A DNA stretch of 64,000 bases from Candidatus Multivoradales bacterium (GTDB lineage Bacteria > Acidobacteriota > Thermoanaerobaculia > Multivoradales > J023): the NCBI GenBank assembly GCA_965248925.1, contig CBDFLE010000005.1:2240001-2304000 (forward strand), written 5' to 3'. The translations under genes and the position numbers were made by a program. A model generated the notes under the pieces. It worked only from the letters and a program-made list of their open reading frames with translations, ran no database searches and was not told the origin of the DNA. Numbering within the stretch: position 1 is the first letter of the stretch; the number at the start of each line of letters is the position of its first letter. Shown here piece after piece: positions 1-64,000 of this stretch.

Positions 1-3000
1 AGTCATGCTCCGAGCCCGGCCAAGCTGCCGTAAGGCGGCATAGGAGTCGGCCCCGAGGTGGCTGTGATACCTCCCTCCGGCCACACTGCGCAGCGCTAGC
101 CGAGCCCGGTCGACGGGCAGCTCTAAACGTTCTGGAGCACCGTCGAGCTGGCCCTTCCAGAAATCGAGCTGGCGCTGCAAGAAGTCGCCGGCCAGCCAGC
201 CCCGCTGCCAGGTCGCGTAGTCGGCATACTGCACCGGTAGGGCGGGCAGGGAGGCCACCGGCTGGCCAAGCGCCTGACGATAGAAGTGCGAGAGTTCGCT
301 GATCATGATCTCGATCGAGCGACCATCGGACACGGTGTGATGCATGCTCAAGACAGCGACATGTTCGCTGGGCGCCAGGCGCAATAGCAGCGCCCGCAGC
401 AGTGGCCCGCGGGCCAGGTCGAAGGGGCGGCGGGCAAAGTCGGCAACTTGGCGCTCGACTTCGCTGGCCGGGCAGCCAGCCAGCTCGACCAGCGGCATAT
501 CCAACAGCGCCGACTGATCGATCTGCTGTCGCGGGCGGCCACCGCTATCGGGAAAAGTGGTGCGCAAGGCTTCGTGGCGGTCCACCAGCCGCCGCAGAGC
601 TTGTCGCAGAGCCGCCACGTCGAGAGGGCCGAGAAGTCGCAAGGCCAGCGGCAGGTTGTAGGTCGAACTGCCCGGATCCAGGCGCTGCAAGAACCACAAG
701 CGCTGCTGGGCGAAAGACAGCGGAATCTGCCGCGGGCGGCGAGCCGCGGTCAGGGGTGGCAGGGAAACTCCGCGCGCCTCGGTGACCAAGAGGCGCAGCT
801 CGGTCGCCAGGTCGGGCAACCTGGGGGTGTCGAAGATCGACCTCAAGGGGACCTCGACCCGCAGCGCCTGGCGCAGCCGCGACACCGCCCGGGTAGCCAG
901 CAGTGAGTTGCCTCCCTGGGCGAAGAAGTCGCTCTCGGCGCCGATCGAGTCGACCCCCAACACCTCGCTCCAGACCTCGACCAGCAGCTCCTCGATCCAA
1001 TCCCAGCGGCCGCGGCTAGATTCCTCCGGCTGTGCCTCCTCAGCCAGCCGCAGCAGGGCGCGGTGATCGATCTTACCGCTGGCCAAACGCGGCATTTCTT
1101 CGACCCCCACCAACAAGCTGGGGACCATGTACTCCGGCAACCACGAGCGCAGGTGGTCCATTAGCTCGCGCCGCTGGGTCGAGGGCAGTGGGCGGGGAAC
1201 GATCCAGGCCACCAGCGGTGCCGCCGCCTGCTGACGGATCGCCACCACGGTTTCCTCGAGCGCGGGAAAGCGCCGCAGAACCGCTTCGATCTCACCGATC
1301 TCAACCCGCGCGCCATGCACCTTGACCTGCTGGTCGAGGCGCCCGAGAATCTCTAACCGCCCCGCCGAAGTGTGTCGCGCCAGGTCTCCGGTGCGGTACA
1401 TCCGCGAACCCGCGGCGCCGAAGGGATCGGGCGCGAAGCGCTCGGCAGTCATGCCCGGCCGCCCCAGATAACCCCTTGCCAAACCGGCGCCAGCGACGTA
1501 CAGCTCACCGCTCGCCCGTGGCGACAGCGGCTCGGCGCGAGAGTTCAGCACGTAGGCGCGGTAGTTACCCACCGGCCGGCCAACGCTCGGCGGGTCACCC
1601 TCCGAGACCTGCTGCCAGGTGCAGTTAATGGTGCACTCCGTAGGCCCGTAGACGTTGTAGAACCGCGACCCAGATCGCCGTGCCGCCAGCTGCCAGAGGT
1701 CTTCATTGAAGGGCTCGCCACCGACCAGCACCAGCTCCGGCCGGCCCTCGCCTTGACCTAGCCCGGCCGCCAGAGCTTGGCGCAAGAGGGTCGGCGTCAA
1801 ATCGAGAACGTCGATCTCATGATCTTCGAGATAGGCCACCAAGGCGGCCGGCTCGGCGCGCACCTCCGCTTTCAGAATATGCACCTGATCGCCCCACGCC
1901 AGCCTCCCGACCCCTTGCCAGGAGGCGTCGAAATAAAGCGGCGCATTGACCGTCACCGCCAACTGCTTGGAGGTTCGCGAATAAACCTCCTGGTCGAGCA
2001 TCTGGTTGAGGTTGAACAGGGCCGCATGGGGAATAACAATCCCCTTCGGCACCCCGGAAGAGCCCGAGGTGAAAATGGCGTAGGCCGCCTGCTGCATGTC
2101 GACCCGCAAATCCAGTGGGCCACTGCCGAGCCCTGCGGCCCGCTCGAGTTCATGTTGCAGATCGTCGACGCCAGCGATTGCCAGTTCGGCCAACCGGGCG
2201 AGGGGCTTGCCAGCGCTGAGGATCCGTCGAGCTCCGATCGATCCGAGCAGGGTGCGCAAGCGCTCGACCGGCTGCCAAGGGTCGAGCGGAACGCAGGTTC
2301 CGCCAGCTTTGAGAATCGCCAGCAGGGCAACGATCTGGCCCACTGAGCGGTCGAGCAACAAGACCACCGGCGCCTCTTCGGCGATGCCCCGCTGGCGCAG
2401 CCGCCGAGCCAGCTGGTTGGACTGCTCGCCGAGCTCGCCATAGGTCAGTTGGTCATCACCGCAGACCAGCGCCGTGGCGGCTGGCGAGCGCTCGGTCGCC
2501 GCCTCGACCCAGCGGTGAAAGGGCCTTGGCCACGCGCTCTGCCGGAGGGTGTCGTTCCAACCCTCGATCACTTGATGGCGGTCACTCGGAGTGAGTATCG
2601 GCAGCTCCTCCAGGCGCCGGTCTAGCCCCCCCGCCATCGCTTCCATCAAGGCACCGAGCTGGCCCACCAGACGCTGCATCACCTCCAGCTCGAGTTCTTC
2701 AGCGGCCAGCAGCAGGCCGATCTCGCGGCCGGGAGCCGCCACCAGGGTCACGCCGTAATGATCGCCGCTCCACATCCGCACTTCGCTGATCTCGAGACTG
2801 AGGTCGACTTCGGCCAGCGACTCTCCCAGCGGGTAGTTTTCAAAGGCCAGCAAGGTATCGAAAAGAGGGTGCTCGGTGGGCAGCCCCAGCGAGCGTTGGA
2901 TCTGCATCAGCGAGCTGCTCTCGAACTGCCGCGCTTCGACCTGGCCGGCCTGCAAGCTCTCCAACCAGTCCGCCAGCGGCGCGTCCCAGTCGATCACCGC

Positions 3001-3912
3001 TCGCACTGGCAAGGTGTTAATGAACATCCCGACCATGGCCTCGGCACCGGCCAACTCAGCCGGCCGTCCGGCGGTCACCGCACCGAAGAGCAGGTCTTCC
3101 CGGCCTCCGTAGTGGGCGAGCAAGATCGCCCAAGCGCCCTGCACCAGGGTGTTGAGGGTCAAACCATGTTGGGCCACCAAGGCGCGCAGCCGGTCGGTGG
3201 TCGTCGCGTCGACCCGGTAGCGGGCCTCCTGCTGTTGGCGTCCCGACGGCGGCGGCGCTACCAGCGGCAGACCCAGGCGGGTCGACGCGACGACCCCGCG
3301 CAAATATCTGTTCCAGAAACTCGACGCCAGGGTCGCATCTTGCTGCAAGTGCCAAGCGATGAAATCCCGAAAGGGCCGCGGCCGCCGGGCTCGCAGCTCA
3401 TCGCCACGGACCTTCGCCTCATAGGCGTCGAAAGCCTCCTGCACCACGATCGACACCGACCAGCCGTCCAGCAGCAAGTGGCTGTGGCTCCAGACGAAGC
3501 GCACTCGGTCCGCCGACAGACGGAAGAGGGCCAGGCGCATCAGGGGGGCCTGGCCGAGTTCGAACCCGGTCTGCCGATCTTGGGTCAGATAGTCGTTCAG
3601 GGCCGCCTCGCGGGCGGCTGGCGGCAAGTGGCGCCAGTCCTCCACCCGCAGCGGCACCTCGAATTTCCGGGTCACCACTTGCACCGGTGTCTCGACCCCT
3701 TCCCAGACGAAAGCGGTACGGAGCACCGGATAGCGCTCGATGATCCACCGCCAAGCGGCCTCGAACTGCTCGATGTCGAGACTGCCCGCCAAAGTGCAGC
3801 CGAGCTGCACGCAGTAGACCCCGCTGCCAGGATCGCGCAAAGTGTGAATCAGGATCCCCTGCTGGGCCGGCGACAGGGGATAGATGTCTTCGATATCTGG
3901 ACGGGCGCTCAT
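1..3912 (-). CDS. NRPS6, 3'-truncated by the window edge: C(DCL)-A13-T-C(LCL)...
   Basis: Not in the ORF track because it has no stop in the window; sampled segments were translated by hand and are all in the frame of the start codon. ATG at 3912, 2 nt after the NRPS5 stop, reads MSARPDIEDIYPLSPAQQGILIH (DCL-type start, consistent with the upstream E domain). C motif WSHSHLLLDGWS; A-domain FDASWQG...NVYGPTECTINC; T motif DFFAQGGNSL (~901-930); next C PLSFAQQRLWF and MHHTVSDG (~320-345). Confidence 0.9.
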   Translation of the reverse strand, partial: MSARPDIEDIYPLSPAQQGILIHTLRDPGSGVYCVQLGCTLAGSLDIEQFEAAWRWIIERYPVLRTAFVWEGVETPVQVVTRKFEVPLRVEDWRHLPPAAREAALNDYLTQDRQTGFELGQAPLMRLALFRLSADRVRFVWSHSHLLLDGWSVSIVVQEAFDAYEAKVRGDELRARRPRPFRDFIAWHLQQDATLASSFWNRYLRGVVASTRLGLPLVAPPPSGRQQQEARYRVDATTTDRLRALVAQHGLTLNTLVQGAWAILLAHYGGREDLLFGAVTAGRPAELAGAEAMVGMFINTLPVRAVIDWDAPLADWLESLQAGQVEARQFESSSLMQIQRSLGLPTEHPLFDTLLAFENYPLGESLAEVDLSLEISEVRMWSGDHYGVTLVAAPGREIGLLLAAEELELEVMQRLVGQLGALMEAMAGGLDRRLEELPILTPSDRHQVIEGWNDTLRQSAWPRPFHRWVEAATERSPAATALVCGDDQLTYGELGEQSNQLARRLRQRGIAEEAPVVLLLDRSVGQIVALLAILKAGGTCVPLDPWQPVERLRTLLGSIGARRILSAGKPLARLAELAIAGVDDLQHELERAAGLGSGPLDLRVDMQQAAYAIFTSGSSGVPKGIVIPHAALFNLNQMLDQEVYSRTSKQLAVTVNAPLYFDASWQGVGRLAWGDQVHILKAEVRAEPAALVAYLEDHEIDVLDLTPTLLRQALAAGLGQGEGRPELVLVGGEPFNEDLWQLAARRSGSRFYNVYGPTECTINCTWQQVSEGDPPSVGRPVGNYRAYVLNSRAEPLSPRASGELYVAGAGLARGYLGRPGMTAERFAPDPFGAAGSRMYRTGDLARHTSAGRLEILGRLDQQVKVHGARVEIGEIEAVLRRFPALEETVVAIRQQAAAPLVAWIVPRPLPSTQRRELMDHLRSWLPEYMVPSLLVGVEEMPRLASGKIDHRALLRLAEEAQPEESSRGRWDWIEELLVEVWSEVLGVDSIGAESDFFAQGGNSLLATRAVSRLRQALRVEVPLRSIFDTPRLPDLATELRLLVTEARGVSLPPLTAARRPRQIPLSFAQQRLWFLQRLDPGSSTYNLPLALRLLGPLDVAALRQALRRLVDRHEALRTTFPDSGGRPRQQIDQSALLDMPLVELAGCPASEVERQVADFARRPFDLARGPLLRALLLRLAPSEHVAVLSMHHTVSDGRSIEIMISELSHFYRQALGQPVASLPALPVQYADYATWQRGWLAGDFLQRQLDFWKGQLDGAPERLELPVDRARLALRSVAGGRYHSHLGADSYAALRQLGRARSMT

Positions 3913-3914
3913 CG

Positions 3915-6900
3915 TCACTCCCCGACCTTGCCGAAGCGTCCGAGAACATTCTCGAGCTGCCCGGCGTCGAGCTTGGCGAGTGGAAAGTCCGCTGGCGTAG
4001 GTTCAGGCCGCTCGGCCTCGCTGGCGACATCGATGAGCTTGCCGAGCTGCTTCAAGAAGCCGCCCGCGACCCGTTCCAGGGCGCCGTGATCTCCGCTTTC
4101 ACCGGCCAGGTTCCAGCTCACCGTCAGGCGACCATCGGCAACCTTGGCGGTGATCTCCAGACTGTGCGAGGGCTTCTGTAGCGGGCTCCGCTGGGGACCG
4201 GTGCTCTCGGCAGCCTGAACGAAGGAAGACTCGGCTTCGAGCACCCGATCGAGCTGCCCCAAGTAGTTGAAGAGGACCTCGGAGGGTGCTATCGCGGCGA
4301 TCCCGTGGCCGCTCTCGTCGGTCCGCAGATAGCGCAGCAGGCCGAAGCTCAAACCCCGGCGCGGCACGGATCGCAACCGCTCTCTGACCTGGCGCAAGAT
4401 CGCCATCGGTTGCCGGCAGCGACGAAGATCGAAGCTCACCGGATAGATGGTGGTGAACCAGCCGACCGTACGGGTGACGTCGATATCGTCGCCGACGTCC
4501 TCCCGGCCATGCCCCTCAAGGTCGAGTTGCACGATCCGCGAACCCATCCAGGTGGCCAAGGCTTCCAGGATCGCCGCCAGCAAGATCTCCTGGGTCTGCA
4601 CCGCCAGATCTTCCGGTAGCCCGTGCAACAGAACCTCGGTCTGCTCCGGATCGAGGCTCACCGTGGTGCTCTGGCCGGCCTCGCTATGGGTCGAAGCGCG
4701 ATGGATCCGCGGCAGCCGGCCGGCCTGACTCTGGCCCCGGCTGAGCCAAAAATCGCCATCCCCGACCAAAGCCTCCGACCCGGCGAGGGCGGTCAGCCGC
4801 TCGGCCCAGGCTTGGTAGGAAGACGAACGCGGCGGCAACCGCGCTGGCTGGCCGGCAGCGAGCTGCTGGTAGACCCGCTGCAAGTCAGCCAGCAAGATTC
4901 GCCAAGAGATACCGTCGACCGCCAGGTGATGGATGATCAGCAGCAGGCGCGAGGAACGCTCGGCGCCCAGATCGAGCCAGATCACCCGCGCTAGCGGCCC
5001 GGCACCGAGGTTCAGAGCGCGTTGGGCGCGGTCGGCGGCCGCGCTCAGCAGCTCGGCAGGAGGGTGCTGCTCGTCGACCACCGCCGACAGGTCGAGCACC
5101 GAGAACGGCGCCGCTTCCCCAGGCGGCAGGTTGTGCGCTTGCCAACCGGCGTCCTGGCGGACGAAGCGCAGCCGCAATCCGTCGTGGTGTTCGACCAGAG
5201 TATCGAACACCCGCCGCAGAATCTTCGGATCGAGGCGCTCCCGCACCTCCAACATCAGCGCTTGGTTGAAATGATCGACCTCGACCAGCTGCTGGTCGAA
5301 GAACCAATGCTGGATCGGGGTCAGCTGCACTGGCCCGCTGACCGGCCCGCGATCGGCGATCGGCGGCCCTAGACTCTCCGCAACTCGGGCCAACTCGGCG
5401 ATGTTCTGATGCAGGAAAATATGCCGGGGGGCGATCTTGAGCCCCGCCTCGTTGACCTTGGCGACGATCTGGATCGATTGGATCGAGTCGCCTCCGAGGA
5501 CAAAGAAATTGTCTTCGACACCGATCTTCTCGAGCCCCAAGACCTCCTCCCAGATGGACGTCAGCAGGTGTTCGACCGGGGTCTCGGGAGCCAGGTAGGA
5601 AGTTTCGGCGGCCAGCCTTTCCTCGGTCTTCGGCCGCGGCAGCGCTCGCCGGTCGAGCTTGCCGTTGCTGGTCAAGGGCAGCCGCTCGAGAACGACGAAT
5701 TCGGCCGGTACCATGTACGACGGCAAGCGTTCGCCGAGACCCTGCCGCAGCTCCTCGAGACGCAGCTCTTGGTCCGCCGCGGCGACCAAGTAGGCGACCA
5801 GCCGAGCGTCCGCCGAACCCGCCTCGCGCAGCGCCATCACCGCCGCCGCCGCCACTTGCGGCTGCTCGCGCAGTAGCGCTTCGATCTCTCCTGGCTCGAT
5901 GCGGAAGCCCCGCACCTTCACCTGCTGATCGATCCGTCCCAAGTACTCGAGATCGCCATCGGCAAGCCAACGCGCCAGATCACCAGAGCGGTAGAGCCGG
6001 GCGCCGGAGCCGCCACCGAGAGCATCTGGCACGAAGCGGCTGGCGGTCAGCGCGCCACGGCCCAGGTAGCCTAGCGCCACTCCAGCGCCACCCACCACCA
6101 GCTCACCGCCAACCCCCTGGGGTACCGGGTGGCCGCGGCGATCGAGTAAGAAGATCCGTAGATCCGCCAGCGGCCGTCCGACATTGCTGCCGAACCCGGC
6201 GCTGATCTCAGCGGCGCTGATCCGGTGAAAGGTCGAGTGGACGGTGGTTTCGGTGATGCCGTACATGTTGATCAACCGCGGCGAGCTGTCGCCATGGCGA
6301 TCCAGCCACCCCCTGAGGGTCGAGGGGTCGAGGGCCTCGCCGGCAAAAACGACGTAGCGCAGGGTGTGCTGGACGGCTCGGTCGAGGGTCGACTCCGCCG
6401 AGATCAGCTGCCGGAACGCCGACGGCGTCTGGCTCAGCACGGTCACCCCCTCGGTCTGCAGCAGCTCGAGAAAACGATCCGGTGATCGGCTCACCCAATA
6501 GGGCACAACGACCAGACGGCCACCGTGCAGCAGTGCCCCCCAGATCTCCCACACCGACACATCGAAAGCGTAGGAGTGGAACAAGGTCCAGACATCCTCA
6601 GCAGCGAAACCGAAGTGCTGTTGGCTGGAGCGCAGCAGGCGGAGCACCTGATCATGGGCCACCACCACCCCTTTCGGCACACCGGTTGATCCGGAGGTGT
6701 AGATCACATAGGCGGCATGCCCCGGATCGCCCGTCACCCAGGCGGGCACGGTGGGCGGATTCGGCCCGGTCGCGGCGTCGATCTCGATCACCTGGCCAGC
6801 CAAAGGCGGCAGGCGATCGCGCAGCGAAGAAGAGGTCAGCAATAGGGAGCAAGCGCTGTCTTCGGCGAGGAAGCGCAGCCGTTCCGCTGGCACCTCGGGA

Positions 6901-9900
6901 TCGATCGGCACGTAGACCGCGGCGCAGCGCAGGGTCGCCAGAATGGCCACCACCAGCAGCGCGTCGCGCTCCAGGAAGAGGCCCACCGACTGTCCCGGAC
7001 GCACCCCGTAGGCCCACAGCCGGCCAGCCAGCTCAGCGGCCTGATCGCGCAGCTCCAGGTAGGTCAGCTGGACTTCCCCGGCATTCACCGCGATGGCTTG
7101 CGGCTGCAGCTCGACGGTGGTGGCAAAAGCTTCCCACAGGCCACCCTCGAATTCGAAGGTCACTCCCTGGCCACTCCATTCCACCACCAGCTCCTGCCGC
7201 TCCGCCTCGCTGAGCAGCGACAGCGTGGTCAAAGCCCGATCCGGCTCAGCCACCGCTGCTGCCAGCAGCTGCTCCAGCTGCCCCACCCAGCGGGCGATGG
7301 TCGAGCGGTCGAACAAGTCGGTGGCGTATTGCAGATCGCCGACCACACCGGCGGCAGTTTCCTGCAGGCCCAAAGTCAGGTCGAACTTGGCGCTCTGACT
7401 GTCGATCTGCAGCCCCTTGATCACCAGCTCCGCCACCTCGAGCTCAACCCCAGGCACGTTCTGGAAAGCGAACATGGTCTGGAAGAGTGGCGAGTAGGCC
7501 AGATCCCGCACCAGCTGCAGCTCGTCCACCAATCTCTCGAAGGGCAGGTCTTGATGGGCGTCGGCCGCCAGCGCGGTCTCGCGGGCCGCCGTCAGGGCCT
7601 CGCCGAAGCTCAGCTGATCACCGAATCGGCCGCGCAGCACGAGGGTGTTGACAAACAGGCCGATCAAGCCTTCGACCTCCAACCGGCGGCGGCCGGCGAT
7701 CGGCGTTCCTAGCAGGATGTCGTCTTGCCCACTGAGTCTGAAGAGCAGGGTTTGGAAGGCGGTCAGCAACACCATGAATGGGGTCGCGCCATGGCTCCTA
7801 CCAAGCTCGCGGGCAGCTTCCGAGAGCGCCTTGGGCAGCCGCACCGGATAGGAGCCGCCAGCGAAACTCCAGCTTGCCGGACGCGGCCGATCGAGCGGCA
7901 GGTCGAGCAGTGCCGGCGCTCCGGCAAGCTCGCTCCGCCAATACTCCAGCTGGCGTTCGAGCACCGCTCCCGACAGCCACTGCCGCTGCCAGACGGCGAA
8001 GTCGGCATATTGAATCGGCAGCGCCGGCAGGATCGCCGCGCGACCAGCCACCGCCGCCTCATAGAGCTTGGCGACCTCGTCGATCAGGATCGAAACCGAC
8101 CAACCATCAGCGGCGATGTGGTGAATCGTCGCCACCACCCAATGCTGGGTAGCACCGAGGCGGAGGATCTGCAGCCGCAGCAGAGGAGCCCGGCTCAAGT
8201 CGTAGGGCCGGCGGTTGAGCTGCTCGCTGTGGCGCCGCGCCGCCGCCGATCGCTGCGGCTCGCTCAAGGCCGACAGATCGATCAACGGCAAGTCCAGCGG
8301 TAGCGCCGCTTCGACCACTTGCACCGCCCCACCACCACCCAGGGCGAAGCGGGTGCGCAGCGTCTCATGGCGCTGGCGCAACTGGTTGATCGCCTGGCGC
8401 AAGGCCCGCGGGTCGAGAGCGCCCTCGAGCTCGAGAGCGAAGGGAATGTTGTAGGCCGAGCTCTGCGGATCGAGCTGCTGGATGAACCACATCCGCTGCT
8501 GGGCGAAGGACAGAGCCAGCCCTGCGCCTCGCTCCACCGGCTGCAGCGGCACCGCCGGCGGCTCCTCCCCCGCCACCCGGGCCATCGCCACCCGGCGAGC
8601 AAAGCCGGCCAGGGTCGAGTCCTCGAAGATCGCCCGCAGCTCGAGCTCGACGCCAAGCACCTTGCGCAGTCGCGACAAAACGCGGGTGGCCAGCAGCGAG
8701 TGTCCGCCCAAGGCGAAAAAATCATCCTGCCGGCCAATCTCGCCCAGCGCCAGCACCTCGCTCCAGATACCGCTCACCAGATCTTCTACAAAGCCGCCAC
8801 CAGCCCAGCCACCGGTAGCCGCCGTGCTCGGCGCTGCCAGCTCGAGCGCCGCCAAAGCCGCGCGGTCGATCTTGCCGTTGGCGTTCAGCGGCAGTCGTTC
8901 GAGCACCGTCACGACGCTCGGCACCATCGCCTCCGGCAGGCTTGCCGCCACCCGCTTGCGGAGCTCTTCGGCGCTGACCTGAGCGTCGTTGGCCAGCACC
9001 ACAAAGGCCATCAGGCTCAGCGAGCCGCCGACCTCCGGCCTGGCGATGGTGACGGCGGTCACGACCTCCGGCTGGCGCTGCAAGACCGCGTCGACCTCGC
9101 CAGGCTCGATACGCTGGCCGCGTACCTTGACCTGGAAATCGACCCGGCCCAAGAAGTCCAAATTGCCGTCGCCGCAATACTTCACCAGATCACCGGTGCG
9201 ATAGAGGCGCTGGCCCTCCCCATAGGGGTCGGGAATGAAGACCTCGGCGGTCCTGCCGGGCTGCGCCAGATAGCCGCGGCCAACTCCGACACCACTGGCG
9301 AAGAGCTCGCCGACGACGCCGACCGGCAAGCGGCGGAGCTGCCGATCGAGCACCGAGAGGTCGATGTTGGCTATCGGTCGGCCCACCACTATGCGTTCGA
9401 CTCGGCAATCGTCGATCTTCCGCACAAAGGTCTGGGAGATATTGTCGGAGCACTCGGCCGGCCCGTAGGCATTGATGATCGGAATCCGCGGATATCGCCG
9501 CAGCCAGCGCCGGCACAGCTCAGGGGCGATCGCCTCGCCACTCGACATCAACCATTCGAGGGCGGTGAGTCGCGGCGCCTTGGATCCGGCGCCATCGAGC
9601 TCCTCCAACGCATAGCGCAAGAAGGACGGCACCACTTCCAGAATCGTCACCCCGCGTTGCTCGATCGCGCCCAGCAGACGTGACGGGTCGAAGGCCAGCC
9701 GGTCGTCGAAGATCTCGGTTCGCCCACCCGCCAAGATCGCCGCCAGCAGCTGCCAGACCGAGACGTCGAAGGTCTGGGCGGCGCTCTGCGCCACCACCGT
9801 GGACGGACTGAATCGGTAGTCACAGATCTTCGCCCACACCTGGTTGAGCAAGCCGCGATGGTCGAGCATCGCCGCCTTGGGCAGGCCGGTGGAACCGGAA

Positions 9901-12900
9901 GTAAAGAGCACGTAGGCCAGCTGGCTGGGGTCGATGGGCCTGGCCGGCGGCGACCAGCGCTGCGCGGCCACCAGCTCGTCCAGCACCAGCACCGCGGTGT
10001 CGAGTTGGGGCGAGCTCCGCACCGCCTCGGCGAGCTCGGCCCGCCGATCATCGATCAACAGCACGGCGACTCGACTGCGCTCCACCAGTCCGAGCAGGCG
10101 CGGTGTCGGCTGCTTCGGCCCGAGAGGAAGATAGACCGCACCGGCCTTGAGAATGCCGACCAACGCCACCAGGTATGCCGACCGGCGGCGGGCGCAGAGC
10201 GCGACGGGCATCTCCCTCTCGACCCCCTGCTCAACCAGCGTCCAAGCCACCGCGTTGGAGCATCGATCCAGCTCGCGGTAGGTCAGACGGGTGCTGCCAT
10301 CGGCGACCGCGATCGCCGACGGGGTCTGATCGACATGGCTGGCGAATAGCTCCAGGATGGTGCCGGCAAAGCCTGTTTCGACCTCGGTCGCATTCCACTC
10401 GACCGCCAGCTGATGACGCTCCGCCGGGCTGAGCAGCGGCAGGGCGGAAACCGCGGTCGTCGGGCTGGCGACGATGCCGCGCAGCAAGCTGCCCAGGTGC
10501 CCCCACAAGCGCTCGATGGTGGTGTGATCAAAGAGGTCGGAGCTGTACTGCACGGCGGCGACCAACCCGCCCTGTTTCTCGGCCATCGAGATGGCCAGAT
10601 CCAGTTTCGCCGTGTCGGTTCGCAAGACCACCTCGTGGAGCTCCACCGCGGGCAGATCGAAGCGTTCGAAACTGGCTTCGTGCGCAAGCTCGAACATCAC
10701 CTGGAAGAGAGGCGTGCGGCTCAGATCGCGCCGCGGCAGCAGCTCTTCGATCAGCCGCTCGAAAGGTAGATCCTGATAGGTGTGAGCGTCGAGCGCGGTG
10801 CGGCGAACTTGCAAGAGCAGCTCGTCGAAGCCAGGATCGCCGGCGAAACGGCCGCGCATCACCAGCGTGTTGACGAACAGACCGATCAACGACTCACTCT
10901 CGAGATGCTGACGCCCGGCGATCGGCACGCCGACACAGAGGTCGGTCTGGCCGGTGTAGCGATGGAGCAAGGTCTCGAAGGCCGCCAGCAGCAGCATGAA
11001 AGCGGTCACTCCTTGCTGCCGCGCCAGCTGCAGCAACTCCGCCGACAACGCCGGCGGCAGGGAGACTCGCCGGGTCACGCCTCGATCACTGAGCGCTCTC
11101 GGGCGCGGCCGATCGGTGGGTAGATCGAGCCTTGCGCCGGCGCCGTCGAGCTGGGCGAGCCAGTAGCCGAGCTGCGCTTCGAGACGGGCCCCGGAGAGCA
11201 GCTCGCGCTGCCAGTCGGCGAAGTCGGAATAGCTCATCCGCAACGGTGGCAGGGCGACCGGCTCAGCTTGCGCCAGGGCCCGATAGAACGCCGCCAGCTC
11301 ACGGATCAGGATGCCCATCGACCAGGCATCAGAAACCGCGTGATGGCAGTTCAGCAAAGCCTGGTAACGCTCCTCGCCAAGACGGAACAACAGCGCTCGA
11401 GCGGCCGGCTCAGCGCCGAGATCGAACGGCCGCGCACTCTCCCGTTGCAACCAGCTGTGCGCTTCTAGCTCGGCGTCGGCAGGGCGCAATGCCTGCAAGT
11501 CGACCAGCGGCATGCGCAGGCCATCGGCGCCGGCTTGTTGCCAGATCTCACCGTCTATCTGCACTAACCGAGCGGCCAAGACCTGATGCCGCTCAGCCAG
11601 CTGACGCAGGCTCTCCGCCAGCACTGCAACTTCCAGCCGACCCTCAAATGCCACCGCCACCGGGGTGTTGTACGAAGCACTCTCCGGCTCCAGCTGTTGC
11701 AGCAACCACATCCGCTCCTGGGCAAAGGAAGCCCGCCGCCGGCCGCCGACTGCGGCTTTGCCGAGAGCCATCGGCGGCAACGGCGGCAACGGCGCGGTTC
11801 GCTCGAGCCTTCGCACCAGCTCGGCCACGGTCGGTGCTTCGAACAGATCGCGGACCTCGACCGCCGCATCGCAAGCCCGCCGCACTCGCGAGATGATCCG
11901 GGTAGCCAGCAGCGAATGACCGCCGTGGTCGAAGAAGTCGTCGTGAATCCCCAGGCTGTCGACCCGCAGAACTCCTCGCCAGATGTCCAGCACCTGTTCT
12001 TCGAGCAGGCTCCTGGGGGCCGCCGCGGTCGATGGCGCCGCCGCCCCCGAGTCCTCTACCCCTGCCAATGCCACCAGGGCTTGGCGGTCGATCTTGCCGC
12101 CGACAGTCCGCGGCAAGATGTCCAGGAATACCACTTCGGTCGGCACCAAAGCCGGCGGCAAGCGCTCCTCGAGATGCTCGCGGACCTCTTTGGCGGTCAG
12201 CTCGCCAACGCCGCGTGGCTCGGCCAGCAGGCGGGGGGCAGCATCCGGGAAGAGCCGGCGGTAGAACTCCGAGCGTCCCAGGCCAGGCCGGCGGAAAGGC
12301 GAATCCAGCTCGATCGGCAGCGGCTCCGAGCCAGGCCGGGCGAGATGCCCGCGCAGCCGATAGTCCGGGTGGATGCCATCGGCTTCGAGAACCGCGGTGA
12401 TGGTCAGCTCGAAAGTGTCACCCGCCTCTAGCTCAAGGCTCTCGGCGGCGGGAATGAACACCGGCAGCCAGGAATGCTCGTGACGCAGGCTGTCGATCAC
12501 CAGACACTCGGCAGTCTCTAGCTCGATCCAAGCGAGGAAACCATCGCAGCGGCCAGCGTGCTCGACCTTCAAAATCGTGCGGCGCTCGAACTCGGCGGAA
12601 AAATCGCTCTGGAAATCGAGCTCTTCAAAGATCCCGGGCGCCGACAGCAGATATTCGCTCGGCAAGTGGCGAAGACACAGCCGGAGGTCGAAGGGATAGC
12701 CAATCTCGGCAAAGACCCGCTCGACGTAATGCACCGCGGTGGCTACGAATCCGGGCTGGCGACGGACCGCCTCAGGCAACGACACGGCAGCGATTCGCGT
12801 CACACAGCGCCGTGGGACAAAGATCCCGCCAGGCGCCATCAGCCGGCGGGCCTGGCGCAACAGCACGGCGGCTCCTTCAGAGCCCCCGAGAGTGCCGATC

Positions 12901-15900
12901 AGGTTGGAGACACAGACCTCCACTTTCTCGGCCAGATCGACCTGGCTGATATCGCCGTGAATGACCTCGACGATATCCTGCAAGCCTTCGCTGGCAATGC
13001 GCTGGCGAGCATGATCGGCAGCCTCTTCGACAATCTCCAGGGCATAGACCCGGCGAGCGCCGGCCGCCGCGCAGTAGCGTGCCCAGATCGCTTCGTGGCC
13101 GGTACCCACGTCGAGCACTACCTTGCCCGCCACGGTGGCCTGGATGGCACGGCGGTAGAGCTGGTTGCGACGCTCGTCCTTGACCATCGAGTAATAGAGC
13201 AGTTCCTCGTAGATCTGGTATTCACCGACGCAGGGCCAGATCTCGACCTGCTGGCTGCCAACCGCGGCGTCGGCAGTCGATCCACGAGTGGCGACATAGG
13301 CCACCAGCGTCTTGTCGGCGCCGCTGCCGCGGGCGACCACCGCGGCCCCCTCGATGGCGGGATGCTCGGTCAGCCGGGCCTCGATCTCACCCGGCTCAAT
13401 ACGCACTCCGCGCACCTTGATCTGCTGGTCGGCGCGGCCCAAGTACTCCAGCCGACCGTCGGCCAGCCGGCGCCCCCGGTCACCGGTCCGGTAGAGCCGG
13501 CCACCGGCACGCGGCGACCACGGGTCGGGAACGAAGCGCTCGGCGGTTAAGGCAGCGCGACCCTGGTAGCCCCGCGCCAAGCTCGGACCGGCGACGTAGA
13601 GTTCACCAGCCGCCGCCACCGGCAACGACTCCAACCCGCCATCCAACACCGACAAGCGCAGATTGCCCAACGGCCGGCCGATCGGCACGATTTGCCCCGT
13701 CCCGGCCTGGCCCCGGCGACAGCGGTTGTGACTGGCGTCGATCGCCGTCTCGGTCGGGCCATAGAGGTTGATCAGCTCCGCGTCCAGCAGTGACTCGAAG
13801 CGCCCACGCAGCGCCTCCGGCAGCGCTTCTCCACCGCTGAAGACCCGCCGCAGGCTGCCGCACGAAGCCGCCCCGACCTCCTCCAACCAGACCTGCAGCT
13901 GCGACGGAACGAGCTGCAGCACACTCACCCCGCGCTCCTCGATCAGCTGCCGCAAGTAAGCCATGTCCCGATGGCCACCGTCTCGCGCCAGCTCGATCGA
14001 GGCGCCGGCCACCAGCGGCGTCAGCAGCTCCCACAGCGAGGCGTCAAAAGACAGCGGGGTCTTCTGCAAGACCCGGTCAGCAGCCGCCAGCGGATACTCC
14101 GACTGCATCCACAACACCCGGTTGGCGATCGCCCGATGCGACACCATCACTCCCTTCGGACGGCCGGTCGAGCCCGAGGTGTAGATCACGTAGGCCAGCT
14201 GATCTGCCGCCACCGCCACCGCGGGGGCCGCCCGCTGGTGCCGCCCGGCAACCGCCTGGTGAAGCTCTATGACCGGCAGGTCGCCGCTCAGTCCGGCGGT
14301 TTGTGGTCGCGTCGTCCAGGCCGGGTCGACCAGCAGCAGCGAGGCGCCGCTGTCCTCGATCAGGTAGCTCAGTCGCGCCGCCGGATAGTCTGGATCCAGC
14401 GGCACCACGGTGCCACCGCCGCTCAAGATGGCCAGCAGGCCGACCACCATCTCCGGCGAGCGGACGCTGGACAATCCCACCCTGGTTTCCGCCACCATGC
14501 CCCGCGAGCGCAATAAGCTCGACAGCTGATCGACCCGCGACCACAGCTCGGCGTAACTCCACGACACGGCACCCTGCGCTACTGCCTGAAGGCTGCCGCA
14601 ATCAGCGCGCCGAGCGAGCAGCGGGCCGAGCAGCGAGTCAGCGCCGTAGGGCACCGCAGTATCATTCCAATCCCACAGCAGCTGGTGCCGCTGCCCGCGG
14701 TTCAACACCGGCAGCTGGTCGAGCCTCGAGTCGGGGTGCCGCAACACCGCCTGCAAAACGCGATCGAAATGGTCAAGCAAGCGCTGGATCGTCGTGCGGT
14801 CGAAGAGATCCGGGTTGAACACCGCCCCGGCGCGGAAGCGGCCTTCGGCCTGGTCGAGAGTCACGGTCAGGTCGAACTTCGACCCGGCGCCACCGAGTTC
14901 CAGGCGCTGCAACTCGATGCCGGCCAGCCGCAACGACTGGCCGTGCGGTGGTTGCAGGTCGAAACCGACCTGGAACAGGGGTGAATGACTCAGGCTGCGC
15001 GATGGGCGCAGTTCCTCGACCAGCTTCTCGAAGGGCACGTCCTGATGGGCGTGAGCGTCGAGCACCACCTCCCTTAAACGGTCGAGCAGCTGGCTAAATG
15101 GCAGCCGCTCGGCCAGCTCAGTGCGCAGCACCAGGGTGTTGACCAGGAAGCCAATCAGCCCTTCGGTCTCGAGCTGATGGCGATTGGCCACTGCCGTACC
15201 GACACTCAGATCGGTCTGCCCGGTGTAGCGCCACAGCACCGTCTTGAAAACCGCTAGCAAGATCATGTAAGGGGTCACGCTGCTGCTCGCCGCCAGCTTC
15301 TGCACCGCTGCCGTATCGCTGCTGATCAGCCGCGTCAAGACAGCGCCGCGGAAGGTCTGCACCGCCGGCCGCGGCCGATCGGTTGGCAGCTCGAGTAGCT
15401 CGGGCAAGCCAGCCAGCTGCTGGCGCCAATACCCCAGGCGCTCCTCGAGTATCTCCCCCGCCAACCAGCCGCGCTGCCAGATGGCGTAGTCGCCATATTG
15501 GATCGGCAGCTCGGCCAAGGCCGCCGGCCGCCCCCCTGCGAAGGCGGCGTAGAACTCGCTCAGCTCGCGGATCAAAACTCCCATCGACCAACCATCGGCG
15601 ACGATGTGGTGGAGGGAGAAGAGCACCACATGGCGTGCCTCCCCCAGACGCAGCAGCTGGGCACGAATCAACGGTCCGCGGCCGAGATCGAAGGGAGTCG
15701 CCGCTTCCAATCGGCCGCGGCGGCGCACCTCGGCGTCAGCGACGGTCGCCGACAGCTGCGCGAGATCCACTAGCGGAAGGTCGAAGGGAACCGCTGGCAG
15801 CACTTGCTGCCGAGGTTCCCCGTGACGGTCGGGGAACACCGTCCGCAGCGACTCATGGCGCCCGACCACCGCGCTCAGCGCCGCCACCACCAGCGCCGGG

Positions 15901-18900
15901 TCGAGCTGCCCTTCGAGGGCCAGGGCGGTCATCGAGTTATAGGCCGTATTTCCCGGCTTCAACCGATCGAGGAACCACAGTCGCTGCTGGGCAAAGGACA
16001 GTGGAATATCCTCCGCCGTGGAGCTCGCCTGGGCGCGGGGCTCGATCGGCGGCAAGACTTCGCCGCCGGTCTGCAGCAGTTCCTCAACCACCCCGGCCAG
16101 GCCCTCGACCGTGGGCTCTTCGAACAGCCTGCGCAACGGCAGCTCGACATGAAAGCCTCGGCGCACTCGGGAAACCAGCTGGGTGGCCAGCAGGGAATGG
16201 CCGCCGATCTCGAAAAAGCTGTCGTCGACGCTGACCTGATCGACCCCAAGGATGTCGCACCACATCGACACCATGAGTTCCTCGAAGGGTGTTCGTGGCG
16301 CGATTACCCGACGCGAGCCCTGCTGCTCTTCGGGGGCCGGCAGCGAACTCCAATCAATCTTGCCGCGCCGGTCGAGGGGCAGAAACGGCAGCGGAACGAT
16401 CGCCGACGGCAGCATAAAGTCTGGCAACCGTTGGGCCAGGAAGGCGCGCAGTTGGTCGGCTTCGAGCACCGCCGCGGCATCTTCCGGCAGGGCCGCCATC
16501 GCCAGCTCAGCAAGTCGCTCACCGGCGGGACCGACGATGCCGGGCCGCGAGGCGTAGAGATTGTAGCGATCGGTGCCAGTCAGCAGCTGGTCTTGTTCTA
16601 CCACCACCTCGAAGCCGTGCCCGGAGAGCAGCTCTCGCAGCTCCTCGACGCGCCCCGAGGTTGCCTCGTCAGGGGCGTCGTGGACCTCCATCACAACTTG
16701 CTGGACCTTGTCCCAATCGGCTTCGTCGAGGCCGGCCAGCACATCCATCTCCGCCCGCTGCACGTCGATCTTCAGCAGGTCAATGCGGTCGATTCCCTGC
16801 TCGCTAATAACCTCGCTCAGACGGCGCAGCCGGACGCTGTGCCGCTCTTCCCGGAAGCGACCGGCGAGAAGTTCATCCGCCTGCTCCAACAGCTCCCCCG
16901 CGGCGGCCTCCCCCTGCTCCAGCTCATTGCTGAGAAAGCGCTTGATCACCTCCACCTCACCCTCTGGGTTGGCGTAGTCGGCCGACCCCGACATCATCGT
17001 GTAGCGGGGGTAGAAGGTGAAGGTCTCGGAGCACTCGGAAGCCGACAAGCCGTACTCGAAGAGCCGCGTGCCACTCGCGTGGCGGGCGACATTGCGTCGC
17101 AGGCTGAGATAGATCGGCGGCAGGGGCTCGAAAGCGAAGATTCGCGCCGTCGGACAGGCGCGGCTGACGAACAGGGTGAACATGCCGATGTTGGCCCCGA
17201 TGTCGAAGACGCAGGCGTTCTCCGGCAGGGTAATGCCATGCAAGGTGTAACAGCGGTTGGCGAAGATCTCCTGATAGAGGTAGTCGGTTTCGTTACGGTT
17301 CTGATGCGCCACCACCAGGCCATTGGGCAAGGTGTGGAGGTCGGGATCGTCGGCAGCGGTCGAGGCGCCGGCAACATAGGCCACCAGGCGCGGATCGTCG
17401 GCGCGATCGTGGCGCAGCTGCACCGCGGATTCGGAGATCGCCGGGTGCTGGCGGAGCACTGACTCGATCTCGCCAAGCTCGATGCGGAAACCGCGCAACT
17501 TGATCTGCCGGTCGACCCGACCGAGAAACTCGAGTTCGCCGTCTTCGCCGTGACACACCCGGTCACCGGAGCGGTACAGCCGGCTGCCTGGTGCCGCCGC
17601 GAAAGGATCGGGGACGAAGCGCTCGGCGGTCAAGGCCGGCCGGCCGAGGTAGCCCCGCGCGACACCAGCTCCGGCAATGGCGAGTTCTCCGTCAATGCCC
17701 TGGTGGGTAAGCCGACTGCGGCGATCGAGCACATAAACCTGGATGTTGGCCAGCGGCCGCCCTAGGCTCGGTCCCGAGGGTCGCGCCGCCACCTCACGCA
17801 AGGTCGAATCGACCGTACACTCGGTCGGACCATAGACGTTGAAGACGCGCAGCCGCGGCAGATTCACCAGCTGCCCCCAGAGCCCGGCATCGATCCCCTC
17901 GCCGCCGAGCAACACCTTCGCCAACGGCAGCTCTGCTTGGTCCAGGCCCGCCGCCAACAACAGGCGAAGCTGCCCTGGGGTAGCGTCCAAGAGATCAATT
18001 TGCTGGTCTGTGAGTAGCCGCAGCAGCGCTTCACCGTCCGGCCGCACAGCCTGCGGGATGATGCATAGGGTGTCGCCCCAGGCCAACCGCACAAGCTGCT
18101 TGATCGAAGCATCGAAGGACAGCGGCGCGTTGAGGCTGATCCGCAGCGTCCCGGTGCGATCGGCATAAACCGCCTGTTCGAGGGCGTAGGTCAGATTGGT
18201 GACACTTGAGTGGCGCACCATGGTGCCCTTGGGCCGCCCGGTCGAGCCAGAGGTGAAGAGGACGTAGGCGAGCTGCTCAGCGGCGGTCGAGAGCGTCGGC
18301 GAAATCGCTGAACAGGCAGCGATCAGCTGCTGGTCGCGCCGCAGGTCGACCGCTTGATCGGCCGCCACCAACTCGGCCCCCGCCCCCCCCTCGAGGATCA
18401 CCAGCCGTGGCTCGATATCGGCCAGCATCTGCCGCAGTCTCTCGACCGGTTGATCTGCATCCAGCGGCACGAAGGCGGCACCGGCTTCGTGCACCGCCAA
18501 AAGGGCGATGATCTGGTCGACTCCACGCTCCAGCAGCAGCACGATGCGGTCTTCGCGCCGCACCCCGCGACGCAGCAGGTGGTGAGCGAGCCGGTGGGCG
18601 CGTTCGCTGACCACCCCGTAGCTGATCTCAACCCGACCGTCGAGCACCGCGACCACCTCGGGAAACTGCTCGGCCCGCTGGCGAAAGAGTTCGTGCAGAG
18701 GAAGTTGTGGAAACTCGCTGGCGGTCTGGTTCCAGCTTGCCACCAAGCGCTGGCGCTCAGCGCTCGGCAAGCCATCGATCCGTTCGATGGGCAGGCTTGG
18801 GGTGGCGGCCACTTCGGTCAGAATCTTGAGCAGCGAGTCGACTATCCGCTCGACCACCCGGCGGGGAAATCTGCCACCGTCATAGCTCAGTCGTAGATCG

Positions 18901-20042
18901 ACTACCGGCCCACTCCGGACACCGCCGAGCAGCAGCTTGAAGCTCTCGCTCAGTCCGCGGGCGCAGCCGATCCCAGCCATGGCACCGCCATCTTGCGGCT
19001 CGTCAAACTCAAAACCGAAGCCAAAACCGGACTCGCCCTCCGCCGCGCTCGGCGGCGGGCCGGCGAAATACTCCATCCACTCGAAGACACCTTCACCGGC
19101 ATCTCCCAATGCCTTGGCGAAAGCCAGCAGAGAGTCCCCTGGACGGAGCGTCGCAGCGATCGGAATCGAGCGTTCGAAGAGCCCGAGAGAAGTGGCCAGA
19201 TCGTCGTATTTTCGACCATCCAACAACCAGCCGAGCACCAGCTCGGTATCTCCCGACAGCCGCCAAAGCAAGGTTCTCCAGGCGGCCAGCAGGAGGGCGC
19301 TCCATTCGAGCTGGCGGTCTTCGAGCTGGCGATCGAGAACCGCGACCAAGTGCCGATCGAGCTGCCGGGTGACGCTTTCCAACTCCGCCGCGGGCGCCGC
19401 AACTTCGGTCTCGAACAGCAAGCGTGGGCCGGCCGCATCGATCTCCCGCCGCTGCTGCCAGAAGGCTTTACCCTGCTCGGCTTCTTCACCTTGCAGAAGC
19501 TCGTTGTGCCACTCGGCGAAGTCGGCATACTGCAAAATCTCGTCGGCGTCCTCGGTGGCGCCTTGGCCGGCGGCCAGGAGGAGCAGGATTTCGTTCGCCA
19601 ACAAACGCAGGCTGTAGCGATCGAGGCACATCAGAGGGGCGGTCAGGATCAGCGTCGAGGCGGCCGGTGAGCGATCGAACCACCCCGCCCGCAAGCCACT
19701 GCCGGAATCCTCCTGGCGGACCGCTTGGCGTTCGCTGAGCAGTAGCGCCGCTAGCTCTGGCGGCTTCTCGGAATCGAATTCGAGCCGTTCGAGGCACGGC
19801 GGGCGAGCGTCATCGATGACCTGCAGCGGCACGCTGACCCCGGCCGGCGCCTTGAACGAGGTGCGAAGGATCTCGTAGCGCTCGACCAAGGTGCCCAGCA
19901 CCTCTTGCAGGCCCTCAAAACTGACCCCAGGGTCAAGCTCGAGAGAGATCTGCGACCACCTGACGCCGGCCGAGCGCTGCCACTTCCAGAGCCTCTCCTG
20001 GAGCGGTGACAGGTGAAATCCTTCAACTACTTTCGTCGTCAT
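3915..20042 (-). CDS. NRPS5 (5375 aa): I-A9(Glu; FkbM MT insert)-T-C-A10(Gln; PRMT/TioN-like MT insert)-T-C-A11(Dab-like)-T-C-A12(Thr-like)-T-E
   Basis: Four YxxFTSGSTG/YTSGSTG A cores, four GG(H/D)S carrier motifs, C motifs HHIVADG, HHAVSDA, HHIAADG, and E motifs HHLAVDG/EGHGRE/RTVGWFT. The N-terminal C-like domain lacks HH (LTAPLMCLD). Codes: DAKDLGVVDK, DAWQFGLIDK, DVWEMSADNK, DVWSVAMVHK. Confidence 0.95.
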   Translation of the reverse strand: MTTKVVEGFHLSPLQERLWKWQRSAGVRWSQISLELDPGVSFEGLQEVLGTLVERYEILRTSFKAPAGVSVPLQVIDDARPPCLERLEFDSEKPPELAALLLSERQAVRQEDSGSGLRAGWFDRSPAASTLILTAPLMCLDRYSLRLLANEILLLLAAGQGATEDADEILQYADFAEWHNELLQGEEAEQGKAFWQQRREIDAAGPRLLFETEVAAPAAELESVTRQLDRHLVAVLDRQLEDRQLEWSALLLAAWRTLLWRLSGDTELVLGWLLDGRKYDDLATSLGLFERSIPIAATLRPGDSLLAFAKALGDAGEGVFEWMEYFAGPPPSAAEGESGFGFGFEFDEPQDGGAMAGIGCARGLSESFKLLLGGVRSGPVVDLRLSYDGGRFPRRVVERIVDSLLKILTEVAATPSLPIERIDGLPSAERQRLVASWNQTASEFPQLPLHELFRQRAEQFPEVVAVLDGRVEISYGVVSERAHRLAHHLLRRGVRREDRIVLLLERGVDQIIALLAVHEAGAAFVPLDADQPVERLRQMLADIEPRLVILEGGAGAELVAADQAVDLRRDQQLIAACSAISPTLSTAAEQLAYVLFTSGSTGRPKGTMVRHSSVTNLTYALEQAVYADRTGTLRISLNAPLSFDASIKQLVRLAWGDTLCIIPQAVRPDGEALLRLLTDQQIDLLDATPGQLRLLLAAGLDQAELPLAKVLLGGEGIDAGLWGQLVNLPRLRVFNVYGPTECTVDSTLREVAARPSGPSLGRPLANIQVYVLDRRSRLTHQGIDGELAIAGAGVARGYLGRPALTAERFVPDPFAAAPGSRLYRSGDRVCHGEDGELEFLGRVDRQIKLRGFRIELGEIESVLRQHPAISESAVQLRHDRADDPRLVAYVAGASTAADDPDLHTLPNGLVVAHQNRNETDYLYQEIFANRCYTLHGITLPENACVFDIGANIGMFTLFVSRACPTARIFAFEPLPPIYLSLRRNVARHASGTRLFEYGLSASECSETFTFYPRYTMMSGSADYANPEGEVEVIKRFLSNELEQGEAAAGELLEQADELLAGRFREERHSVRLRRLSEVISEQGIDRIDLLKIDVQRAEMDVLAGLDEADWDKVQQVVMEVHDAPDEATSGRVEELRELLSGHGFEVVVEQDQLLTGTDRYNLYASRPGIVGPAGERLAELAMAALPEDAAAVLEADQLRAFLAQRLPDFMLPSAIVPLPFLPLDRRGKIDWSSLPAPEEQQGSRRVIAPRTPFEELMVSMWCDILGVDQVSVDDSFFEIGGHSLLATQLVSRVRRGFHVELPLRRLFEEPTVEGLAGVVEELLQTGGEVLPPIEPRAQASSTAEDIPLSFAQQRLWFLDRLKPGNTAYNSMTALALEGQLDPALVVAALSAVVGRHESLRTVFPDRHGEPRQQVLPAVPFDLPLVDLAQLSATVADAEVRRRGRLEAATPFDLGRGPLIRAQLLRLGEARHVVLFSLHHIVADGWSMGVLIRELSEFYAAFAGGRPAALAELPIQYGDYAIWQRGWLAGEILEERLGYWRQQLAGLPELLELPTDRPRPAVQTFRGAVLTRLISSDTAAVQKLAASSSVTPYMILLAVFKTVLWRYTGQTDLSVGTAVANRHQLETEGLIGFLVNTLVLRTELAERLPFSQLLDRLREVVLDAHAHQDVPFEKLVEELRPSRSLSHSPLFQVGFDLQPPHGQSLRLAGIELQRLELGGAGSKFDLTVTLDQAEGRFRAGAVFNPDLFDRTTIQRLLDHFDRVLQAVLRHPDSRLDQLPVLNRGQRHQLLWDWNDTAVPYGADSLLGPLLARRADCGSLQAVAQGAVSWSYAELWSRVDQLSSLLRSRGMVAETRVGLSSVRSPEMVVGLLAILSGGGTVVPLDPDYPAARLSYLIEDSGASLLLVDPAWTTRPQTAGLSGDLPVIELHQAVAGRHQRAAPAVAVAADQLAYVIYTSGSTGRPKGVMVSHRAIANRVLWMQSEYPLAAADRVLQKTPLSFDASLWELLTPLVAGASIELARDGGHRDMAYLRQLIEERGVSVLQLVPSQLQVWLEEVGAASCGSLRRVFSGGEALPEALRGRFESLLDAELINLYGPTETAIDASHNRCRRGQAGTGQIVPIGRPLGNLRLSVLDGGLESLPVAAAGELYVAGPSLARGYQGRAALTAERFVPDPWSPRAGGRLYRTGDRGRRLADGRLEYLGRADQQIKVRGVRIEPGEIEARLTEHPAIEGAAVVARGSGADKTLVAYVATRGSTADAAVGSQQVEIWPCVGEYQIYEELLYYSMVKDERRNQLYRRAIQATVAGKVVLDVGTGHEAIWARYCAAAGARRVYALEIVEEAADHARQRIASEGLQDIVEVIHGDISQVDLAEKVEVCVSNLIGTLGGSEGAAVLLRQARRLMAPGGIFVPRRCVTRIAAVSLPEAVRRQPGFVATAVHYVERVFAEIGYPFDLRLCLRHLPSEYLLSAPGIFEELDFQSDFSAEFERRTILKVEHAGRCDGFLAWIELETAECLVIDSLRHEHSWLPVFIPAAESLELEAGDTFELTITAVLEADGIHPDYRLRGHLARPGSEPLPIELDSPFRRPGLGRSEFYRRLFPDAAPRLLAEPRGVGELTAKEVREHLEERLPPALVPTEVVFLDILPRTVGGKIDRQALVALAGVEDSGAAAPSTAAAPRSLLEEQVLDIWRGVLRVDSLGIHDDFFDHGGHSLLATRIISRVRRACDAAVEVRDLFEAPTVAELVRRLERTAPLPPLPPMALGKAAVGGRRRASFAQERMWLLQQLEPESASYNTPVAVAFEGRLEVAVLAESLRQLAERHQVLAARLVQIDGEIWQQAGADGLRMPLVDLQALRPADAELEAHSWLQRESARPFDLGAEPAARALLFRLGEERYQALLNCHHAVSDAWSMGILIRELAAFYRALAQAEPVALPPLRMSYSDFADWQRELLSGARLEAQLGYWLAQLDGAGARLDLPTDRPRPRALSDRGVTRRVSLPPALSAELLQLARQQGVTAFMLLLAAFETLLHRYTGQTDLCVGVPIAGRQHLESESLIGLFVNTLVMRGRFAGDPGFDELLLQVRRTALDAHTYQDLPFERLIEELLPRRDLSRTPLFQVMFELAHEASFERFDLPAVELHEVVLRTDTAKLDLAISMAEKQGGLVAAVQYSSDLFDHTTIERLWGHLGSLLRGIVASPTTAVSALPLLSPAERHQLAVEWNATEVETGFAGTILELFASHVDQTPSAIAVADGSTRLTYRELDRCSNAVAWTLVEQGVEREMPVALCARRRSAYLVALVGILKAGAVYLPLGPKQPTPRLLGLVERSRVAVLLIDDRRAELAEAVRSSPQLDTAVLVLDELVAAQRWSPPARPIDPSQLAYVLFTSGSTGLPKAAMLDHRGLLNQVWAKICDYRFSPSTVVAQSAAQTFDVSVWQLLAAILAGGRTEIFDDRLAFDPSRLLGAIEQRGVTILEVVPSFLRYALEELDGAGSKAPRLTALEWLMSSGEAIAPELCRRWLRRYPRIPIINAYGPAECSDNISQTFVRKIDDCRVERIVVGRPIANIDLSVLDRQLRRLPVGVVGELFASGVGVGRGYLAQPGRTAEVFIPDPYGEGQRLYRTGDLVKYCGDGNLDFLGRVDFQVKVRGQRIEPGEVDAVLQRQPEVVTAVTIARPEVGGSLSLMAFVVLANDAQVSAEELRKRVAASLPEAMVPSVVTVLERLPLNANGKIDRAALAALELAAPSTAATGGWAGGGFVEDLVSGIWSEVLALGEIGRQDDFFALGGHSLLATRVLSRLRKVLGVELELRAIFEDSTLAGFARRVAMARVAGEEPPAVPLQPVERGAGLALSFAQQRMWFIQQLDPQSSAYNIPFALELEGALDPRALRQAINQLRQRHETLRTRFALGGGGAVQVVEAALPLDLPLIDLSALSEPQRSAAARRHSEQLNRRPYDLSRAPLLRLQILRLGATQHWVVATIHHIAADGWSVSILIDEVAKLYEAAVAGRAAILPALPIQYADFAVWQRQWLSGAVLERQLEYWRSELAGAPALLDLPLDRPRPASWSFAGGSYPVRLPKALSEAARELGRSHGATPFMVLLTAFQTLLFRLSGQDDILLGTPIAGRRRLEVEGLIGLFVNTLVLRGRFGDQLSFGEALTAARETALAADAHQDLPFERLVDELQLVRDLAYSPLFQTMFAFQNVPGVELEVAELVIKGLQIDSQSAKFDLTLGLQETAAGVVGDLQYATDLFDRSTIARWVGQLEQLLAAAVAEPDRALTTLSLLSEAERQELVVEWSGQGVTFEFEGGLWEAFATTVELQPQAIAVNAGEVQLTYLELRDQAAELAGRLWAYGVRPGQSVGLFLERDALLVVAILATLRCAAVYVPIDPEVPAERLRFLAEDSACSLLLTSSSLRDRLPPLAGQVIEIDAATGPNPPTVPAWVTGDPGHAAYVIYTSGSTGVPKGVVVAHDQVLRLLRSSQQHFGFAAEDVWTLFHSYAFDVSVWEIWGALLHGGRLVVVPYWVSRSPDRFLELLQTEGVTVLSQTPSAFRQLISAESTLDRAVQHTLRYVVFAGEALDPSTLRGWLDRHGDSSPRLINMYGITETTVHSTFHRISAAEISAGFGSNVGRPLADLRIFLLDRRGHPVPQGVGGELVVGGAGVALGYLGRGALTASRFVPDALGGGSGARLYRSGDLARWLADGDLEYLGRIDQQVKVRGFRIEPGEIEALLREQPQVAAAAVMALREAGSADARLVAYLVAAADQELRLEELRQGLGERLPSYMVPAEFVVLERLPLTSNGKLDRRALPRPKTEERLAAETSYLAPETPVEHLLTSIWEEVLGLEKIGVEDNFFVLGGDSIQSIQIVAKVNEAGLKIAPRHIFLHQNIAELARVAESLGPPIADRGPVSGPVQLTPIQHWFFDQQLVEVDHFNQALMLEVRERLDPKILRRVFDTLVEHHDGLRLRFVRQDAGWQAHNLPPGEAAPFSVLDLSAVVDEQHPPAELLSAAADRAQRALNLGAGPLARVIWLDLGAERSSRLLLIIHHLAVDGISWRILLADLQRVYQQLAAGQPARLPPRSSSYQAWAERLTALAGSEALVGDGDFWLSRGQSQAGRLPRIHRASTHSEAGQSTTVSLDPEQTEVLLHGLPEDLAVQTQEILLAAILEALATWMGSRIVQLDLEGHGREDVGDDIDVTRTVGWFTTIYPVSFDLRRCRQPMAILRQVRERLRSVPRRGLSFGLLRYLRTDESGHGIAAIAPSEVLFNYLGQLDRVLEAESSFVQAAESTGPQRSPLQKPSHSLEITAKVADGRLTVSWNLAGESGDHGALERVAGGFLKQLGKLIDVASEAERPEPTPADFPLAKLDAGQLENVLGRFGKVGE
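12200..13260 (-). other. Class I SAM methyltransferase (PRMT-like/TioN-like) inserted between the A8 and A9 motifs of A10
   Basis: After LVAYVA the protein reads VEIWPCVGEYQIYEELLYYSMVKDERRNQLYRRAI...VVLDVGTGHEAIWARYCAAAGARRVYALE...IHGDISQVDL...CDGFLAWIEL...HSWLPVF, then resumes with the A subdomain LPPALVP...PRTVGGKIDR. Confidence 0.8.
13292..14692. repeat. ~1.4 kb near-identical copy 1 of the Gln A-domain core (copy 2 at ~43113-44513)
   Basis: Long identical runs at a constant offset of ~29821, e.g. aagtactccagccgaccgtcggccagccggcgc at 13441 and 43262. The proteins match almost residue for residue (HQLLWDWNDTAV...LVAYV). Confidence 0.9.
16540..17340 (-). other. FkbM-family methyltransferase inserted between the A8 and A9 motifs of A9
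   Basis: ETDYLYQEIF...VFDIGANIGMFTLF...IFAFEP...IDLLKIDVQRAEMDVL...QQVVMEVH is typical FkbM sequence. It is flanked by LVAYVA and LPDFMLPS. Confidence 0.88.
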
Positions 20043-20048
20043 CTTGGG

Positions 20049-23000
20049 CTACTCCTCAGGGGACCTGTCGGGGCTCTGAAGCGCTCCCTCGCCGACCGCC
20101 GGGTCGGTCTGGGATTCACTTCGCGCTGCCGCCACTACCTTGCGCCTGCGAATCTTGCGCAGCCGTCTCGAATTCACTGCCTTGCGCTGCTGCCGCTCTA
20201 GGCGTTGCCGCTGGCGCTCGCTCTGACTGAGCCACTCGACGGCATCGAGGCTCTGCTCGGGATCACCGCAGAGGGAACTCAGCAAGGTCTGGTAGCGCGC
20301 CTGCCAAGACTCGATCGTCGACCGGTCAAATAGATCGCGGGCGTAGGACCAAGTCGCCGCCAGTCCATCGCCGCGGTCACTGATCCACAGAGTCAAGTCG
20401 TAGCGCACCAGGTCCCGCTGGCGCTCGACCAGCAGCAGTTCCAGATCGTCGATCAGACGCTTCTCAAGCGGTGCGTTGCGCAGTCCGAAAGCGACCTGGA
20501 AAATCGGCGTCACCCCCGGCTGGCGGGGCGGTCGCAGCTCCTCGACCAGCCGATCGAAGGGCAGGCTCTGATGGCTCAACGCGGCCATGGTCTGCTCCCT
20601 AACGGATCCCAGAAGATGGCTGAAGCTCGCCGCGCCATCGACCTCGATGCGCACCGGCAGCATGTTGATGAAACAGCCGACCAACCCTTGAATCGCGGCG
20701 TGCTCCCGGCCGGCGACCGCGGTGCCGACAATCAGATCCCGCTGCCCGGTGAGGCGATAGAGCAAGACCTCGAAAGCCGCCAGCAGGGTCATGAAGAGGG
20801 TGGTGCCGGAGCGCCGGCTGAGGCGCCGCAGCTCCACCACTAGAGCCGGCGGCAGCGACTGGCAAACACGCCCCCCCAACTGGCTAGCAACCGCCGGCCG
20901 TGGACGATCTGTGGGCACCGCCAGCAACGGCAGCTCGCCGGCCAGCCGGTGGCGCCAGAAGGCCAGGTTGCTGGCCAGCAATTCGCCCTGCAGGGTCTGC
21001 CGCTGCCACGCCGCATAGTCGGCGTACTGCAGCGGCAACTCCGCCAGCGGAGCCGGCTGGCCGTCGGCGAACGCCTGGTAGAGCTCGGCGACCTCCGCCA
21101 CCAACTGCTCGATCGACCAGGCGTCACTGACCACATGGTGGAGGGTGAAGAGAACCTGGTGATCATCGCCGGCTAGCTTCACCAAGGTCACTCGCAGCAG
21201 CGGCGCCCGCTCGAGATCGAAGGGCCAGCGGGCTTCTTGAGCCGCCGCCCGACCGGCCTCTCGCTCACTGCCAGCCAGAGTCGATAGGGCCGACAGATCA
21301 ATCATCGGACAGCGCATCTCGACCGTCGAATGAATGATCTGCAGCGGCTCTTCGCGGTCGAAGCTGGTGCGCAAGACCTCGTGCCGTGCGACCGTGTGGC
21401 GGATCGCGGCATGGAGGATCGGCAAACGCAGCGGACCGCGCAAACGCACCGCCGAAGGAATGTTGTAAGCGGCGCTGGCGGGCTCCATCCAATGCAACAC
21501 CCAGAGCCTCTGCTGGGCGAAAGACAGGGCCAACGGGCGGTCGCGGGGGACCTGCCGCAGCGGCACTGGCCGCCCGCCGCCGGGATTTCGAGTGGCCTGG
21601 TCGACCCGTTCCGCCAGCTCGGCCAGAGTCTGAGCACGAAAGAACTCGGCCAGGCTCACCTCGAGGTCGAACAGCGACTGCAAGCGGACCAACATTTGGG
21701 TGGCCAAGAGCGAATGACCGCCGAGGGCGAAGAAATTCGCCTCGACCCCAACCTCTTGGCGGCCCAGCAGCTCGCACCACAGGCCGTGCAGGATCTCCTC
21801 GGTGGCGGTCCTGGGAGCCACCGAAGCGGCATCCCGCGGCGCCGACGCCAGCAAGGCCCGGCGGTCGATCTTGCCGCTGACCGTCCGCGGCAGCAGATCG
21901 AGCTCGACCCAGGAAGAGGGCACCATCACCGGATCGAGGTGCAGCAGCAGATGGTCCCTAACCGCCTCCGTGCTCACCCCTTCAGCCAGCACCAAGTAGG
22001 CGCGGAGAGCGTTGAATCCCACGGCGTCCAGAACCTCCACCAAGGCCACGTCGACGACTCCCCGACAGCCCCGCAGGACATTCTCCACCTCGCCCAGCTC
22101 GACCCGGACACCGCGAATCTTGAGCTGCTGGTCGCGGCGACCGACGAACTCAAGTGCTCCGTCGGCGTGCCGCCGCGCGAGGTCGCCGGTGCGGTAGACG
22201 ATGTCCGCTGGCTGGTCGGTGAACGGATTCTGGACAAACACTTGCTGGGTCAGCTCCTGGTCGTGCAGATAGCCGAGAGAACGGTAGGGAGTGCGGATCA
22301 AGATCTCCCCCACCGTGGCCTGAGGGCAAGCCCTGTTCGCCGTATCCACCAACACCACCGCCGCGCCCGGCATCGGCTGGCCGAGAGGGATGAAACGGCG
22401 TCCGCCATCGGCCGGCGCGACGCGGTAGAAGAGCTTGGTCATGGTGGTCTCGGACGGACCATAGAGATTGACCAGCTGCACCCTCTCGCCGTAGCGCTCG
22501 ACGAATCTCTCGACATCGCTGGGCAGGAGGACTTCGCCAGCGAGCAGCAGGTAGCGCAAGCTGGCCAGAGCAGGAGCCTGCCGGTCGGGTAGGCCGAGCA
22601 GCGACCGCAGCAGCGAGGGCACGCAGTGCAACACCTCGACCTGGGCTCGATCCAGCCATCGGGCGAGGGCTCGGGCGTCGCGAATGGTGGCCCGTGAACG
22701 TGGCGCGCAGACCGTGCCACCCACCGCCAAGGCAACAAAAATATCTCGCAGGCAGGCATCGAAGGCCGGCGAGGCCAACTGACTGACCCGGCAGCCGGGG
22801 CCAAGCCGCAGCTCTTCGATCTCCCAGCGAACGAAATGGTCGATCGCTTTCAGCCGGCCAGTGATCGCTTTAGGTTGGCCGGTGGAACCCGAGGTCATGA
22901 AGACATAGCAGAGATCGTCCCCCTGCCACTCATGCTCCTCCGCCAGCAACGCCGCGGCACTGCCCGATGGGATCGCCGGATCGGCCCAGGACCGTAGGCG

Positions 23001-23414
23001 AAGATCCTCGGCAGAGGCTGCTTGCAGATTCTTGATCAGGCCCTGACGCAGGTCGCCATCCAGCAGCCAAGAATGAGGCCGCGCCTGGGTGCACATCGCT
23101 CGCAAGCGGGACGGCGCCGTGGCCGGGTCGATCGGCATGAAAGCACATCCGGCTCGCAGTGCCGCCAGCAGGCCGACGATCAAGCGATCCGGCCGAGTGG
23201 TCAGCAGGGCCAGCAGATCCCCCGCCTGGGCGCCGCCGGCGTGCAACTCGTCGGCCAGTCGTGCCGAACGCCGCTCCAGCTCAGCGTAGCTCGTCACCAC
23301 CCCCTCGAGGTCGATCGCCGGCTCGTCCGGATAGCGCCGCGCCGACTCGAGGAAAAGCTGGTGAACGAACCCAGATGCCAGCCGAGGGTCGCTAGATGCT
23401 AGGCCGCCGATCAT
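20049..23414 (-). CDS. NRPS4 (~1121 aa): A8-T-C
   Basis: The ORF track starts at 23429 (TTG), but ATG 23414 overlaps the NRPS3 stop (ATGA) and follows a GGAGGG RBS. YVFMTSGSTGQPK, GGHSLL, HHVVSDA; code DARHLALMTK. Confidence 0.93.
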   Translation of the reverse strand: MIGGLASSDPRLASGFVHQLFLESARRYPDEPAIDLEGVVTSYAELERRSARLADELHAGGAQAGDLLALLTTRPDRLIVGLLAALRAGCAFMPIDPATAPSRLRAMCTQARPHSWLLDGDLRQGLIKNLQAASAEDLRLRSWADPAIPSGSAAALLAEEHEWQGDDLCYVFMTSGSTGQPKAITGRLKAIDHFVRWEIEELRLGPGCRVSQLASPAFDACLRDIFVALAVGGTVCAPRSRATIRDARALARWLDRAQVEVLHCVPSLLRSLLGLPDRQAPALASLRYLLLAGEVLLPSDVERFVERYGERVQLVNLYGPSETTMTKLFYRVAPADGGRRFIPLGQPMPGAAVVLVDTANRACPQATVGEILIRTPYRSLGYLHDQELTQQVFVQNPFTDQPADIVYRTGDLARRHADGALEFVGRRDQQLKIRGVRVELGEVENVLRGCRGVVDVALVEVLDAVGFNALRAYLVLAEGVSTEAVRDHLLLHLDPVMVPSSWVELDLLPRTVSGKIDRRALLASAPRDAASVAPRTATEEILHGLWCELLGRQEVGVEANFFALGGHSLLATQMLVRLQSLFDLEVSLAEFFRAQTLAELAERVDQATRNPGGGRPVPLRQVPRDRPLALSFAQQRLWVLHWMEPASAAYNIPSAVRLRGPLRLPILHAAIRHTVARHEVLRTSFDREEPLQIIHSTVEMRCPMIDLSALSTLAGSEREAGRAAAQEARWPFDLERAPLLRVTLVKLAGDDHQVLFTLHHVVSDAWSIEQLVAEVAELYQAFADGQPAPLAELPLQYADYAAWQRQTLQGELLASNLAFWRHRLAGELPLLAVPTDRPRPAVASQLGGRVCQSLPPALVVELRRLSRRSGTTLFMTLLAAFEVLLYRLTGQRDLIVGTAVAGREHAAIQGLVGCFINMLPVRIEVDGAASFSHLLGSVREQTMAALSHQSLPFDRLVEELRPPRQPGVTPIFQVAFGLRNAPLEKRLIDDLELLLVERQRDLVRYDLTLWISDRGDGLAATWSYARDLFDRSTIESWQARYQTLLSSLCGDPEQSLDAVEWLSQSERQRQRLERQQRKAVNSRRLRKIRRRKVVAAARSESQTDPAVGEGALQSPDRSPEE

Positions 23415-26400
23415 CCTATTCCCTCCCAAGGGGCGGTGAATTCGTCCTCCACGATCGGCCCCTCGGTCCCCGCTTCGGCACTGATCGACAACCTCGACAA
23501 GGGCTGATCCAGATGCTGCGGCAGCTGCTCCAAAAGGCTGACCAGTCGTTCCAGCATCAGCGCGACAGTGGCCCGGTCAAAGAGATCCGTGCAGTACTCG
23601 ATGGCCAGAGCCACTCCCCCTGCGGTCGGTTCGACGAAGACCGTCAGATCGAATTTCGAGACCGGGAACTCCGGCTCGATGCTGGTCAGCTCCACCTTGG
23701 CCAGGGTGACGACCTCCTGCGGTGTGTTCTGTTGCACCAGCATGATCTGGAACAGAGGCGGCAGCGCCGGATCGCGCTCCACCCCGAGTTCGTCGACCAG
23801 GGTTTCGAAGGGCAGATCTTGATGGGCGTAGGCGCCCAAGCACACCTGACGAACCCGGTCGAGGAACTCAGCGACCGTCGGATCACCCTCGAGATCGACC
23901 CGCAGCACCAAGCTGTTGATGAAGAAACCGACCAACTCCTCAAGTTCGCGGCGAGTGCGGTTGGCGACCGCCGTGCCGAGCACGATGTCGCGCTGCCCCG
24001 AGTAGCGCTCGAACAGCACCGCCAGGGCCGCCAGCACCGCCATGAACAGGGTCAGACCCTGGTGCCGGCAGAGCCGCTGCAACGCCATCGCCACCGCCAC
24101 CGGCAGGCGCAGCTCGACGCGGCCTCCCCGCAGTGTCTGCTCGGCCGGTCGCGGCCGGTCGAGGGGCAGCGAGTGAACCGACGGAAGGCCGTCGAGCTGG
24201 GCTTGCCAATAGTCCAGCTGGCGCTGCATCTCGGCTCCTGCCAACCAACTTCTCTGCCAACCGGCGAAGTCGGCATATTGGATCGGCAACGGCGCCAGCG
24301 GCGACCTCTCACCAGCTGCAAAAGCGTCATAGAGGGCCGTCAGCTCGCGCACGAAGACCCCGGTCGACCAACCATCAGAGACAATGTGGTGCAGGTTCAC
24401 TACCAACAGATGATGGTCGGCTGTCAGGCGCACCAGAATAGCCCGCAGCAGGGGGCCTTGGCTGAGGTCGAAGGGTCGCCCCACCTCGGCCGCCGCCAGG
24501 ACCATCGCCGCTCGCCAGGCGGCCGACGGTGCCAGCCCACTCAAGTCCGCCCGCCGGATGGAGCTGGCTGCCGCGGCGGCGATGATCTGCCGCGGCTGCT
24601 GGTCGATTAGCTCGAAAGTGGTGCGCAGCACCTCGTGGCGATCCACGATCTCGGCCAGCACTCGATCCAGCACCCCGGCATCCAGCGCCCCGCGCAGCTC
24701 TAACACCGCCGGGATGTTGTAGGCCGCGCTGTCGGGCCGCAGGCGCGACACCAACCAGAGCCGTTGCTGGGCGTATGACAGCTGTGGCGCGGCAGCTTGA
24801 GAGCGCGGCCGCAAGGGCTGCCGATCCGCCTCGGAGAGCTTCGTCAACCCGGCCAGTCGCGTCGCCAGATCGTCCACTTCAGGGTGGTCGAAGAGCAGCG
24901 ATAGGGGTGCGTCGACGGCGAGCGCCCGGCGCAGCCTGGAGAGCAACTGAGTGGCCAGCAGCGAGTGACCGCCAAGGTCGAAGAAGTTGTCGTCACCGCC
25001 AACCTCTGGAGTCCCCAGAAGCTCGGCGTAGAGACCGGCGACAATCTCAGCGATCGGCGTCTTGGGCCTCCCCGACTGGCACCGACTCGCCGGCCGCTGG
25101 GGCTCCGGCAGGGCACCACGGTCGAGTTTGCCACTCGGCCGACGGGGCAGCTCATCGAGCAGCGTAAAGGAAGCCGGCACCAAATAACTTGGCAGCCGGC
25201 GACCGAGGATCGCCGGCAGCTCGGGGATCAACTCGCGGGTTAAGCGACCCAAGAGAGGATTGTTGGTCAGCTCGCGGCGGCTAGGGCGCAAACCCTCAGC
25301 CGCGCTGGTAGCCGGTCGCGTGGCAGCCGGTCGCGTGGCAGCCGGCGCCGCCAGCCGGGTGATCCGCAAGTCGAATCGATCGAGTCCCAGGGCCGAGGGC
25401 GACAAGCTCACTCGCTGGCCGGATCGCTGAGCGAGCCCCCAGAGATCTTCCGGCTCGATGCCAGGCCCCGACTCAGCAACCAGCCGCCGCAGATCAGCGG
25501 CCGTTTCCTCGACCGCTGCGGCCCGCATCCGCTCAGCATTGGCGACCGCCCCGACCAGCCGGGCGTTGGCAACGCCCAACCGCTCGAGGCCGGCAAAGTC
25601 GGCGGCGTCGATCAGCTCAGCGAACTCCTCGACCCACCCCGGCTCACCGTCCCAGCGCCGGCAGTCGGCGACCGCCGGGCGGCGACGGTGATCGAGATAC
25701 AAGACGACGTCATAGCGAAAGCGGTTGAGTTCGTTGTGCAGCCGGCCACGCTTGAGCTGCGCCTCGACCTCGGCAATCCGCGGTAGCAGGCCGGACAAGT
25801 GATCGAAAAACGCTGGCGCCACCACCAACTCCTCGTCCTGCGCGACGCTCTTAGCCACCTCCTCGGAGAGTTCCGCAGCAGCCACTCCGTCAGCCGCCTG
25901 GAAGAGCTTGACCGAAGCGTGGAAGGCGCTCAGCAAGCGAAGATCGCGGACATCGCCGACGAATATCGAGCCACCTGGGGCCAGCACCCTGACCGTTTCG
26001 CTCAGAACTTGGCTGAGGTAGTCGGAGCTGGGGAAATACTGCACCACCGAGTTGAGCACCACGGTGTCGAATTCGCCGCTGGCAAAGGCCCCCAGGTCAG
26101 CCGCCGAGCCTTGCCGGGCGGTCACTGAGTCCAGCCCCAAGCGGTCGGCGTGGTGGGTGACGTAATCGATCACCGCGGCCGAGAAATCGATCCCGACATA
26201 GACTTCGCATTCGGCCGCCAGGCGAAACAGCAGCAGGCCAGTGCCACAGCCGATTTCCAGTACCCGACGTGGACCGAGGTCGCGGATCCGCTCGACCGTT
26301 CCATTGATCCACTCGTCCATCTCCGGCCGGGGGATCTCTTGACCGCTGTAGCTGCTCTGCCAGCCGGTTGTGTTGTGCAGCGGATCGAGCTCGGCATGGT

Positions 26401-29194
26401 GGCCATACATGTCCTCGAAGACCGCCTGCCACTGCTCTATCTGGCGCGCGGCGGTATCGCCGCCAAGCTCCGTCACCGGCCCGCTGTAGAGCGGATCGGC
26501 GGTGACATAAGCCGCCAGCTGTTGGTCGTCGCCAGCTCCCCGCAGCACCACCACCGCCTCACGCACCACCGGATGCCCGAGCAGCACCGCCTCAATCTCG
26601 CCGGGTTCGATGCGAAAACCACGCAACTTAACCTGCTGATCGATCCGGCCGAGGAACTCCACCAGGCCGTCGGCGCGCCACCGCGCCCGATCACCGGTGC
26701 GGTAGAGGCGCTCGCCAGCGGTGTCGCTGAACGGGTCGGGAACAAACTTGGTGGCGGTTTCTGCCGCTTTTTCTAAATAGCCCCGGGCCAGGCCTTCACC
26801 GCCGATCCAAAGCTCGCCGTCCAAACCCGTGGGGGTGGGAATCAACTGGCCGTCGAGGACCAAGACCCGCAGGTTGTCGATTGGCCGGCCGAGGGGTTGG
26901 ATCGCAAGCTCGATCGCTGCAGAACACCGCCAATGGGTGGCATCGATAGCGGTTTCGGTGGGACCGTAGAGGTTATGGAGCTGCGCCGCCAACAGACCTT
27001 GAAACTGCCGTTGCACCGTACCGGGTAGCGCCTCCCCGCCGCAGAACACATGGCGCAAGGTGCCACACTCGGCAACAGCGGGTTCGAGCAGCAGAGTCTT
27101 CAGCATCGACGGTACGAGCTGCAATATGGTGATCCGCCGTTGCCGCAGGGTCTCGACCAGATAGCCACTGTCCGCCGCTCTGCCGGCCTCGGCCAGCACC
27201 ACGCAGGCACCACTCACCAACGGCGAGAAGATTTCCCAGATCGCCGCGTCGAAACTGATTGAGGTCTTCTGCAGCAGCCGGTCGCCGGGGCCGATCGCGC
27301 AGGCTTGTTGGGTCCACAGGACTCGGTTGGCGATCGCTGAATGAGCGACCATGACCCCCTTGGGCCGACCGCTCGAACCCGAAGTGTGGATGATGTAGGC
27401 CAGGCTCTCGGCGCTGCTCGAGGCGCGTCGCGGCAGCGCCTCGGCAGCCACCGGTTCGCGGTCCACGCAGACCACTTCGACCTCGAGGTCGGCGAACCGC
27501 TCAGCGAAGTCCGTGTGGGTCACCAGCAGGGCCACCCCCGCATCGCTCAAGATCCAGCGTAAGCGCTCCAGCGGATAGTCCGGATCGAGGGGCACGAATG
27601 CCGCACCCAGCCGCAGCACCGCCAGTAGGCTCGGCACCAGGTCTGCACCGCGCTGCAAGGCAACCGCGATACGCGCGTCGGTCGCGATCTGGATCCGCGA
27701 GGCCAGCCGCCGGGCCAAGGCTTCGGCCCGCTGATTGAGCGCCTGGTAGGAAAGCTCAAGTTCACCAACTATCAGTGCCGGAGCTCGGGGAGTGCGGTCG
27801 ACCTGCTCGGCAAAAAGCTGATCGAGACACCGCCCCCGGCTTGACCGCCGAGTGGTGAGGTTGTACTCCAGCAGCAATCTGTGCCGTTCTGCCGCGCCCA
27901 ACAGCGGCAACTCGGCCAGCGGCCTGTCGCCGGCCACCGCCGCTTCGCTCAGCAACTCCACCCACTGATCGACCAGGCAGGCCGCCGCCGGTCGGCCGAC
28001 CGCCGCCGCATCGAAATGCAGCTGCACTTCGACGCCCTCAGCGCTGCTGACCAAGACCACCTCGAGGGTGAAGCTATCGACCGGCGCCCGCCGAATCTCG
28101 ATCTCGGCCTCGAGTTTCTGACCCGATCCAGCGACGGCGCCATGGGTCGGCAGCGACCGATGGCTGAAAGCGAGGGTCAGAGCCGAAGATTCAGCGGCGG
28201 TACCGTCTTGCTGATCCGACCGCGGGAAGTAGTACTCCTGCCACTCGCGATGCTCCGCCAACCGCTGGGCCAGCGCCGCGACCTCCGCCCCGACAGGACC
28301 GGGCGCAGGCGAGTAACTTAGCGGTAGGTAGCGCTCGAACAAACCCAGGCTGACATCGAGCCCGTCGTAGCTGCGACCCTCCGCGGCCACCGCGATCGAC
28401 AGGCTGCTCACTGCCCCGTGGCGGCTCAGGAGACTACCCCAGCAGGCCAGTGCCAGAGCCTCATCCTGGCCCTCCACGGCCAACTCCGCCAACCGCTGAG
28501 CCACCTCGGCGTCGAGCTTCCGAACCTCCACCGAGGCTGCCCCCGGCACCTCATCATCCCTATCTGAAACACTGGCAACCGTGATTGGCAAGCTGAGGTC
28601 AGAAGTCGCGGGCAAATTGGCCTGCGACCAGTACTGGCGCCCTTCCTCGGTCTCCTCTGACTCGAGAATCTGATTGAAGACTTCGGCGATATCGGCGTAC
28701 TGCAGCGGCTCGTCGTCAACCGGCCGGTCGCCGTAGAGGGCCATCAACTCGTCTACCAGATTGTCGAGCCCGATGCTGTCGGCTGCCATCGCCGGCAGGG
28801 CCAGGGTGAGGCGACGCTCAGCTTCGCCGAGGGGCGACAGCCCAGCCAGCAGCACCACCGACGGGGCGGCGGCGCGGTAGCTTTCGAGCGTTGCCCGCAG
28901 AGCATCCTCAGCCGCCAGGCCGGCTTGCAGGTCGATCACTACGGGCTCGCCGGCCGAGCTGATGGTCTGCACCGCCACCTTCATTCCCGCCAGCCGGCGA
29001 TAGCGAGTCCGCAGAATCTCGTGACGCTCGAGCAAGCGAACCAGCGCCCACCGCAGCCGAACTCCATCGAACTCGCCGCGGAGACGCACTACGCAGCAGC
29101 TGACTCGTGGCAAGCCGTCTCCGCGCTGTTGCAGGTGCCACATTCGCAGCTGTTGTGGTGACAGCCGGAAACCTTCAAGGTGCTGCTCGTTCAT
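23411..29194 (-). CDS. NRPS3 (1927 aa): I(degenerate C)-A7(Gln; N-methyltransferase insert)-T-C
   Basis: N-terminus EGFRLSPQQ with a non-catalytic C motif (LALPAMAADS). Code DAWQFGLIDK. N-MT motifs GWQSSYSG...VLEIGCGTGLL...VLNSVVQYFPS...GDVRD...ELNRFRYDV; GGHSLL; terminal C HHIVSDG. Confidence 0.95.
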   Translation of the reverse strand: MNEQHLEGFRLSPQQLRMWHLQQRGDGLPRVSCCVVRLRGEFDGVRLRWALVRLLERHEILRTRYRRLAGMKVAVQTISSAGEPVVIDLQAGLAAEDALRATLESYRAAAPSVVLLAGLSPLGEAERRLTLALPAMAADSIGLDNLVDELMALYGDRPVDDEPLQYADIAEVFNQILESEETEEGRQYWSQANLPATSDLSLPITVASVSDRDDEVPGAASVEVRKLDAEVAQRLAELAVEGQDEALALACWGSLLSRHGAVSSLSIAVAAEGRSYDGLDVSLGLFERYLPLSYSPAPGPVGAEVAALAQRLAEHREWQEYYFPRSDQQDGTAAESSALTLAFSHRSLPTHGAVAGSGQKLEAEIEIRRAPVDSFTLEVVLVSSAEGVEVQLHFDAAAVGRPAAACLVDQWVELLSEAAVAGDRPLAELPLLGAAERHRLLLEYNLTTRRSSRGRCLDQLFAEQVDRTPRAPALIVGELELSYQALNQRAEALARRLASRIQIATDARIAVALQRGADLVPSLLAVLRLGAAFVPLDPDYPLERLRWILSDAGVALLVTHTDFAERFADLEVEVVCVDREPVAAEALPRRASSSAESLAYIIHTSGSSGRPKGVMVAHSAIANRVLWTQQACAIGPGDRLLQKTSISFDAAIWEIFSPLVSGACVVLAEAGRAADSGYLVETLRQRRITILQLVPSMLKTLLLEPAVAECGTLRHVFCGGEALPGTVQRQFQGLLAAQLHNLYGPTETAIDATHWRCSAAIELAIQPLGRPIDNLRVLVLDGQLIPTPTGLDGELWIGGEGLARGYLEKAAETATKFVPDPFSDTAGERLYRTGDRARWRADGLVEFLGRIDQQVKLRGFRIEPGEIEAVLLGHPVVREAVVVLRGAGDDQQLAAYVTADPLYSGPVTELGGDTAARQIEQWQAVFEDMYGHHAELDPLHNTTGWQSSYSGQEIPRPEMDEWINGTVERIRDLGPRRVLEIGCGTGLLLFRLAAECEVYVGIDFSAAVIDYVTHHADRLGLDSVTARQGSAADLGAFASGEFDTVVLNSVVQYFPSSDYLSQVLSETVRVLAPGGSIFVGDVRDLRLLSAFHASVKLFQAADGVAAAELSEEVAKSVAQDEELVVAPAFFDHLSGLLPRIAEVEAQLKRGRLHNELNRFRYDVVLYLDHRRRPAVADCRRWDGEPGWVEEFAELIDAADFAGLERLGVANARLVGAVANAERMRAAAVEETAADLRRLVAESGPGIEPEDLWGLAQRSGQRVSLSPSALGLDRFDLRITRLAAPAATRPAATRPATSAAEGLRPSRRELTNNPLLGRLTRELIPELPAILGRRLPSYLVPASFTLLDELPRRPSGKLDRGALPEPQRPASRCQSGRPKTPIAEIVAGLYAELLGTPEVGGDDNFFDLGGHSLLATQLLSRLRRALAVDAPLSLLFDHPEVDDLATRLAGLTKLSEADRQPLRPRSQAAAPQLSYAQQRLWLVSRLRPDSAAYNIPAVLELRGALDAGVLDRVLAEIVDRHEVLRTTFELIDQQPRQIIAAAAASSIRRADLSGLAPSAAWRAAMVLAAAEVGRPFDLSQGPLLRAILVRLTADHHLLVVNLHHIVSDGWSTGVFVRELTALYDAFAAGERSPLAPLPIQYADFAGWQRSWLAGAEMQRQLDYWQAQLDGLPSVHSLPLDRPRPAEQTLRGGRVELRLPVAVAMALQRLCRHQGLTLFMAVLAALAVLFERYSGQRDIVLGTAVANRTRRELEELVGFFINSLVLRVDLEGDPTVAEFLDRVRQVCLGAYAHQDLPFETLVDELGVERDPALPPLFQIMLVQQNTPQEVVTLAKVELTSIEPEFPVSKFDLTVFVEPTAGGVALAIEYCTDLFDRATVALMLERLVSLLEQLPQHLDQPLSRLSISAEAGTEGPIVEDEFTAPWEGIG
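25306..25346. repeat. 15-bp tandem repeat (~2.7 copies) encoding a PAATRPAATRPAT linker
   Basis: tggtagccggtcgcg tggcagccggtcgcg tggcagccggc; in frame, at the N-MT/A-subdomain junction. Confidence 0.85.
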
Positions 29195-30282
29195 GGCCGG
29201 CCGCTGACCTCCTCGCCAATCTCGATCTGGCTATCGATGTCCTGCCACGAACGCGGCTCGGCCATGCCGACGGCAATCTTCCGCGGCCCCGCGAAGGGCT
29301 GCCGGCCGTGCGCCACCAACATGTTGTCGAGCAGCAGAATGTCTCCCTTCTGCCAAGGAAAGGCGACGGTCTCGGCGTGGTATGCCTGGCGCAGCTCCTC
29401 GAGAGTCTCGGCGGCGATCGGCCCACCGTCTCCGAAGTAGCTGTTGCTCGGCAGGTCGGCCTCCGAGAACTCCTCCAACAAAGCGTCGCGGGCGATCGTT
29501 TCAAGGGTCGAGACGTTGAAGATCGTGGCGTGATTGAACCAAGTCAGCTCGTCGGTGACCGGATGCCGGGCGATCGCCGAGCGAACTGCTTCAGTGCGCA
29601 AACGCCCTTCCGCTTTCCACTCGACCGCGATCCCATGACCGGCGCAGTAGTCCTCGACCACAGTTCGGTCTTCGGTCTGGAAAACGGTCTGCCACGGCAG
29701 CCCGAAGCCATCTCCGAAATTGCGGCGATACATCCATTGGCGTTCTGAGAAACGTTTTTTAGTGGCCTCGGACAGCCGCTGATAAACCCGTCGGCAGTCG
29801 GCGATCGGCGTCTCACCACCGGTTGCCGGTGGGATCACACAGAAAAAGAAAATTCTCAGCGGAAAGCTACTCTGATAGGAGTTTTCGTTGTGCAAGAAGA
29901 TCGTCTGATCGGCCGGAAAGTCGGTCGAAGAGTAGATCTTGCCAGTGATCTGGGAACGCGGCGAGGAGCGCTCCTTGTACTCCAAAGCGCTACCGGACAC
30001 CGCTTCGATAAAATTTTCGAACTGCTCCTCGGTGTCGACATCAAAACCACGGAAAAGGATACCTCCGTGATGACAGAGCTTCTCCTGCAGCAGCGGGCGT
30101 TGGCGGCGCGCCCACTCGATCAACGCCACGCTGCCCGGCTCCGCCGGCTCGATCAGCAATGGCAGGAGTCCTTCTGCGAACAATGGCCGCATGGTCACCA
30201 GCTCGCCCGAGGTCACGCTCATGACCCGGCGGCGGGAGCCGCTGATTCCCGCCTGTAGGTGTTTGGGCAATGGTTTCTTCAT
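29191..30282 (-). CDS. TauD/TfdA-family Fe(II)/2-oxoglutarate dioxygenase, SyrP-like NRPS beta-hydroxylase
   Basis: GGILFRGF, RSSPRS...IYSSTDFP...IFLHNENSY (HxE), GGETPIAD, WFNHA, WQKGDILLLDNMLVAHGRQPF. GAGGAAG RBS; stop overlaps the NRPS3 start (ATGA). Confidence 0.93.
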   Translation of the reverse strand: MKKPLPKHLQAGISGSRRRVMSVTSGELVTMRPLFAEGLLPLLIEPAEPGSVALIEWARRQRPLLQEKLCHHGGILFRGFDVDTEEQFENFIEAVSGSALEYKERSSPRSQITGKIYSSTDFPADQTIFLHNENSYQSSFPLRIFFFCVIPPATGGETPIADCRRVYQRLSEATKKRFSERQWMYRRNFGDGFGLPWQTVFQTEDRTVVEDYCAGHGIAVEWKAEGRLRTEAVRSAIARHPVTDELTWFNHATIFNVSTLETIARDALLEEFSEADLPSNSYFGDGGPIAAETLEELRQAYHAETVAFPWQKGDILLLDNMLVAHGRQPFAGPRKIAVGMAEPRSWQDIDSQIEIGEEVSGRP

Positions 30283-30307
30283 CTTCTTCCTCGACTGACC
30301 GCCGACA

Positions 30308-33300
30308 TCACGGGCTGACCGCCCGGCGGCGGGTGTTACGGAATTTCGCCAGATTGGCTTGCTTCAATTTCTTGCCGACACCCTGTTGGCGTTGGCGGCG
30401 CCCGGCCAGCACTTGTTGCCAGATCTCACCGATGGGGAGTTCGGGCTGGGCGACTCCGAGCCGCAAAATCTCTTGGTGATCATTGATCCAACGATCGACC
30501 CGAGCCGGCTCGAAGAGGTCGCGGCGGTACTCCCAGGTGCCGAAGAAACCGCCCTCCAATTGACGCAGATTAGCCACCAGATCGAAGCGCGCGGCGCGGC
30601 GCTCGACATGCACGGAAGACATCTTCAACCCTGGAAGATCCAAGTCCTGAAGCGGCGCGTTCTGCAGATTGAACGCCACCTGCACCAGCGGTGTGGCGCC
30701 GCTACGCCGCTCCGGCTGGATCTCTTCCACCAAACGATCGAAAGGCAACGCCTGGTGGGCGAAGGCGTTCAAACAAACACCACGCACCCGCTCAAGCAGC
30801 TGCACGAAGCTGGGCTCGCCCGATAGGTCGACTCGCAGCACAAGCGAGTTCACCAGACAACCGATCAGATTCTCGGTCTCGAGCCGCTCACGACTGCCGA
30901 TATCCGTTCCCACCACCAGATCCTCGGCGCCGGTCTCGGCATGCAACAGAGAGAGGAAAGCGGTCAGCAAGGACATGTAGGGGGTCACTCCCGCCGCTCG
31001 ACTGAAACTATCGAGGCGCTCGGCCCAGCCGGCTTCGAGGCGCTGATAGCGGGTGCCACCGGCGAAGCGCCCGCCGCGGCGCTGGTGATCGGCGGGTAGT
31101 TGCAAGAGCGCTGGCACGCCACTCAGCTGCCGGCGCCAGAAGATCAGCTCGTTTTCTACCCACTGCTGATCGAGCCAGTCCCGCTGCCAGCCGGCATAGT
31201 CGACATATTGAATCGGCAACGCCGGCAGCTCGGCCAACCGGCCCCGCTGCTGGGCTTCGTAGAGCTGAACCACCTCGCGCACCAGGACGGTGAACGACCA
31301 GGCGTCGGCGATGATGTGGTGAATGCAGAACAGCGCCAGATGCTGGTCAGCGGCAACCCGCAGCAGCAAGACCCGCACCAGGGGACCGCTGGCCAGAGCG
31401 AAGGGGCGATGAGCAAAATCGCCCAGCAGGCGGTGCGCGACCGGGTCGTGCTGTTGCGCGGGCAAACGGGTCAGATCAACCACTGGCGTCCGCAGCCGCC
31501 AGGGCTCGATGATCACCGCCTGCGGCTCTCCCTGTCGCGATTCGAATCGGGTGCGGAGGACTTCGTGGCGGCGCACGACGGTCTCGAAAGCCGCGGTCAG
31601 CACTGCGGCAGCGAGTTCACCCTCGAATCGGAAGGCCGAGAACATGTTGTATCCCGGATTCGCCGGCTCCAGTTGGGCCATGAACCACAGGCGCTGCTGA
31701 GCGTAGGACAGTGGATGCTGCTGATCGCGCTGGCGGCGCTCAATGGGCTGCGCGACCGGGCTGCCGACCGCCGCCGGATCCAAACGTCCGATCAGCTCGG
31801 CCTGGGCGCGCAATATCGGCGCTGAGAAGAGATGGTGCAGTTGCAGCCGGACGCCAAAAGCGCTCTGGACCCTGGCCAGCAAGCGAGTGGCCAACAGGGA
31901 ATGCCCTCCCAGGGCAAAGAAGTCATCCTCTCGCCGCACTCCGGGAAGCTCGAGAGTCTCGCTCCAAATGCTCGCCAGCAGCTCTTCCGCCGTGCCCCGT
32001 GGGACCGACTCCGCCGCCGCTCGTGGGGCGGCCACTGGTGCTTTCTCCCGCAGCGCACGATGATCGAGCTTGCCATTGGGCAATCTAGGCAAGGACTGCA
32101 GCTGTAAGCAGGCCGCCGGCACCATGTATCGCGGCAGGCGCTCACTGACAAAGCGCCGTAGCTGGTCGGCTTGAATTCCGTCGCCGGTCGCCACCCAGGC
32201 CACCAGGCGAGCGGCGACACCCTCTCCACGGACCACCACCACGGCCTCACTCACCCCTGGATGTTGCCCCAGGCAAGCTTCGATATCGCCCAGCTCGACG
32301 CGATAGCCGCGCAACTTCACTTGCCGATCACCGCGGCCCAAGAAGTCCAGCTTGCCATCGGTCCGCCAACGGGCCAGATCACCGGTGCGGTAGAGCCTCG
32401 CCCCAGGACACCCGGCCAATGGATCGGGGACGAAACGCTCGGCACTCAAGGCCGGCGCAGCGAAGTAGCCTCGGCTCACGCCGTCACCGCCGATGTAGAG
32501 CTCCGCGGCGACGCCGATCGGCACTGGCGCCAAGTCCGAGTTGAGCAACCGCAGGGTGGTGTTATCGATAGCTCGCCCGATCGGCAGGCTGCCGGAAACC
32601 TCCTCGACCCGCTCGATGCTCGACCAGACGGTGGTCTCGGTGGGGCCGTAGAGGTTCCACAACGCCTTCACCCGCGGCCGCAATCGGCGGGCCAGATCCG
32701 GCGGCAGAACCTCACCACCGCACAGCGCCAGCAGCCCCGGTGTTCCTTCCCAACCCGACTCCAGCAGTAGTCGCCAGGTGGCTGGAGTGGCCTGCAGGGC
32801 GCTCACCTCACGCTGCCGCAGGAGGGTTTGCAGCCGCTCCCCAGCGGCCACATCCTGACCCCGCGCCAGCTCCAACCGGCCACCGACAATCAACGGCAGG
32901 AACAGCTCCAGCACCGCGATGTCGAAAGACAATGTGGTCACCGCCAACAAGGTGTCGCCAGCCCCAAGACCCGGCCGCTGGGCCATCGAGGCAAGGAAAT
33001 TGCTCACCGCTTGATGCGGTACCTGGACTCCTTTGGGGCGACCGGTCGAACCCGAAGTGTAGACCACGTAGGCCAGACTCTGCGCCAGCTTGGGCGGCAC
33101 CGGGCGGCACCCAACGGCCGCCTTCAGCGGTGCCTCGTCGATCACCCAGCGGGCAATGCCGGATGCTGGAAGTCGCTCTGCGCTGGCCCGCTCGGTCACC
33201 AGCAGACAAACGCCAGAATCCTCGACGATCTGCGCCAGCCGATGGGCCGGGAAGCCCGGATCGAGCGGCACGTAGGCCGCCCCGCTGTCGAGAATCGCCC

Positions 33301-36300
33301 ACAGGGCGGCGATCATCTCCAGCGACCGCTCGACGCACAATCCCACCCGAGTCCCCGGTCCGACACCGCGCCGTTGGAGTTCGCCAAGCAGCACCCTCGC
33401 TCGCTCCTGGAGCTCGCCGTAGGTCAGCCGCTGACCCGCGCAGCTCACCGCGACCGCCGCCGGAGTGCGCTCCGCCTGCGCCGCCAGCAAGTCGGGTAAG
33501 GAAACGAACTGGGCCGCCGCGCGAGCCCGGTCGTTCCACTCCACGACCACCTGATGGCGCTCCGCCGAACTCAGCAGCAAATCACCATGGGAGCTCTCGG
33601 GAGCCCGCGAAAGCCGCGTCAAAATGCGTCCGTAGAGCCCGCCCATGGCCCGCATTTGCAGCGCTGAGAAGCGTGCCGGGTCGTAGTCGAGCTCGCAGCC
33701 AACCCTGCCATCGAGCAGGCCGACACCGCCCAGCACCTGCAGATCGAGGTCGGTCGGTTCGATGCGCTCGAAACCCAGGACCTCCATCCGGCCCGAGGAC
33801 ATCAGCTGATCGACGGCATGAAAATGTAGGTAGTTGAAGGCCGCCGTGAACATCGGTCCGTCTCCCCAGCGGCGCTGGACCTCGCCGAAGGGAAAGCGCC
33901 GATGCTCGAGCAGCCGCCGCTCACCGGCGAACACCTGGCGCAGCAGATCGAGCCAGCTGCCGTCGGCCAACCGCAAGCGTAGCGGCAGAGTGTTCAAGAA
34001 CAGTCCGCGAAGCAGATCCGCCCCTGCGATCTCCGGTCGGCCGTGCAGCACCACGCCGGTCAGCAAGTCGGTCTGCCCCGACAACACTTGCAGCGCCTTC
34101 ATATGGGCCGTCAGCAGCACCGTCTTGAGCGGCGTGCCAGCGAGACCGGCGGTACGCCGCAAGCCCTCGGAAACCGCCTCGGAAATGGCGATCGACTGGA
34201 TCGAAACGGTCGCCGGCCGAGCACCGGATGGGTTGGGCCAACGGGGCAGCTCGAGCGCCTGCCAGCCGGCCAACATCTCCCCCCAGAAGCTCTCCGCCGC
34301 GGCCGAGCCGATGGCCAGCTGCTCGAGGTGGATGAAATCGCGATAGGTCACCGAGAGCGGCTTGGGTACTACCGGCGACGCGCCATCGAGCAGCTCGAAG
34401 TAGAGCTCGAAGATCTCCGCCAGGGTCGAGTGCAGACTCCAACCGTCGAAGATGGCGTGGTTCTCGGTCAGCGTCAGCTGGAAGGTCTCGGTAGTGCGCA
34501 GGTGGATGTGGAAGCGCAGCTGAGGCGCCTCGGTGAGGTCGAAGTGGCGGTGCTTCTCGACCTCCATCAAGACCATGATCCGGGCCTCCTGCTCGGCCGC
34601 CGGCAAGCCCCGCAGGTCGACCACCGCAACCTCTAGCTGGGCCTCACGATGTACTAGTTGCAGCGCTTCGCTGTAGCCGGTGAGATGGAACGAGGTCCGC
34701 ATCATCGGCTGCCGCGCCACCACCTGTGCCACTGCCCGCTGGAAGACCTCGGCCTCGAACCGAGCCCGCAAATGCCAGCTATCGACATTGTGGTACAGCG
34801 GATCTTCCGGCGTCAGCTGCATGTGGTAGAGCATGCCCGCCTGCAGCACACTCAGCGGATAGGCATCCTCCACCGTCGCTGGCAAGAGCGCACGATCGGC
34901 CGCCGAGATCAGGCTCAGCGGCGCCGTCCGCACGGTCGGCTCGGCCGCCGCCAAGGTGTCCGAGGACTCGGCCAGCGCCGTCGCCAGCGCGCTGATCGTC
35001 TGATGCTGGAAGAGGTCCGGCAAGGACAGCGAGATCCCTTGCTCGGCGGCTCGCGCCAGCACCCGCAAGCTCAAGATCGAGTCGCCGCCGAGAGCGAAGA
35101 AATTATCTTCCACGCTCACCCGTTCGACTCCCAGAACCTCTTGCCAAACCGCCACTAGAAGGTGCTCCGTCGGACGCTCAGGCGCGACGTAGGAGACGCT
35201 GCTCGGCAACCGTTCGCCGGCCTCCGGTGCCGGCAAGGCCCGCCGGTCGAGCTTGCCGTTGGCGGTCAGCGGCAGGGCCGCCAACTCGACGAACACCGCC
35301 GGCAGCATGTAGGCCGGCAGCCGCGCTTCGAGGTGGGCGCGCAGCTGCTCGGGCCCCAGCTCCCCCGCCACCGTGGCCGCGGCCGGCACCACGTAGGCCA
35401 CCAGGCGCGCTCCCTCCGCGTCGCCGTCGCGCCGCGCCACCACCGCCACCTCGGCCACCGCCCGATGCTCGCCCAGCACCGCTTCGATTTCCCCCAGCTC
35501 GATGCGAAAACCCCGCACCTTGACCTGCTGATCGAGCCGGCCGAGATACTCCACGCCACCATCCGCCAACCAGCGGCCGAGGTCCCCCGAGCGGTACAGC
35601 CGGTCGCCGGAACCGCCGCCGTAGGCATCCGGCACGAAACGCGCCGCGGTCAGGCCGGCACGCCCCAGGTAGCCCCGCGCCACGCCAGCGCCGCCAACCA
35701 CCAGCTCGCCGCCGACCCCGCGCGGCACCGGCTGACCCAGTACGTCCAACACGAACAGCCGCAGATCCGCCAGCGGCCTGCCGATGGCGCTGCCGAAGCC
35801 CGAGCGCACCTCTGCTTCCAGCAGCCGGTGGTAGGTCACATGCACCGTCGTCTCGGTGATGCCGTACATGTTCACCAAGGCCGGCGCAGCGTCACCGTGC
35901 CGATCCACCCAGGCCGACAGGGTCGAGGGATCGAGCGCCTCGCCACCGAACACCACCCAGCGCAAGGCCAGCTCGGTGGGCCGCGCCGACTCCGTCTGGA
36001 TCAGCTGGCGGAAGGCCGACGGGGTCTGATTGAGCACCGTCACCCCCTCGGCCGCCAGCAGCTCCAGGAAGCGCTCCGGCGAGCGGCTGACCCAATACGG
36101 CACCACCACCAACCGGCCACCATAGAGCAGGGCACCCCAGATCTCCCACACCGAAAAATCGAAGGCGTAGGAGTGGAAGAGGGTCCACACATCCGCCGCG
36201 CTGAAGTTGAACTCCGCCTCCGTCGAGCGCAGCAGCCGCAACACCTGGCCGTGGCTCACCACCACCCCCTTCGGCCGACCGGTCGAGCCCGAGGTGTAGA

Positions 36301-38263
36301 TCACGTAGGCCGCTTGCGCGGGATCGCCAGCCACCCACGGGGGCAATGGCTCGGCCAGCTCCGCTGGCGGCTCACCGGCCTCGATCTCCACCACCGTCCC
36401 TGCTGCCGCCGGCAGCTGGTCGCGCAGCGCGGCGCAAGTCACCCAAGCCGTCGCACCGCTGTCGGCGGCGATGAAGCGCAGCCGCTCGGCCGGCACCTCG
36501 GGATCCACCGGCACATAGGCCGCGGCGCAGCGCAGGGTCGCCAGGATCGCCACCACCAGCGTCGGATCGCGGGGCAGCAGCAGAGCTACGAAATCTCCCG
36601 GCCGAACCCCGAACGACCCCAGCCGGCCGGCCAACGACTCGGCGGCCGCGTGCAGCTCGGAGTAGGTCTGGGAGTGCCCTTCGCAGCTCAGCGCCAGCGC
36701 CTCGGGTCGGCTCGCGGACGCCGCCACGAAGGCCTCCCACAAGCCGCCGGTGAACTCGAAGTTCGCCCCGGCGCCGCTCCATTCCACCACCAGCTCCTGG
36801 TGCTCAGCGGCGCTCAGCAGGGCCAGCGAGGCGAGTTCGGCGTCCGGCGCTTCGACCACCGCGTGCAGCAGACGCTCGTAGTAGGCGAGGAAACGTTGCG
36901 CCGTGGCGGCGTCGAATAGGTCCGTGGCGTACTCGAGGCGCAACAACGAGTGGTCCTCACCTCGGGCCAGCGAGAAGACCAGGTCGAACTTCGCGGTCTC
37001 GGTCTGAACATCCCACCGTTCGACCCGCAGATCTGGTAGCTCAAAGCTCTCGACCCCGGCGTCTTCGAAGGCGAAGAGCACGTTGAACAGCGGTGTGCGG
37101 TCGACCCGGCGCTCGATCCCGAGGTGCTCGATCAACTGCTCGAACTGAATGTCCTGGTTCTCGAAGGCCTCCAGGGAACGCTCTCTGACTGCGGCAGCGA
37201 GCGACTGAAAGCTAGCTCCAGGGCCAAGCTCGGTGCGCAGCACAATAGTGTTGGCGAAGAAGCCGATCAACGACTCGAGCTGCGGTCGGGTACGGCCGGA
37301 GATCGGACAGCCGACCAGGATGTCCCGCTCGCCGCTCAACCGCGCCAACAAGCCCTTCAGCACCGCCAGGTGAAACATGAAACCGGTCAGGCCGAGGCGC
37401 CCCGCGAGCTGTTGACCGGCGGCGGTCAAGGCACCGCTCAGCCGGCGACCACACACCGCGCCACGCTGCGAGCGGCGGGCGGGTCGCGGCCGATCGAGCG
37501 GCAGCGGCAGGAGCTCCAAGGCACCCGCCAGCCGCCGCCGCCAGTACTCCTGCTGGTCGACCAGCGCACCCTCGCTCAACATCCGCCGTTGCCAGGCGGC
37601 GTAGTCGCCATACTGAATCGGCAGCTTCGGCAACCGTGGCGTCCGTTCTTCGATCCGCGCCGCGTAGGCCTCCGACAGCTCGCGCATCAGCAGATCGATC
37701 GACGAGGCCTCACCGATCAAGTGATGCATGGTCAGCAGCAGGACATGGGCTGCTGAATCGGTCTTTAGCAGCATGAAACGTAGCAGCGGGCCGCGGCTCA
37801 AGTCGAAAGGACGCCGCAGCTGCTCGGCAATCCGCTCGGTCGTCAGCCACTCGCGCGCCGCTACGCTGAGACCGCGCAGGTCGACCAGGGGTAGCTCGAT
37901 TTCGACCGTTTCTTCGACCCGCTGCCAAGGCAGTCCAGCGACCACTTCGACCCGCGAGCGCAGCACCTCATGGCGCGAGACCAGCAGGACAACGGCGGCG
38001 CGAAGAGCATCGACCCGCAGGCCCCCAGACCAGCGAAAGGCCTGGCTCAGGGTGTAGGCCAACGAGCCATCCTGCCACTGGTCGAGAAACCACACCCGCT
38101 GCTGAGCGAAGGATAGGGGCAGCTCGGCGCGCGACTCCAGTGGCTCGATCTTGGCGGCAGCTCCGGGCACCTCGCCGTCGTCGTCGTCGAGCAGCAAGTC
38201 GAGCAGCTCGAGCTGGTCGTCGAGCCGTTGCTCGTCCGCCGGATTCATCGCCCCGTCGGTCAT
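30308..38263 (-). CDS. NRPS2 (2651 aa): C-A5(Thr)-T-CmodAA(dehydrating type)-A6(Gly)-T-C
   Basis: Codes DFWNVGMVHK (Thr) and DILQLGLVWK (Gly). T5 has GGDS. The second C has EDAYPLS..QAGM, RTSFHLTGYSEALQLVH and NHAIFDGWS. The first C has HHLIGEA; the terminal C has HHIIADA. ATGA overlap with NRPS1. Confidence 0.95.
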   Translation of the reverse strand: MTDGAMNPADEQRLDDQLELLDLLLDDDDGEVPGAAAKIEPLESRAELPLSFAQQRVWFLDQWQDGSLAYTLSQAFRWSGGLRVDALRAAVVLLVSRHEVLRSRVEVVAGLPWQRVEETVEIELPLVDLRGLSVAAREWLTTERIAEQLRRPFDLSRGPLLRFMLLKTDSAAHVLLLTMHHLIGEASSIDLLMRELSEAYAARIEERTPRLPKLPIQYGDYAAWQRRMLSEGALVDQQEYWRRRLAGALELLPLPLDRPRPARRSQRGAVCGRRLSGALTAAGQQLAGRLGLTGFMFHLAVLKGLLARLSGERDILVGCPISGRTRPQLESLIGFFANTIVLRTELGPGASFQSLAAAVRERSLEAFENQDIQFEQLIEHLGIERRVDRTPLFNVLFAFEDAGVESFELPDLRVERWDVQTETAKFDLVFSLARGEDHSLLRLEYATDLFDAATAQRFLAYYERLLHAVVEAPDAELASLALLSAAEHQELVVEWSGAGANFEFTGGLWEAFVAASASRPEALALSCEGHSQTYSELHAAAESLAGRLGSFGVRPGDFVALLLPRDPTLVVAILATLRCAAAYVPVDPEVPAERLRFIAADSGATAWVTCAALRDQLPAAAGTVVEIEAGEPPAELAEPLPPWVAGDPAQAAYVIYTSGSTGRPKGVVVSHGQVLRLLRSTEAEFNFSAADVWTLFHSYAFDFSVWEIWGALLYGGRLVVVPYWVSRSPERFLELLAAEGVTVLNQTPSAFRQLIQTESARPTELALRWVVFGGEALDPSTLSAWVDRHGDAAPALVNMYGITETTVHVTYHRLLEAEVRSGFGSAIGRPLADLRLFVLDVLGQPVPRGVGGELVVGGAGVARGYLGRAGLTAARFVPDAYGGGSGDRLYRSGDLGRWLADGGVEYLGRLDQQVKVRGFRIELGEIEAVLGEHRAVAEVAVVARRDGDAEGARLVAYVVPAAATVAGELGPEQLRAHLEARLPAYMLPAVFVELAALPLTANGKLDRRALPAPEAGERLPSSVSYVAPERPTEHLLVAVWQEVLGVERVSVEDNFFALGGDSILSLRVLARAAEQGISLSLPDLFQHQTISALATALAESSDTLAAAEPTVRTAPLSLISAADRALLPATVEDAYPLSVLQAGMLYHMQLTPEDPLYHNVDSWHLRARFEAEVFQRAVAQVVARQPMMRTSFHLTGYSEALQLVHREAQLEVAVVDLRGLPAAEQEARIMVLMEVEKHRHFDLTEAPQLRFHIHLRTTETFQLTLTENHAIFDGWSLHSTLAEIFELYFELLDGASPVVPKPLSVTYRDFIHLEQLAIGSAAAESFWGEMLAGWQALELPRWPNPSGARPATVSIQSIAISEAVSEGLRRTAGLAGTPLKTVLLTAHMKALQVLSGQTDLLTGVVLHGRPEIAGADLLRGLFLNTLPLRLRLADGSWLDLLRQVFAGERRLLEHRRFPFGEVQRRWGDGPMFTAAFNYLHFHAVDQLMSSGRMEVLGFERIEPTDLDLQVLGGVGLLDGRVGCELDYDPARFSALQMRAMGGLYGRILTRLSRAPESSHGDLLLSSAERHQVVVEWNDRARAAAQFVSLPDLLAAQAERTPAAVAVSCAGQRLTYGELQERARVLLGELQRRGVGPGTRVGLCVERSLEMIAALWAILDSGAAYVPLDPGFPAHRLAQIVEDSGVCLLVTERASAERLPASGIARWVIDEAPLKAAVGCRPVPPKLAQSLAYVVYTSGSTGRPKGVQVPHQAVSNFLASMAQRPGLGAGDTLLAVTTLSFDIAVLELFLPLIVGGRLELARGQDVAAGERLQTLLRQREVSALQATPATWRLLLESGWEGTPGLLALCGGEVLPPDLARRLRPRVKALWNLYGPTETTVWSSIERVEEVSGSLPIGRAIDNTTLRLLNSDLAPVPIGVAAELYIGGDGVSRGYFAAPALSAERFVPDPLAGCPGARLYRTGDLARWRTDGKLDFLGRGDRQVKLRGYRVELGDIEACLGQHPGVSEAVVVVRGEGVAARLVAWVATGDGIQADQLRRFVSERLPRYMVPAACLQLQSLPRLPNGKLDHRALREKAPVAAPRAAAESVPRGTAEELLASIWSETLELPGVRREDDFFALGGHSLLATRLLARVQSAFGVRLQLHHLFSAPILRAQAELIGRLDPAAVGSPVAQPIERRQRDQQHPLSYAQQRLWFMAQLEPANPGYNMFSAFRFEGELAAAVLTAAFETVVRRHEVLRTRFESRQGEPQAVIIEPWRLRTPVVDLTRLPAQQHDPVAHRLLGDFAHRPFALASGPLVRVLLLRVAADQHLALFCIHHIIADAWSFTVLVREVVQLYEAQQRGRLAELPALPIQYVDYAGWQRDWLDQQWVENELIFWRRQLSGVPALLQLPADHQRRGGRFAGGTRYQRLEAGWAERLDSFSRAAGVTPYMSLLTAFLSLLHAETGAEDLVVGTDIGSRERLETENLIGCLVNSLVLRVDLSGEPSFVQLLERVRGVCLNAFAHQALPFDRLVEEIQPERRSGATPLVQVAFNLQNAPLQDLDLPGLKMSSVHVERRAARFDLVANLRQLEGGFFGTWEYRRDLFEPARVDRWINDHQEILRLGVAQPELPIGEIWQQVLAGRRQRQQGVGKKLKQANLAKFRNTRRRAVSP

Positions 38264-41200
38264 ACCTTGCCTCGCCGCCGTTGGGCCAACTTGTCGGCCA
38301 ACTCGTCGGGTGACATCTGTTGAATCCGCAGCAGCAGCTCGGCCCGCTTCGCCAGCATGCCGGGGCGCCTCTCGTGATCCTCCAGCGCGCTGGCCAGCTG
38401 GGCGATGGTGGTGGCCTCGAACAGCTGTCGCAGGGGCAAATCGATCTTGAACGCTGAGCGCAGCTGGAAGATCAGCCGAGCGGCCAACAGGGAGTGTCCA
38501 CCAAGCTCGAAGAAATCGTCGTGGATGTCCAAATCGTCACGACCCAACAGCTCGCTCCAGATGCCTACCAGAGCTTCTTCCAACGCCGAGCGCGGTGCCA
38601 CCCGCAGGCGCTCGCCGGTGGTCTCAGCCAGCCGTGGCGCCGGCAATGCAGCACGGTCCAGCTTGCCGTTGGGAGTCCGTGGTAGCTGTTCGAGGTCGAC
38701 GAAGAGAGTCGGCACCATATGCTCCGGAAGCTCGCTCCGCAGATGGTTGCGCAAGTGCCCTGCATCCGCTAGCTGAGCTTCCGCGGCGGCCACCCAATAG
38801 GCGACCAGCTGGAGATCCGCGGTTGCCGATTCATGGGTCACCACCACCGCCTCTGCAACTCCGGGATGGCGATCGAGATGGCTTTCAATCTCACCCAGCT
38901 CGATCCGGTGTCCGCGCACCTTGACCTGCTGATCGACCCGCCCAAGGAACTCCAGCACCCCATCGCGGCGGCGGCGGGCCAGGTCGCCGGTGGCATACAT
39001 TCGCCGCCCTGCCCGCGAGGAGAAGGGATTGGGCACAAAGCAGTCGGCGGTCAGTGCCGGCCTTGCCAGATAACCCCGCACCACCCCCTGGCCGGCGATG
39101 AACAGCAGGCCAGGTATCCCCACCGGCTGCAGCTCGAGGCCGCCGCCGACGACGTGCAGCTCGGTGTTGGCGATCGGCCGGCCGATCGGCACGCTGCCGC
39201 CGCCGCGCTCCAGCCGCCAGGTCGAGGACCAGATGGTGGTCTCGGTCGGCCCGTACATGTTGTGAATCTCACCACCGCCGGCCAAGCTCTCAGCGAGCGA
39301 CGGCGGCAGAGCCTCGCCGCCGAGCAGCAGACAGTCGACCTCGGCCAGCTCCTGACGGACCTCGGGATCCAGGGCCAGCATGGTCGCCATCGACGGGGTG
39401 CATTGGAAGTGGGTGACCCGGTGGCGGCGGATCTGCTCGCCGATGCCGATCTCCGGTTGGCCGCCGAGCAGGGTCGCCCGACGCACTTCGCTCTGCACCT
39501 CGGCGAGTCTTGACAGACCGGCGAGAACCTGGTCCTCCGCAATACCGAAATCGATCAAGCAAGCCACTTCATCGACGCCGATCTGACTCAGCCGGGCGAC
39601 CATGTCGAAACAGCTCTGGCGAGTGCCCATCAAGCCGCTGGTGGCGAAGTAGCGCTCGAAGGAGAATTCCAACATGGCCTCCATGTCGGCTGCGGAAAGC
39701 TCGGTGTCCTGAAGATCCCAACCCAGGCTGACGGCGAGGTTCTTGACCAGCCCGGCCGAGCCGCGGAGATAGCTGTAGAAGGGCTGCCGCACGGTTTCCT
39801 TCGCCACCTCGAGGTCGTCGGCGACGAAGGCGTGCAACATCACCGAGACCTTGCCCGACTGTGGCTCGTGCCCGGCCTCTTGCCGCGCCTGGCGATAGAT
39901 CTGGATGTTGGCCGCCAGCTGGTCGATGTCTTGACCGAGCATGTGGGTCAGCAGATGGGCGCCGAGCTCGCCGCCACGGCGAAAAGTCTCGGGACTACCG
40001 GCGGCGGTCACCCAGATCGGCAGCTCGGGCTGCACTGGCGGCGGCAAGATGGAGATCTCGGCCTCGGCGCCAACTCCGTCCGTCATGGTGACTTTCTCAC
40101 CGCGCCACAGCCGGCGAATCGTCTCCAGGTTGCGGAACATCACGGCGTGACGATCTTGAAAGCTGTCCGGCGCCAGCACGAAGTCGTTGGCCACCCAGCC
40201 GGAGGCGATCGAGATGCCGACCCGGCCGCCGGAGATGTTGTCCACCACCGACCATTCCTCGGCCACTCGGACCGGGTTGTGCAATGGCAGCACCACGCTG
40301 CCAGCGCGGATCTGCACCCGTTCGGTGATGGCGGCGATCGCCGCACCGACCACCGAGGGGTTCGGATACAGACCACCAAAGTGGTGGAAATGACGCTCCG
40401 GGGTCCACACCGCGGCGAAGCCGAGACGATCGGCGATGCGCGCCCCCTCGAGCAACAGGCGGTAACGATCATGCTCCTGCTCCCCCAGGTCGCTGGCGAA
40501 GTAGAACAAGCTGAAGTCGATCTCGCGGCCGATCGTCCGCTCTGTGGATCCAGACCAAGCGGCGCGACTGGGCGCCGCCGGCTGCAACACCACCCGGTAG
40601 CCGCGGGTGAGGGGCCACAACAGCTCGAGCACCGAGATGTCGAACGAGATGCTGGTCACCGCCAACCAAGTTCCAGGCTGGTCGCGACCGACCTGCCGGT
40701 CCATGCCGACGAAGAAGTTGGCGACGCTGGCGTGATCGACCATCACCCCTTTGGGCCGACCGGTCGAGCCCGAGGTGTATATCACGTAGGCCAGTCGCTG
40801 CAGCGATTCATCCAGCGACGGCGGGTCCGAGCGCTGGCCGTCGATCAGCCACTGATCTCGTTCCGGGTCCACCACCACCCGGCGCGGATCCTCTAGGTCA
40901 CCGAGCTCACCGGCATCGGCGATCAGCAGGGTCACCGCTGCATCGTCGAGCAGATAGGCCAAGCGGCGGGGCGGGTAGGAGGGATCCAACGGCAAGTAAG
41001 CAGCACCGGCCTTCAGCACCGCCAGCATGGCCACCACCATCTGCGGCGTGCGTCGCAAGTGGATTCCGACCAGGCTCTCCGGCCCAGCGCCCAGTGAGAT
41101 CAAGTAGTGGGCCAGGCGATTGGCGCGCGCCTCGAGCTCGCCGTAAGTGATCTGTTGGTCGGCGAAGGTTAACGCCACCCGCCAGCGCTGGCGAGCAACC

Positions 41201-44200
41201 CGTGACTCGAACTGGCGGCTCAGCGGCAGCTTGCCAGGCCTCTCGACCGCGGCCATCTCGGCTACCGGCAGCTCGCTGGCGGTGTCGTTCCACTCACCGA
41301 GCAGCTGCCGGCGCTCCGCCGCGCTGAGCAGCGGCAGCTGCGCCAGATCAGCGCCGAGGGCGGCGCCCGACAACCCAGCCAGCAGGGTCTCCAGGTGCCC
41401 CCAGAGACGCGCGATCGTAGTGTTGTCGAAAAGCTCGTCACTGTACTCGAGGAAGCCCTGAAGCCGATCTCCGTCAGGGGCCAGAAAGAGGCTCAGGTCG
41501 TAGCGCGAAACCCGGGTCTCGACATCCTCCAAGCGCACTTCGAGGCGGTCAAATTCGACCCCTTCGGCGGGCACGTTCTGCAGCGCGAGCATCACTTGGA
41601 AGAGGGGTGAGAAGCTCAAAGAGCGTTCCGGCTCAAGTTCCTCAACCAGCTTCTCGAACGGCAGGTCCTGGTGGGCCGAGGTCGCCAGGGTGACCTCGCG
41701 AACCTGCCCGATGAGGCCCAGGAAAGTCTGCTCAGCGAGACCCTGCAAACGAAAAACCAGGGTGTTGACGAAGCAACCGACCAGCGGCTCGGTTTCTAGC
41801 CGGGTGCGCCCGGCCACCGGCACACCGATCGACAGGTCGGCACTGCCGGAGTAGCGCGCCAGCAGAGTGCTCCAAGCCGCAAGCAGCACCATGAACAGGG
41901 TCCCTCGGTGCTGCCGCCCGAGGCTCTCCAGAGCGGCGGTGCGCGAGGCGTCGAGTTGGACTGGTAGGCTGGCGCCAGAATTGCTCTGCACTGCCGGCCG
42001 CGGCCGGTCTGTGGGTAGATTCAGCAGGGCTGGCGCGCCAGCCAACCGCGAGCGCCAAAACTCCAACTCATCGGTCAATGCCTGGCCTTGCAACCAGTCT
42101 TGCTGCCAGGCCGCGTAGTCGACGTATTGCACCGGCAGCTCGGCGAGCTGTGCTGAGCAGCCACGGCGGCGGGCTCCGTAGTGGGTGGCAAGCTCCCGCA
42201 GCAGCAAGCCGGTCGACCAGCCGTCGCCGACGATGTGATGCACATTGAGCAGCAGTGAGTAGTCCCGCTCGGCAAGCCGCAACAGCGCCGTTCGCAGCAG
42301 TGGGCCACGGCGCAGATCGAAACCGCGGGCCGCGTCGGCGGCCGCCAGGCGCGCCGCTTCGGACTCCGCCGAGGCGGCCCGCAGACCCACCAAGTCGATC
42401 ACTGGCAGGGCCACGGGCACCGGCCCATGCAGCCGCAGCCGCGGCGCCCCATCGGCCGGCTCGAAGGTCGAACGCAGCACTTCCTGGCGGGCAACAAGGT
42501 CTGAGAAAGCCTCCCTCAACGCGCCAATGTCGAGCACGCCGCCCATTCGCAGCCGTAACGGCAGGTTGTAGAGCGGGCTCTCAGGATCGAGCTGATCGAT
42601 GAACCAAAGCCGCCGTTGGGCAAAGGAAGCCGGCAACTCAGCCGACCTGGGCAGCCGTTCGATCGGTGCTGGCAGCGAGTCTCCGCCGCGGCCTCGGGCT
42701 ACCTCGACATAGGCGCTCAACGCACCGAGGGTCGGCAGCTCGAACAGCTTCAGCAACGGAATCTCGACCGCCAGTGTGGTTTGCAGCCGGGAGATCGCTC
42801 GGGTGGCGTGTAGCGAGTGGCCACCGAGCGTGAAGAAATCGTCTTCGACATGAATCCGATCGAGCCCGAGGACCTCCATCCAGATCGCGGCGACCATCTC
42901 TTCGGTCAGATTGCGCGGCAAGGTTCGCAGCCCGTCGGTGGTGTTCACTGCCACTTCGCGACTGGCCAGCGCCCGGCGATCCACCTTGCCACTGGTCAGC
43001 CGGGGCAGTTCGCCCAGCACCACGAAAGTGCTGGGCACTAAGCTGGGCGGTAGCTCGTGGGCAAGGTCCTGGCGTAGCTGGCGAGTGTCCAAAGCGGCCT
43101 GCGAACGGCCGACGACATAGGCCACCAGCGCCTTGTCGGCGCCAGCACCGCGAGCGACCACCGCGGCCCCCTCGATGGCGGGATGCTCAGCCAGCCGGGC
43201 CTCGATCTCCCCCGGCTCGATGCGTACCCCCCGCACCTTGACCTGCTGATCGGCGCGGCCCAAGTACTCCAGCCGACCGTCGGCCAGCCGGCGCGTCCGG
43301 TCACCGGTACGGTAGAGCCGGCCACCGGCACGCGGCGACCACGGGTCGGGAACGAAGTGCTCGGCGGTTAAGGCAGCGCGACCCTGGTAGCCCCGCGCCA
43401 AGCTCGGACCGGCGACGTAGAGTTCGCCAGCAGCCGCCGCCGGCAACGGCTCCAAACCGGCGTCCAACACCGACAAGCGCAGATTGCCCAAAGGCCGGCC
43501 GATCGGTACGATCTGCCCCGCCCCGGCCTGGCCCCGGCGACAGCGGTGGTGGCTGGCGTCGATCGCCGTCTCGGTGGGGCCGTAAAGGTTGATCAGCTCG
43601 GCGTCCAGCAGCGACTCGAAGCGCCCGCGCAGCGCCTCCGGCAGCGCTTCTCCACCGCTGAAGACCCACCGCAGACTGCCGCACGAAGCCGCCCCGACCT
43701 CCTCTAGCCAGACTTGCAACTGCGACGGAACCAGCTGCAGCACACTTACCCCGCGCGCCTCGATCAGCTGCCGTAGATAGGCCATGTCGCGATGACCACC
43801 GTCTCGCGCCAGCTCGACCGAGGCCCCCGCCAACAGCGGTGTCAGCAGCTCCCACATCGAGGCGTCAAACGACAACGGGGTCTTCTGCAGAACCCGGTCC
43901 TCAGCTTCCAGCGGATACTCCGACTGCATCCACAGCACCCGGTTGGCGATCGCCCGATGCGAAACCATCACCCCCTTCGGCCGGCCGGTCGAACCCGAGG
44001 TATAGATCAGGTAGGCCAGTTGCTCGGCCGTCACCGACACCGCGGTTGCCGCCCGCTGGCGACGCCCGGCAACCGCCTGGGAAAGCTCTATGACCGGCAG
44101 GTCACCGCTCAGTCCAGCGGTCTGTGGCCGCGTCGTCCAGGCCGAGTCGACCAGCAGCAGCGAGGTACCGCTGTCCTCGATCAGGTAGCTCAGCCGCGCC

Positions 44201-47200
44201 GCCGGATAGTCTGGATCCAGCGGCACGACGGTGCCACCGCCACTCAAGATGGCCAGCAGACCGGCCACCATCTCCGGCGAGCGGACGCTCGACAGGCCCA
44301 CCCGGGTCTCCGCCACCATGCCTCGCGAGCGCAGCGAGCCCGACAGCTGATCGACCCGCGACCAGAGCTCGGCGTAACTCCACGACACGGCGCCCTGCGC
44401 CACCGCCTGCAGACCGCCGCAATCAGCGCGCCGAGCGAGCAGCGGGCCGAGCAGCGAGTCGGCGCCGTAAGACACCGCCGTATCGTTCCAATCCCACAGC
44501 AGCTGATGCCGCTCGGCGCGACTCAGAATCCCCCATTGCGACGGCGCGACGACCTCTCCCGCCACCAGGTTCCGCAGCAAGGTCGTAAGGTGATCGAGCA
44601 GCCGGCCGATGGTGGTCGGGTCGAATCTTGCCGGGTCGTAGGCCGCCGTGAAGGCCAGCTCGGAGGTCCGGGCGGCACTGAGCACCAGCGGATAGTTGGT
44701 GCGCTCGAAGAACAGTAAGCGGCCCACACGGGGCGCCGCCTGGCGCTGCTCCATGAGCCCCACCAAGGGGTAGTTCTCGAACACCAACAAGCTCTCGAAC
44801 AACGGCTGATCCGCCGCCAAACCGCAGAGCTGTTGAATCTCGGCCAGGGGTGTGTGCTGGTGAGATCTCGCCTCGCTCTGGCCGGCCTGAACCCGCCTCA
44901 ACCAGCCGATCAAGGTCGCCGACGACGGTACTTCGAGACGCGCCGGAAGAGTGTTGATGAACACCCCGACCATCCGTTCTGAGTCCTCCACGGAAGCTTG
45001 GCGGCCGGCCGCCACGGTGCCGAAGACAACTTCTTGATGGCCGCTGTAGAGCGACAGCAGACGCGCCCAGGCGCTCTCGAACAGCGTGTTGAGGGTCAAG
45101 CGGTGCCGGCGGACCAAGTCGTCCAAGGCTGCCGCCAGTCGAGCCGGCAGCACCAGCCGCTGCTCGGCCACCCGCGAGCTGGCCTCTGTCAGCGACGCTG
45201 GACGGTCGATGCCGAGGGGAGTCGGTGCATCGAAACCGCTCAATCGCCGACGCCAGTATGCCAATGACGGTGCCGCTTGCCGACCCTGCAACCAACGCAG
45301 ATGGCCGCTTGGCGAGGGCGCCGCCGACAGCCCGGCGGGGCGCCCTTCGATCAAGGCGTCATAGAGCTCGAACAGCTCTCGAATCACCAGCGCCACCGAC
45401 CATCCATCGAGCAGCAGATGGTGAAAGCTCCAGATCAGCCGCTGCCGGCCTGCGCCGAGCTCGATCATCGCCAGGCGCCAGGCCGGACGGCGGGAGAGGT
45501 CGAAACCACGCTGGCGCTCGGCGACCATCAGCGCCGCGACCCGCGAATCCTGCTCCACCGCCGGCAGGGCACTCCAGTCGAGGACCTCGGCGCTGGCCTG
45601 GTGCTCAGGCAGCACCGCCACCAGCGGTCGCTCGAGTCCCTGCCACAGCAGCAGCGCTCGCAACATCGGATGGCGACTGGCGATCTGCCCCCAGGCCTCG
45701 AGCAAGACCTTGGAGTCGAGCTCGCCGAGCAGCTCACAGCTCATCTGCTCGGTGTAGAGATCGGAAGCCGGCGCCGCCAAGGCGTGAAACAGCATGCCCT
45801 CTTGGGTCGGGGTCAGCGGCAGCAGGTCTTCGATCTCTCCAACCGTCGTCCGCAGCTCATCCAGAGCTGGCTGATCGAGGTCGGCGAGGGGGAAGTCCGA
45901 GGGGGTGAAGCCGCGGTTGGCCGGCTTCGAGCAATGGTCGATCCAGGCGCCCAGCCGGCCGATGAAATCGTTCGCCAGGCTGCCGATCGTCTGCCGTCGG
46001 TGGGCACCTCGAGAGAACTCCCAATCCACCAGCAAGCGACCCTCGCGCACCTTGACGCTGATCTCCAACAGATGGCTGCGCTGCTGCCGGCGACTACGCT
46101 CGGCCGGCTGCTCCTCGGCAATCAACTTCAGCATATCGGTTGAGCCAATCACGCCATCGAGTTGACCGAGATAGTTGAACAGCACTTCGGCGCTACCCTT
46201 GTCTACCACATCCTCGCCGTCGCTGAGATAGCGCAGCATGCCCCAGCCCCGACCTTGATCCGGCACCGCTCGCAGCTGCTCCTTCACCTGCTTCAGATGA
46301 GCGCCGCCGGCGCTGACCTCGCCAAGCTCCAGGCGTAGCGGGAAGAGGCTGGTGAACCAGCCCACGGTACGCGCCACATCTAGCTTGGCCAGACCGTCGA
46401 ATTGGCGGCCATGACCCTCCAGATCGATCTTCACCGCGCGGTCGCCGGACCAGGCGGTGAGGGTCTCCGCCAAAGCGGTGAGCAGGATCTCCTGAACGTC
46501 CGTTCGATAGGCCCGTGGTGCCTGCTCAAGCAGCGTTTGAGTGCTCTCGACCGGCAATTGGACGCGCACCACCTCGGCCTCGCCAACCGTTCCTCGGCCG
46601 CCGTCGATATCCACCGGCAGCGGCCGGCTCGGCCGGCTAGCGTGGCGCCAATAGTCGACCTCGGCGACCCTCGCTTCTGCACCGGCGGTCGCCATCAGGT
46701 GCTCCACCCAGGTCTGATAAGAGGTGGTCGGCGGCAGCGGTGAGGGCTGGCTTCCGGCCTCGAGCTGACCGTAGGTCCTTTCCAGGTCCAGCACCAGCAA
46801 ACGCCAGGAAACGCCATCCACCACCAGGTGGTGGGCGATCCACAGCAGCCTCCCTGGCTGCTCGCCGTGGTCCAGCAGCAACCAACGCACCACCGGTCCA
46901 ATGCTCAAATTGAGGCTGGCTTGAGCTCGGCGAACCAGGCGATCGCGAGCCACAGACCGGTGGCCCTGGCGCAAATGGCTCAAGTCGATCCGGGTCCAGG
47001 GCAGCGTCGAATCGGGCGCCGAGCAATGCTGGCGCCAGCGCCCGCCGCGATCCTCAAACCGCAACCGCAAGGCATCGTGCCGACGCAGCATCAACCGCGC
47101 CGCTACCGCCAGGCGAGCGGGGTCGAGAGCTGTTGGCGTGGCCAGCAAGAGAGCCTGATTGAAATGCCAAGGCTCGGCCGGTTGCTGCTCGAAGAACCAC

Positions 47201-50200
47201 TGCTGAATCGGACTCAGCGGGACCTCGCCACGCATCGGCGCGGCTGCTGCCATCTCACCCTCTGTCAGCTCACTTTCGAAGCTGCCCAGGCGAGCGAGCT
47301 CGGCGATGGTCGGCGCCTGAAAAACGTCCTGAGCACCGAGCCGCAACCCCTCGGCGGCCGCCTGAGCGACCACCTGAAGAGAGAGGATCGAGTCGCCACC
47401 GAGGGCGAAGAAATCATCGTGGATGCCGACTCGCTCAACCCCTAGAGCGGCGGCCCACAAGCGGCTCAAGCACTTCTCGGCCGCGGTTCCGGCCGCGACG
47501 TAGGCCGACTCAAACTCGCTGCCGCGGGAGTCCGGCGCGGGCAGAGCCTGGCGATCGAGCTTGCCGCTGGCATTGAGCGGTAGCTGTCCAAGGAAGGTGA
47601 AAGTCGCCGGGATCATGTGGCCGGGAAGGCACTGGCCCAGATGCTCCCGCAACTCGGCGATACCCTCGCGAAGGCCTACCACATAAGCATCGAGCCGGCT
47701 CTCGCCCGCTTTTGTGGCGCCGACCGCGGCCGCGGCGGCGGCCACCCTTGGGTAGTTTTCCAAAGCAGCTTCGATCTCACCCAGCTCGATGCGAAATCCT
47801 CGCAACTTGACCTGATGGTCGAGTCGGCCGAGATACTCGATCGAGCCATCGGCCCGATAGCGCGCCAGATCACCGCTGCGGTAGAGCCGCTGCGCTGGCG
47901 GTTGCTGAGCTAGAGGGTCGGGGACAAAAGTCCTAGCGGTCAGTGCTGGCCGCTGCCGATAGCCACGGGCCAGCGCGACGCCACCAATGCACAGCTCGCC
48001 GGCAACCCCGACCGGCACAGGCCTCGCCCGCCGGTCGAGCAAGCGGATTCGCACGTTGTCGATCGGCCGCCCGATCGGCACCATGCCCTGGTGATCAGCA
48101 GCACCACAGCGCCGAGCGGTGACATCCACCGCCGCTTCGGTGGGACCATAGAGATTGTGCAGCGGAGCCTTGAGGCGGCGGTCTGCCCGGCGCACCAGGT
48201 CCGCGGTCAGCGCCTCCCCGCTGCAGATCACCTGGCGCAGGATGCCCTGGGTCTTCTCGACCCCCGCAGCGAGCAGGAAAACGCGCAGCAGCGAAGGAAC
48301 GAAATGGATCGTGGTGATCCGCTGCTCGATCAAGGCCGACACCAGGTAGGCAGAATCACGGTGACCACCAGGGCGCGCCATCACCACCGTCGCACCGCAG
48401 AGCAGTGGCCAGAAGAGCTCCCAAACCGAGACATCGAAACTGGTCGGAGTCTTCTGCAAGATCCGATCGCCGGGTATCAGGGCGAAGCGCGATTGGGTCC
48501 ACAACAGCCGGTTGACTACTCCCCGATGTTGATTCATCACCCCCTTCGGCCTGCCGGTCGAACCCGAGGTGTAGATCACATAGGCCAGGTTCTCGGGCAG
48601 TGCCCGCCGGTACTGACCACCGGGCTCGGCAGTAGCTGATCTGACGACCGGTTGATCGAGATCCTCGTCCAGCCGCAGCACCGGCACCGCGGCAGAGGGT
48701 AGGGCGCCGGCCAAGTCACTCTGCGCGACGACCAGCGATGCGCCGCTGTCTTCGATCATGAACAGCAAGCGCTCGGCGGGATAGTCCGGATCGAGGGGCA
48801 GATAAGCGGCGCCAGCCCGCAGAATCCCGACCAGGCCGATCAGCAGCTCGAGGGAACGCTCGGCGAGCACGCCGACCACCGACTCGGGACCGACGCCGCG
48901 CTCGCCCAAGTGGTCGGCCAGCCAACCGGCCCGCCGCCAGAGCTCGGCGAAGCTCAGGACGCCAGAATCAGCGACGACGGCGATGATGTCGGGGCCGCGC
49001 GCGGTGTTTCGCTGGATGAGCTCGGTCAACGTCTGATCTGCCGAGGCGTAGGCCACCGCGCTGTCCGCCCACTCGACCAGCAGCTGCTGGCGCTGCGCCC
49101 GGTCGAGGATGGGCAGAGAAGCAACCGGCTGTCGGGGCGCATCCAGGATGCCGACTAGCAGACTCTGCAACTGCTCGAGCCAGCGCAACACCGTCGTCGA
49201 ATCGTAGAGTGCCGTGCTGTACTCGGCCCACAGCAAGTCCCCCCCGGGTTGCCGCCGCAAACCAACGCTGAGGTCGAACTTGCTCTGCGGAGTCACCAGC
49301 TCCTCAACCGCGACCTCGGTCTCACCAAGCCGCAACAAGGCTGGTGGCTCTTCCAACAACAGCATGATTTGAAAGAGGGGGTTGCGACTTCGGTCGCGAC
49401 TCAGATCGAGGCTCTGAACGAGCAGCTCGAAAGGCACATCCTGGTGCGCGTCAGCTTCTAGCACCGATCGCCGGCTGAGCCGCAAGAGATCGAGAAAGCT
49501 CTCACTACCTTCTACCTCAAGGCGCATCACCTGGGTATTGACAAAGACCCCCAGAAGCCTCTCGCTCTCCAGCCGGTTGCGATTGGCGACGGCGGTACCA
49601 AGGCGCTGATCCTGTTCGCCGGTAAGGCGGAAGAGGAGCACCTGAAAAGCTGCCAGCACCGTCATGAACAGCGACCCACCATGGGCCTGGCCAAAATGTT
49701 CAAGAGCCCGGAGATCGATCTTCGTCAAGTGCCTCTCGACCCGGCCGCCAGCGAAGTCAAAAGTCGCCGGTCGAGGCCGATCACCGGCGAGCTCGACACC
49801 GCTGCCACTGCCGGCAAGCTGCTGGCGCCAGTAGCGGATCTGGGATTCGTAGACCCCATCCTCGAACCAGCGCCGCTGCCAGCCGGCGAAATCCTGATAG
49901 TTGATCGCCGGCCGCCCCAGGCTGGGCCGATGGCCGGCGGCGAGGTCACCGTAGGTCGCCGCTAGTTCGCTCAGCAGCAGGTCGATGGACCAGCCGTCGG
50001 CAATGATGTGGTGCAGGCAGACCGCCAACCCCACACCCTCCGCCCCGAGATCTAGCCACAGCGTCCGCAGCAGCGGCCCACGGCGCAAGTCAAACCGCCG
50101 GCTGGCGAAGCTCCGAGCCAGCGCCGCGAGTTCCACTTGCCGATCGGCGGCGCCGAGATGGTCGAGATCGACCCGTGGAGTGCAGTGAGCGGTCAGCCCC

Positions 50201-53200
50201 ATAACCTGCTGCGCGGCTTTGCCGTGATGCTCGACAAAACAAGTGCGGAGCAGGGTTTGGCGGCGCGCGATCTCGGTCAATGCGGCATCCAACAAGCGCC
50301 GCTCCAAGACCCCCGCGGCGAGGCGCAACAGCGATGGCATGTTGTAGGCGGCGCCACAGCCGGGAAGGTGGCTCAAGAACCACAAGCGCTGTTGCGGAAA
50401 CGACAGCGGCCAAGGCCCGGAGCCCTCGATCGGAGTCAAGGGCAACCGGGTCGGTCCGGCGGCGACCTGCGCCTGCTCGATGACTTCAGCTAAGCGGTAG
50501 AGTTCGGGGGCTTCGAACAACGCCCGCAGCGGCAGCTCGACGCCAAACTCCTCGGCGATCCGCGAACTGACTTGGGTGCCGAGCAGGGAATGTCCACCGA
50601 GGGCAAAGAAATCGTCGTTCCTGCCGACCTCGCCTCTGCCCAGAACCTCGCCCCAGATCCGACCCAAGCGCTGCTCAGTAACAGAGGCGAACTCAGCGCT
50701 CCGGCCCACCTGCCAACGGGGCACCGGCAGCGCCGCCCGGTCGATCTTGCCACTGCGGGTTAGCGGTAGCCGCGGCAGCTCCACCCAGGCCGCCGGCAGC
50801 ATGTACTCGGGCAACGTTTTGGCCAGCCTCTGGCGCAGCTCGGCGAAACTCGGCAGCGGTTGCCGGGGCACCAAATAGGCTGCCAAACGCCCCGCTCCAC
50901 GGGGATCCTCCAGCAGCACTACAACCGCCTCACTGACCTCTGGCAAGGCGGCACAGGCGGCTTCGATCTCTCCCAATTCGATGCGGAAGCCGCGGAGCTT
51001 GACCTGCTGGTCGAAGCGACCCAGAAACTCCAGCTGACCGTCGCCGCGATAGCGCGCCAGGTCACCGGTCCGGTAGAGGCGCTCACCCGGATGAACAGAG
51101 AATGGATTGGCGACGAAGCTGCCGGCAGTCAGTCCGGGCCGACCGAGATAGCCTCTGGCCAAGCCAACCCCTGACAGGCAAAGTTCGCCGATCGCTCCAG
51201 GCAGCGCCGCCTGCAATGCACCATCCACCAAAAAGACCCGAGTATTGCTCAGCGGCCGGCCGATCGGCGGCTGCACCCCGGCAGCCAAGTCGCGGCCGAC
51301 CCGACCGGCAGTCGCATTGACAGTGCATTCCGTTGGTCCATAGATGTTGTACGTGGGGATGTTCCATGGCAGAGCCCCCGGCAATCGCAACCGATCACCG
51401 CCGGTGGTGAGGGCCCGCAACATCCCCTCGCTTGGCCACTCGAAGTCGCACAAGCGCTCCATCATCGGCGTCGAGACATCGCTGATTTGAATGCGCTCTT
51501 CGACCAACCAGCGGCGCAACTCGCCAGGTGCCAGACGAATCTCGTCCGCTGGCAGATGCAGGCTGGCGCCAGCGGCCAGATGACACCAGAGCTCGCCCAC
51601 GGCGACATCGAAAGCCGGTCCAGCCAACTGAGCCGCCCGATCTCCCGGCTGGATCTGGAAAGTCCGCTGATACCAATGCACCAGGTGTTGCAGACTGGCG
51701 TGGCTCACCCCGACCGGCTTAGGCCGGCCGCTCGAGCCCGAGGTGTAGATCACGTAGGCCAGTGACTGGCGAGGAATCCGCACGCTGTTGCCAACACCAT
51801 GGGTGCTGGCCGGCATGGGCTCGTCCAGATTCACCACCTGAGCGCCGCATTCCGCCAGCCGCCCGCCAGCCGAACCGTCACTCAGCACCAACTCCACGCC
51901 AAGGTCTTCGACCATCCAAGCCAGCCGCCGCGGGGGCAATTTCGGATCCAGCGGCAAATAAGCGGCGCCAGTCTTTAGAATGGCCAAGGCGCCGACCACC
52001 ATCGCGGCGGAACGATCAGCCAGTAGACCAACGCAAGTTTCGCTGCCGGCGCCCAGCGCGATCAACCGTCGTGCCTGGGCCGCGGACGCTTGCAGCAACT
52101 GGCCGTAAGTCAGCTGGCGCTGGCCGTCGTCGATAGCCAGAGCCTGGGGATCGCGGGACGCCTGGGCGGCGAGCAGTTGCGGCACGAGACCGGTGGCGGC
52201 ATAGCTCACCTGGGTGTCGTTCCACTCCACCAGCAGTTGCTGCCGCTGACTGGCGGTCAGTAGCGACAGCGCGCTCAGCACTGCCCGCGGCTTGGCCAGC
52301 ACTTCCTCCACCACCTGCAGCCAAGCGCCCAGGAAGCGTTGCGCGCTCGAGCGGTCGAACAGATCGGTGCTGAACTCCAGCTCCAGCCTCAGCCGGTCGC
52401 CAACCGGCGCCACTGAGAAGCACAGATCGAATTGCGCGCTACAGCCCTCGAGATCCACCGCCTTAAGTTCGAAGCCGGCGAACTCGATCTGGGAGCCGCT
52501 GGCGGCAAGCGAGAACTCGGCCAGCCCCTGACCAACACCGGGAGCCTCCTGTTGGAAGGCGAACATCGCCTGGAAAATCGGCGAGCGGCTGGCATCGCGC
52601 TGCGGCTGCAGGTCTTGAGCCAACAGCGCAAAAGGAAGAGCGGCGTGCTCGAGAGCCGCCAGCACCGTCGCCCGGGTTCTGCCGAGCAGTTCGGAGAAGT
52701 CCATGCCCGGCCCCAGCTCGGTGCGCAGCACCACGGGGTTGACAAAGTAGCCCACCAAACCCGCCAGCCCTGAGCCCTGCCCAGCCTCCCGGCCGGAGGT
52801 CGGCGAACCGATCAACGGCTCCGACGAACCCGTCAAGCGGCACAGCAAGACCTGAAAGGAGGCCAGCAAGGTCACGTACAAAGTCGCGGAATGGGCCCAT
52901 CCAAGGGCCTCCAAGGCCGCCGCCTGCCGCTCACCAAGCCAGCTCGCGACGGTCTCGCCGCGGAAGGTCTGGGCGCTCGGTCGCGGCCGATCAGCCGGTA
53001 ACCGCAAGTCGAAACCGTGACCGCCAAGTTGCTGACGCCAAAAGCGCCGCAAAACTTTGCCCTGGTCCGTTTGCAACAGCTCCCTCTGTTGCCGGACGCA
53101 GGCGGCGAACCAGCCCGCCGGCAACGGACTGTCTACGGCGGCGCCAGCCACTGTCCTACTACCCACCACGGCGAGGTAGAGCGCTTCGAGCTCGCGCAGC

Positions 53201-55770
53201 AGGATCCCCAGCGACCAGAAATCGCCGATCAGGTGATGGAGTGCCAGAACCAGGACAAAGCGGTCCGGCGATTGCCGCAGCAAGCACAGCCGGATCAGCG
53301 GCCCGCCATCCAGCTCAAAGGGACCCCAGGCCCGCCGCAGGAGTTCGCGCCGCAATCGTGAATCGTCCCAACTGGCAGCGTCGATCTCGAGAAAATCGGC
53401 GGCGGTTCCTTCGACCACTCGCTGGAACGGCTTGCCTCGCTGATCACCGAATACGCAACGCAGCGCCTCGTGCCTGCCGACCAGAGCGCTGAAAGCCTGT
53501 CCCAGAACCGCGCCGTCGATCGCGCCGATCCCTGCCGCGGCATGGGATATCAGGTAAGCGCGGTTTCCGGGCTGCAGCTTCTCCAAGAACCACAACGCCT
53601 CCTGACCGTGGGTCAGGTCGAACGGCACGCCGACGGCAAATTCTTCGCATCCCTCCCGGGCCAGGGCGCTCTCGAGAATCGCAGTCGGCGCCGGTTCGGG
53701 CGCCGTCAAGCCGGCAAGAACCTGCTCACACAGTTGGTCGACGGAACCCTCGCCAAGCAGTAGATGGAGCGGAACCGCGACCCCAAATCGCGCTTCGAGC
53801 TGGTTGCTGAGTTCCACCGCTCGCAACGAGTCCAGGCCCCAGGCGACCAAGGGGCCTGCCGCCGGCAGCTGGCTCGTCGGCACTGCCAGCACTCGGCCGA
53901 CCAGAGCGCGAACCACGTTCGCTAGCCGAGTCAGGCGTTCTCCGGCGTGGAGAGCTAACAGCTCGGCTCGATCCAGCATATCCACCAAGGGTTCTGGATC
54001 CGAGGCGCTCGCCGCAGCCGCGACGAGCAGCGGAAGCTCGCCGGCCAGGTAGGCATCCCGGACGGCGGATCGCCGCAGCTTGCCGCTCGAGGTGCGCGGC
54101 ATCTTGCCGGCGCCGATCAGTACTACTTCCTCGACTGAGACCTCCTGCTGCTCGGCGATCGCTGCCCGAATCGCCGCCGTGACCTCGTCGTGCGCAGCCT
54201 TGCTCCGCCGATCGATCTCACAGACAATCACCGCCCCTTCGCGATCCTGATAGTGCACCGAGAACGCCGCCGAACCATTCGGCCGCACCGCCGGATGGCC
54301 GTTCTCCGCCGCCTGTTCGAGATCCTGCGGATAGAGGTTGCGACCGCGGATAATCAGTAGATCCTTGATCCGACCGCTGACGAAGAGCTCCCCAGCGACC
54401 AGAAAACCGAGGTCGCCGGACTTAAGAAACGGCCCACGATCGGGCTCATCGGTGAGCACCGCGCCGAAGATGGCCAGGGTCGACTCCGGCTGATTCCAAT
54501 AGCCCGAGGCGACACTGGTGCCGCTGATCCAGATCTCGCCGACCCGGCCCGGCGGCTGCTCCCGACAGCTCTCTGGGTCGACGATCAGCACCTCTTGCCC
54601 ATGCACCGCCGATCCACAGCCGACGAGGTGAGAAGCCCCTGCCGCGGCATCGCTGACGGTTCTCGCCCGGCCCTCGTGCTCATAGGTCTGGCGGTCTAGA
54701 GCCTCGACCACCGGAACCCCATCGGTAGAGGCAGTCACCAAGAGGGTGGATTCAGCAAGACCGTAGCAAGGGCAGAAAGCGGAACGCCTGAAGCCCCACG
54801 GCAAAAACATCTCGGCAAAACGCTCCAAGGTCTGTGCACGAACCGGCTCCGCACCGTTGAAAGCGGTCTGCCAGGTCGACAGATCAAGGCCCTGAACCTG
54901 CTCCTCGGTCATCCGCTTGACGCAAAGCTCGTAAGCGAAGCTCGGCCCGCCACTGGTGGTGGCGCCATACTTCGAGATCGCCTGCAGCCAATTCGCCGGC
55001 CGCTGCAAGAACGATATCGGCGACAGCAAGATGCAGTGGGCGCCGACAAACAGAGGCTGCAACATCCCGCCGATCAACCCCATGTCGTGGTAGAGCGGCA
55101 ACCAGCTGACAATCACCGAGTTGTGGTCCTGGCGGAAGACGCGGCGAATCGCCTCTTCGTTGTGCGACAGGTTGGCGTGGGTCACCATCACACCCTTGGG
55201 CAGGGAGGTCGATCCGGAGGTGTATTGCAAGAACGCCAGCGTCTCGGGTAGCGGCTCAAGCGGCGACCAATCGCTAGCCGGCGGCTCGCCCAAGTCGTCG
55301 ATCTCCAACCAGCGGCAGCTGGAGAAGGCCGGAATCACCGCCGCCAACTTGGCCAGACGGCGCCGCAGCTTGCGGGTCGTCAGAATCAACGTGGGATCGG
55401 CATCGGCACAGATCGCTTCGAGAGTCCGTGGTCGCCGGCCAAGGCGCGGAGGGTAGGCGGGCACCGCGACGACACCGGCGCTCAGACAGCCCAAGAAAGC
55501 GTGCAAGAACTCAAGACTCGGGGGGAAGAGCAGCACGGCGCGCTCGCCAGGAGCAGCGAGCTTGGAGATCGCAGCACCTGCCGCCAGCACACCTTGCTCC
55601 AGCTGCCGGTAGGTTTGCTCGGCCGCCACTAACTTGCCGTCGCGCAAGAAGGTGAAGGCGGTCCTGTCACCATGCTCCGCGGCTTGCTGCCGCAGTAGCT
55701 CGATGACGCTCTTTCCAAGGACGTGGGTGTTCATCTCCAAAGCGCTGCCGGTGCGTAGCCCGGAGGCCAC
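38260..55770 (-). CDS. NRPS1 (5836 aa): FAAL-ACP-C-A1-T-C-A2(Ser)-T-E-C-A3(Gln)-T-C-A4(Gly; monooxygenase insert)-T
   Basis: FAAL motifs AFLQYTSGST, WLPLYHDMGLIG, CYGLAE, GRNLYPQDLE; ACP GLDSL. Codes DVGDTGIVNK, DVWHISLVDK (Ser), DAWQFGLIDK (Gln), DILQLGMIWK (Gly). E domain after a GGDS T, followed by a DCL C (HHLLLDG). The start may instead be ATG 55734. Confidence 0.95.
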   Translation of the reverse strand: MASGLRTGSALEMNTHVLGKSVIELLRQQAAEHGDRTAFTFLRDGKLVAAEQTYRQLEQGVLAAGAAISKLAAPGERAVLLFPPSLEFLHAFLGCLSAGVVAVPAYPPRLGRRPRTLEAICADADPTLILTTRKLRRRLAKLAAVIPAFSSCRWLEIDDLGEPPASDWSPLEPLPETLAFLQYTSGSTSLPKGVMVTHANLSHNEEAIRRVFRQDHNSVIVSWLPLYHDMGLIGGMLQPLFVGAHCILLSPISFLQRPANWLQAISKYGATTSGGPSFAYELCVKRMTEEQVQGLDLSTWQTAFNGAEPVRAQTLERFAEMFLPWGFRRSAFCPCYGLAESTLLVTASTDGVPVVEALDRQTYEHEGRARTVSDAAAGASHLVGCGSAVHGQEVLIVDPESCREQPPGRVGEIWISGTSVASGYWNQPESTLAIFGAVLTDEPDRGPFLKSGDLGFLVAGELFVSGRIKDLLIIRGRNLYPQDLEQAAENGHPAVRPNGSAAFSVHYQDREGAVIVCEIDRRSKAAHDEVTAAIRAAIAEQQEVSVEEVVLIGAGKMPRTSSGKLRRSAVRDAYLAGELPLLVAAAASASDPEPLVDMLDRAELLALHAGERLTRLANVVRALVGRVLAVPTSQLPAAGPLVAWGLDSLRAVELSNQLEARFGVAVPLHLLLGEGSVDQLCEQVLAGLTAPEPAPTAILESALAREGCEEFAVGVPFDLTHGQEALWFLEKLQPGNRAYLISHAAAGIGAIDGAVLGQAFSALVGRHEALRCVFGDQRGKPFQRVVEGTAADFLEIDAASWDDSRLRRELLRRAWGPFELDGGPLIRLCLLRQSPDRFVLVLALHHLIGDFWSLGILLRELEALYLAVVGSRTVAGAAVDSPLPAGWFAACVRQQRELLQTDQGKVLRRFWRQQLGGHGFDLRLPADRPRPSAQTFRGETVASWLGERQAAALEALGWAHSATLYVTLLASFQVLLCRLTGSSEPLIGSPTSGREAGQGSGLAGLVGYFVNPVVLRTELGPGMDFSELLGRTRATVLAALEHAALPFALLAQDLQPQRDASRSPIFQAMFAFQQEAPGVGQGLAEFSLAASGSQIEFAGFELKAVDLEGCSAQFDLCFSVAPVGDRLRLELEFSTDLFDRSSAQRFLGAWLQVVEEVLAKPRAVLSALSLLTASQRQQLLVEWNDTQVSYAATGLVPQLLAAQASRDPQALAIDDGQRQLTYGQLLQASAAQARRLIALGAGSETCVGLLADRSAAMVVGALAILKTGAAYLPLDPKLPPRRLAWMVEDLGVELVLSDGSAGGRLAECGAQVVNLDEPMPASTHGVGNSVRIPRQSLAYVIYTSGSSGRPKPVGVSHASLQHLVHWYQRTFQIQPGDRAAQLAGPAFDVAVGELWCHLAAGASLHLPADEIRLAPGELRRWLVEERIQISDVSTPMMERLCDFEWPSEGMLRALTTGGDRLRLPGALPWNIPTYNIYGPTECTVNATAGRVGRDLAAGVQPPIGRPLSNTRVFLVDGALQAALPGAIGELCLSGVGLARGYLGRPGLTAGSFVANPFSVHPGERLYRTGDLARYRGDGQLEFLGRFDQQVKLRGFRIELGEIEAACAALPEVSEAVVVLLEDPRGAGRLAAYLVPRQPLPSFAELRQRLAKTLPEYMLPAAWVELPRLPLTRSGKIDRAALPVPRWQVGRSAEFASVTEQRLGRIWGEVLGRGEVGRNDDFFALGGHSLLGTQVSSRIAEEFGVELPLRALFEAPELYRLAEVIEQAQVAAGPTRLPLTPIEGSGPWPLSFPQQRLWFLSHLPGCGAAYNMPSLLRLAAGVLERRLLDAALTEIARRQTLLRTCFVEHHGKAAQQVMGLTAHCTPRVDLDHLGAADRQVELAALARSFASRRFDLRRGPLLRTLWLDLGAEGVGLAVCLHHIIADGWSIDLLLSELAATYGDLAAGHRPSLGRPAINYQDFAGWQRRWFEDGVYESQIRYWRQQLAGSGSGVELAGDRPRPATFDFAGGRVERHLTKIDLRALEHFGQAHGGSLFMTVLAAFQVLLFRLTGEQDQRLGTAVANRNRLESERLLGVFVNTQVMRLEVEGSESFLDLLRLSRRSVLEADAHQDVPFELLVQSLDLSRDRSRNPLFQIMLLLEEPPALLRLGETEVAVEELVTPQSKFDLSVGLRRQPGGDLLWAEYSTALYDSTTVLRWLEQLQSLLVGILDAPRQPVASLPILDRAQRQQLLVEWADSAVAYASADQTLTELIQRNTARGPDIIAVVADSGVLSFAELWRRAGWLADHLGERGVGPESVVGVLAERSLELLIGLVGILRAGAAYLPLDPDYPAERLLFMIEDSGASLVVAQSDLAGALPSAAVPVLRLDEDLDQPVVRSATAEPGGQYRRALPENLAYVIYTSGSTGRPKGVMNQHRGVVNRLLWTQSRFALIPGDRILQKTPTSFDVSVWELFWPLLCGATVVMARPGGHRDSAYLVSALIEQRITTIHFVPSLLRVFLLAAGVEKTQGILRQVICSGEALTADLVRRADRRLKAPLHNLYGPTEAAVDVTARRCGAADHQGMVPIGRPIDNVRIRLLDRRARPVPVGVAGELCIGGVALARGYRQRPALTARTFVPDPLAQQPPAQRLYRSGDLARYRADGSIEYLGRLDHQVKLRGFRIELGEIEAALENYPRVAAAAAAVGATKAGESRLDAYVVGLREGIAELREHLGQCLPGHMIPATFTFLGQLPLNASGKLDRQALPAPDSRGSEFESAYVAAGTAAEKCLSRLWAAALGVERVGIHDDFFALGGDSILSLQVVAQAAAEGLRLGAQDVFQAPTIAELARLGSFESELTEGEMAAAAPMRGEVPLSPIQQWFFEQQPAEPWHFNQALLLATPTALDPARLAVAARLMLRRHDALRLRFEDRGGRWRQHCSAPDSTLPWTRIDLSHLRQGHRSVARDRLVRRAQASLNLSIGPVVRWLLLDHGEQPGRLLWIAHHLVVDGVSWRLLVLDLERTYGQLEAGSQPSPLPPTTSYQTWVEHLMATAGAEARVAEVDYWRHASRPSRPLPVDIDGGRGTVGEAEVVRVQLPVESTQTLLEQAPRAYRTDVQEILLTALAETLTAWSGDRAVKIDLEGHGRQFDGLAKLDVARTVGWFTSLFPLRLELGEVSAGGAHLKQVKEQLRAVPDQGRGWGMLRYLSDGEDVVDKGSAEVLFNYLGQLDGVIGSTDMLKLIAEEQPAERSRRQQRSHLLEISVKVREGRLLVDWEFSRGAHRRQTIGSLANDFIGRLGAWIDHCSKPANRGFTPSDFPLADLDQPALDELRTTVGEIEDLLPLTPTQEGMLFHALAAPASDLYTEQMSCELLGELDSKVLLEAWGQIASRHPMLRALLLWQGLERPLVAVLPEHQASAEVLDWSALPAVEQDSRVAALMVAERQRGFDLSRRPAWRLAMIELGAGRQRLIWSFHHLLLDGWSVALVIRELFELYDALIEGRPAGLSAAPSPSGHLRWLQGRQAAPSLAYWRRRLSGFDAPTPLGIDRPASLTEASSRVAEQRLVLPARLAAALDDLVRRHRLTLNTLFESAWARLLSLYSGHQEVVFGTVAAGRQASVEDSERMVGVFINTLPARLEVPSSATLIGWLRRVQAGQSEARSHQHTPLAEIQQLCGLAADQPLFESLLVFENYPLVGLMEQRQAAPRVGRLLFFERTNYPLVLSAARTSELAFTAAYDPARFDPTTIGRLLDHLTTLLRNLVAGEVVAPSQWGILSRAERHQLLWDWNDTAVSYGADSLLGPLLARRADCGGLQAVAQGAVSWSYAELWSRVDQLSGSLRSRGMVAETRVGLSSVRSPEMVAGLLAILSGGGTVVPLDPDYPAARLSYLIEDSGTSLLLVDSAWTTRPQTAGLSGDLPVIELSQAVAGRRQRAATAVSVTAEQLAYLIYTSGSTGRPKGVMVSHRAIANRVLWMQSEYPLEAEDRVLQKTPLSFDASMWELLTPLLAGASVELARDGGHRDMAYLRQLIEARGVSVLQLVPSQLQVWLEEVGAASCGSLRWVFSGGEALPEALRGRFESLLDAELINLYGPTETAIDASHHRCRRGQAGAGQIVPIGRPLGNLRLSVLDAGLEPLPAAAAGELYVAGPSLARGYQGRAALTAEHFVPDPWSPRAGGRLYRTGDRTRRLADGRLEYLGRADQQVKVRGVRIEPGEIEARLAEHPAIEGAAVVARGAGADKALVAYVVGRSQAALDTRQLRQDLAHELPPSLVPSTFVVLGELPRLTSGKVDRRALASREVAVNTTDGLRTLPRNLTEEMVAAIWMEVLGLDRIHVEDDFFTLGGHSLHATRAISRLQTTLAVEIPLLKLFELPTLGALSAYVEVARGRGGDSLPAPIERLPRSAELPASFAQRRLWFIDQLDPESPLYNLPLRLRMGGVLDIGALREAFSDLVARQEVLRSTFEPADGAPRLRLHGPVPVALPVIDLVGLRAASAESEAARLAAADAARGFDLRRGPLLRTALLRLAERDYSLLLNVHHIVGDGWSTGLLLRELATHYGARRRGCSAQLAELPVQYVDYAAWQQDWLQGQALTDELEFWRSRLAGAPALLNLPTDRPRPAVQSNSGASLPVQLDASRTAALESLGRQHRGTLFMVLLAAWSTLLARYSGSADLSIGVPVAGRTRLETEPLVGCFVNTLVFRLQGLAEQTFLGLIGQVREVTLATSAHQDLPFEKLVEELEPERSLSFSPLFQVMLALQNVPAEGVEFDRLEVRLEDVETRVSRYDLSLFLAPDGDRLQGFLEYSDELFDNTTIARLWGHLETLLAGLSGAALGADLAQLPLLSAAERRQLLGEWNDTASELPVAEMAAVERPGKLPLSRQFESRVARQRWRVALTFADQQITYGELEARANRLAHYLISLGAGPESLVGIHLRRTPQMVVAMLAVLKAGAAYLPLDPSYPPRRLAYLLDDAAVTLLIADAGELGDLEDPRRVVVDPERDQWLIDGQRSDPPSLDESLQRLAYVIYTSGSTGRPKGVMVDHASVANFFVGMDRQVGRDQPGTWLAVTSISFDISVLELLWPLTRGYRVVLQPAAPSRAAWSGSTERTIGREIDFSLFYFASDLGEQEHDRYRLLLEGARIADRLGFAAVWTPERHFHHFGGLYPNPSVVGAAIAAITERVQIRAGSVVLPLHNPVRVAEEWSVVDNISGGRVGISIASGWVANDFVLAPDSFQDRHAVMFRNLETIRRLWRGEKVTMTDGVGAEAEISILPPPVQPELPIWVTAAGSPETFRRGGELGAHLLTHMLGQDIDQLAANIQIYRQARQEAGHEPQSGKVSVMLHAFVADDLEVAKETVRQPFYSYLRGSAGLVKNLAVSLGWDLQDTELSAADMEAMLEFSFERYFATSGLMGTRQSCFDMVARLSQIGVDEVACLIDFGIAEDQVLAGLSRLAEVQSEVRRATLLGGQPEIGIGEQIRRHRVTHFQCTPSMATMLALDPEVRQELAEVDCLLLGGEALPPSLAESLAGGGEIHNMYGPTETTIWSSTWRLERGGGSVPIGRPIANTELHVVGGGLELQPVGIPGLLFIAGQGVVRGYLARPALTADCFVPNPFSSRAGRRMYATGDLARRRRDGVLEFLGRVDQQVKVRGHRIELGEIESHLDRHPGVAEAVVVTHESATADLQLVAYWVAAAEAQLADAGHLRNHLRSELPEHMVPTLFVDLEQLPRTPNGKLDRAALPAPRLAETTGERLRVAPRSALEEALVGIWSELLGRDDLDIHDDFFELGGHSLLAARLIFQLRSAFKIDLPLRQLFEATTIAQLASALEDHERRPGMLAKRAELLLRIQQMSPDELADKLAQRRRGKV
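39490..40525 (-). other. Luciferase-like flavin monooxygenase domain inserted between the A4 and A5 motifs of the Gly A domain
   Basis: FSLFYFASD...YRLLLEGARIADRLGFAAVWTPERHFHHFGGLYPNPSV...IRAGSVVLPLHNPVRVAEEWSVVDNISGGRV...GVDEVACLIDFG interrupts the A domain between FDISVLE and THFQCTPS. Confidence 0.9.
43113..44513. repeat. ~1.4 kb near-identical copy 2 of the Gln A-domain core (copy 1 at ~13292-14692)
   Basis: Direct DNA match to 13292-14692, ending at the LVAYV codons. Confidence 0.9.
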
Positions 55771-56074
55771 GGCATGGTCGAACCGTTTCAGCTAGTGGTA
55801 GGTAGCCGGACCAGGCGCCGGGGGCTCTCCGCGAGGCCAGCGGAGAAATCTCGACGAATATGCCAACTACCCCTCTATAACGCAAAGAACTCTGGCAAAA
55901 AGAACAACTCAACTTAGACTAGTCTGCACACTCTAACGTCAATCAGCAGCGTACCGCCGCAATCAGAAACACCTCTGCAAGAGCGTGATTTCTTTCCATG
56001 ACCATGGACGCCCTTCGAGGTTTGGCGAGCTGCGAACGGTACGGGATAATGGCCGCCGTGAAGGAATCAAAACT
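55771..56074. promoter_or_regulatory. Divergent promoter region between the NRPS operon and the peptidase/carbamoyltransferase operon
   Basis: Non-coding, visibly AT-richer gap between head-to-head genes. It contains the palindrome AGACTAGTCT (55916-55925) and a stem-loop TCTCCGC-N7-GCGGAGA (55826-55846). Promoter boxes were not assigned. Confidence 0.55.
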
Positions 56075-58432
56075 GTGAAGGAATCGAAGATTGGCATCGC
56101 CCTGACCATTCTCGCGGTAGTCGGTTGTTTGATAAGCGCCCGTTCGCTAACCCCGCCACCGGTTCGTGCAGTTTCAGAAAGCATTGACCTATTCTCTGCC
56201 CACCGCGCCATGCGGCATCTCGATCGCTTGGCTATCGACCCTCGTGCCACTGGCTCCGAAGGGAACGAGCGGGCACGCCGGTACATCACCGAGCAGATCG
56301 AGTCAATGGGTTTGGCTGTCGAACTCCAGAACGGACTTTCAATTGATCGAAACTCCTGGCTCGACGTCGCCAATGTGACCAACGTCTTGACCAGAATCGA
56401 AGGTAGCGATTCCCAAGCCGGGTGCCTTTTGATCGCCGCACACTACGACACTGTTCCGACCAGCCCAGGAGCCGCCGACAACGGCTCCGCGGTAGCGTCG
56501 GCGCTCGAAGTGGTACGAATTCTCACTCTGGGACCTAAACCTCGTAACGATTTGATATTCCTTTTCAGTGACGGCGAAGAACCTGGCCTGCGTGGCGCGC
56601 ATATTTTCATGTCACAGCACCGCTGGGCCAAGGAAATTGACTTTGCTATCAATTTTGAGGCAAGAGGCACTAACGGTCCGACCTTGATGTTCGAGAGTAG
56701 TCCGAAAAACTCTCGCCTGGCCGCTTTGCTAGCGCAATCCAGCGCCCATCCAATAGCATTCTCATACGCGCCCGAGGTCTACAAGAGACTTGGCAACGAC
56801 ACCGATTTTTCCGTTTTTAGATCATTCGGTATCGAGGGCCTAAATTTCGCCTACATCGGCGGCGCTGACAAGTATCACACCTCCCGCGACGACCCGAGTG
56901 AGCTTGATCCCCGGAGCCTTCAGCATCAAGGTGATCTACTCCTGAGCTTGAGTAGAGATCTGGGCAACCAAGACCTCTCTGACTTACAATCTGCCGCCGA
57001 TGCGACGTTCTTCACACTGCCCCTTCTCGGACTTGTCGTCTATACCAACTCCATCGGCTGGATCATGGCTCTGCTTGCGGTTTCACTGTTGCTGGGCAAG
57101 CTCGCGAGGGGGCTCCTCAGCCACACGATCAAGTTACTGAAAGTGCTTGCCGCGTCCGGTCTCTTGTTGATTTGTGTAGCGCTCTGCGGAGTGGCCGCGG
57201 ACTTTTTGGCTCGCGCCCTAGGCCGCGATTTCAACCTCAGCCATGGTTGGTCGACAACCTCGCTCTATCTGATCGCCTTGACCCTGGCCGTGTTCGCCCT
57301 GGCTGTTCTTTTCTATCGCTTGTGCGAGGGTAAATTCGGCGATGAGCTTCCACTTGGCGGTCTCTTGCTGATAGCAGTCTTGGTGATTCTCATCGGCCGG
57401 TTGGCCCCGGGCGCCAGCTACCTTTTCGCTATTCCTCTCTTGCTGGCCTCGATCACCGAGTTCTTTCGTAGCTCCTCCAGGAGGCAGGGAAATCCCCCGG
57501 TTGGGGAAATTCTACTGCTAGCGGCAACTCTGATCGCCGTGGTGCTGATCTGGACACCGACGTTGGTACTGACGCGAGAAGCGCTGGGGAACAACGCCAC
57601 CCCGATCATCGCTGGCGTGGTCTTTTTACTACTCTCGTGTCTGTTGGCTCCGCACCTGCTCCTGCTGGTTCGGGGTTGGCGCCAAGGGATGCCCACGGTC
57701 ATCGCGACCTTGCCGGTAGTCCTGCTCCTGGTGGGCATCGCCTACGCCGGCTCCGGTATCGACAGCGACGATCCAAAAGCCAACAGCGTCTTCTATGTCC
57801 GCGATGCAGACCTGGATTCGCAGCACTGGATGACTTTTGATCATCAGCTGGACTCATGGACGGAGCAGTTCTTCGAAGTTCGCCCAGAGTCCACCCCAGC
57901 ACCAGCGTTCTTGGGATTCACCAGCCAGATCCTGGCCGGCAGCGCTCCAGCCGTCGATCTGGGCCACGGCGTGGCAGAGATCTTCAGCGTCGAGCCAACC
58001 GCCACCGGCCGCCGGATCGAGCTCCGGCTACGCTGGCCATTTCGCGTTCATCGCGCATTGCTCTACTTCGATCTCGGCGACCGGGGCGTGGTCGAAGCGG
58101 TCGGCGGCCACCCTTTCGATCCAGCCGACGACGACGAGAATCCGCTCTTCGGCCAGAGAATGGCCTTTTACGGCCCGCCTGTGGAAGGCATCGAGCTGGC
58201 CCTTCACCTGAGCGGCGACCAGCCGCTGAAGCTCACCCTAGTCGCCCAACGCTACGCCCTGCCCAACCTCGCCGATTTCTCCTATTCCCCTCGCCCCGCC
58301 GAGACTCGGCCCAGACAGAGCTGGGTCACTGATTCGACATTTATCAAGAACACGATCCTGGTTGAACCCGCGACTGCACCCAACGCAGGTCGAGTCGACC
58401 GAGTACTTCTGGTCGGTCAGCCGCCGTTGTGA
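56075..58432 (+). CDS. Membrane-anchored M28-family zinc metallopeptidase (ERMP1/vacuolar membrane protease-like architecture)
   Basis: N-terminal TM/signal; AAHYDT, GAADNGSA, DGEEPGL, NFEARG, DTDF and YHTSRD motifs; then many hydrophobic helices and a soluble C-terminal domain. GTG 56075 follows an AAGGA RBS (ORF track start 55985). Confidence 0.88.
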   Translation: MKESKIGIALTILAVVGCLISARSLTPPPVRAVSESIDLFSAHRAMRHLDRLAIDPRATGSEGNERARRYITEQIESMGLAVELQNGLSIDRNSWLDVANVTNVLTRIEGSDSQAGCLLIAAHYDTVPTSPGAADNGSAVASALEVVRILTLGPKPRNDLIFLFSDGEEPGLRGAHIFMSQHRWAKEIDFAINFEARGTNGPTLMFESSPKNSRLAALLAQSSAHPIAFSYAPEVYKRLGNDTDFSVFRSFGIEGLNFAYIGGADKYHTSRDDPSELDPRSLQHQGDLLLSLSRDLGNQDLSDLQSAADATFFTLPLLGLVVYTNSIGWIMALLAVSLLLGKLARGLLSHTIKLLKVLAASGLLLICVALCGVAADFLARALGRDFNLSHGWSTTSLYLIALTLAVFALAVLFYRLCEGKFGDELPLGGLLLIAVLVILIGRLAPGASYLFAIPLLLASITEFFRSSSRRQGNPPVGEILLLAATLIAVVLIWTPTLVLTREALGNNATPIIAGVVFLLLSCLLAPHLLLLVRGWRQGMPTVIATLPVVLLLVGIAYAGSGIDSDDPKANSVFYVRDADLDSQHWMTFDHQLDSWTEQFFEVRPESTPAPAFLGFTSQILAGSAPAVDLGHGVAEIFSVEPTATGRRIELRLRWPFRVHRALLYFDLGDRGVVEAVGGHPFDPADDDENPLFGQRMAFYGPPVEGIELALHLSGDQPLKLTLVAQRYALPNLADFSYSPRPAETRPRQSWVTDSTFIKNTILVEPATAPNAGRVDRVLLVGQPPL

Positions 58433-58448
58433 AACCGAGAGGAATGCA

Positions 58449-59381
58449 ATGCCTGTGAAGCACCTTCTGAGCCTTGGAGATCTGAGCCCTGACGTAGTCC
58501 TCCACCTAGTGGACCGCGCGGTGGCTTTCTCCGCCTCCAAGCAACCTTCAAAGGTCCTGAAGGACAAGATCGTCGGCATCTACTTCAGCAAATCTTCGAC
58601 CCGCACCAGGACCTCATTCGCCGTCGGAGCGATGAAGCTCGGTGCCGATACGATCATTTACGGTGCTGGCGACTTGCAGCTCTGCACAGGCGAAACCCTC
58701 ACCGACACCTCGCGAGTTTTGTCGGGCTACCTCGATGGACTGGTGGTCAGGACCAACGGTCCGCAGGCCGAAATGGCGGCGCTCTGCCATGACCAGATGG
58801 CGGTCATCAACGCCATGAGCCAAGAGGAACACCCGACTCAAGCGATCGGTGACTTGGGTACTTTGAAAGAGTGCTTTGGCCACCTCGATGGGCTGCGGGT
58901 GCTCTACCTCGGCGACGGCAACAACACCACCACCGCACTGGCCCGGGCCTGCTCGATAGTTCCTGGGATGGAGTTCCACATCGTCACCCCGGAAGGTCAC
59001 GGCATCGACCCCAGCCTGCTGGCGCATTGTCACCACCGCGCCACCGCGAACGGCGGCAAGATCTCGCAGCAACACTCGATCAACGCGCTGCCCTCGGAAG
59101 TCGACGCGGTCTACACCACGCGCTGGCAGACGATGGGCGAAGGTAAGCCCGGCGACGACGGCTGGAAGGAGAAATTCCAACCCTATCGGGTCGACCAGGA
59201 GCTCATGGGGCGGGTTTCCAAAGCAGACGGGTCGACCATTTTCATGCATGACCTACCGGCCGTTCGCGGCGAGGACGTCACCGACGCGGTGCTTGACAGC
59301 AAGGCCAGCTGGGCCTGGCGGCAAGCCAACTTCAAGCTCTACAGCGCGATGGCCGTATTGGAGTGGTGCTTCGCCGGTTGA
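58449..59381 (+). CDS. Ornithine carbamoyltransferase-fold enzyme, probably a secondary-metabolism (diamino acid) carbamoyltransferase
   Basis: Carbamoyl-phosphate motifs SSTRTRTSF and HPTQ are present. Acceptor-side motifs are altered: YTTRWQTMG (canonical YTDxWxSMG) and MHDLPA (canonical HCLP). ATG 58449 follows GAGAGGA. Confidence 0.85.
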   Translation: MPVKHLLSLGDLSPDVVLHLVDRAVAFSASKQPSKVLKDKIVGIYFSKSSTRTRTSFAVGAMKLGADTIIYGAGDLQLCTGETLTDTSRVLSGYLDGLVVRTNGPQAEMAALCHDQMAVINAMSQEEHPTQAIGDLGTLKECFGHLDGLRVLYLGDGNNTTTALARACSIVPGMEFHIVTPEGHGIDPSLLAHCHHRATANGGKISQQHSINALPSEVDAVYTTRWQTMGEGKPGDDGWKEKFQPYRVDQELMGRVSKADGSTIFMHDLPAVRGEDVTDAVLDSKASWAWRQANFKLYSAMAVLEWCFAG

Positions 59382-59892
59382 TCGGGCTGCCGAATTTGCG
59401 GCCCGTTGGAAGACTGGGGAGATAATTCTCTAGCTGCGTGGCAAGCGGACCCTAACTAGGCGACAATCCCGTCGAAGGTGTAGGGTTTTACCGGAGAAGG
59501 CAGAAAAAGGGGCACAGGGAGAGAACAACACCTTGCCGCTCACGATCTTCGCCACGAGGTTCTGGCATGGCGATGAAATGGGGCGGCAACTCCGAAAATT
59601 CGGAGTAGGAGAGCATCGGTGGGGAGCGTGAAGATGCCCGTCCGACCTGGACCTTCGGCCGGGTGCAGCCTCGATACTTACAGGCCATTTGGCCAACTTC
59701 TGGCTCGCGATCCGCATTCCGAGGGAACGCGGCTGGTTGTGCTTGCGCTCGAGACAGGCCACCAGGCTCGCGCCCCTGTTCGCTACCTTGCCCTCTTGGG
59801 CGACCACCACCGCCGCAACCTGATCGACCCCGATCAGCTGCCAATGCAAACTTATCAGCCTACCCCAGGCTCCAAGGTTCCAAGGTGACGTG

Positions 59893-60309
59893 ATGAATCC
59901 TCTCGCCTGTCTACTCCCCAGCTTATGCGTCTGCCTCGTCTGGCTCGCCCAGCCGGCCGACGCCGCGACATCAACGGCGGCCGAGACGACCTTTCTTCCC
60001 GAGCTGACCGTGCTAGCCCTCGATCCAGCCGCCCAAGGCGCAGTAGTGAAGGTGGCAGACGGCGACTTGCTGTTGCTGGTCGCTGGCGATCTGCTGCCCG
60101 GTGAGGCGATCAAGGTGCGCCGCGTCCTGGCAGACCGGCTGGTGCTGAGTGAGCGCCTGCCCTCGGGCGTCCAGCGTCTCGCCTGGCTCTACCTGATCGA
60201 CCCCGACAGTGGTCGCTCGCAGCTGCGTTACCTCGACCGACTACCCGCTGACAACTCCCTCCAGCTGAGCCCGGCAACCCCGGATCTGGGCACGGAAGAC
60301 CGCCGATGA
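59893..60309 (+). CDS. Small hypothetical secreted protein
   Basis: Signal-peptide-like N-terminus (MNPLACLLPSLCVCLVWLAQPADA), AAGGTGA upstream, and a stop overlapping the next ATG (ATGA). Confidence 0.65.
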   Translation: MNPLACLLPSLCVCLVWLAQPADAATSTAAETTFLPELTVLALDPAAQGAVVKVADGDLLLLVAGDLLPGEAIKVRRVLADRLVLSERLPSGVQRLAWLYLIDPDSGRSQLRYLDRLPADNSLQLSPATPDLGTEDRR

Positions 60310-63300
60310 AGACCTGCCGCAGATCGTCGCTAGCTCTCATTCTCGGGCTACCCCTGCTCTTGGCACTGCTGTGGATCGGGGCATCGCCAGTGGCGGCAGA
60401 CTCGCTCTGGCTGAGCACCGATCCGCTTGCTACCAAGGATCCAGCAGCAGCGCCCAAGGCTGACCACGTCACCTTTCGCCAAGACCATGGTGTGGTGGCG
60501 GTGCTGGAGGTCGAAGGCAATTACGATCTGCGCATCGACGGTGTGCTCAACAGCGAGCTGCGGGCCGCGGTGGGCCAGGAATTCTTGGCTCACCATCCCG
60601 ACATCTACGATTTCCTGGTTGTTTTTACTTCTTTCGAAGTGGATCTGGGCCCGCAAGTGCTGGGCAACCATCTCGGCTTGCGCAATTCGGTCGCCGGCAT
60701 CGGCTTGCCACTGTTCGACAACAGCTCGCTGTTCGGCAGCAACAGCCGGTTACAGGGCTACATCGACATGCGGTCGGTAACCCAAAATCCCACCCAACCG
60801 CTGGCTGCAGAATTCGAATCCACCCTCACCGTGCTCAGCCACGAACTAATGCACCAATGGTGCTGCTATGTCGACTTTGAACTCGCCAATGGCTCGATCA
60901 GCGACTCGCTGCGAGCCGCCAACGGCCATTGGAGTTATCTGTTAGCTAGCGACGCCTCGGTGATGTACGGCGGTGAATGGCAGGACCAGGGTGACGGCAC
61001 CTTCAGCAACTTGCGACGCCAACGCGCCTACGGCCCGCTGGACCGCTATCTGGCCGGATGGCTGAGCACCGAGGAGGTGCCGGCGGCGCTGCTGATCGAC
61101 AATCCAGCGATCGACCCGGCCACTCCGCCGCCAGCACCGGGGACGCTGCTCAGCGGCATCGCCTCGGCGATCGAAATCGCCGCTGTGGTCGCCGCCGAGG
61201 GCCCGCGCCTGCCAGCCACCGACCAGGCGCAGCGGGACTTCCGCATCGCTTTTCTGCTGCTGCTGCGACCGGGCGAGGCCGTCGCCAATCGAGACCTGGC
61301 CGGCCTCGAGCGTGTCGCCGCCGAGATCGCCACCCGCTTCACCGTGCTCAGTGGCGGTCAGGCGCTGGCCGACAGCGGGCCTTTGGCCGACTCCGAGGGC
61401 ACGATTGGTACCCCAGGCGGCACTTTCGGTGGTGATCCACGACCCGCCCAGGACCTGGACCTAGCGGCCGCGCTGACCTGGCTGCGCGGCCGCCAACAGC
61501 CTGCCGGCTATTGGCAAGACACCGCCGGTACGCGGGTGCGCGACACGGTGATCGCCCTGCGCACCTTGAATGCTCTCGATCCCACCTTCACCGGCGCTCC
61601 GCAGGCCCTTGTCTGGCTGGCACAACAAGAGCAGCCCAGCACCGACTCGGTGGCTCGCCTGGCCGCCGCCCTGAGCCTCGCCGGGCAGGACGTCAGCAAC
61701 CTCCGCGAGCAGCTCGCCGGGCGCCAGAACGCCGGCGGCGGCTGGGGCATCGAAGCCAACGCGGCTAGCGATCCCCTCGACACCGCCCTGGCTTTAGTGG
61801 TCCTCGGCGGCGCCCTGGCCGAAGATCCGGCGGTCGGCTTTCTCGAAGCCAGCCAGCGGACTGATGGTGGTTGGGGACACGTTGCCGCAGGACCCAGTCG
61901 CACCACCACCACCACCACGGTACTCCGCGCTTTGCAGGCCGCCGATCGTCAGGGAGCTGCACTCGACGCCGCTTTGAGCTTTCTCGGCGGTCGTCAGAAT
62001 GGCAACGACGGCGGCTTTGGCGATAGCCCGTCGACGGTGCACGACACCGCCCAGGTGATCTCCACTTTGAGCCGCCTGGAAGCCCTCGAGCACATCGACT
62101 CGGCGGCAGCCAAGGACTTTCTCGCCGGCCGTCAAACCGACGATGGCAGCTGGGACGGCAGCGTTTACGCCACCGCCTTGGCGGTCGACTCCCTGCGCCG
62201 CTTCGAAGTCCCGGACTGGAACTTCGCCCAGGGCCTGTCGGCGCAGCCGGCTTCCCCCCGCGATGGCCAGCGGGTACAGCTCGAAGTGAGCGTGCGTAAC
62301 GCTAGCTCGGCGGCGGCGCCCGCCGCCACCTTGCGCTTCTACAACCACCCACCAGAGCAAGGGGGCATAGTGATCGGCGACGAAGTCCCGATCCCCGCCT
62401 TGCTCCTCGGTCAGAGCGCCACCCTGGGCACTACCTGGGACACTTTCGACCAGGCCGGGCCACGGCGACTGGTGGCGGTGATCGACCCTGACAATCTGGT
62501 CGCCGAAGCCGACGAATTGAACAATCGCAGCCAGCTCGATCTCACCGTCGAGCCACCCCCCGCCGGGATCGACCTGGAGATCGACGCCAGCGAAGTGATC
62601 GCCATGCCGGCGCACCCTACCCGTCTGCCTACTGCGGTCGAAATCGCCGCCGTAGTGCGCAACTTCGGCAGCAGCGACGCGGCAAACGTGGTCCTGCGCC
62701 TATTCCTCGGCGAGCCCGAGTTCGGCCAACTGCTCGACCAAATCGTGCTGCCCCAGGTCGCCGCCCGCAACAGCAGCAGCGGTCTCTTGACTTTCCAATT
62801 GAGCGATCCGGGCAGCTTCGAGCTGTGGGTCGAGGCGGCCCCGGAGGGCGATGTCGAGCCCAGCAACAACCGGGCGCTGGTGCGGGTGGAGACCGCCCCA
62901 GCCCTCGACCTGGAAATTCTGGCCAGCGACCTGCAAGTCTCCGCCGACCCTGCTGTGCTCGGTTCCGATGTCACCTTTACGGTGTTGGCGCACAACCGTG
63001 GCACGGTGGACTCGGTGAGTTTCGCCCTGGCTTTGTCGGTGAGCGACGGCACCGAGGTCCGCCAACTGCCGACCCTCAGCACCCAATTGGCCGCCGGCCA
63101 GACGGTCGAGCTGGAGATCCACTGGCGGGTCGATCTCACCGGCGCCTTGACCTTCACTGCCGCTGCCGACCCGGATGGGCTGCTGCCGGAGAACGACCGG
63201 GACAACAACCAGGCGAGCTTGGCTTTCACCGCCAGCGCATTGACCGAGCCCAACCTCAGCGTGGCATCGCTCGACCTGAGCTTCGACCCGGAACCGGCCC

Positions 63301-64000
63301 TCGCCGGCGCACCGCTACAGCTGTCGATTCTGCTGCGCAACACCGGCGGCACCGCCCTGAGCAATGTGGCGGTCGCTTTCTGGGACGGCCATCCGCAGCA
63401 GGGAGGCAGCCGCATCACCGAGACGACGGTCGCCGCCCTGGCCGCTGGCGACCAAGCCCTAGTCAGCGCCAGCTGGATGGTCAGCGGCGACCAAGATCGA
63501 CTGATCTATGCCACCGCCGACCCGGATGATGCGGTGGCCGAAATCGACGAGAGCGACAATCTCGCCTTCCGTCCACTGAGCGTTCTCGGTCTGCCCGACC
63601 TGGTGCTCTCGGACGCCGCCCTGAGCCTCACTCCCCCCTTCCCGACACCGGGGGAGACGGCCTTGCTCAGCGCCCGGATCAGCAACCTCGGCGAGCGCCC
63701 CGCCGGTCCTTTTGCGGTTCGTGCTCTGCGTCTCGACGCGGCCGGCAACGAAGTGCTGATCGGTGAGCAGAGCCTCAGCATTGCCGCCTTCGACGAGGAC
63801 TCGGTGAGCTTCTCCCTGACCCTGCCCGCGGACGATCAACCCGGACTGCTGCGGATCATCGCCGACGTCTTGGACGAGGTGGTCGAAGGCCACGAGGACA
63901 ACAACCAAGCCAGCTTGGCTTTCGCCGTTCAAGGCAGCGATTTCTTCGTCAGCGAGCGCTATTTCTCGCCCGACGGCGACGGTCTGCAAGACAGCACCCG
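60306..64000 (+). CDS. Large secreted multidomain protein (truncated): HExxH metallopeptidase-like domain, prenyltransferase/squalene-oxidase (QW) repeats, tandem CARDB/Ig-like repeats
   Basis: Absent from the ORF track (no stop in the window). Hand translation gives the signal peptide MKTCRRSSLALILGLPLLLALLWIGASPVAA; HELMH at 60840-60854, GHWS, SVMYG; repeats WLRGRQQPAGYW, RQNAGGGWG, SQRTDGGWG, RQTDDGSWDG; CARDB ends DPDNLVAEADELNN, DPDGLLPENDRDNN, DPDDAVAEIDESDN. Still in the same frame at the edge (YFSPDGDGLQDST). Confidence 0.85.
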   Translation, partial: MKTCRRSSLALILGLPLLLALLWIGASPVAADSLWLSTDPLATKDPAAAPKADHVTFRQDHGVVAVLEVEGNYDLRIDGVLNSELRAAVGQEFLAHHPDIYDFLVVFTSFEVDLGPQVLGNHLGLRNSVAGIGLPLFDNSSLFGSNSRLQGYIDMRSVTQNPTQPLAAEFESTLTVLSHELMHQWCCYVDFELANGSISDSLRAANGHWSYLLASDASVMYGGEWQDQGDGTFSNLRRQRAYGPLDRYLAGWLSTEEVPAALLIDNPAIDPATPPPAPGTLLSGIASAIEIAAVVAAEGPRLPATDQAQRDFRIAFLLLLRPGEAVANRDLAGLERVAAEIATRFTVLSGGQALADSGPLADSEGTIGTPGGTFGGDPRPAQDLDLAAALTWLRGRQQPAGYWQDTAGTRVRDTVIALRTLNALDPTFTGAPQALVWLAQQEQPSTDSVARLAAALSLAGQDVSNLREQLAGRQNAGGGWGIEANAASDPLDTALALVVLGGALAEDPAVGFLEASQRTDGGWGHVAAGPSRTTTTTTVLRALQAADRQGAALDAALSFLGGRQNGNDGGFGDSPSTVHDTAQVISTLSRLEALEHIDSAAAKDFLAGRQTDDGSWDGSVYATALAVDSLRRFEVPDWNFAQGLSAQPASPRDGQRVQLEVSVRNASSAAAPAATLRFYNHPPEQGGIVIGDEVPIPALLLGQSATLGTTWDTFDQAGPRRLVAVIDPDNLVAEADELNNRSQLDLTVEPPPAGIDLEIDASEVIAMPAHPTRLPTAVEIAAVVRNFGSSDAANVVLRLFLGEPEFGQLLDQIVLPQVAARNSSSGLLTFQLSDPGSFELWVEAAPEGDVEPSNNRALVRVETAPALDLEILASDLQVSADPAVLGSDVTFTVLAHNRGTVDSVSFALALSVSDGTEVRQLPTLSTQLAAGQTVELEIHWRVDLTGALTFTAAADPDGLLPENDRDNNQASLAFTASALTEPNLSVASLDLSFDPEPALAGAPLQLSILLRNTGGTALSNVAVAFWDGHPQQGGSRITETTVAALAAGDQALVSASWMVSGDQDRLIYATADPDDAVAEIDESDNLAFRPLSVLGLPDLVLSDAALSLTPPFPTPGETALLSARISNLGERPAGPFAVRALRLDAAGNEVLIGEQSLSIAAFDEDSVSFSLTLPADDQPGLLRIIADVLDEVVEGHEDNNQASLAFAVQGSDFFVSERYFSPDGDGLQDST

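Follow-up and report, generated by a model that had tools for sequence, protein, structure and literature searches.

A 116-kb FAAL-primed NRPS gene cluster predicted to make a fatty-acid-tailed peptide of about 27 residues

Results

The assembly line

The window (the whole stretch of 64,000 nucleotides that was analyzed) covers half of an NRPS line; the intact cluster measures 116 kb and is predicted to make a fatty-acid-tailed, heavily modified peptide of ~27 residues. The line comprises 27 modules and a thioesterase (TE, motif GWSMGG) encoded by seven genes (N1–N7; ~33,700 aa) and extends 46.6 kb to the left of the window, where we find 14 further modules, the third E domain, the second dehydrating C domain, the TE, genes for two further TauDs, an exporter and another M28 peptidase.

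38260..55770, (-): N1, FAAL-ACP-Cstart-A1(Arg-like)-T-C-A2(Ser)-T-E-DCL-A3(Gln)-T-C-A4(Gly, with monooxygenase)-T; ORF of 5836 aa
54079..55713, (-): FAAL of N1
about 53731-53955: ACP after the FAAL
30308..38263, (-): N2, C5-A5(Thr)-T-C(dehydrating)-A6(Gly)-T-C7, with an RRRAV tail at the C-terminus; 2651 aa
29191..30282, (-): TauD1, Fe/2OG hydroxylase (HxE...H) with an RRRV tail at the N-terminus
23411..29194, (-): N3, interface domain-A7(Gln, type I N-methyltransferase)-T-C8; 1927 aa
20049..23429, (-): N4, A8 (DARHLALMTK, Asp/aminoadipate type)-T-C9; ATG at 23414
3915..20042, (-): N5, interface-A9(Glu, type II O-methyltransferase)-T-C-A10(Gln, type III methyltransferase)-T-C-A11(Dap-like)-T-C-A12(Thr-clade)-T-E; 5375 aa
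1..3918, (-): start of N6 in the window, with module 13 complete and modules 14–17 beyond; 5795 aa, G000:C5:2226531-2243918
C5:2193433-2226534: N7, modules 18–27 and the TE; 11033 aa
to C5:2183053: after N7, TauD3, TauD2, PvdE-type exporter and second M28
55985..58432, (+): membrane M28 metallopeptidase, metal motifs intact
58449..59381, (+): Dap/Dab-type transcarbamylase (TRWQTMG and HDLP motifs, OTCase fold)

All seven NRPS genes lie on the same strand with junctions that overlap or span 6–25 nt, and the order FAAL-ACP, starter C and then C-A-T modules up to the TE is that of a FAAL-initiated lipopeptide NRPS. The whole line carries three E domains, two dehydrating C domains, two interface domains and methyltransferases of types I, II and III. 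The preliminary description had proposed a FAAL-ACP start (present, with NCBIfam FAAL matches), 13 complete modules, two E domains and one dehydrating C domain (all located in the window by domain and motif, the complete A-T modules as 4+2+1+1+4+1 across N1–N6), and an adjacent peptidase and carbamoyltransferase (both present, as M28 and OTCase-fold genes); its count of modules holds for the window but is short of the 27 in the line. A promoter/terminator scan gave a result at chance level.

Substrate codes and predicted product

We extracted the A-domain codes and compared them with published code tables; the same extraction recovered the codes published for ZmaB (Ala) and the ZmaJ type (Ser). 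Most codes are identical to published ones (Ser, Gln, Gly, Thr/Dhb, Glu, Asp, Val), while those of modules 1, 8, 11, 12, 13, 17, 26 and 27 match inexactly (about 6–8 of 10 positions); module 13 was also compared with the first-module code of ZmaB (DAQDIAAVD), with a match that is not decisive. For modules 1–13 the codes agree with the backbone proposed earlier, except that residue 11, called Dab-like, is nearer Dap than Dab: the A11 code matches SulI DVWEMNADDK at 8/10, SbnA and SbnB score over cut-off in the genome (sbnAB about 0.9 Mb from the cluster), and a profile search of the genome found no Dab aminotransferase over cut-off. Six code strings had no match in a full-text literature search, and a PDB search with A8 returned no close structure.

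The last module is the product of a recent duplication. An assembly artefact at modules 26/27 is unlikely; the collapsed repeat contig is ~1.4–2.6 times as deep as the flank on the TE side in 4/4 runs (one sample).

From domains, their order, motifs and codes we infer substrates, tailoring sites, cyclization and activity. The predicted product is acyl-Arg-D-Ser-Gln-(OH)Gly-Dhb-Gly-NMe(βOH)Gln-Asp/Aad-(βOMe)Glu-(Me)Gln-Dap/ureidoAla-D-Thr*-Glx-D-Thr-Ser-Gln-Ala/Gly-Dhb-Ser?-Ile-Asp-Ala-Val-Ile-Gly-Arg/Lys-Arg/Lys; antimicrobial activity is only a default guess.

Tailoring domains and enzymes

Within the NRPS genes, the following domains are located in the window.

27878-29170 and 18747-20018: interface domains without HHxxxDG
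25265-26422, within N3: type I N-methyltransferase in Gln module 7
16533..17300, (-): Glu module 9, O-methyltransferase of type II (FkbM/KtzH-like)
12243..13238, (-): Gln module 10, methyltransferase of type III (PRMT fold) with SNL in place of SEI
39466..40518, (-): FMN luciferase-like monooxygenase inserted at the A4–A5 site of Gly module 4 (code DILQLGMIWK)
45910..47223, (-): E domain for D-Ser in module 2; the T before it has GGDSI and the C after it is of DCL type
3993-5330: second E domain
33551..34861, (-): dehydrating-type C (Thr5 to Dhb), motif NHAIFDG
36794..38122, (-): C5, directly after the monooxygenase module, with HHxxxDGWS replaced by HHLIGEASS (codon of the first His near 37726)

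In the interface system that Reitz is said to have defined in 2019, a C-like domain without HHxxxDG is combined with an upstream C end and a TauD; here we find an N-terminal C-like domain without HHxxxDG, an upstream protein ending in C and a TauD in the cluster. Both interface domains and the one TauD of the preliminary description are in the window, but the TauDs total three. TauD2 and TauD3 cluster with TauDs adjoining interface-A(Glu) modules (FastTree support 1.0 and 0.98), and the placement of TauD1, the probable Gln7 β-hydroxylase, has a support of 0.15. A TauD lies immediately ahead of the interface-A gene in 36/48 metagenome loci, and one genome (G012) has a tandem TauD pair ahead of an interface-A(Glu)-type module. 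The tree suggests that TauD1 serves the Gln module and that the distal TauD2/TauD3 pair serves the Glu module.

The three embedded methyltransferases differ from one another, as had been proposed, and are assigned to types I, II and III by their motifs. The first has all six mb(a8-a9) type I motifs (GWQSSY, VLEIGCGTG, YVGIDFS, NSVVQYFPS, DEELVVAPAFF and NELNRFRY), and the second all six of type II (EIFANRCY, VFDIGANIGMFTL, EPLP, FTFYPRYTMMSG, IDLLKIDV and WDKVQQVVMEVH), in a host A domain with a Glu code (DAKDLGVVDK), not one for Ser/Thr. The third has type III motifs i, iii and iv (VVLDVGTGHEA, VFAEIGYPFDLR and WLPVFIP); its motif ii is SNL, not SEI (Glu→Asn), and its host code is Gln, not Tyr.

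The embedded monooxygenase, likewise proposed earlier, scores 519 bits (TIGR04020 cut-off, 244), and its host A code equals the MtaG/MelG MOX-Gly code. Its module closes N1, contains no O-methyltransferase and is module 4 of 27, that is, not terminal before a TE as in MtaG. Across the order, a monooxygenase-Gly module commonly continues into further modules (7/20 loci without an O-methyltransferase, 8/20 with one); in these 8/20 relatives an O-methyltransferase follows the monooxygenase within the same A domain, which implies capture of hydroxy-Gly there, not cleavage. Solanimycin B is a precedent for hydroxy-Gly kept in the chain; "methoxyglycine" does not occur in the literature examined.

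The HHxxxEA motif of C5 differs from the other 20 LCL domains in the cluster and from 7/7 corresponding C domains in relatives; outside this motif, conservation is on a par with that of sibling domains, with C5 deviating in 10 of 94 conserved columns (range 0–14). All three E domains have a GGDSI T domain before and a DCL-clade C domain after them, and each of the two dehydrating C domains comes after a module with a Thr code.

The transcarbamylase is refined to the Dap/Dab type, not ArgF: HDLP and (T/S)RWQ replace HCLP and DxxxSMG, and it scores below the TIGR00658 OTCase cut-off; the canonical ArgF is at C6:880095. Its identity to the OTC-fold enzyme encoded in a zwittermicin-type cluster from Bacillus is 51%. 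A Tengunoibacter transcarbamylase locus (53%) was rejected as a relative; it has no A domain in 21 kb. The two M28 peptidases at opposite ends of the cluster are 36% identical; in other genomes, an M28 is fused to a PvdE exporter in 2/20 loci and follows the TE in a third.

Relatives of the cluster

The tailoring cassettes recur widely across the order; because its parts recur in relatives, the cluster is of a known kind and its assembly logic is not new. Sister-cluster searches with TauD1 (41 relatives; metagenomes), the type III methyltransferase, transcarbamylase, monooxygenase and M28 gave distant matches only, as did those with N4 and N3, one of which was dominated by multi-module proteins and carries little information. 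Each component is of a known type, and the proxy searches found no close relative or matching compound. Two features stand out: the type III methyltransferase in a module coded for Gln and the HHxxxEA C domain after the monooxygenase module.

Discussion

Proposed biosynthesis and alternatives

On balance, we consider it probable that one collinear FAAL-primed 27-module NRPS makes an exported lipopeptide of about 3.1–3.3 kDa. In this proposal, synthesis would start with loading of a fatty acid by the FAAL and acylation of an Arg-like residue by the starter C; residues 2, 12 and 14 would be epimerized, and Thr5 and Thr18 dehydrated to Dhb. The flavin monooxygenase would α-hydroxylate Gly4, with hydroxy-Gly4 retained in the chain. 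TauD1 would dock at the N3 interface domain and β-hydroxylate Gln7, which would also be N-methylated; the distal TauD pair would dock at the N5 interface domain and hydroxylate Glu9, which would be O-methylated; and the type III domain would methylate the Gln10 side chain. The transcarbamylase would convert Dap (from the distant SbnA/SbnB) to β-ureidoalanine for module 11 or 13, and module 19, with its dead A domain, would be filled in trans or skipped. After release by the TE, the PvdE-type ABC exporter would export the peptide, and an M28 peptidase may trim it.

Against a single 27-mer stand the A4–A5 insertion site and a code identical to that of MtaG/MelG, in which hydroxylation is followed by cleavage, the lack of an O-methyltransferase in module 4, HHxxxEA in C5 and the motif loss in A19. 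With the MtaG-type module at the end of N1 and no stabilizing O-methyltransferase, Gly4 oxidation could instead break the chain and free acyl-Arg-D-Ser-Gln-NH2, after which C5 would pass a glyoxylyl group from T4 to Thr5, or N2 would restart, to give a peptide of ~23 residues. Such a split, in the manner of MtaG or of zwittermicin ZmaL/ZmaC, is kept in consideration because the C domain after the monooxygenase module reads HHxxxEA, in a form unique to C5 within an otherwise conserved domain; we regard it as rather unlikely. Monooxygenase-Gly modules in the order commonly continue into further modules, C5 keeps its catalytic second His, N2 carries an N-terminal docking-like helix, as does N7, and the monooxygenase has no BLAST match to a Bacillus ZmaL-like protein at E 1e-5. 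A bolder form, which we find doubtful, is a deliberate self-split after residue 3 by Gly oxidation, with a specialized HHxxxEA C domain handing on the glyoxylyl group; there would be two products, a short amidated lipopeptide and a glyoxylyl peptide of ~23 residues with side-chain N5-methyl-Gln, methoxy-Glu, a side-chain-linked acidic residue and ureidoalanine. In that case, the enzyme behind the N5-methyl-Gln would be an embedded PRMT-fold methyltransferase of a new, Gln-specific subtype.

It is improbable that the cluster is decaying or stalled, with little or no full product. As lesions one could count A19, which is degenerate (TAGLAG for TSGxTG, YGPTS for YGPTE; core motifs lost), the Asp to Glu change in C5, and RKID in place of GKxD in module 17. 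However, the ~33,700 aa of NRPS reading frames contain no internal stop or frameshift, GC3 is 0.78–0.81 in every NRPS gene, the T-domain Ser is retained in 27/27 modules, the exporter, hydroxylase and carbamoyltransferase genes are intact, and the last module is recently duplicated.

We think it very improbable that this is the unlinked or MIBiG-listed cluster of an already described compound, for example, a sponge lipopeptide. N-methyl-Gln, β-methoxy and Dhb residues occur in sponge peptides, and lipodiscamides contain ureidoalanine; however, the best homologues, from MAGs, are 42–64% identical, no annotated locus among relatives and metagenomes is collinear, and a table of about 320 known NRPs lists neither "Ser-Gln-Gly" nor "OH-Gln" nor "Me-Gln". 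The product is not aciculitin, because the line has no aromatic code.

An amphiphilic β-hydroxy-acid siderophore is scarcely credible: clusters of that kind typically have a FAAL start, interface/TauD pairs and a PvdE-type exporter, and the module 21 code is one used for β-OH-Asp, but the cluster has no TonB-dependent receptor (the nearest of 17 matches is about 149 kb away), the β-hydroxyl on Glu9 is predicted to be methylated, the flanking genes scanned include no hydroxamate or catechol gene, and siderophores are usually far smaller than the predicted 27 residues.

Significance

The source lineage, probably the little-studied Acidobacteriota, is rich in clusters with few linked compounds (PMC13083261). 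From it comes here a lipopeptide line that is complete, contiguous and very long, and its predicted residues give a concrete MS/MS ladder to look for. The calculated residue masses are 73.016 for hydroxy-Gly, 83.037 for Dhb, 158.069 for N-Me-hydroxy-Gln, 159.053 for methoxy-Glu, 142.074 for Me-Gln and 129.054 for ureidoalanine. Three enzymological questions can be approached without the organism: the action of the type III methyltransferase on Gln, the fate of hydroxy-Gly (cleavage or retention) in an internal MtaG-type module, and the division of three TauDs between two interface domains.

Comparison with known systems

FAAL-initiated lines with interface-domain/TauD β-hydroxylation, of the cupriachelin/serobactin type, were reportedly described by Reitz et al. 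in 2019. They share with this cluster the FAAL-ACP-Cstart, terminal C, TauD and interface-A layout and a PvdE-type exporter, whereas here there are 27 modules, no TonB receptor nearby, and Gln- and Glu-coded interface modules paired with N- and O-methyltransferases. In kutzneride biosynthesis, KtzO and KtzP are said to be a Glu hydroxylase pair; two Fe/2OG enzymes are likewise assigned to one Glu module here, but an interface domain and an embedded O-methyltransferase accompany the pair. The shared layout also includes turnercyclamycin, a named system of the FAAL plus interface-domain/TauD lipopeptide type (PMC12971057).

MtaG/MelG/CtaG/FtaE and SolF share with this cluster a flavin monooxygenase inside a Gly A domain. 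The A4–A5 site and DILQLGMIWK make the cluster like MtaG; however, MtaG-type modules are terminal before a TE, whereas this one is internal and followed by a C domain with HHxxxEA. Solanimycin SolF is internal as here, but its insertion is at A8–A9.

DPTCase/DBTCase are known from the zwittermicin, viomycin and padanamide pathways (PMC4581275); the cluster enzyme shares their HDLP and TRWQ motif, its TRWQTMG falling between DPTCase TRWQTTG and DBTCase TRWQSMG. Finally, interrupted A domains have been described with M domains of types I, II and III (TioS, KtzH and ThxA2/DidJ, respectively), with Ser/Thr as substrates for type II and Tyr for type III (PMC8341866). All three motif sets are found here at the A8–A9 site; in contrast to the described types, the type II domain sits in an A domain coded for Glu and the type III domain in one coded for Gln, and the type III motif has Asn for Glu.

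Extent and organization of the cluster

This lipopeptide NRPS cluster is genuine, complete without lesions in its reading frames, and of unusual length. In the window, which corresponds to C5:2240001-2304000 of the source genome, five NRPS genes (N1 to N5) and one TauD gene lie on the minus strand, and a sixth NRPS gene crosses the left edge; to the left of the window this gene (N6, 5795 aa) is followed by N7 (11,033 aa), and beyond N7 lie an ADOP gene, two further TauD genes, a cyclic-peptide exporter (TIGR01194 above cut-off) and another M28 peptidase. Together, the NRPS genes occupy 102 kb, and 116 kb separate the two cluster ends. Using profiles made from the cluster's own domains, we count 27 A-T modules (4 in N1, 2 in N2, 1 each in N3 and N4, 4 in N5, 5 in N6 and 10, followed by a TE domain, in N7). 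The "at least 13 modules" of the preliminary description correspond to the 13 that are complete within the window; the true size is twice that reported.

In a C-domain tree, one starter C, three E, three DCL, two dehydrating and two interface domains separate from 21 LCL domains, and all five T domains that precede E or dehydrating C domains carry GGDSI. N2, N3 and N4 end in a C domain, N3 and N5 start with an interface domain, and N4 starts with an A domain. One collinear line is the best reading, to which we give a modest preference; its main rival, a line split into two products, is unlikely.

Features in and around the cluster
Window 36794-38122 (-): C domain of module 5, in N2
Window 13292-14692 and 43113-44513: 1.4-kb block common to A10 and A3, 91% DNA identity
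Source contig C5 ~2220300-2221750: A19
Locus L002:1536-7956: modules 26/27, a 3.2-kb tandem duplicate, 99.97% identical
Locus L001:15373-17817 (+): ADOP permease on the opposite strand, flanked by N7 and by TauD2/TauD3
Window 59430-60113 (-): 227-aa ORF, no Pfam/NCBIfam match, probably spurious
Window 60306-64000 (+), running on rightward: start of a 5979-aa CARDB-repeat protein, not a cluster member

To the right of the CARDB-repeat protein, outside the cluster, are two related giant ORFs that share its N-terminus. The source genome (7.98 Mb, six contigs, 96.9% complete) encodes 15 ADOP copies above cut-off, which, taken with the Acidobacteriota MAG origin of the best NRPS homologues, suggests that it belongs to this phylum. 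It also contains another large cluster, an NRPS primed by a FAAL and equipped with interface domains and TauDs (C6:5111570-5183467), a further one that is a single NRPS ORF of 19,437 aa (C6:338812-397122), and a large hybrid cluster that ends in a six-module NRPS (C5:1513358-1567423).

Predicted residues

A-domain codes were taken from an alignment, with GrsA anchor positions, and were compared with published tables.

Predicted residues by code match to the tables of PMC12283262
Exact, Ser: modules 2, 15, 19
Exact, Gln: modules 3, 7, 10, 16
Exact, Gly: modules 4 (MOX-Gly code), 6, 25
Exact, Thr/Dhb: modules 5, 14, 18
Exact, Glu: module 9
Exact, Asp: module 21
Exact, Val: module 23
Near, Arg or Lys: modules 1 and 26/27 (7/10)
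Near, aminoadipate/Asp: module 8 (7/10 to Zmn16)
Near, Dap: module 11 (8/10 to SulI)
Near, Thr clade: module 12 (8/10)
Near, Ala/Gly: module 17
Near, Ile/Val: modules 20, 24 (9/10)
Near, Ala: module 22 (9/10)
Near, Gln/Glu-like, uncertain: module 13

The computed core mass, excluding the acyl chain, is 2839 Da unmodified and ~2.97 kDa with the predicted tailoring. Arg-239 codes of the module 8 kind presumably denote activation of the side-chain carboxyl, as in microcystin McyB/McyE. A19 has lost its ATP-binding motifs and looks dead from its sequence; its T domain is intact. The 26/27 duplication is backed by raised read depth in one sample, and the block shared by A3 and A10 points to a recent exchange, by recombination or conversion, between these two Gln modules.

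Tailoring and supply functions

The three embedded methyltransferases match types I, II and III as defined in PMC8341866; the type III domain is PRMT-like and, on a Gln module, would methylate the side-chain amide. Among the 150 best library hits (A code readable in 112), the motif Glu is changed to Asn in three homologues, the query included, all Gln-coded, and none of the 104 coded rows that keep the Glu has a Gln code. The same change occurs in a Gln-coded type III homologue of genome G224; the Asn-for-Glu sequences are kin, so we count them as one event. Within the set P0121-P0270, many of the A domains that house a type III embedded methyltransferase are coded for residues other than Tyr, Arg-like codes included.

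The cluster carbamoyltransferase contains HDLP and TRWQTMG, motifs that characterize DPTCase/DBTCase according to PMC4581275. Its top plasmid matches (51%) come from a Bacillus cluster containing zmaJ, where they have a PPTase on one side and sbnA/sbnB on the other, and a separate canonical ArgF is encoded elsewhere in the genome. Because SbnA and SbnB score above cut-offs (~0.9 Mb from the cluster) and no Dab aminotransferase does so in the genome, Dap and ureidoalanine are favoured. In the 16 Dap/Dab-type transcarbamylase loci read (L088-L103), an SbnB-like gene is nearby in six, a TauD in four and a PvdE-type exporter in five.

All three TauDs have HxE...H and a basic N-terminal tail. In a FastTree phylogeny of 92 sequences, the distal pair, TauD2 and TauD3, clusters with TauDs that adjoin interface-A(Glu) modules, and the in-window TauD1 groups, with weak local support, with TauDs linked to Gln modules and to transcarbamylases.

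Some relatives connect the M28 family with NRPS export. An NRPS hit within 1.5-kb flanks is absent at most of 20 M28 loci from other genomes, and no NRPS was found near M28 in four loci examined at 17-20 kb. Fusions of a PvdE-type cyclic-peptide exporter to a membrane M28 occur beside NRPS clusters (L192/L209 in G014; L204/L207 in G004).

Relatives and comparison with known systems

Relatives were sought across the order in a set of 300 genomes, with no second member of the source genome's genus among those searched. Counting the source genome, the monooxygenase domain is found in 80, the Dap/Dab-type transcarbamylase in 45, the type III methyltransferase in 18 and M28 in 20. Best identities are 59-64% for TauD1, 51% for N4, 59% for the type III methyltransferase and 64%, over the full length, for the monooxygenase; the top NRPS homologues are from Acidobacteriota MAGs. 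In the relatives' loci that were annotated (sets of 6, 36, 48 and 11, the 48 being those of at least 6 kb among 72), cassettes recur (interface-A(Glu)-O-MT in 3/48), and this module order is repeated in none. No compound of this sequence was found in the open full-text literature (context in PMC12426817, PMC13083261, PMC12971057, PMC8252469 and PMC3547906); that the cluster has no known product is likely but not proven.

The C domain of module 5, directly after the monooxygenase module, has the motif HHLIGEASS (first His near 37726) and is the exception among the LCL domains, the other 20 of which keep the motif Asp, as do 7/7 of the relatives' C domains that directly follow monooxygenase modules. 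Across the stored proteins the motif count is 473 DG, 58 DA and two E variants, both of the latter outside C domains. An altered C-domain motif goes along with altered chemistry elsewhere (PMC10510592); the Asp change here could also be neutral, or an assembly error.

In eight of 20 relatives' loci (L069, L073, L075, L078, L082, L083, L086, L087), a Gly A domain contains both a monooxygenase and a type II O-methyltransferase, an arrangement that predicts alpha-methoxyglycine.

Two enzymatic variants in the cluster, the type III methyltransferase on a Gln module and the C domain of module 5, merit testing; otherwise it is of a kind already known. The monooxygenase of module 4 (above the TIGR04020 cut-off) is inserted between A4 and A5 of a Gly module, the site used in the myxothiazol and melithiazol modules, which cleave; in contrast, the solanimycin monooxygenase is inserted at A8-A9, and solanimycin retains hydroxy-Gly (both from PMC10204066).

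Follow-up and report, generated by a model that had tools for sequence, protein, structure and literature searches.

The window, that is, the whole 64,000-nucleotide stretch of Candidatus Multivoradales DNA that was analysed, carries on its minus strand a series of non-ribosomal peptide synthetase (NRPS) genes. The protein encoded by N1 has the domain order FAAL-T, C-A-T, C-A-T-E, C-A-T and C-A(MOx)-T, where MOx is a monooxygenase, and ends with a 40-residue tail. These assignments were made with Pfam and with a domain map drawn up by means of HMMs made from the window's own domains.

38260..55770, minus strand: N1, NRPS of 5836 aa (ORF list, Pfam, domain map)
54499..55635, minus strand: FAAL-type loading domain, N1 residues 46-424 (domain map)
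53719-53847, minus strand: loading T domain of N1, residues 642-684 (domain map)
45919..47226, minus strand: E domain of module 2, N1 residues 2849-3284
41299..42639, minus strand: C domain of module 4, N1 residues 4378-4824, LCL-type with motif HHIVGDG
40531..41178, minus strand: N-terminal part of the Gly A domain (A1-A4, ending after SFDISVLE), residues 4865-5080
39568..40494, minus strand: embedded FMN-dependent luciferase-like MOx, N1 residues 5093-5401
38662..39453, minus strand: C-terminal part of the Gly A domain (A5-A10), A residues 5440-5567 and A-C-subdomain 5627-5703
38383..38574, minus strand: T domain of module 4, residues 5733-5796, with phosphopantetheine site GGHSL

The glycine module and its embedded monooxygenase

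In the loading region of N1, Pfam detects AMP-dom_DIP2-like at residues 470-580, and no AMP-binding_C was found after the FAAL-type domain. The E domain of module 2 displays the motifs HHLVVDG and EGHGR, and the C-domain tree places it with the other E domains. The codes of modules 1 to 3 are DVGDTGIVNK, DVWHISLVDK (followed by the E domain) and DAWQFGLIDK, of which we take the second and third to be those of Ser and Gln. With these assumed meanings, the FAAL-T start followed by three codes, with E after the second, agrees with the predicted acyl-X-D-Ser-Gln leader of the initial annotation.

A Gly module with a built-in oxygenase is confirmed as the fourth of 27 modules in a lipopeptide line. 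Every element initially listed for it was found in place on the minus strand by Pfam and the domain map, A(MOx)-T extending over 38383-41178 rather than 38380-41230. In the C-terminal half of N1, Bac_luciferase (PF00296, E 8.5e-52) lies between pieces of AMP-binding and is followed by AMP-binding_C and PP-binding. The MOx belongs to TIGR04020 (MupA/Atu3671 FMN-dependent LLM, NCBIfam), with a score of 519.2 bits against a cut-off of 244.45. The A-domain HMM is broken by the MOx at model positions 208/214, while AMP-binding_C is unbroken. Since the A4 motif SFDISVLE precedes the insert and FQCTPS, LLLGGEAL and NMYGPTETTIW come after it, the MOx is inserted between A4 and A5, as had been noticed at the outset. 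At the Stachelhaus positions, the A domain reads DILQLGMIWK, which we take to be a Gly code in line with the initial annotation, the position rules being likewise assumed. Of the exact codes read from A domains with a MOx in 150 relatives, this one is the most frequent (12 fully parsed cases), and 7 more match it without the final K.

Of 73 columns with at least 95% conservation among 129 homologues, the MOx retains 71, the two departures being A5266G and L5277M. With these columns kept and a TIGR04020 score above the cut-off, the domain looks functional as judged from its sequence. That it is mostly skipped or inactive, leaving plain glycine at position 4, is very unlikely. Column 5266, Gly here and Ala in 129/129 homologues, would accord with such a loss, as would the fact that no flavin reductase was identified among the neighbours as annotated and the origin of solanimycin A, which is described as arising by skipping of the corresponding step. 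Against it speak the conserved columns, the full-length match to TIGR04020 and to PuwE, and the insert itself, as 309 residues kept in frame within an A domain are unlikely to be a relic.

Continuation of the line beyond module 4

The genes that follow N1 in the window are the following:

38263..38382, minus strand: basic 40-aa C-terminal tail of N1, presumed docking element
30308..38263, minus strand: N2, 2651 aa, C-A-T-C-A-T-C (ORF list, Pfam, domain map)
38126..38263, minus strand: N-terminal head of N2, 46 aa, strongly acidic, presumed partner of the N1 tail
36788..38125, minus strand: N2-C1, LCL-type C domain facing the T of the MOx module
29191..30282, minus strand: TauD-family dioxygenase between N2 and N3 (Pfam E 1.6e-49)
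23411-29194, minus strand: N3, continuing modules of the same line
20049-23429, minus strand: N4, continuing modules of the same line
3915-20042, minus strand: N5, continuing modules of the same line
1-3918, minus strand: start of N6, continuing modules of the same line

The ATG of N2 overlaps the TGA of N1 (ATGA). The charges of the N1 tail and N2 head suggest that they may form a docking pair; at N6|N7, the other T|C gene junction, the polarity is reversed. In the C-domain tree, N2-C1 is sister to N7-C1 among the LCL domains of the line and groups apart from starter C, DCL and E domains. As modules 1-27 have one catalytic C domain per A domain, the only donor available to N2-C1 is the T domain of module 4. 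The active-site motif of N2-C1 is HHLIGEA (37706-37726) in place of HHxxxDG. A Glu at the Asp position occurs in only 3 of 376 C-like domains, and this variant could reflect an unusual donor. The module after the Gly-MOx module is of Thr type and is followed by an unusual C domain with NHAIFDG.

N3, N4, N5 and the start of N6 (1..29194) form modules 7 to 13. In total, 23 A domains lie downstream of module 4, on six genes that are ATGA-coupled or closely spaced; the initial count of at least nine further modules was true but too low. An HMM scan of 155 kb around N1 revealed one MOx and one TE, the latter closing N7, the final NRPS gene, beyond the window's edge. N1 itself stops 40 residues past its last T, so that no TE follows the Gly-MOx module, in keeping with the early observation. 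The ATGA coupling, the LCL-type C domain in N2 and a lone TE 23 modules further on bear out the view of an internal module in a running line.

Related modules in other genomes and in described pathways

The initial annotation regarded the A(Gly)-MOx architecture as a terminal one, an internal occurrence being odd. This does not hold in other genomes, where A(MOx)-T is followed by KS or C in 53 of 71 informative loci and by an MtaG-like T-TE in 6; mid-line A(MOx) modules turn out to be common. Among 150 representative proteins, the T is followed in the same protein by a C-like domain in 37 MOx modules and by a TE in 9. In 85 of the 152 MOx domains of relatives, the T of the module is the protein's end, and the locus survey shows that the next ORF then mostly brings a KS (37) or a C domain (6).

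Such endings, and the fact that the MOx module closes its own protein here too, would accord with N1 being a separate MtaG-like line that makes a lipotripeptide amide only, N2-N7 making an unrelated peptide. This is extremely unlikely. N1 is without TE, there is no second TE in 155 kb to clear glyoxylate, and the elongation-type C domain at the start of N2 would be donorless. The ATGA overlap and the KS or C domains encoded after most T-ending MOx proteins also speak for continuation.

The domain right after the MOx module is an E domain in 15 of 34 cases, 12 of these 15 modules having DILQ-type codes. An epimerase would be senseless without a stereocentre in the residue. In 31 of the 150 relatives, the best-scoring ones included, the A domain with the MOx also holds an FkbM methyltransferase, and a relative from the same order carries two MOx+FkbM modules in a single line. 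The T-TE modules of the survey have the same code type as module 4. Terminal (TE) and internal contexts are mixed in the MOx tree, so the MOx domain itself gives no hint of the outcome. This mixing and the rare HHLIGEA of N2-C1 count against retention of an oxygenated residue. The C domains after MOx modules form no separate clade in the C-domain tree.

MtaG and MelG of myxothiazol and melithiazol are described as terminal C-A-MOx-A-T-TE modules, with the insert between a4 and a5, in which the glycine Cα is hydroxylated and the hydroxyglycine then cleaved. They resemble module 4 by a Gly-type A domain broken by a MOx at the same site. Unlike these line-ending modules, in which a TE clears glyoxylate, module 4 has no TE directly after its T and is not the last of its line, an LCL C domain and 23 modules coming after. 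The likeness is to the descriptions, as neither protein is named among the 120 homologues listed. The shared insertion site in systems described as cleaving counts against retention.

SolF from Dickeya solani, as described for solanimycin, likewise has a flavin monooxygenase embedded in an internal Gly module, with further NRPS extension, but the insert lies between a8 and a9 instead of A4 and A5. Solanimycin B is described as keeping an internal alpha-hydroxyglycine followed by dehydro-amino acids; a comparable position in the present line is taken by the Thr-type module and then the C domain with NHAIFDG. Solanimycin A, lacking the step, illustrates that hydroxylation may be skipped, which also counts against retention. 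The closest solved structure to the MOx is PuwE (PDB 6KET, E 2.3e-118 over the whole domain), the monooxygenase domain of which was assigned, in work on puwainaphycin, a 2-hydroxyl that remains in the product. The likeness lies in hydroxylation beside the thioester of a carrier-bound chain and in retention of the hydroxyl. The PuwE domain differs in standing between a PKS part, an aminotransferase and an NRPS module, outside any A domain, and in acting on a beta-amino fatty acyl chain rather than glycine.

For zwittermicin A, it has been proposed that ZmaL/ZmaB cut the chain from a carrier-bound residue, which is extended further, and that the ZmaM peptidase strips the N-terminal part. The introduction of a preprint states that zwittermicin and sarpeptins are formed similarly to the amidative release of myxothiazol. 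Several products from one line, as proposed there, would be the point of likeness; a separate cleaving protein and an alanine left on the carrier differ from the embedded oxygenase and glycine found here.

Possible fates of the module 4 glycine

The initial annotation had suggested a self-cleaving line with two products. This is unlikely and finds no support in the present results, as the comparative evidence from E domains, FkbM, the double-MOx relative, PuwE and solanimycin favours retention. For module 4, which has no FkbM, fragmentation on the line or after release is nevertheless conceivable. Of the two alternatives offered then, the labile hydroxyglycine linker comes nearer to the evidence than release and restart.

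In a release on the line, C-N cleavage on the T would let acyl-X-D-Ser-Gln-NH2 leave, and glyoxylyl-S-T would feed N2-C1 to give a glyoxylyl-capped 23-mer. This course is decidedly improbable. It draws on the insertion site and code type shared with the MtaG/MelG kind and on the zwittermicin proposal of a residue left on the carrier and extended further. The rare HHLIGEA variant of N2-C1 would fit. Several Burkholderiales MAGs have a loading-type A(MOx)-T without C followed by KS, which would give a glyoxylyl starter, so that glyoxylyl-accepting downstream domains are conceivable. However, N2-C1 groups with peptidyl-accepting LCL domains, apart from starter C domains for small acyl groups; the C domains downstream of MOx modules have no clade of their own; and the E domains that follow the module in relatives would be pointless on glyoxylyl-S-T. 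In peptide amidation, acyl-flanked carbinolamides hold up fairly well at neutral pH, and their cleavage requires a lyase.

Cleavage after completion of the chain has to be weighed together with the genes around the line:

55985..58432, plus strand: membrane-bound M28 metallopeptidase, 815 aa, divergent from N1 (Pfam, hydropathy)

This protein, which besides its M28 domain has a signal anchor, a C-terminal domain and about 7-8 hydrophobic stretches, may be part of the cluster; a paralogue with 36% identity is encoded at the opposite end, and MacB and ABC exporters are also encoded at the cluster. Such flanking membrane peptidases and exporters would fit removal of a leader, which counts against retention. 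The full-length hemiaminal would then break up once released or exported, either by itself at the carbinolamide or aided by an enzyme, into a lipotripeptide amide and an N-glyoxylyl 23-mer, the lipid leader being pro-drug-like. We consider this unlikely. A lipid start, 0-3 residues and Gly(MOx) do recur: 13 of the 150 representative proteins start with FAAL-like, (T), C, A(MOx), one has the MOx module third, and the MOx is at modules 1 and 3 in relatives G039 and G053 and at module 3 in L037. In 2 of 80 loci (L005 and L013), M28 homologues adjoin genes for FAAL-T-C-A(MOx). But M28 homologues occur in 38 of 61 related genomes and, among 20 loci fetched, only 6 had NRPS domains near the homologue and none a MOx domain, so the link to MOx is weak. 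M28 enzymes are known as exopeptidases that need a free terminus, and neither predicted fragment would have one at the cut. The neighbours scanned include no lyase-like gene, and relatives epimerise or methylate the residue. Cleavage of hydroxyglycine is the outcome described for MtaG/MelG, and several products after cleavage are proposed for the zwittermicin line.

The colibactin and xenocoumacin systems share a lipid-primed short N-terminal stretch and, given the described topology of ClbP, a membrane-anchored periplasmic peptidase with exporters beside the synthetase. They differ in that no leader code here (DVGDTGIVNK, DVWHISLVDK with E, DAWQFGLIDK) is one for Asn and that the peptidases are Pfam M28 metalloenzymes and not of ClbP type. 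In both traits the line departs from N-acyl-D-Asn pro-drug systems of the ClbP type.

We regard it as somewhat probable that module 4 builds alpha-hydroxyglycine at residue 4 and that the whole chain is handed on. Domain order, insertion site, code and intactness of the MOx were observed for module 4, as were the LCL character of the next C domain, the lone TE, the coupling of the genes and the frequency of this arrangement elsewhere; we infer the site and timing of hydroxylation, the intact hand-over and what becomes of the hemiaminal once it is released. As module 4 of a colinear 27-module synthetase, it would load Gly and condense it with acyl-X-D-Ser-Gln-S-T. The embedded FMN-dependent MOx would hydroxylate the Gly Cα while the peptide is bound to the T of module 4, and the resulting peptidyl-alpha-hydroxyglycyl thioester, an N-acyl hemiaminal, would pass intact to the LCL-type C domain of N2. 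Twenty-three more modules would extend the chain, and the sole TE, which closes the last synthetase, would free it. With intact hand-over, extension and a lone TE, the on-line product would be a single long lipopeptide carrying alpha-hydroxyglycine as its fourth residue.

Module 4 is itself without FkbM, and no E domain comes after it, so the two strongest arguments for retention are those of its relatives and not of this line. E domains, FkbM and the double-MOx relative, together with PuwE and solanimycin, point to retention of the oxygenated residue, and its methylation or epimerisation in relatives argues that it may have a lasting structural role.

The glycine module at the end of N1

The first synthetase gene of the line, N1, is an ORF of 5836 aa on the minus strand (38260–55770), with the module bearing the luciferase-like monooxygenase (MOx) at its 3' end. 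Its C-terminal half matches the Pfam families Condensation, AMP-binding and PP-binding, together with a single Bac_luciferase domain (E = 8.5e-52). Domain mapping, with profiles built up from domains of the window itself, gave the order FAAL-T, C-A-T, C-A-T-E, C-A-T, C-A(MOx)-T, where FAAL is a fatty acyl-AMP ligase loading domain. In the last module (module 4), the A profile is interrupted at model positions 208/214 by the 309-residue MOx (residues 5093–5401). As the motif SFDISVLE (A4) lies upstream of the insert, and FQCTPS, LLLGGEAL and NMYGPTETTIW lie downstream, the insertion is located between A4 and A5, in agreement with the initial annotation. The ten residues at the Stachelhaus positions read DILQLGMIWK, which we take to be a glycine code. 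The GGHSL site of the T domain is present, and 40 residues after this domain the protein ends. The module content claimed initially (a Gly code, MOx, T and no TE) was found in full; the module also has no methyltransferase, and no E domain follows T.

The insert belongs to TIGR04020, the MupA/Atu3671 family of FMN-dependent luciferase-like monooxygenases (NCBIfam, 519 bits; cut-off 244). Of 73 columns with a conservation of 95% or more among 129 homologues, it keeps 71. That the oxygenase is mostly skipped or dead is considered very improbable.

A line of 27 modules

The cluster extends beyond the left edge of the window on contig C5 of the genome, with all synthetase genes on the minus strand. 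The synthetase span covers window positions 1–55770 and continues to window coordinate −46567 (fetched loci L001 and L002).

Synthetase genes in the order of the line, with the TauD gene and the junctions at C-like domains lacking the His motif
N1: 38260–55770, minus strand, FAAL loading and modules 1–4
N2: minus strand, C-A-T-C-A-T-C in the domain map
TauD gene: minus strand, between N2 and N3
N3: minus strand, His-less C-like domain, A with methyltransferase, T, C
N4: minus strand, A-T-C
N5: minus strand, second His-less C-like domain, A with FkbM-type methyltransferase, T, three further modules, E domain
N6: minus strand, five modules
N7: minus strand, ten modules and TE, outside the window
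23411–30282: N2/TauD/N3 junction
3915–23429: N4/N5 junction
L171 1871–4148: a locus listed with these two junctions

The set comprises 27 A domains after the FAAL, in 33,743 residues, seven genes and about 102 kb of a cluster of roughly 115 kb, with exactly one catalytic C domain per module and one TE in 155 kb. Such a line would, to our knowledge, be one of the longest known from bacterial NRPSs. A search for an orthologous cluster gave none: MOx identity is at most 63% in 61 related genomes, and also in the best 80 of 546 loci from a species-genome collection, where the window's own record may be absent.

The TGA of N1 overlaps the ATG of N2, and the remaining gene junctions overlap or have gaps within 25 bases. 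The N1 tail is basic and the N2 head strongly acidic; the other junction of a T and a C domain between genes, N6/N7, has the opposite polarity. We infer that the N1 tail docks with the N2 head; a complex prediction for the N1 T domain and tail with the N2 head scored 0.34, with one control at 0.28, and speaks neither way. In a tree of 110 C-like domains, the first C domain of N2 (N2-C1) is sister to that of N7 within the LCL group, apart from the starter C, post-E (DCL) and E domains. Every test of position (line layout, junctions, C-domain tree) therefore places the MOx module internally, at position 4 of 27, and the reading of N1 as a separate line is considered extremely improbable.

The motif of N2-C1 (37706–37726) is HHLIGEA, with Glu in the Asp position. 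This rare variant is a point against the retention of the chain that is argued for below. It occurs in three of 376 C-like domains, all three adjoining a MOx module (N2-C1 and domains of loci L078 and L004). Since most C domains of that set adjoin MOx by construction, the coincidence may be due to chance and no conclusion is drawn from it. A specialised clade for C domains following MOx modules was rejected, as these scatter across the LCL and E clades and include two Cy domains.

Several other features of the line were recorded. Modules 26 and 27 (N7 residues 8640–10765, outside the window) are a tandem duplicate, matching in 973 of 1063 amino acids and 2988 of 3189 nucleotides, and N2 shares 51% identity with the first 2600 residues of N7. 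Two proteins end in a catalytic C domain (HHIIADA, HHVVSDA), the next protein opening with a His-less C-like domain followed by a methyltransferase-bearing A domain. The cluster has three TauD-family genes. The His-less domains look like interface-type domains recruiting β-hydroxylases, with O-methylation coming later; the interface concept is drawn from a published passage together with general background. Two C domains, paralogous to each other, have NHAIFDG in place of HHxxxDG (33545–34864, N2 residues 1134–1573; and N7 residues 1140–1580, outside the window); both come after a Thr-type module and stand beside the DCL group in the tree. They may be modifying (dehydrating) C domains, in which case a dehydro residue would directly follow the hydroxyglycine, as in solanimycin.

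Genes at the cluster edges
55985–58432: membrane M28 metallopeptidase, one cluster edge
L001 13053–15887: membrane M28 paralogue, far cluster edge, 36% identical to the first
58362–59381: OTCase-like gene, adjoining the CARDB-repeat ORF
60306–63998 and on to 72002: 3898-aa ORF, four CARDB repeats, weak prenyltransferase-like and DUF11 matches
L001 4965–6278: DDE transposase gene, a few kb past the far-end M28 gene

Position of A(MOx) modules among relatives

A full HMMER search of the MOx domain against 1.84 billion representatives retrieved 2037 proteins (E ≤ 1e-30), the best 150 of which are all multidomain synthetases or fragments thereof. They contain 152 MOx domains, including that of the window: 85 lie in a module with its T domain at the protein's C-terminus, 37 precede a C-like domain of the same protein and 9 a TE, 17 are in fragments, and 4 are in other contexts. 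No named characterised relative appears among the 120 homologues listed.

The species-genome collection has 546 stretches coding for a relative, and the best 80 were examined together with flanks of up to 10 kb. What follows A(MOx)-T is a KS in 37 loci and a C in 6, both in the next ORF; a C stands in the same ORF in 10 others (one of which, L065, has a T-MOx of the PuwE kind rather than an interrupted A domain), and 6 have a TE. Another 12 have no synthase domain within 1.2 kb, and in 9 the contig end is too near. Of the 71 informative loci, which come from many phyla, 53 thus have a line that continues, and 6 show an MtaG-like layout. The initial annotation, which had called for such a survey, had presumed internal A-MOx modules to be rare; they prove to be the majority. 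The domains KS-AT-KR-DH-T(-TE) or KS-AT-T-R were verified with Pfam in four of the KS-type loci.

The MOx domain is present in 18 of the 61 related genomes. Three relatives were read from end to end: in one, FAAL-T-C-A(MOx)-T lies inside a single 9294-aa open frame with KS and further C-A-T modules, one (G053) has two MOx modules in one line, and the third has a PuwE-like arrangement. Separate MOx subfamilies for terminal and internal use were rejected, as the contexts are intermixed in the MOx tree; with the codes also being the same, the MOx domain itself is uninformative on the outcome.

A distinct layout, A(MOx)-T without a detected preceding C and followed by KS-AT-KR-DH-T-TE, was seen in L029, L033, L041, L042, L049, L052, L072 and L076, mostly from Burkholderiales MAGs. 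Such a C-less module might be a loading module that turns glycine into a glyoxylyl starter.

Fate of the hydroxyglycine

Module 4 would make a peptidyl-α-hydroxyglycyl-S-T, the intact chain would pass to N2, and the product would be a lipopeptide of 27 residues, the fourth of which carries a hemiaminal. This sequence of events is held to be the likeliest, though no more than somewhat probable. Four lines of comparison point, by analogy, to a retained hydroxyglycine. The closest solved structure to the MOx domain is PuwE (E = 2.3e-118), whose monooxygenase domain is credited, in the published passage on puwainaphycin, with the 2-hydroxyl that persists in the lipid residue. The solanimycin paper describes an α-hydroxyglycine kept in solanimycin B, and names skyllamycin and spergualin as further hydroxyglycine compounds. 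The solanimycin module is an internal Gly module like module 4, but its flavin monooxygenase is inserted between a8 and a9 and not between A4 and A5.

Among 34 C-like domains that directly follow A(MOx)-T within one protein, 15 belong to the E clade (mostly bearing EGHGR), 2 are Cy and 17 LCL-like; DILQ-type codes are found in 12 of the 15 MOx modules followed by E. An E domain in this position argues for retention, because an epimerase can act on hydroxyglycine and not on glycine or glyoxylate. An FkbM-type methyltransferase lies about 290 residues after MOx in the same A domain in 31 of the 150 relatives, including most of the top-scoring ones, and another methyltransferase type is found in 4 further relatives. 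These A domains are doubly interrupted, by MOx between A4 and A5 and by FkbM within the AMP-binding_C region (for example P0005–P0008, P0011 and P0013; order verified with Pfam in P0008). In G053 (contig C6, L166–L168), two MOx+FkbM modules occur in one line, each followed by KS. The FkbM domain probably O-methylates the residue to α-methoxyglycine, which would lock the hemiaminal. Neither a doubly interrupted A(MOx+FkbM) domain or α-methoxyglycine residue, nor an internal A4–A5 MOx module of known product, was found described in the literature searched, which has few subscription journals; the supplements of papers on corallorazine and interrupted A domains might list such modules.

Against retention, module 4 itself has neither of these methyltransferase or E-domain marks, published descriptions of the MtaG and MelG modules have them cleaving the chain, and a figure legend on zwittermicin proposes a line that is cut and yet goes on. 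An on-line split followed by a glyoxylyl restart is judged quite improbable. No lyase, second TE or type II TE was found among the cluster neighbours. Of the two alternatives initially put forward, the labile hydroxyglycine linker came near the mark, nearer than the two-product split.

The hemiaminal at residue 4 could also be a programmed breaking point, which is regarded as unlikely, if credible. Fatty acyl-X-D-Ser-Gln would then be a carrier or safety leader of the 27-residue lipopeptide, and the hydroxyglycine would collapse after export, unaided or with the flanking membrane M28 enzymes, into the amide of the lipotripeptide and a 23-mer whose N-glyoxylyl cap is a reactive aldehyde. This would fit the recurrence, in other phyla, of a lipid start, 0–3 residues and Gly(MOx), and the two membrane M28 peptidases, MacB permease and ABC exporter that flank the cluster.

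The first M28 protein is grouped in the Atlas with 'vacuolar membrane protease'/ERMP1-like families. M28 homologues adjoin FAAL-T-C-A(MOx) genes in 2 of the 80 loci, both from Pyrinomonadaceae MAGs, one of which has a C-TauD fusion and then a His-less C-like domain, like this cluster. Among 20 M28 loci fetched from relatives, 6 have NRPS domains nearby, with the M28 homologues at NRPS gene starts or ends, and a further locus shows no more than a weak A-type hit. As the family is found in 38 of the 61 related genomes and MOx in none of the 20 loci, a specific M28–MOx link was rejected.

The interest lies in the wider class, of which module 4 is one further member, in an unusually long line. The chemistry described in the literature searched is limited to terminal A-MOx modules (myxothiazol, melithiazol) and the one differently built internal module of solanimycin; for internal Gly-MOx, MOx with FkbM, and MOx followed by E, there is almost none. 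Given the mid-line majority and the 2037 representatives, a large number of peptides and hybrids, most of them unstudied, should therefore carry α-hydroxyglycine, or α-methoxyglycine where FkbM shares the A domain, whereas current prediction habits would score mid-line Gly(MOx) modules as chain terminators. If leader release is true, the recurring arrangement would be a widespread leader-release device that follows the N-acyl-D-Asn pro-drug logic by oxidation and independently of a peptidase. The locus offers a clean test, having one MOx module without a methyltransferase, followed by an ordinary C domain and, 23 modules on, by the only TE, and whether its hemiaminal is kept or serves as a breaking point bears on the reading of the whole class.
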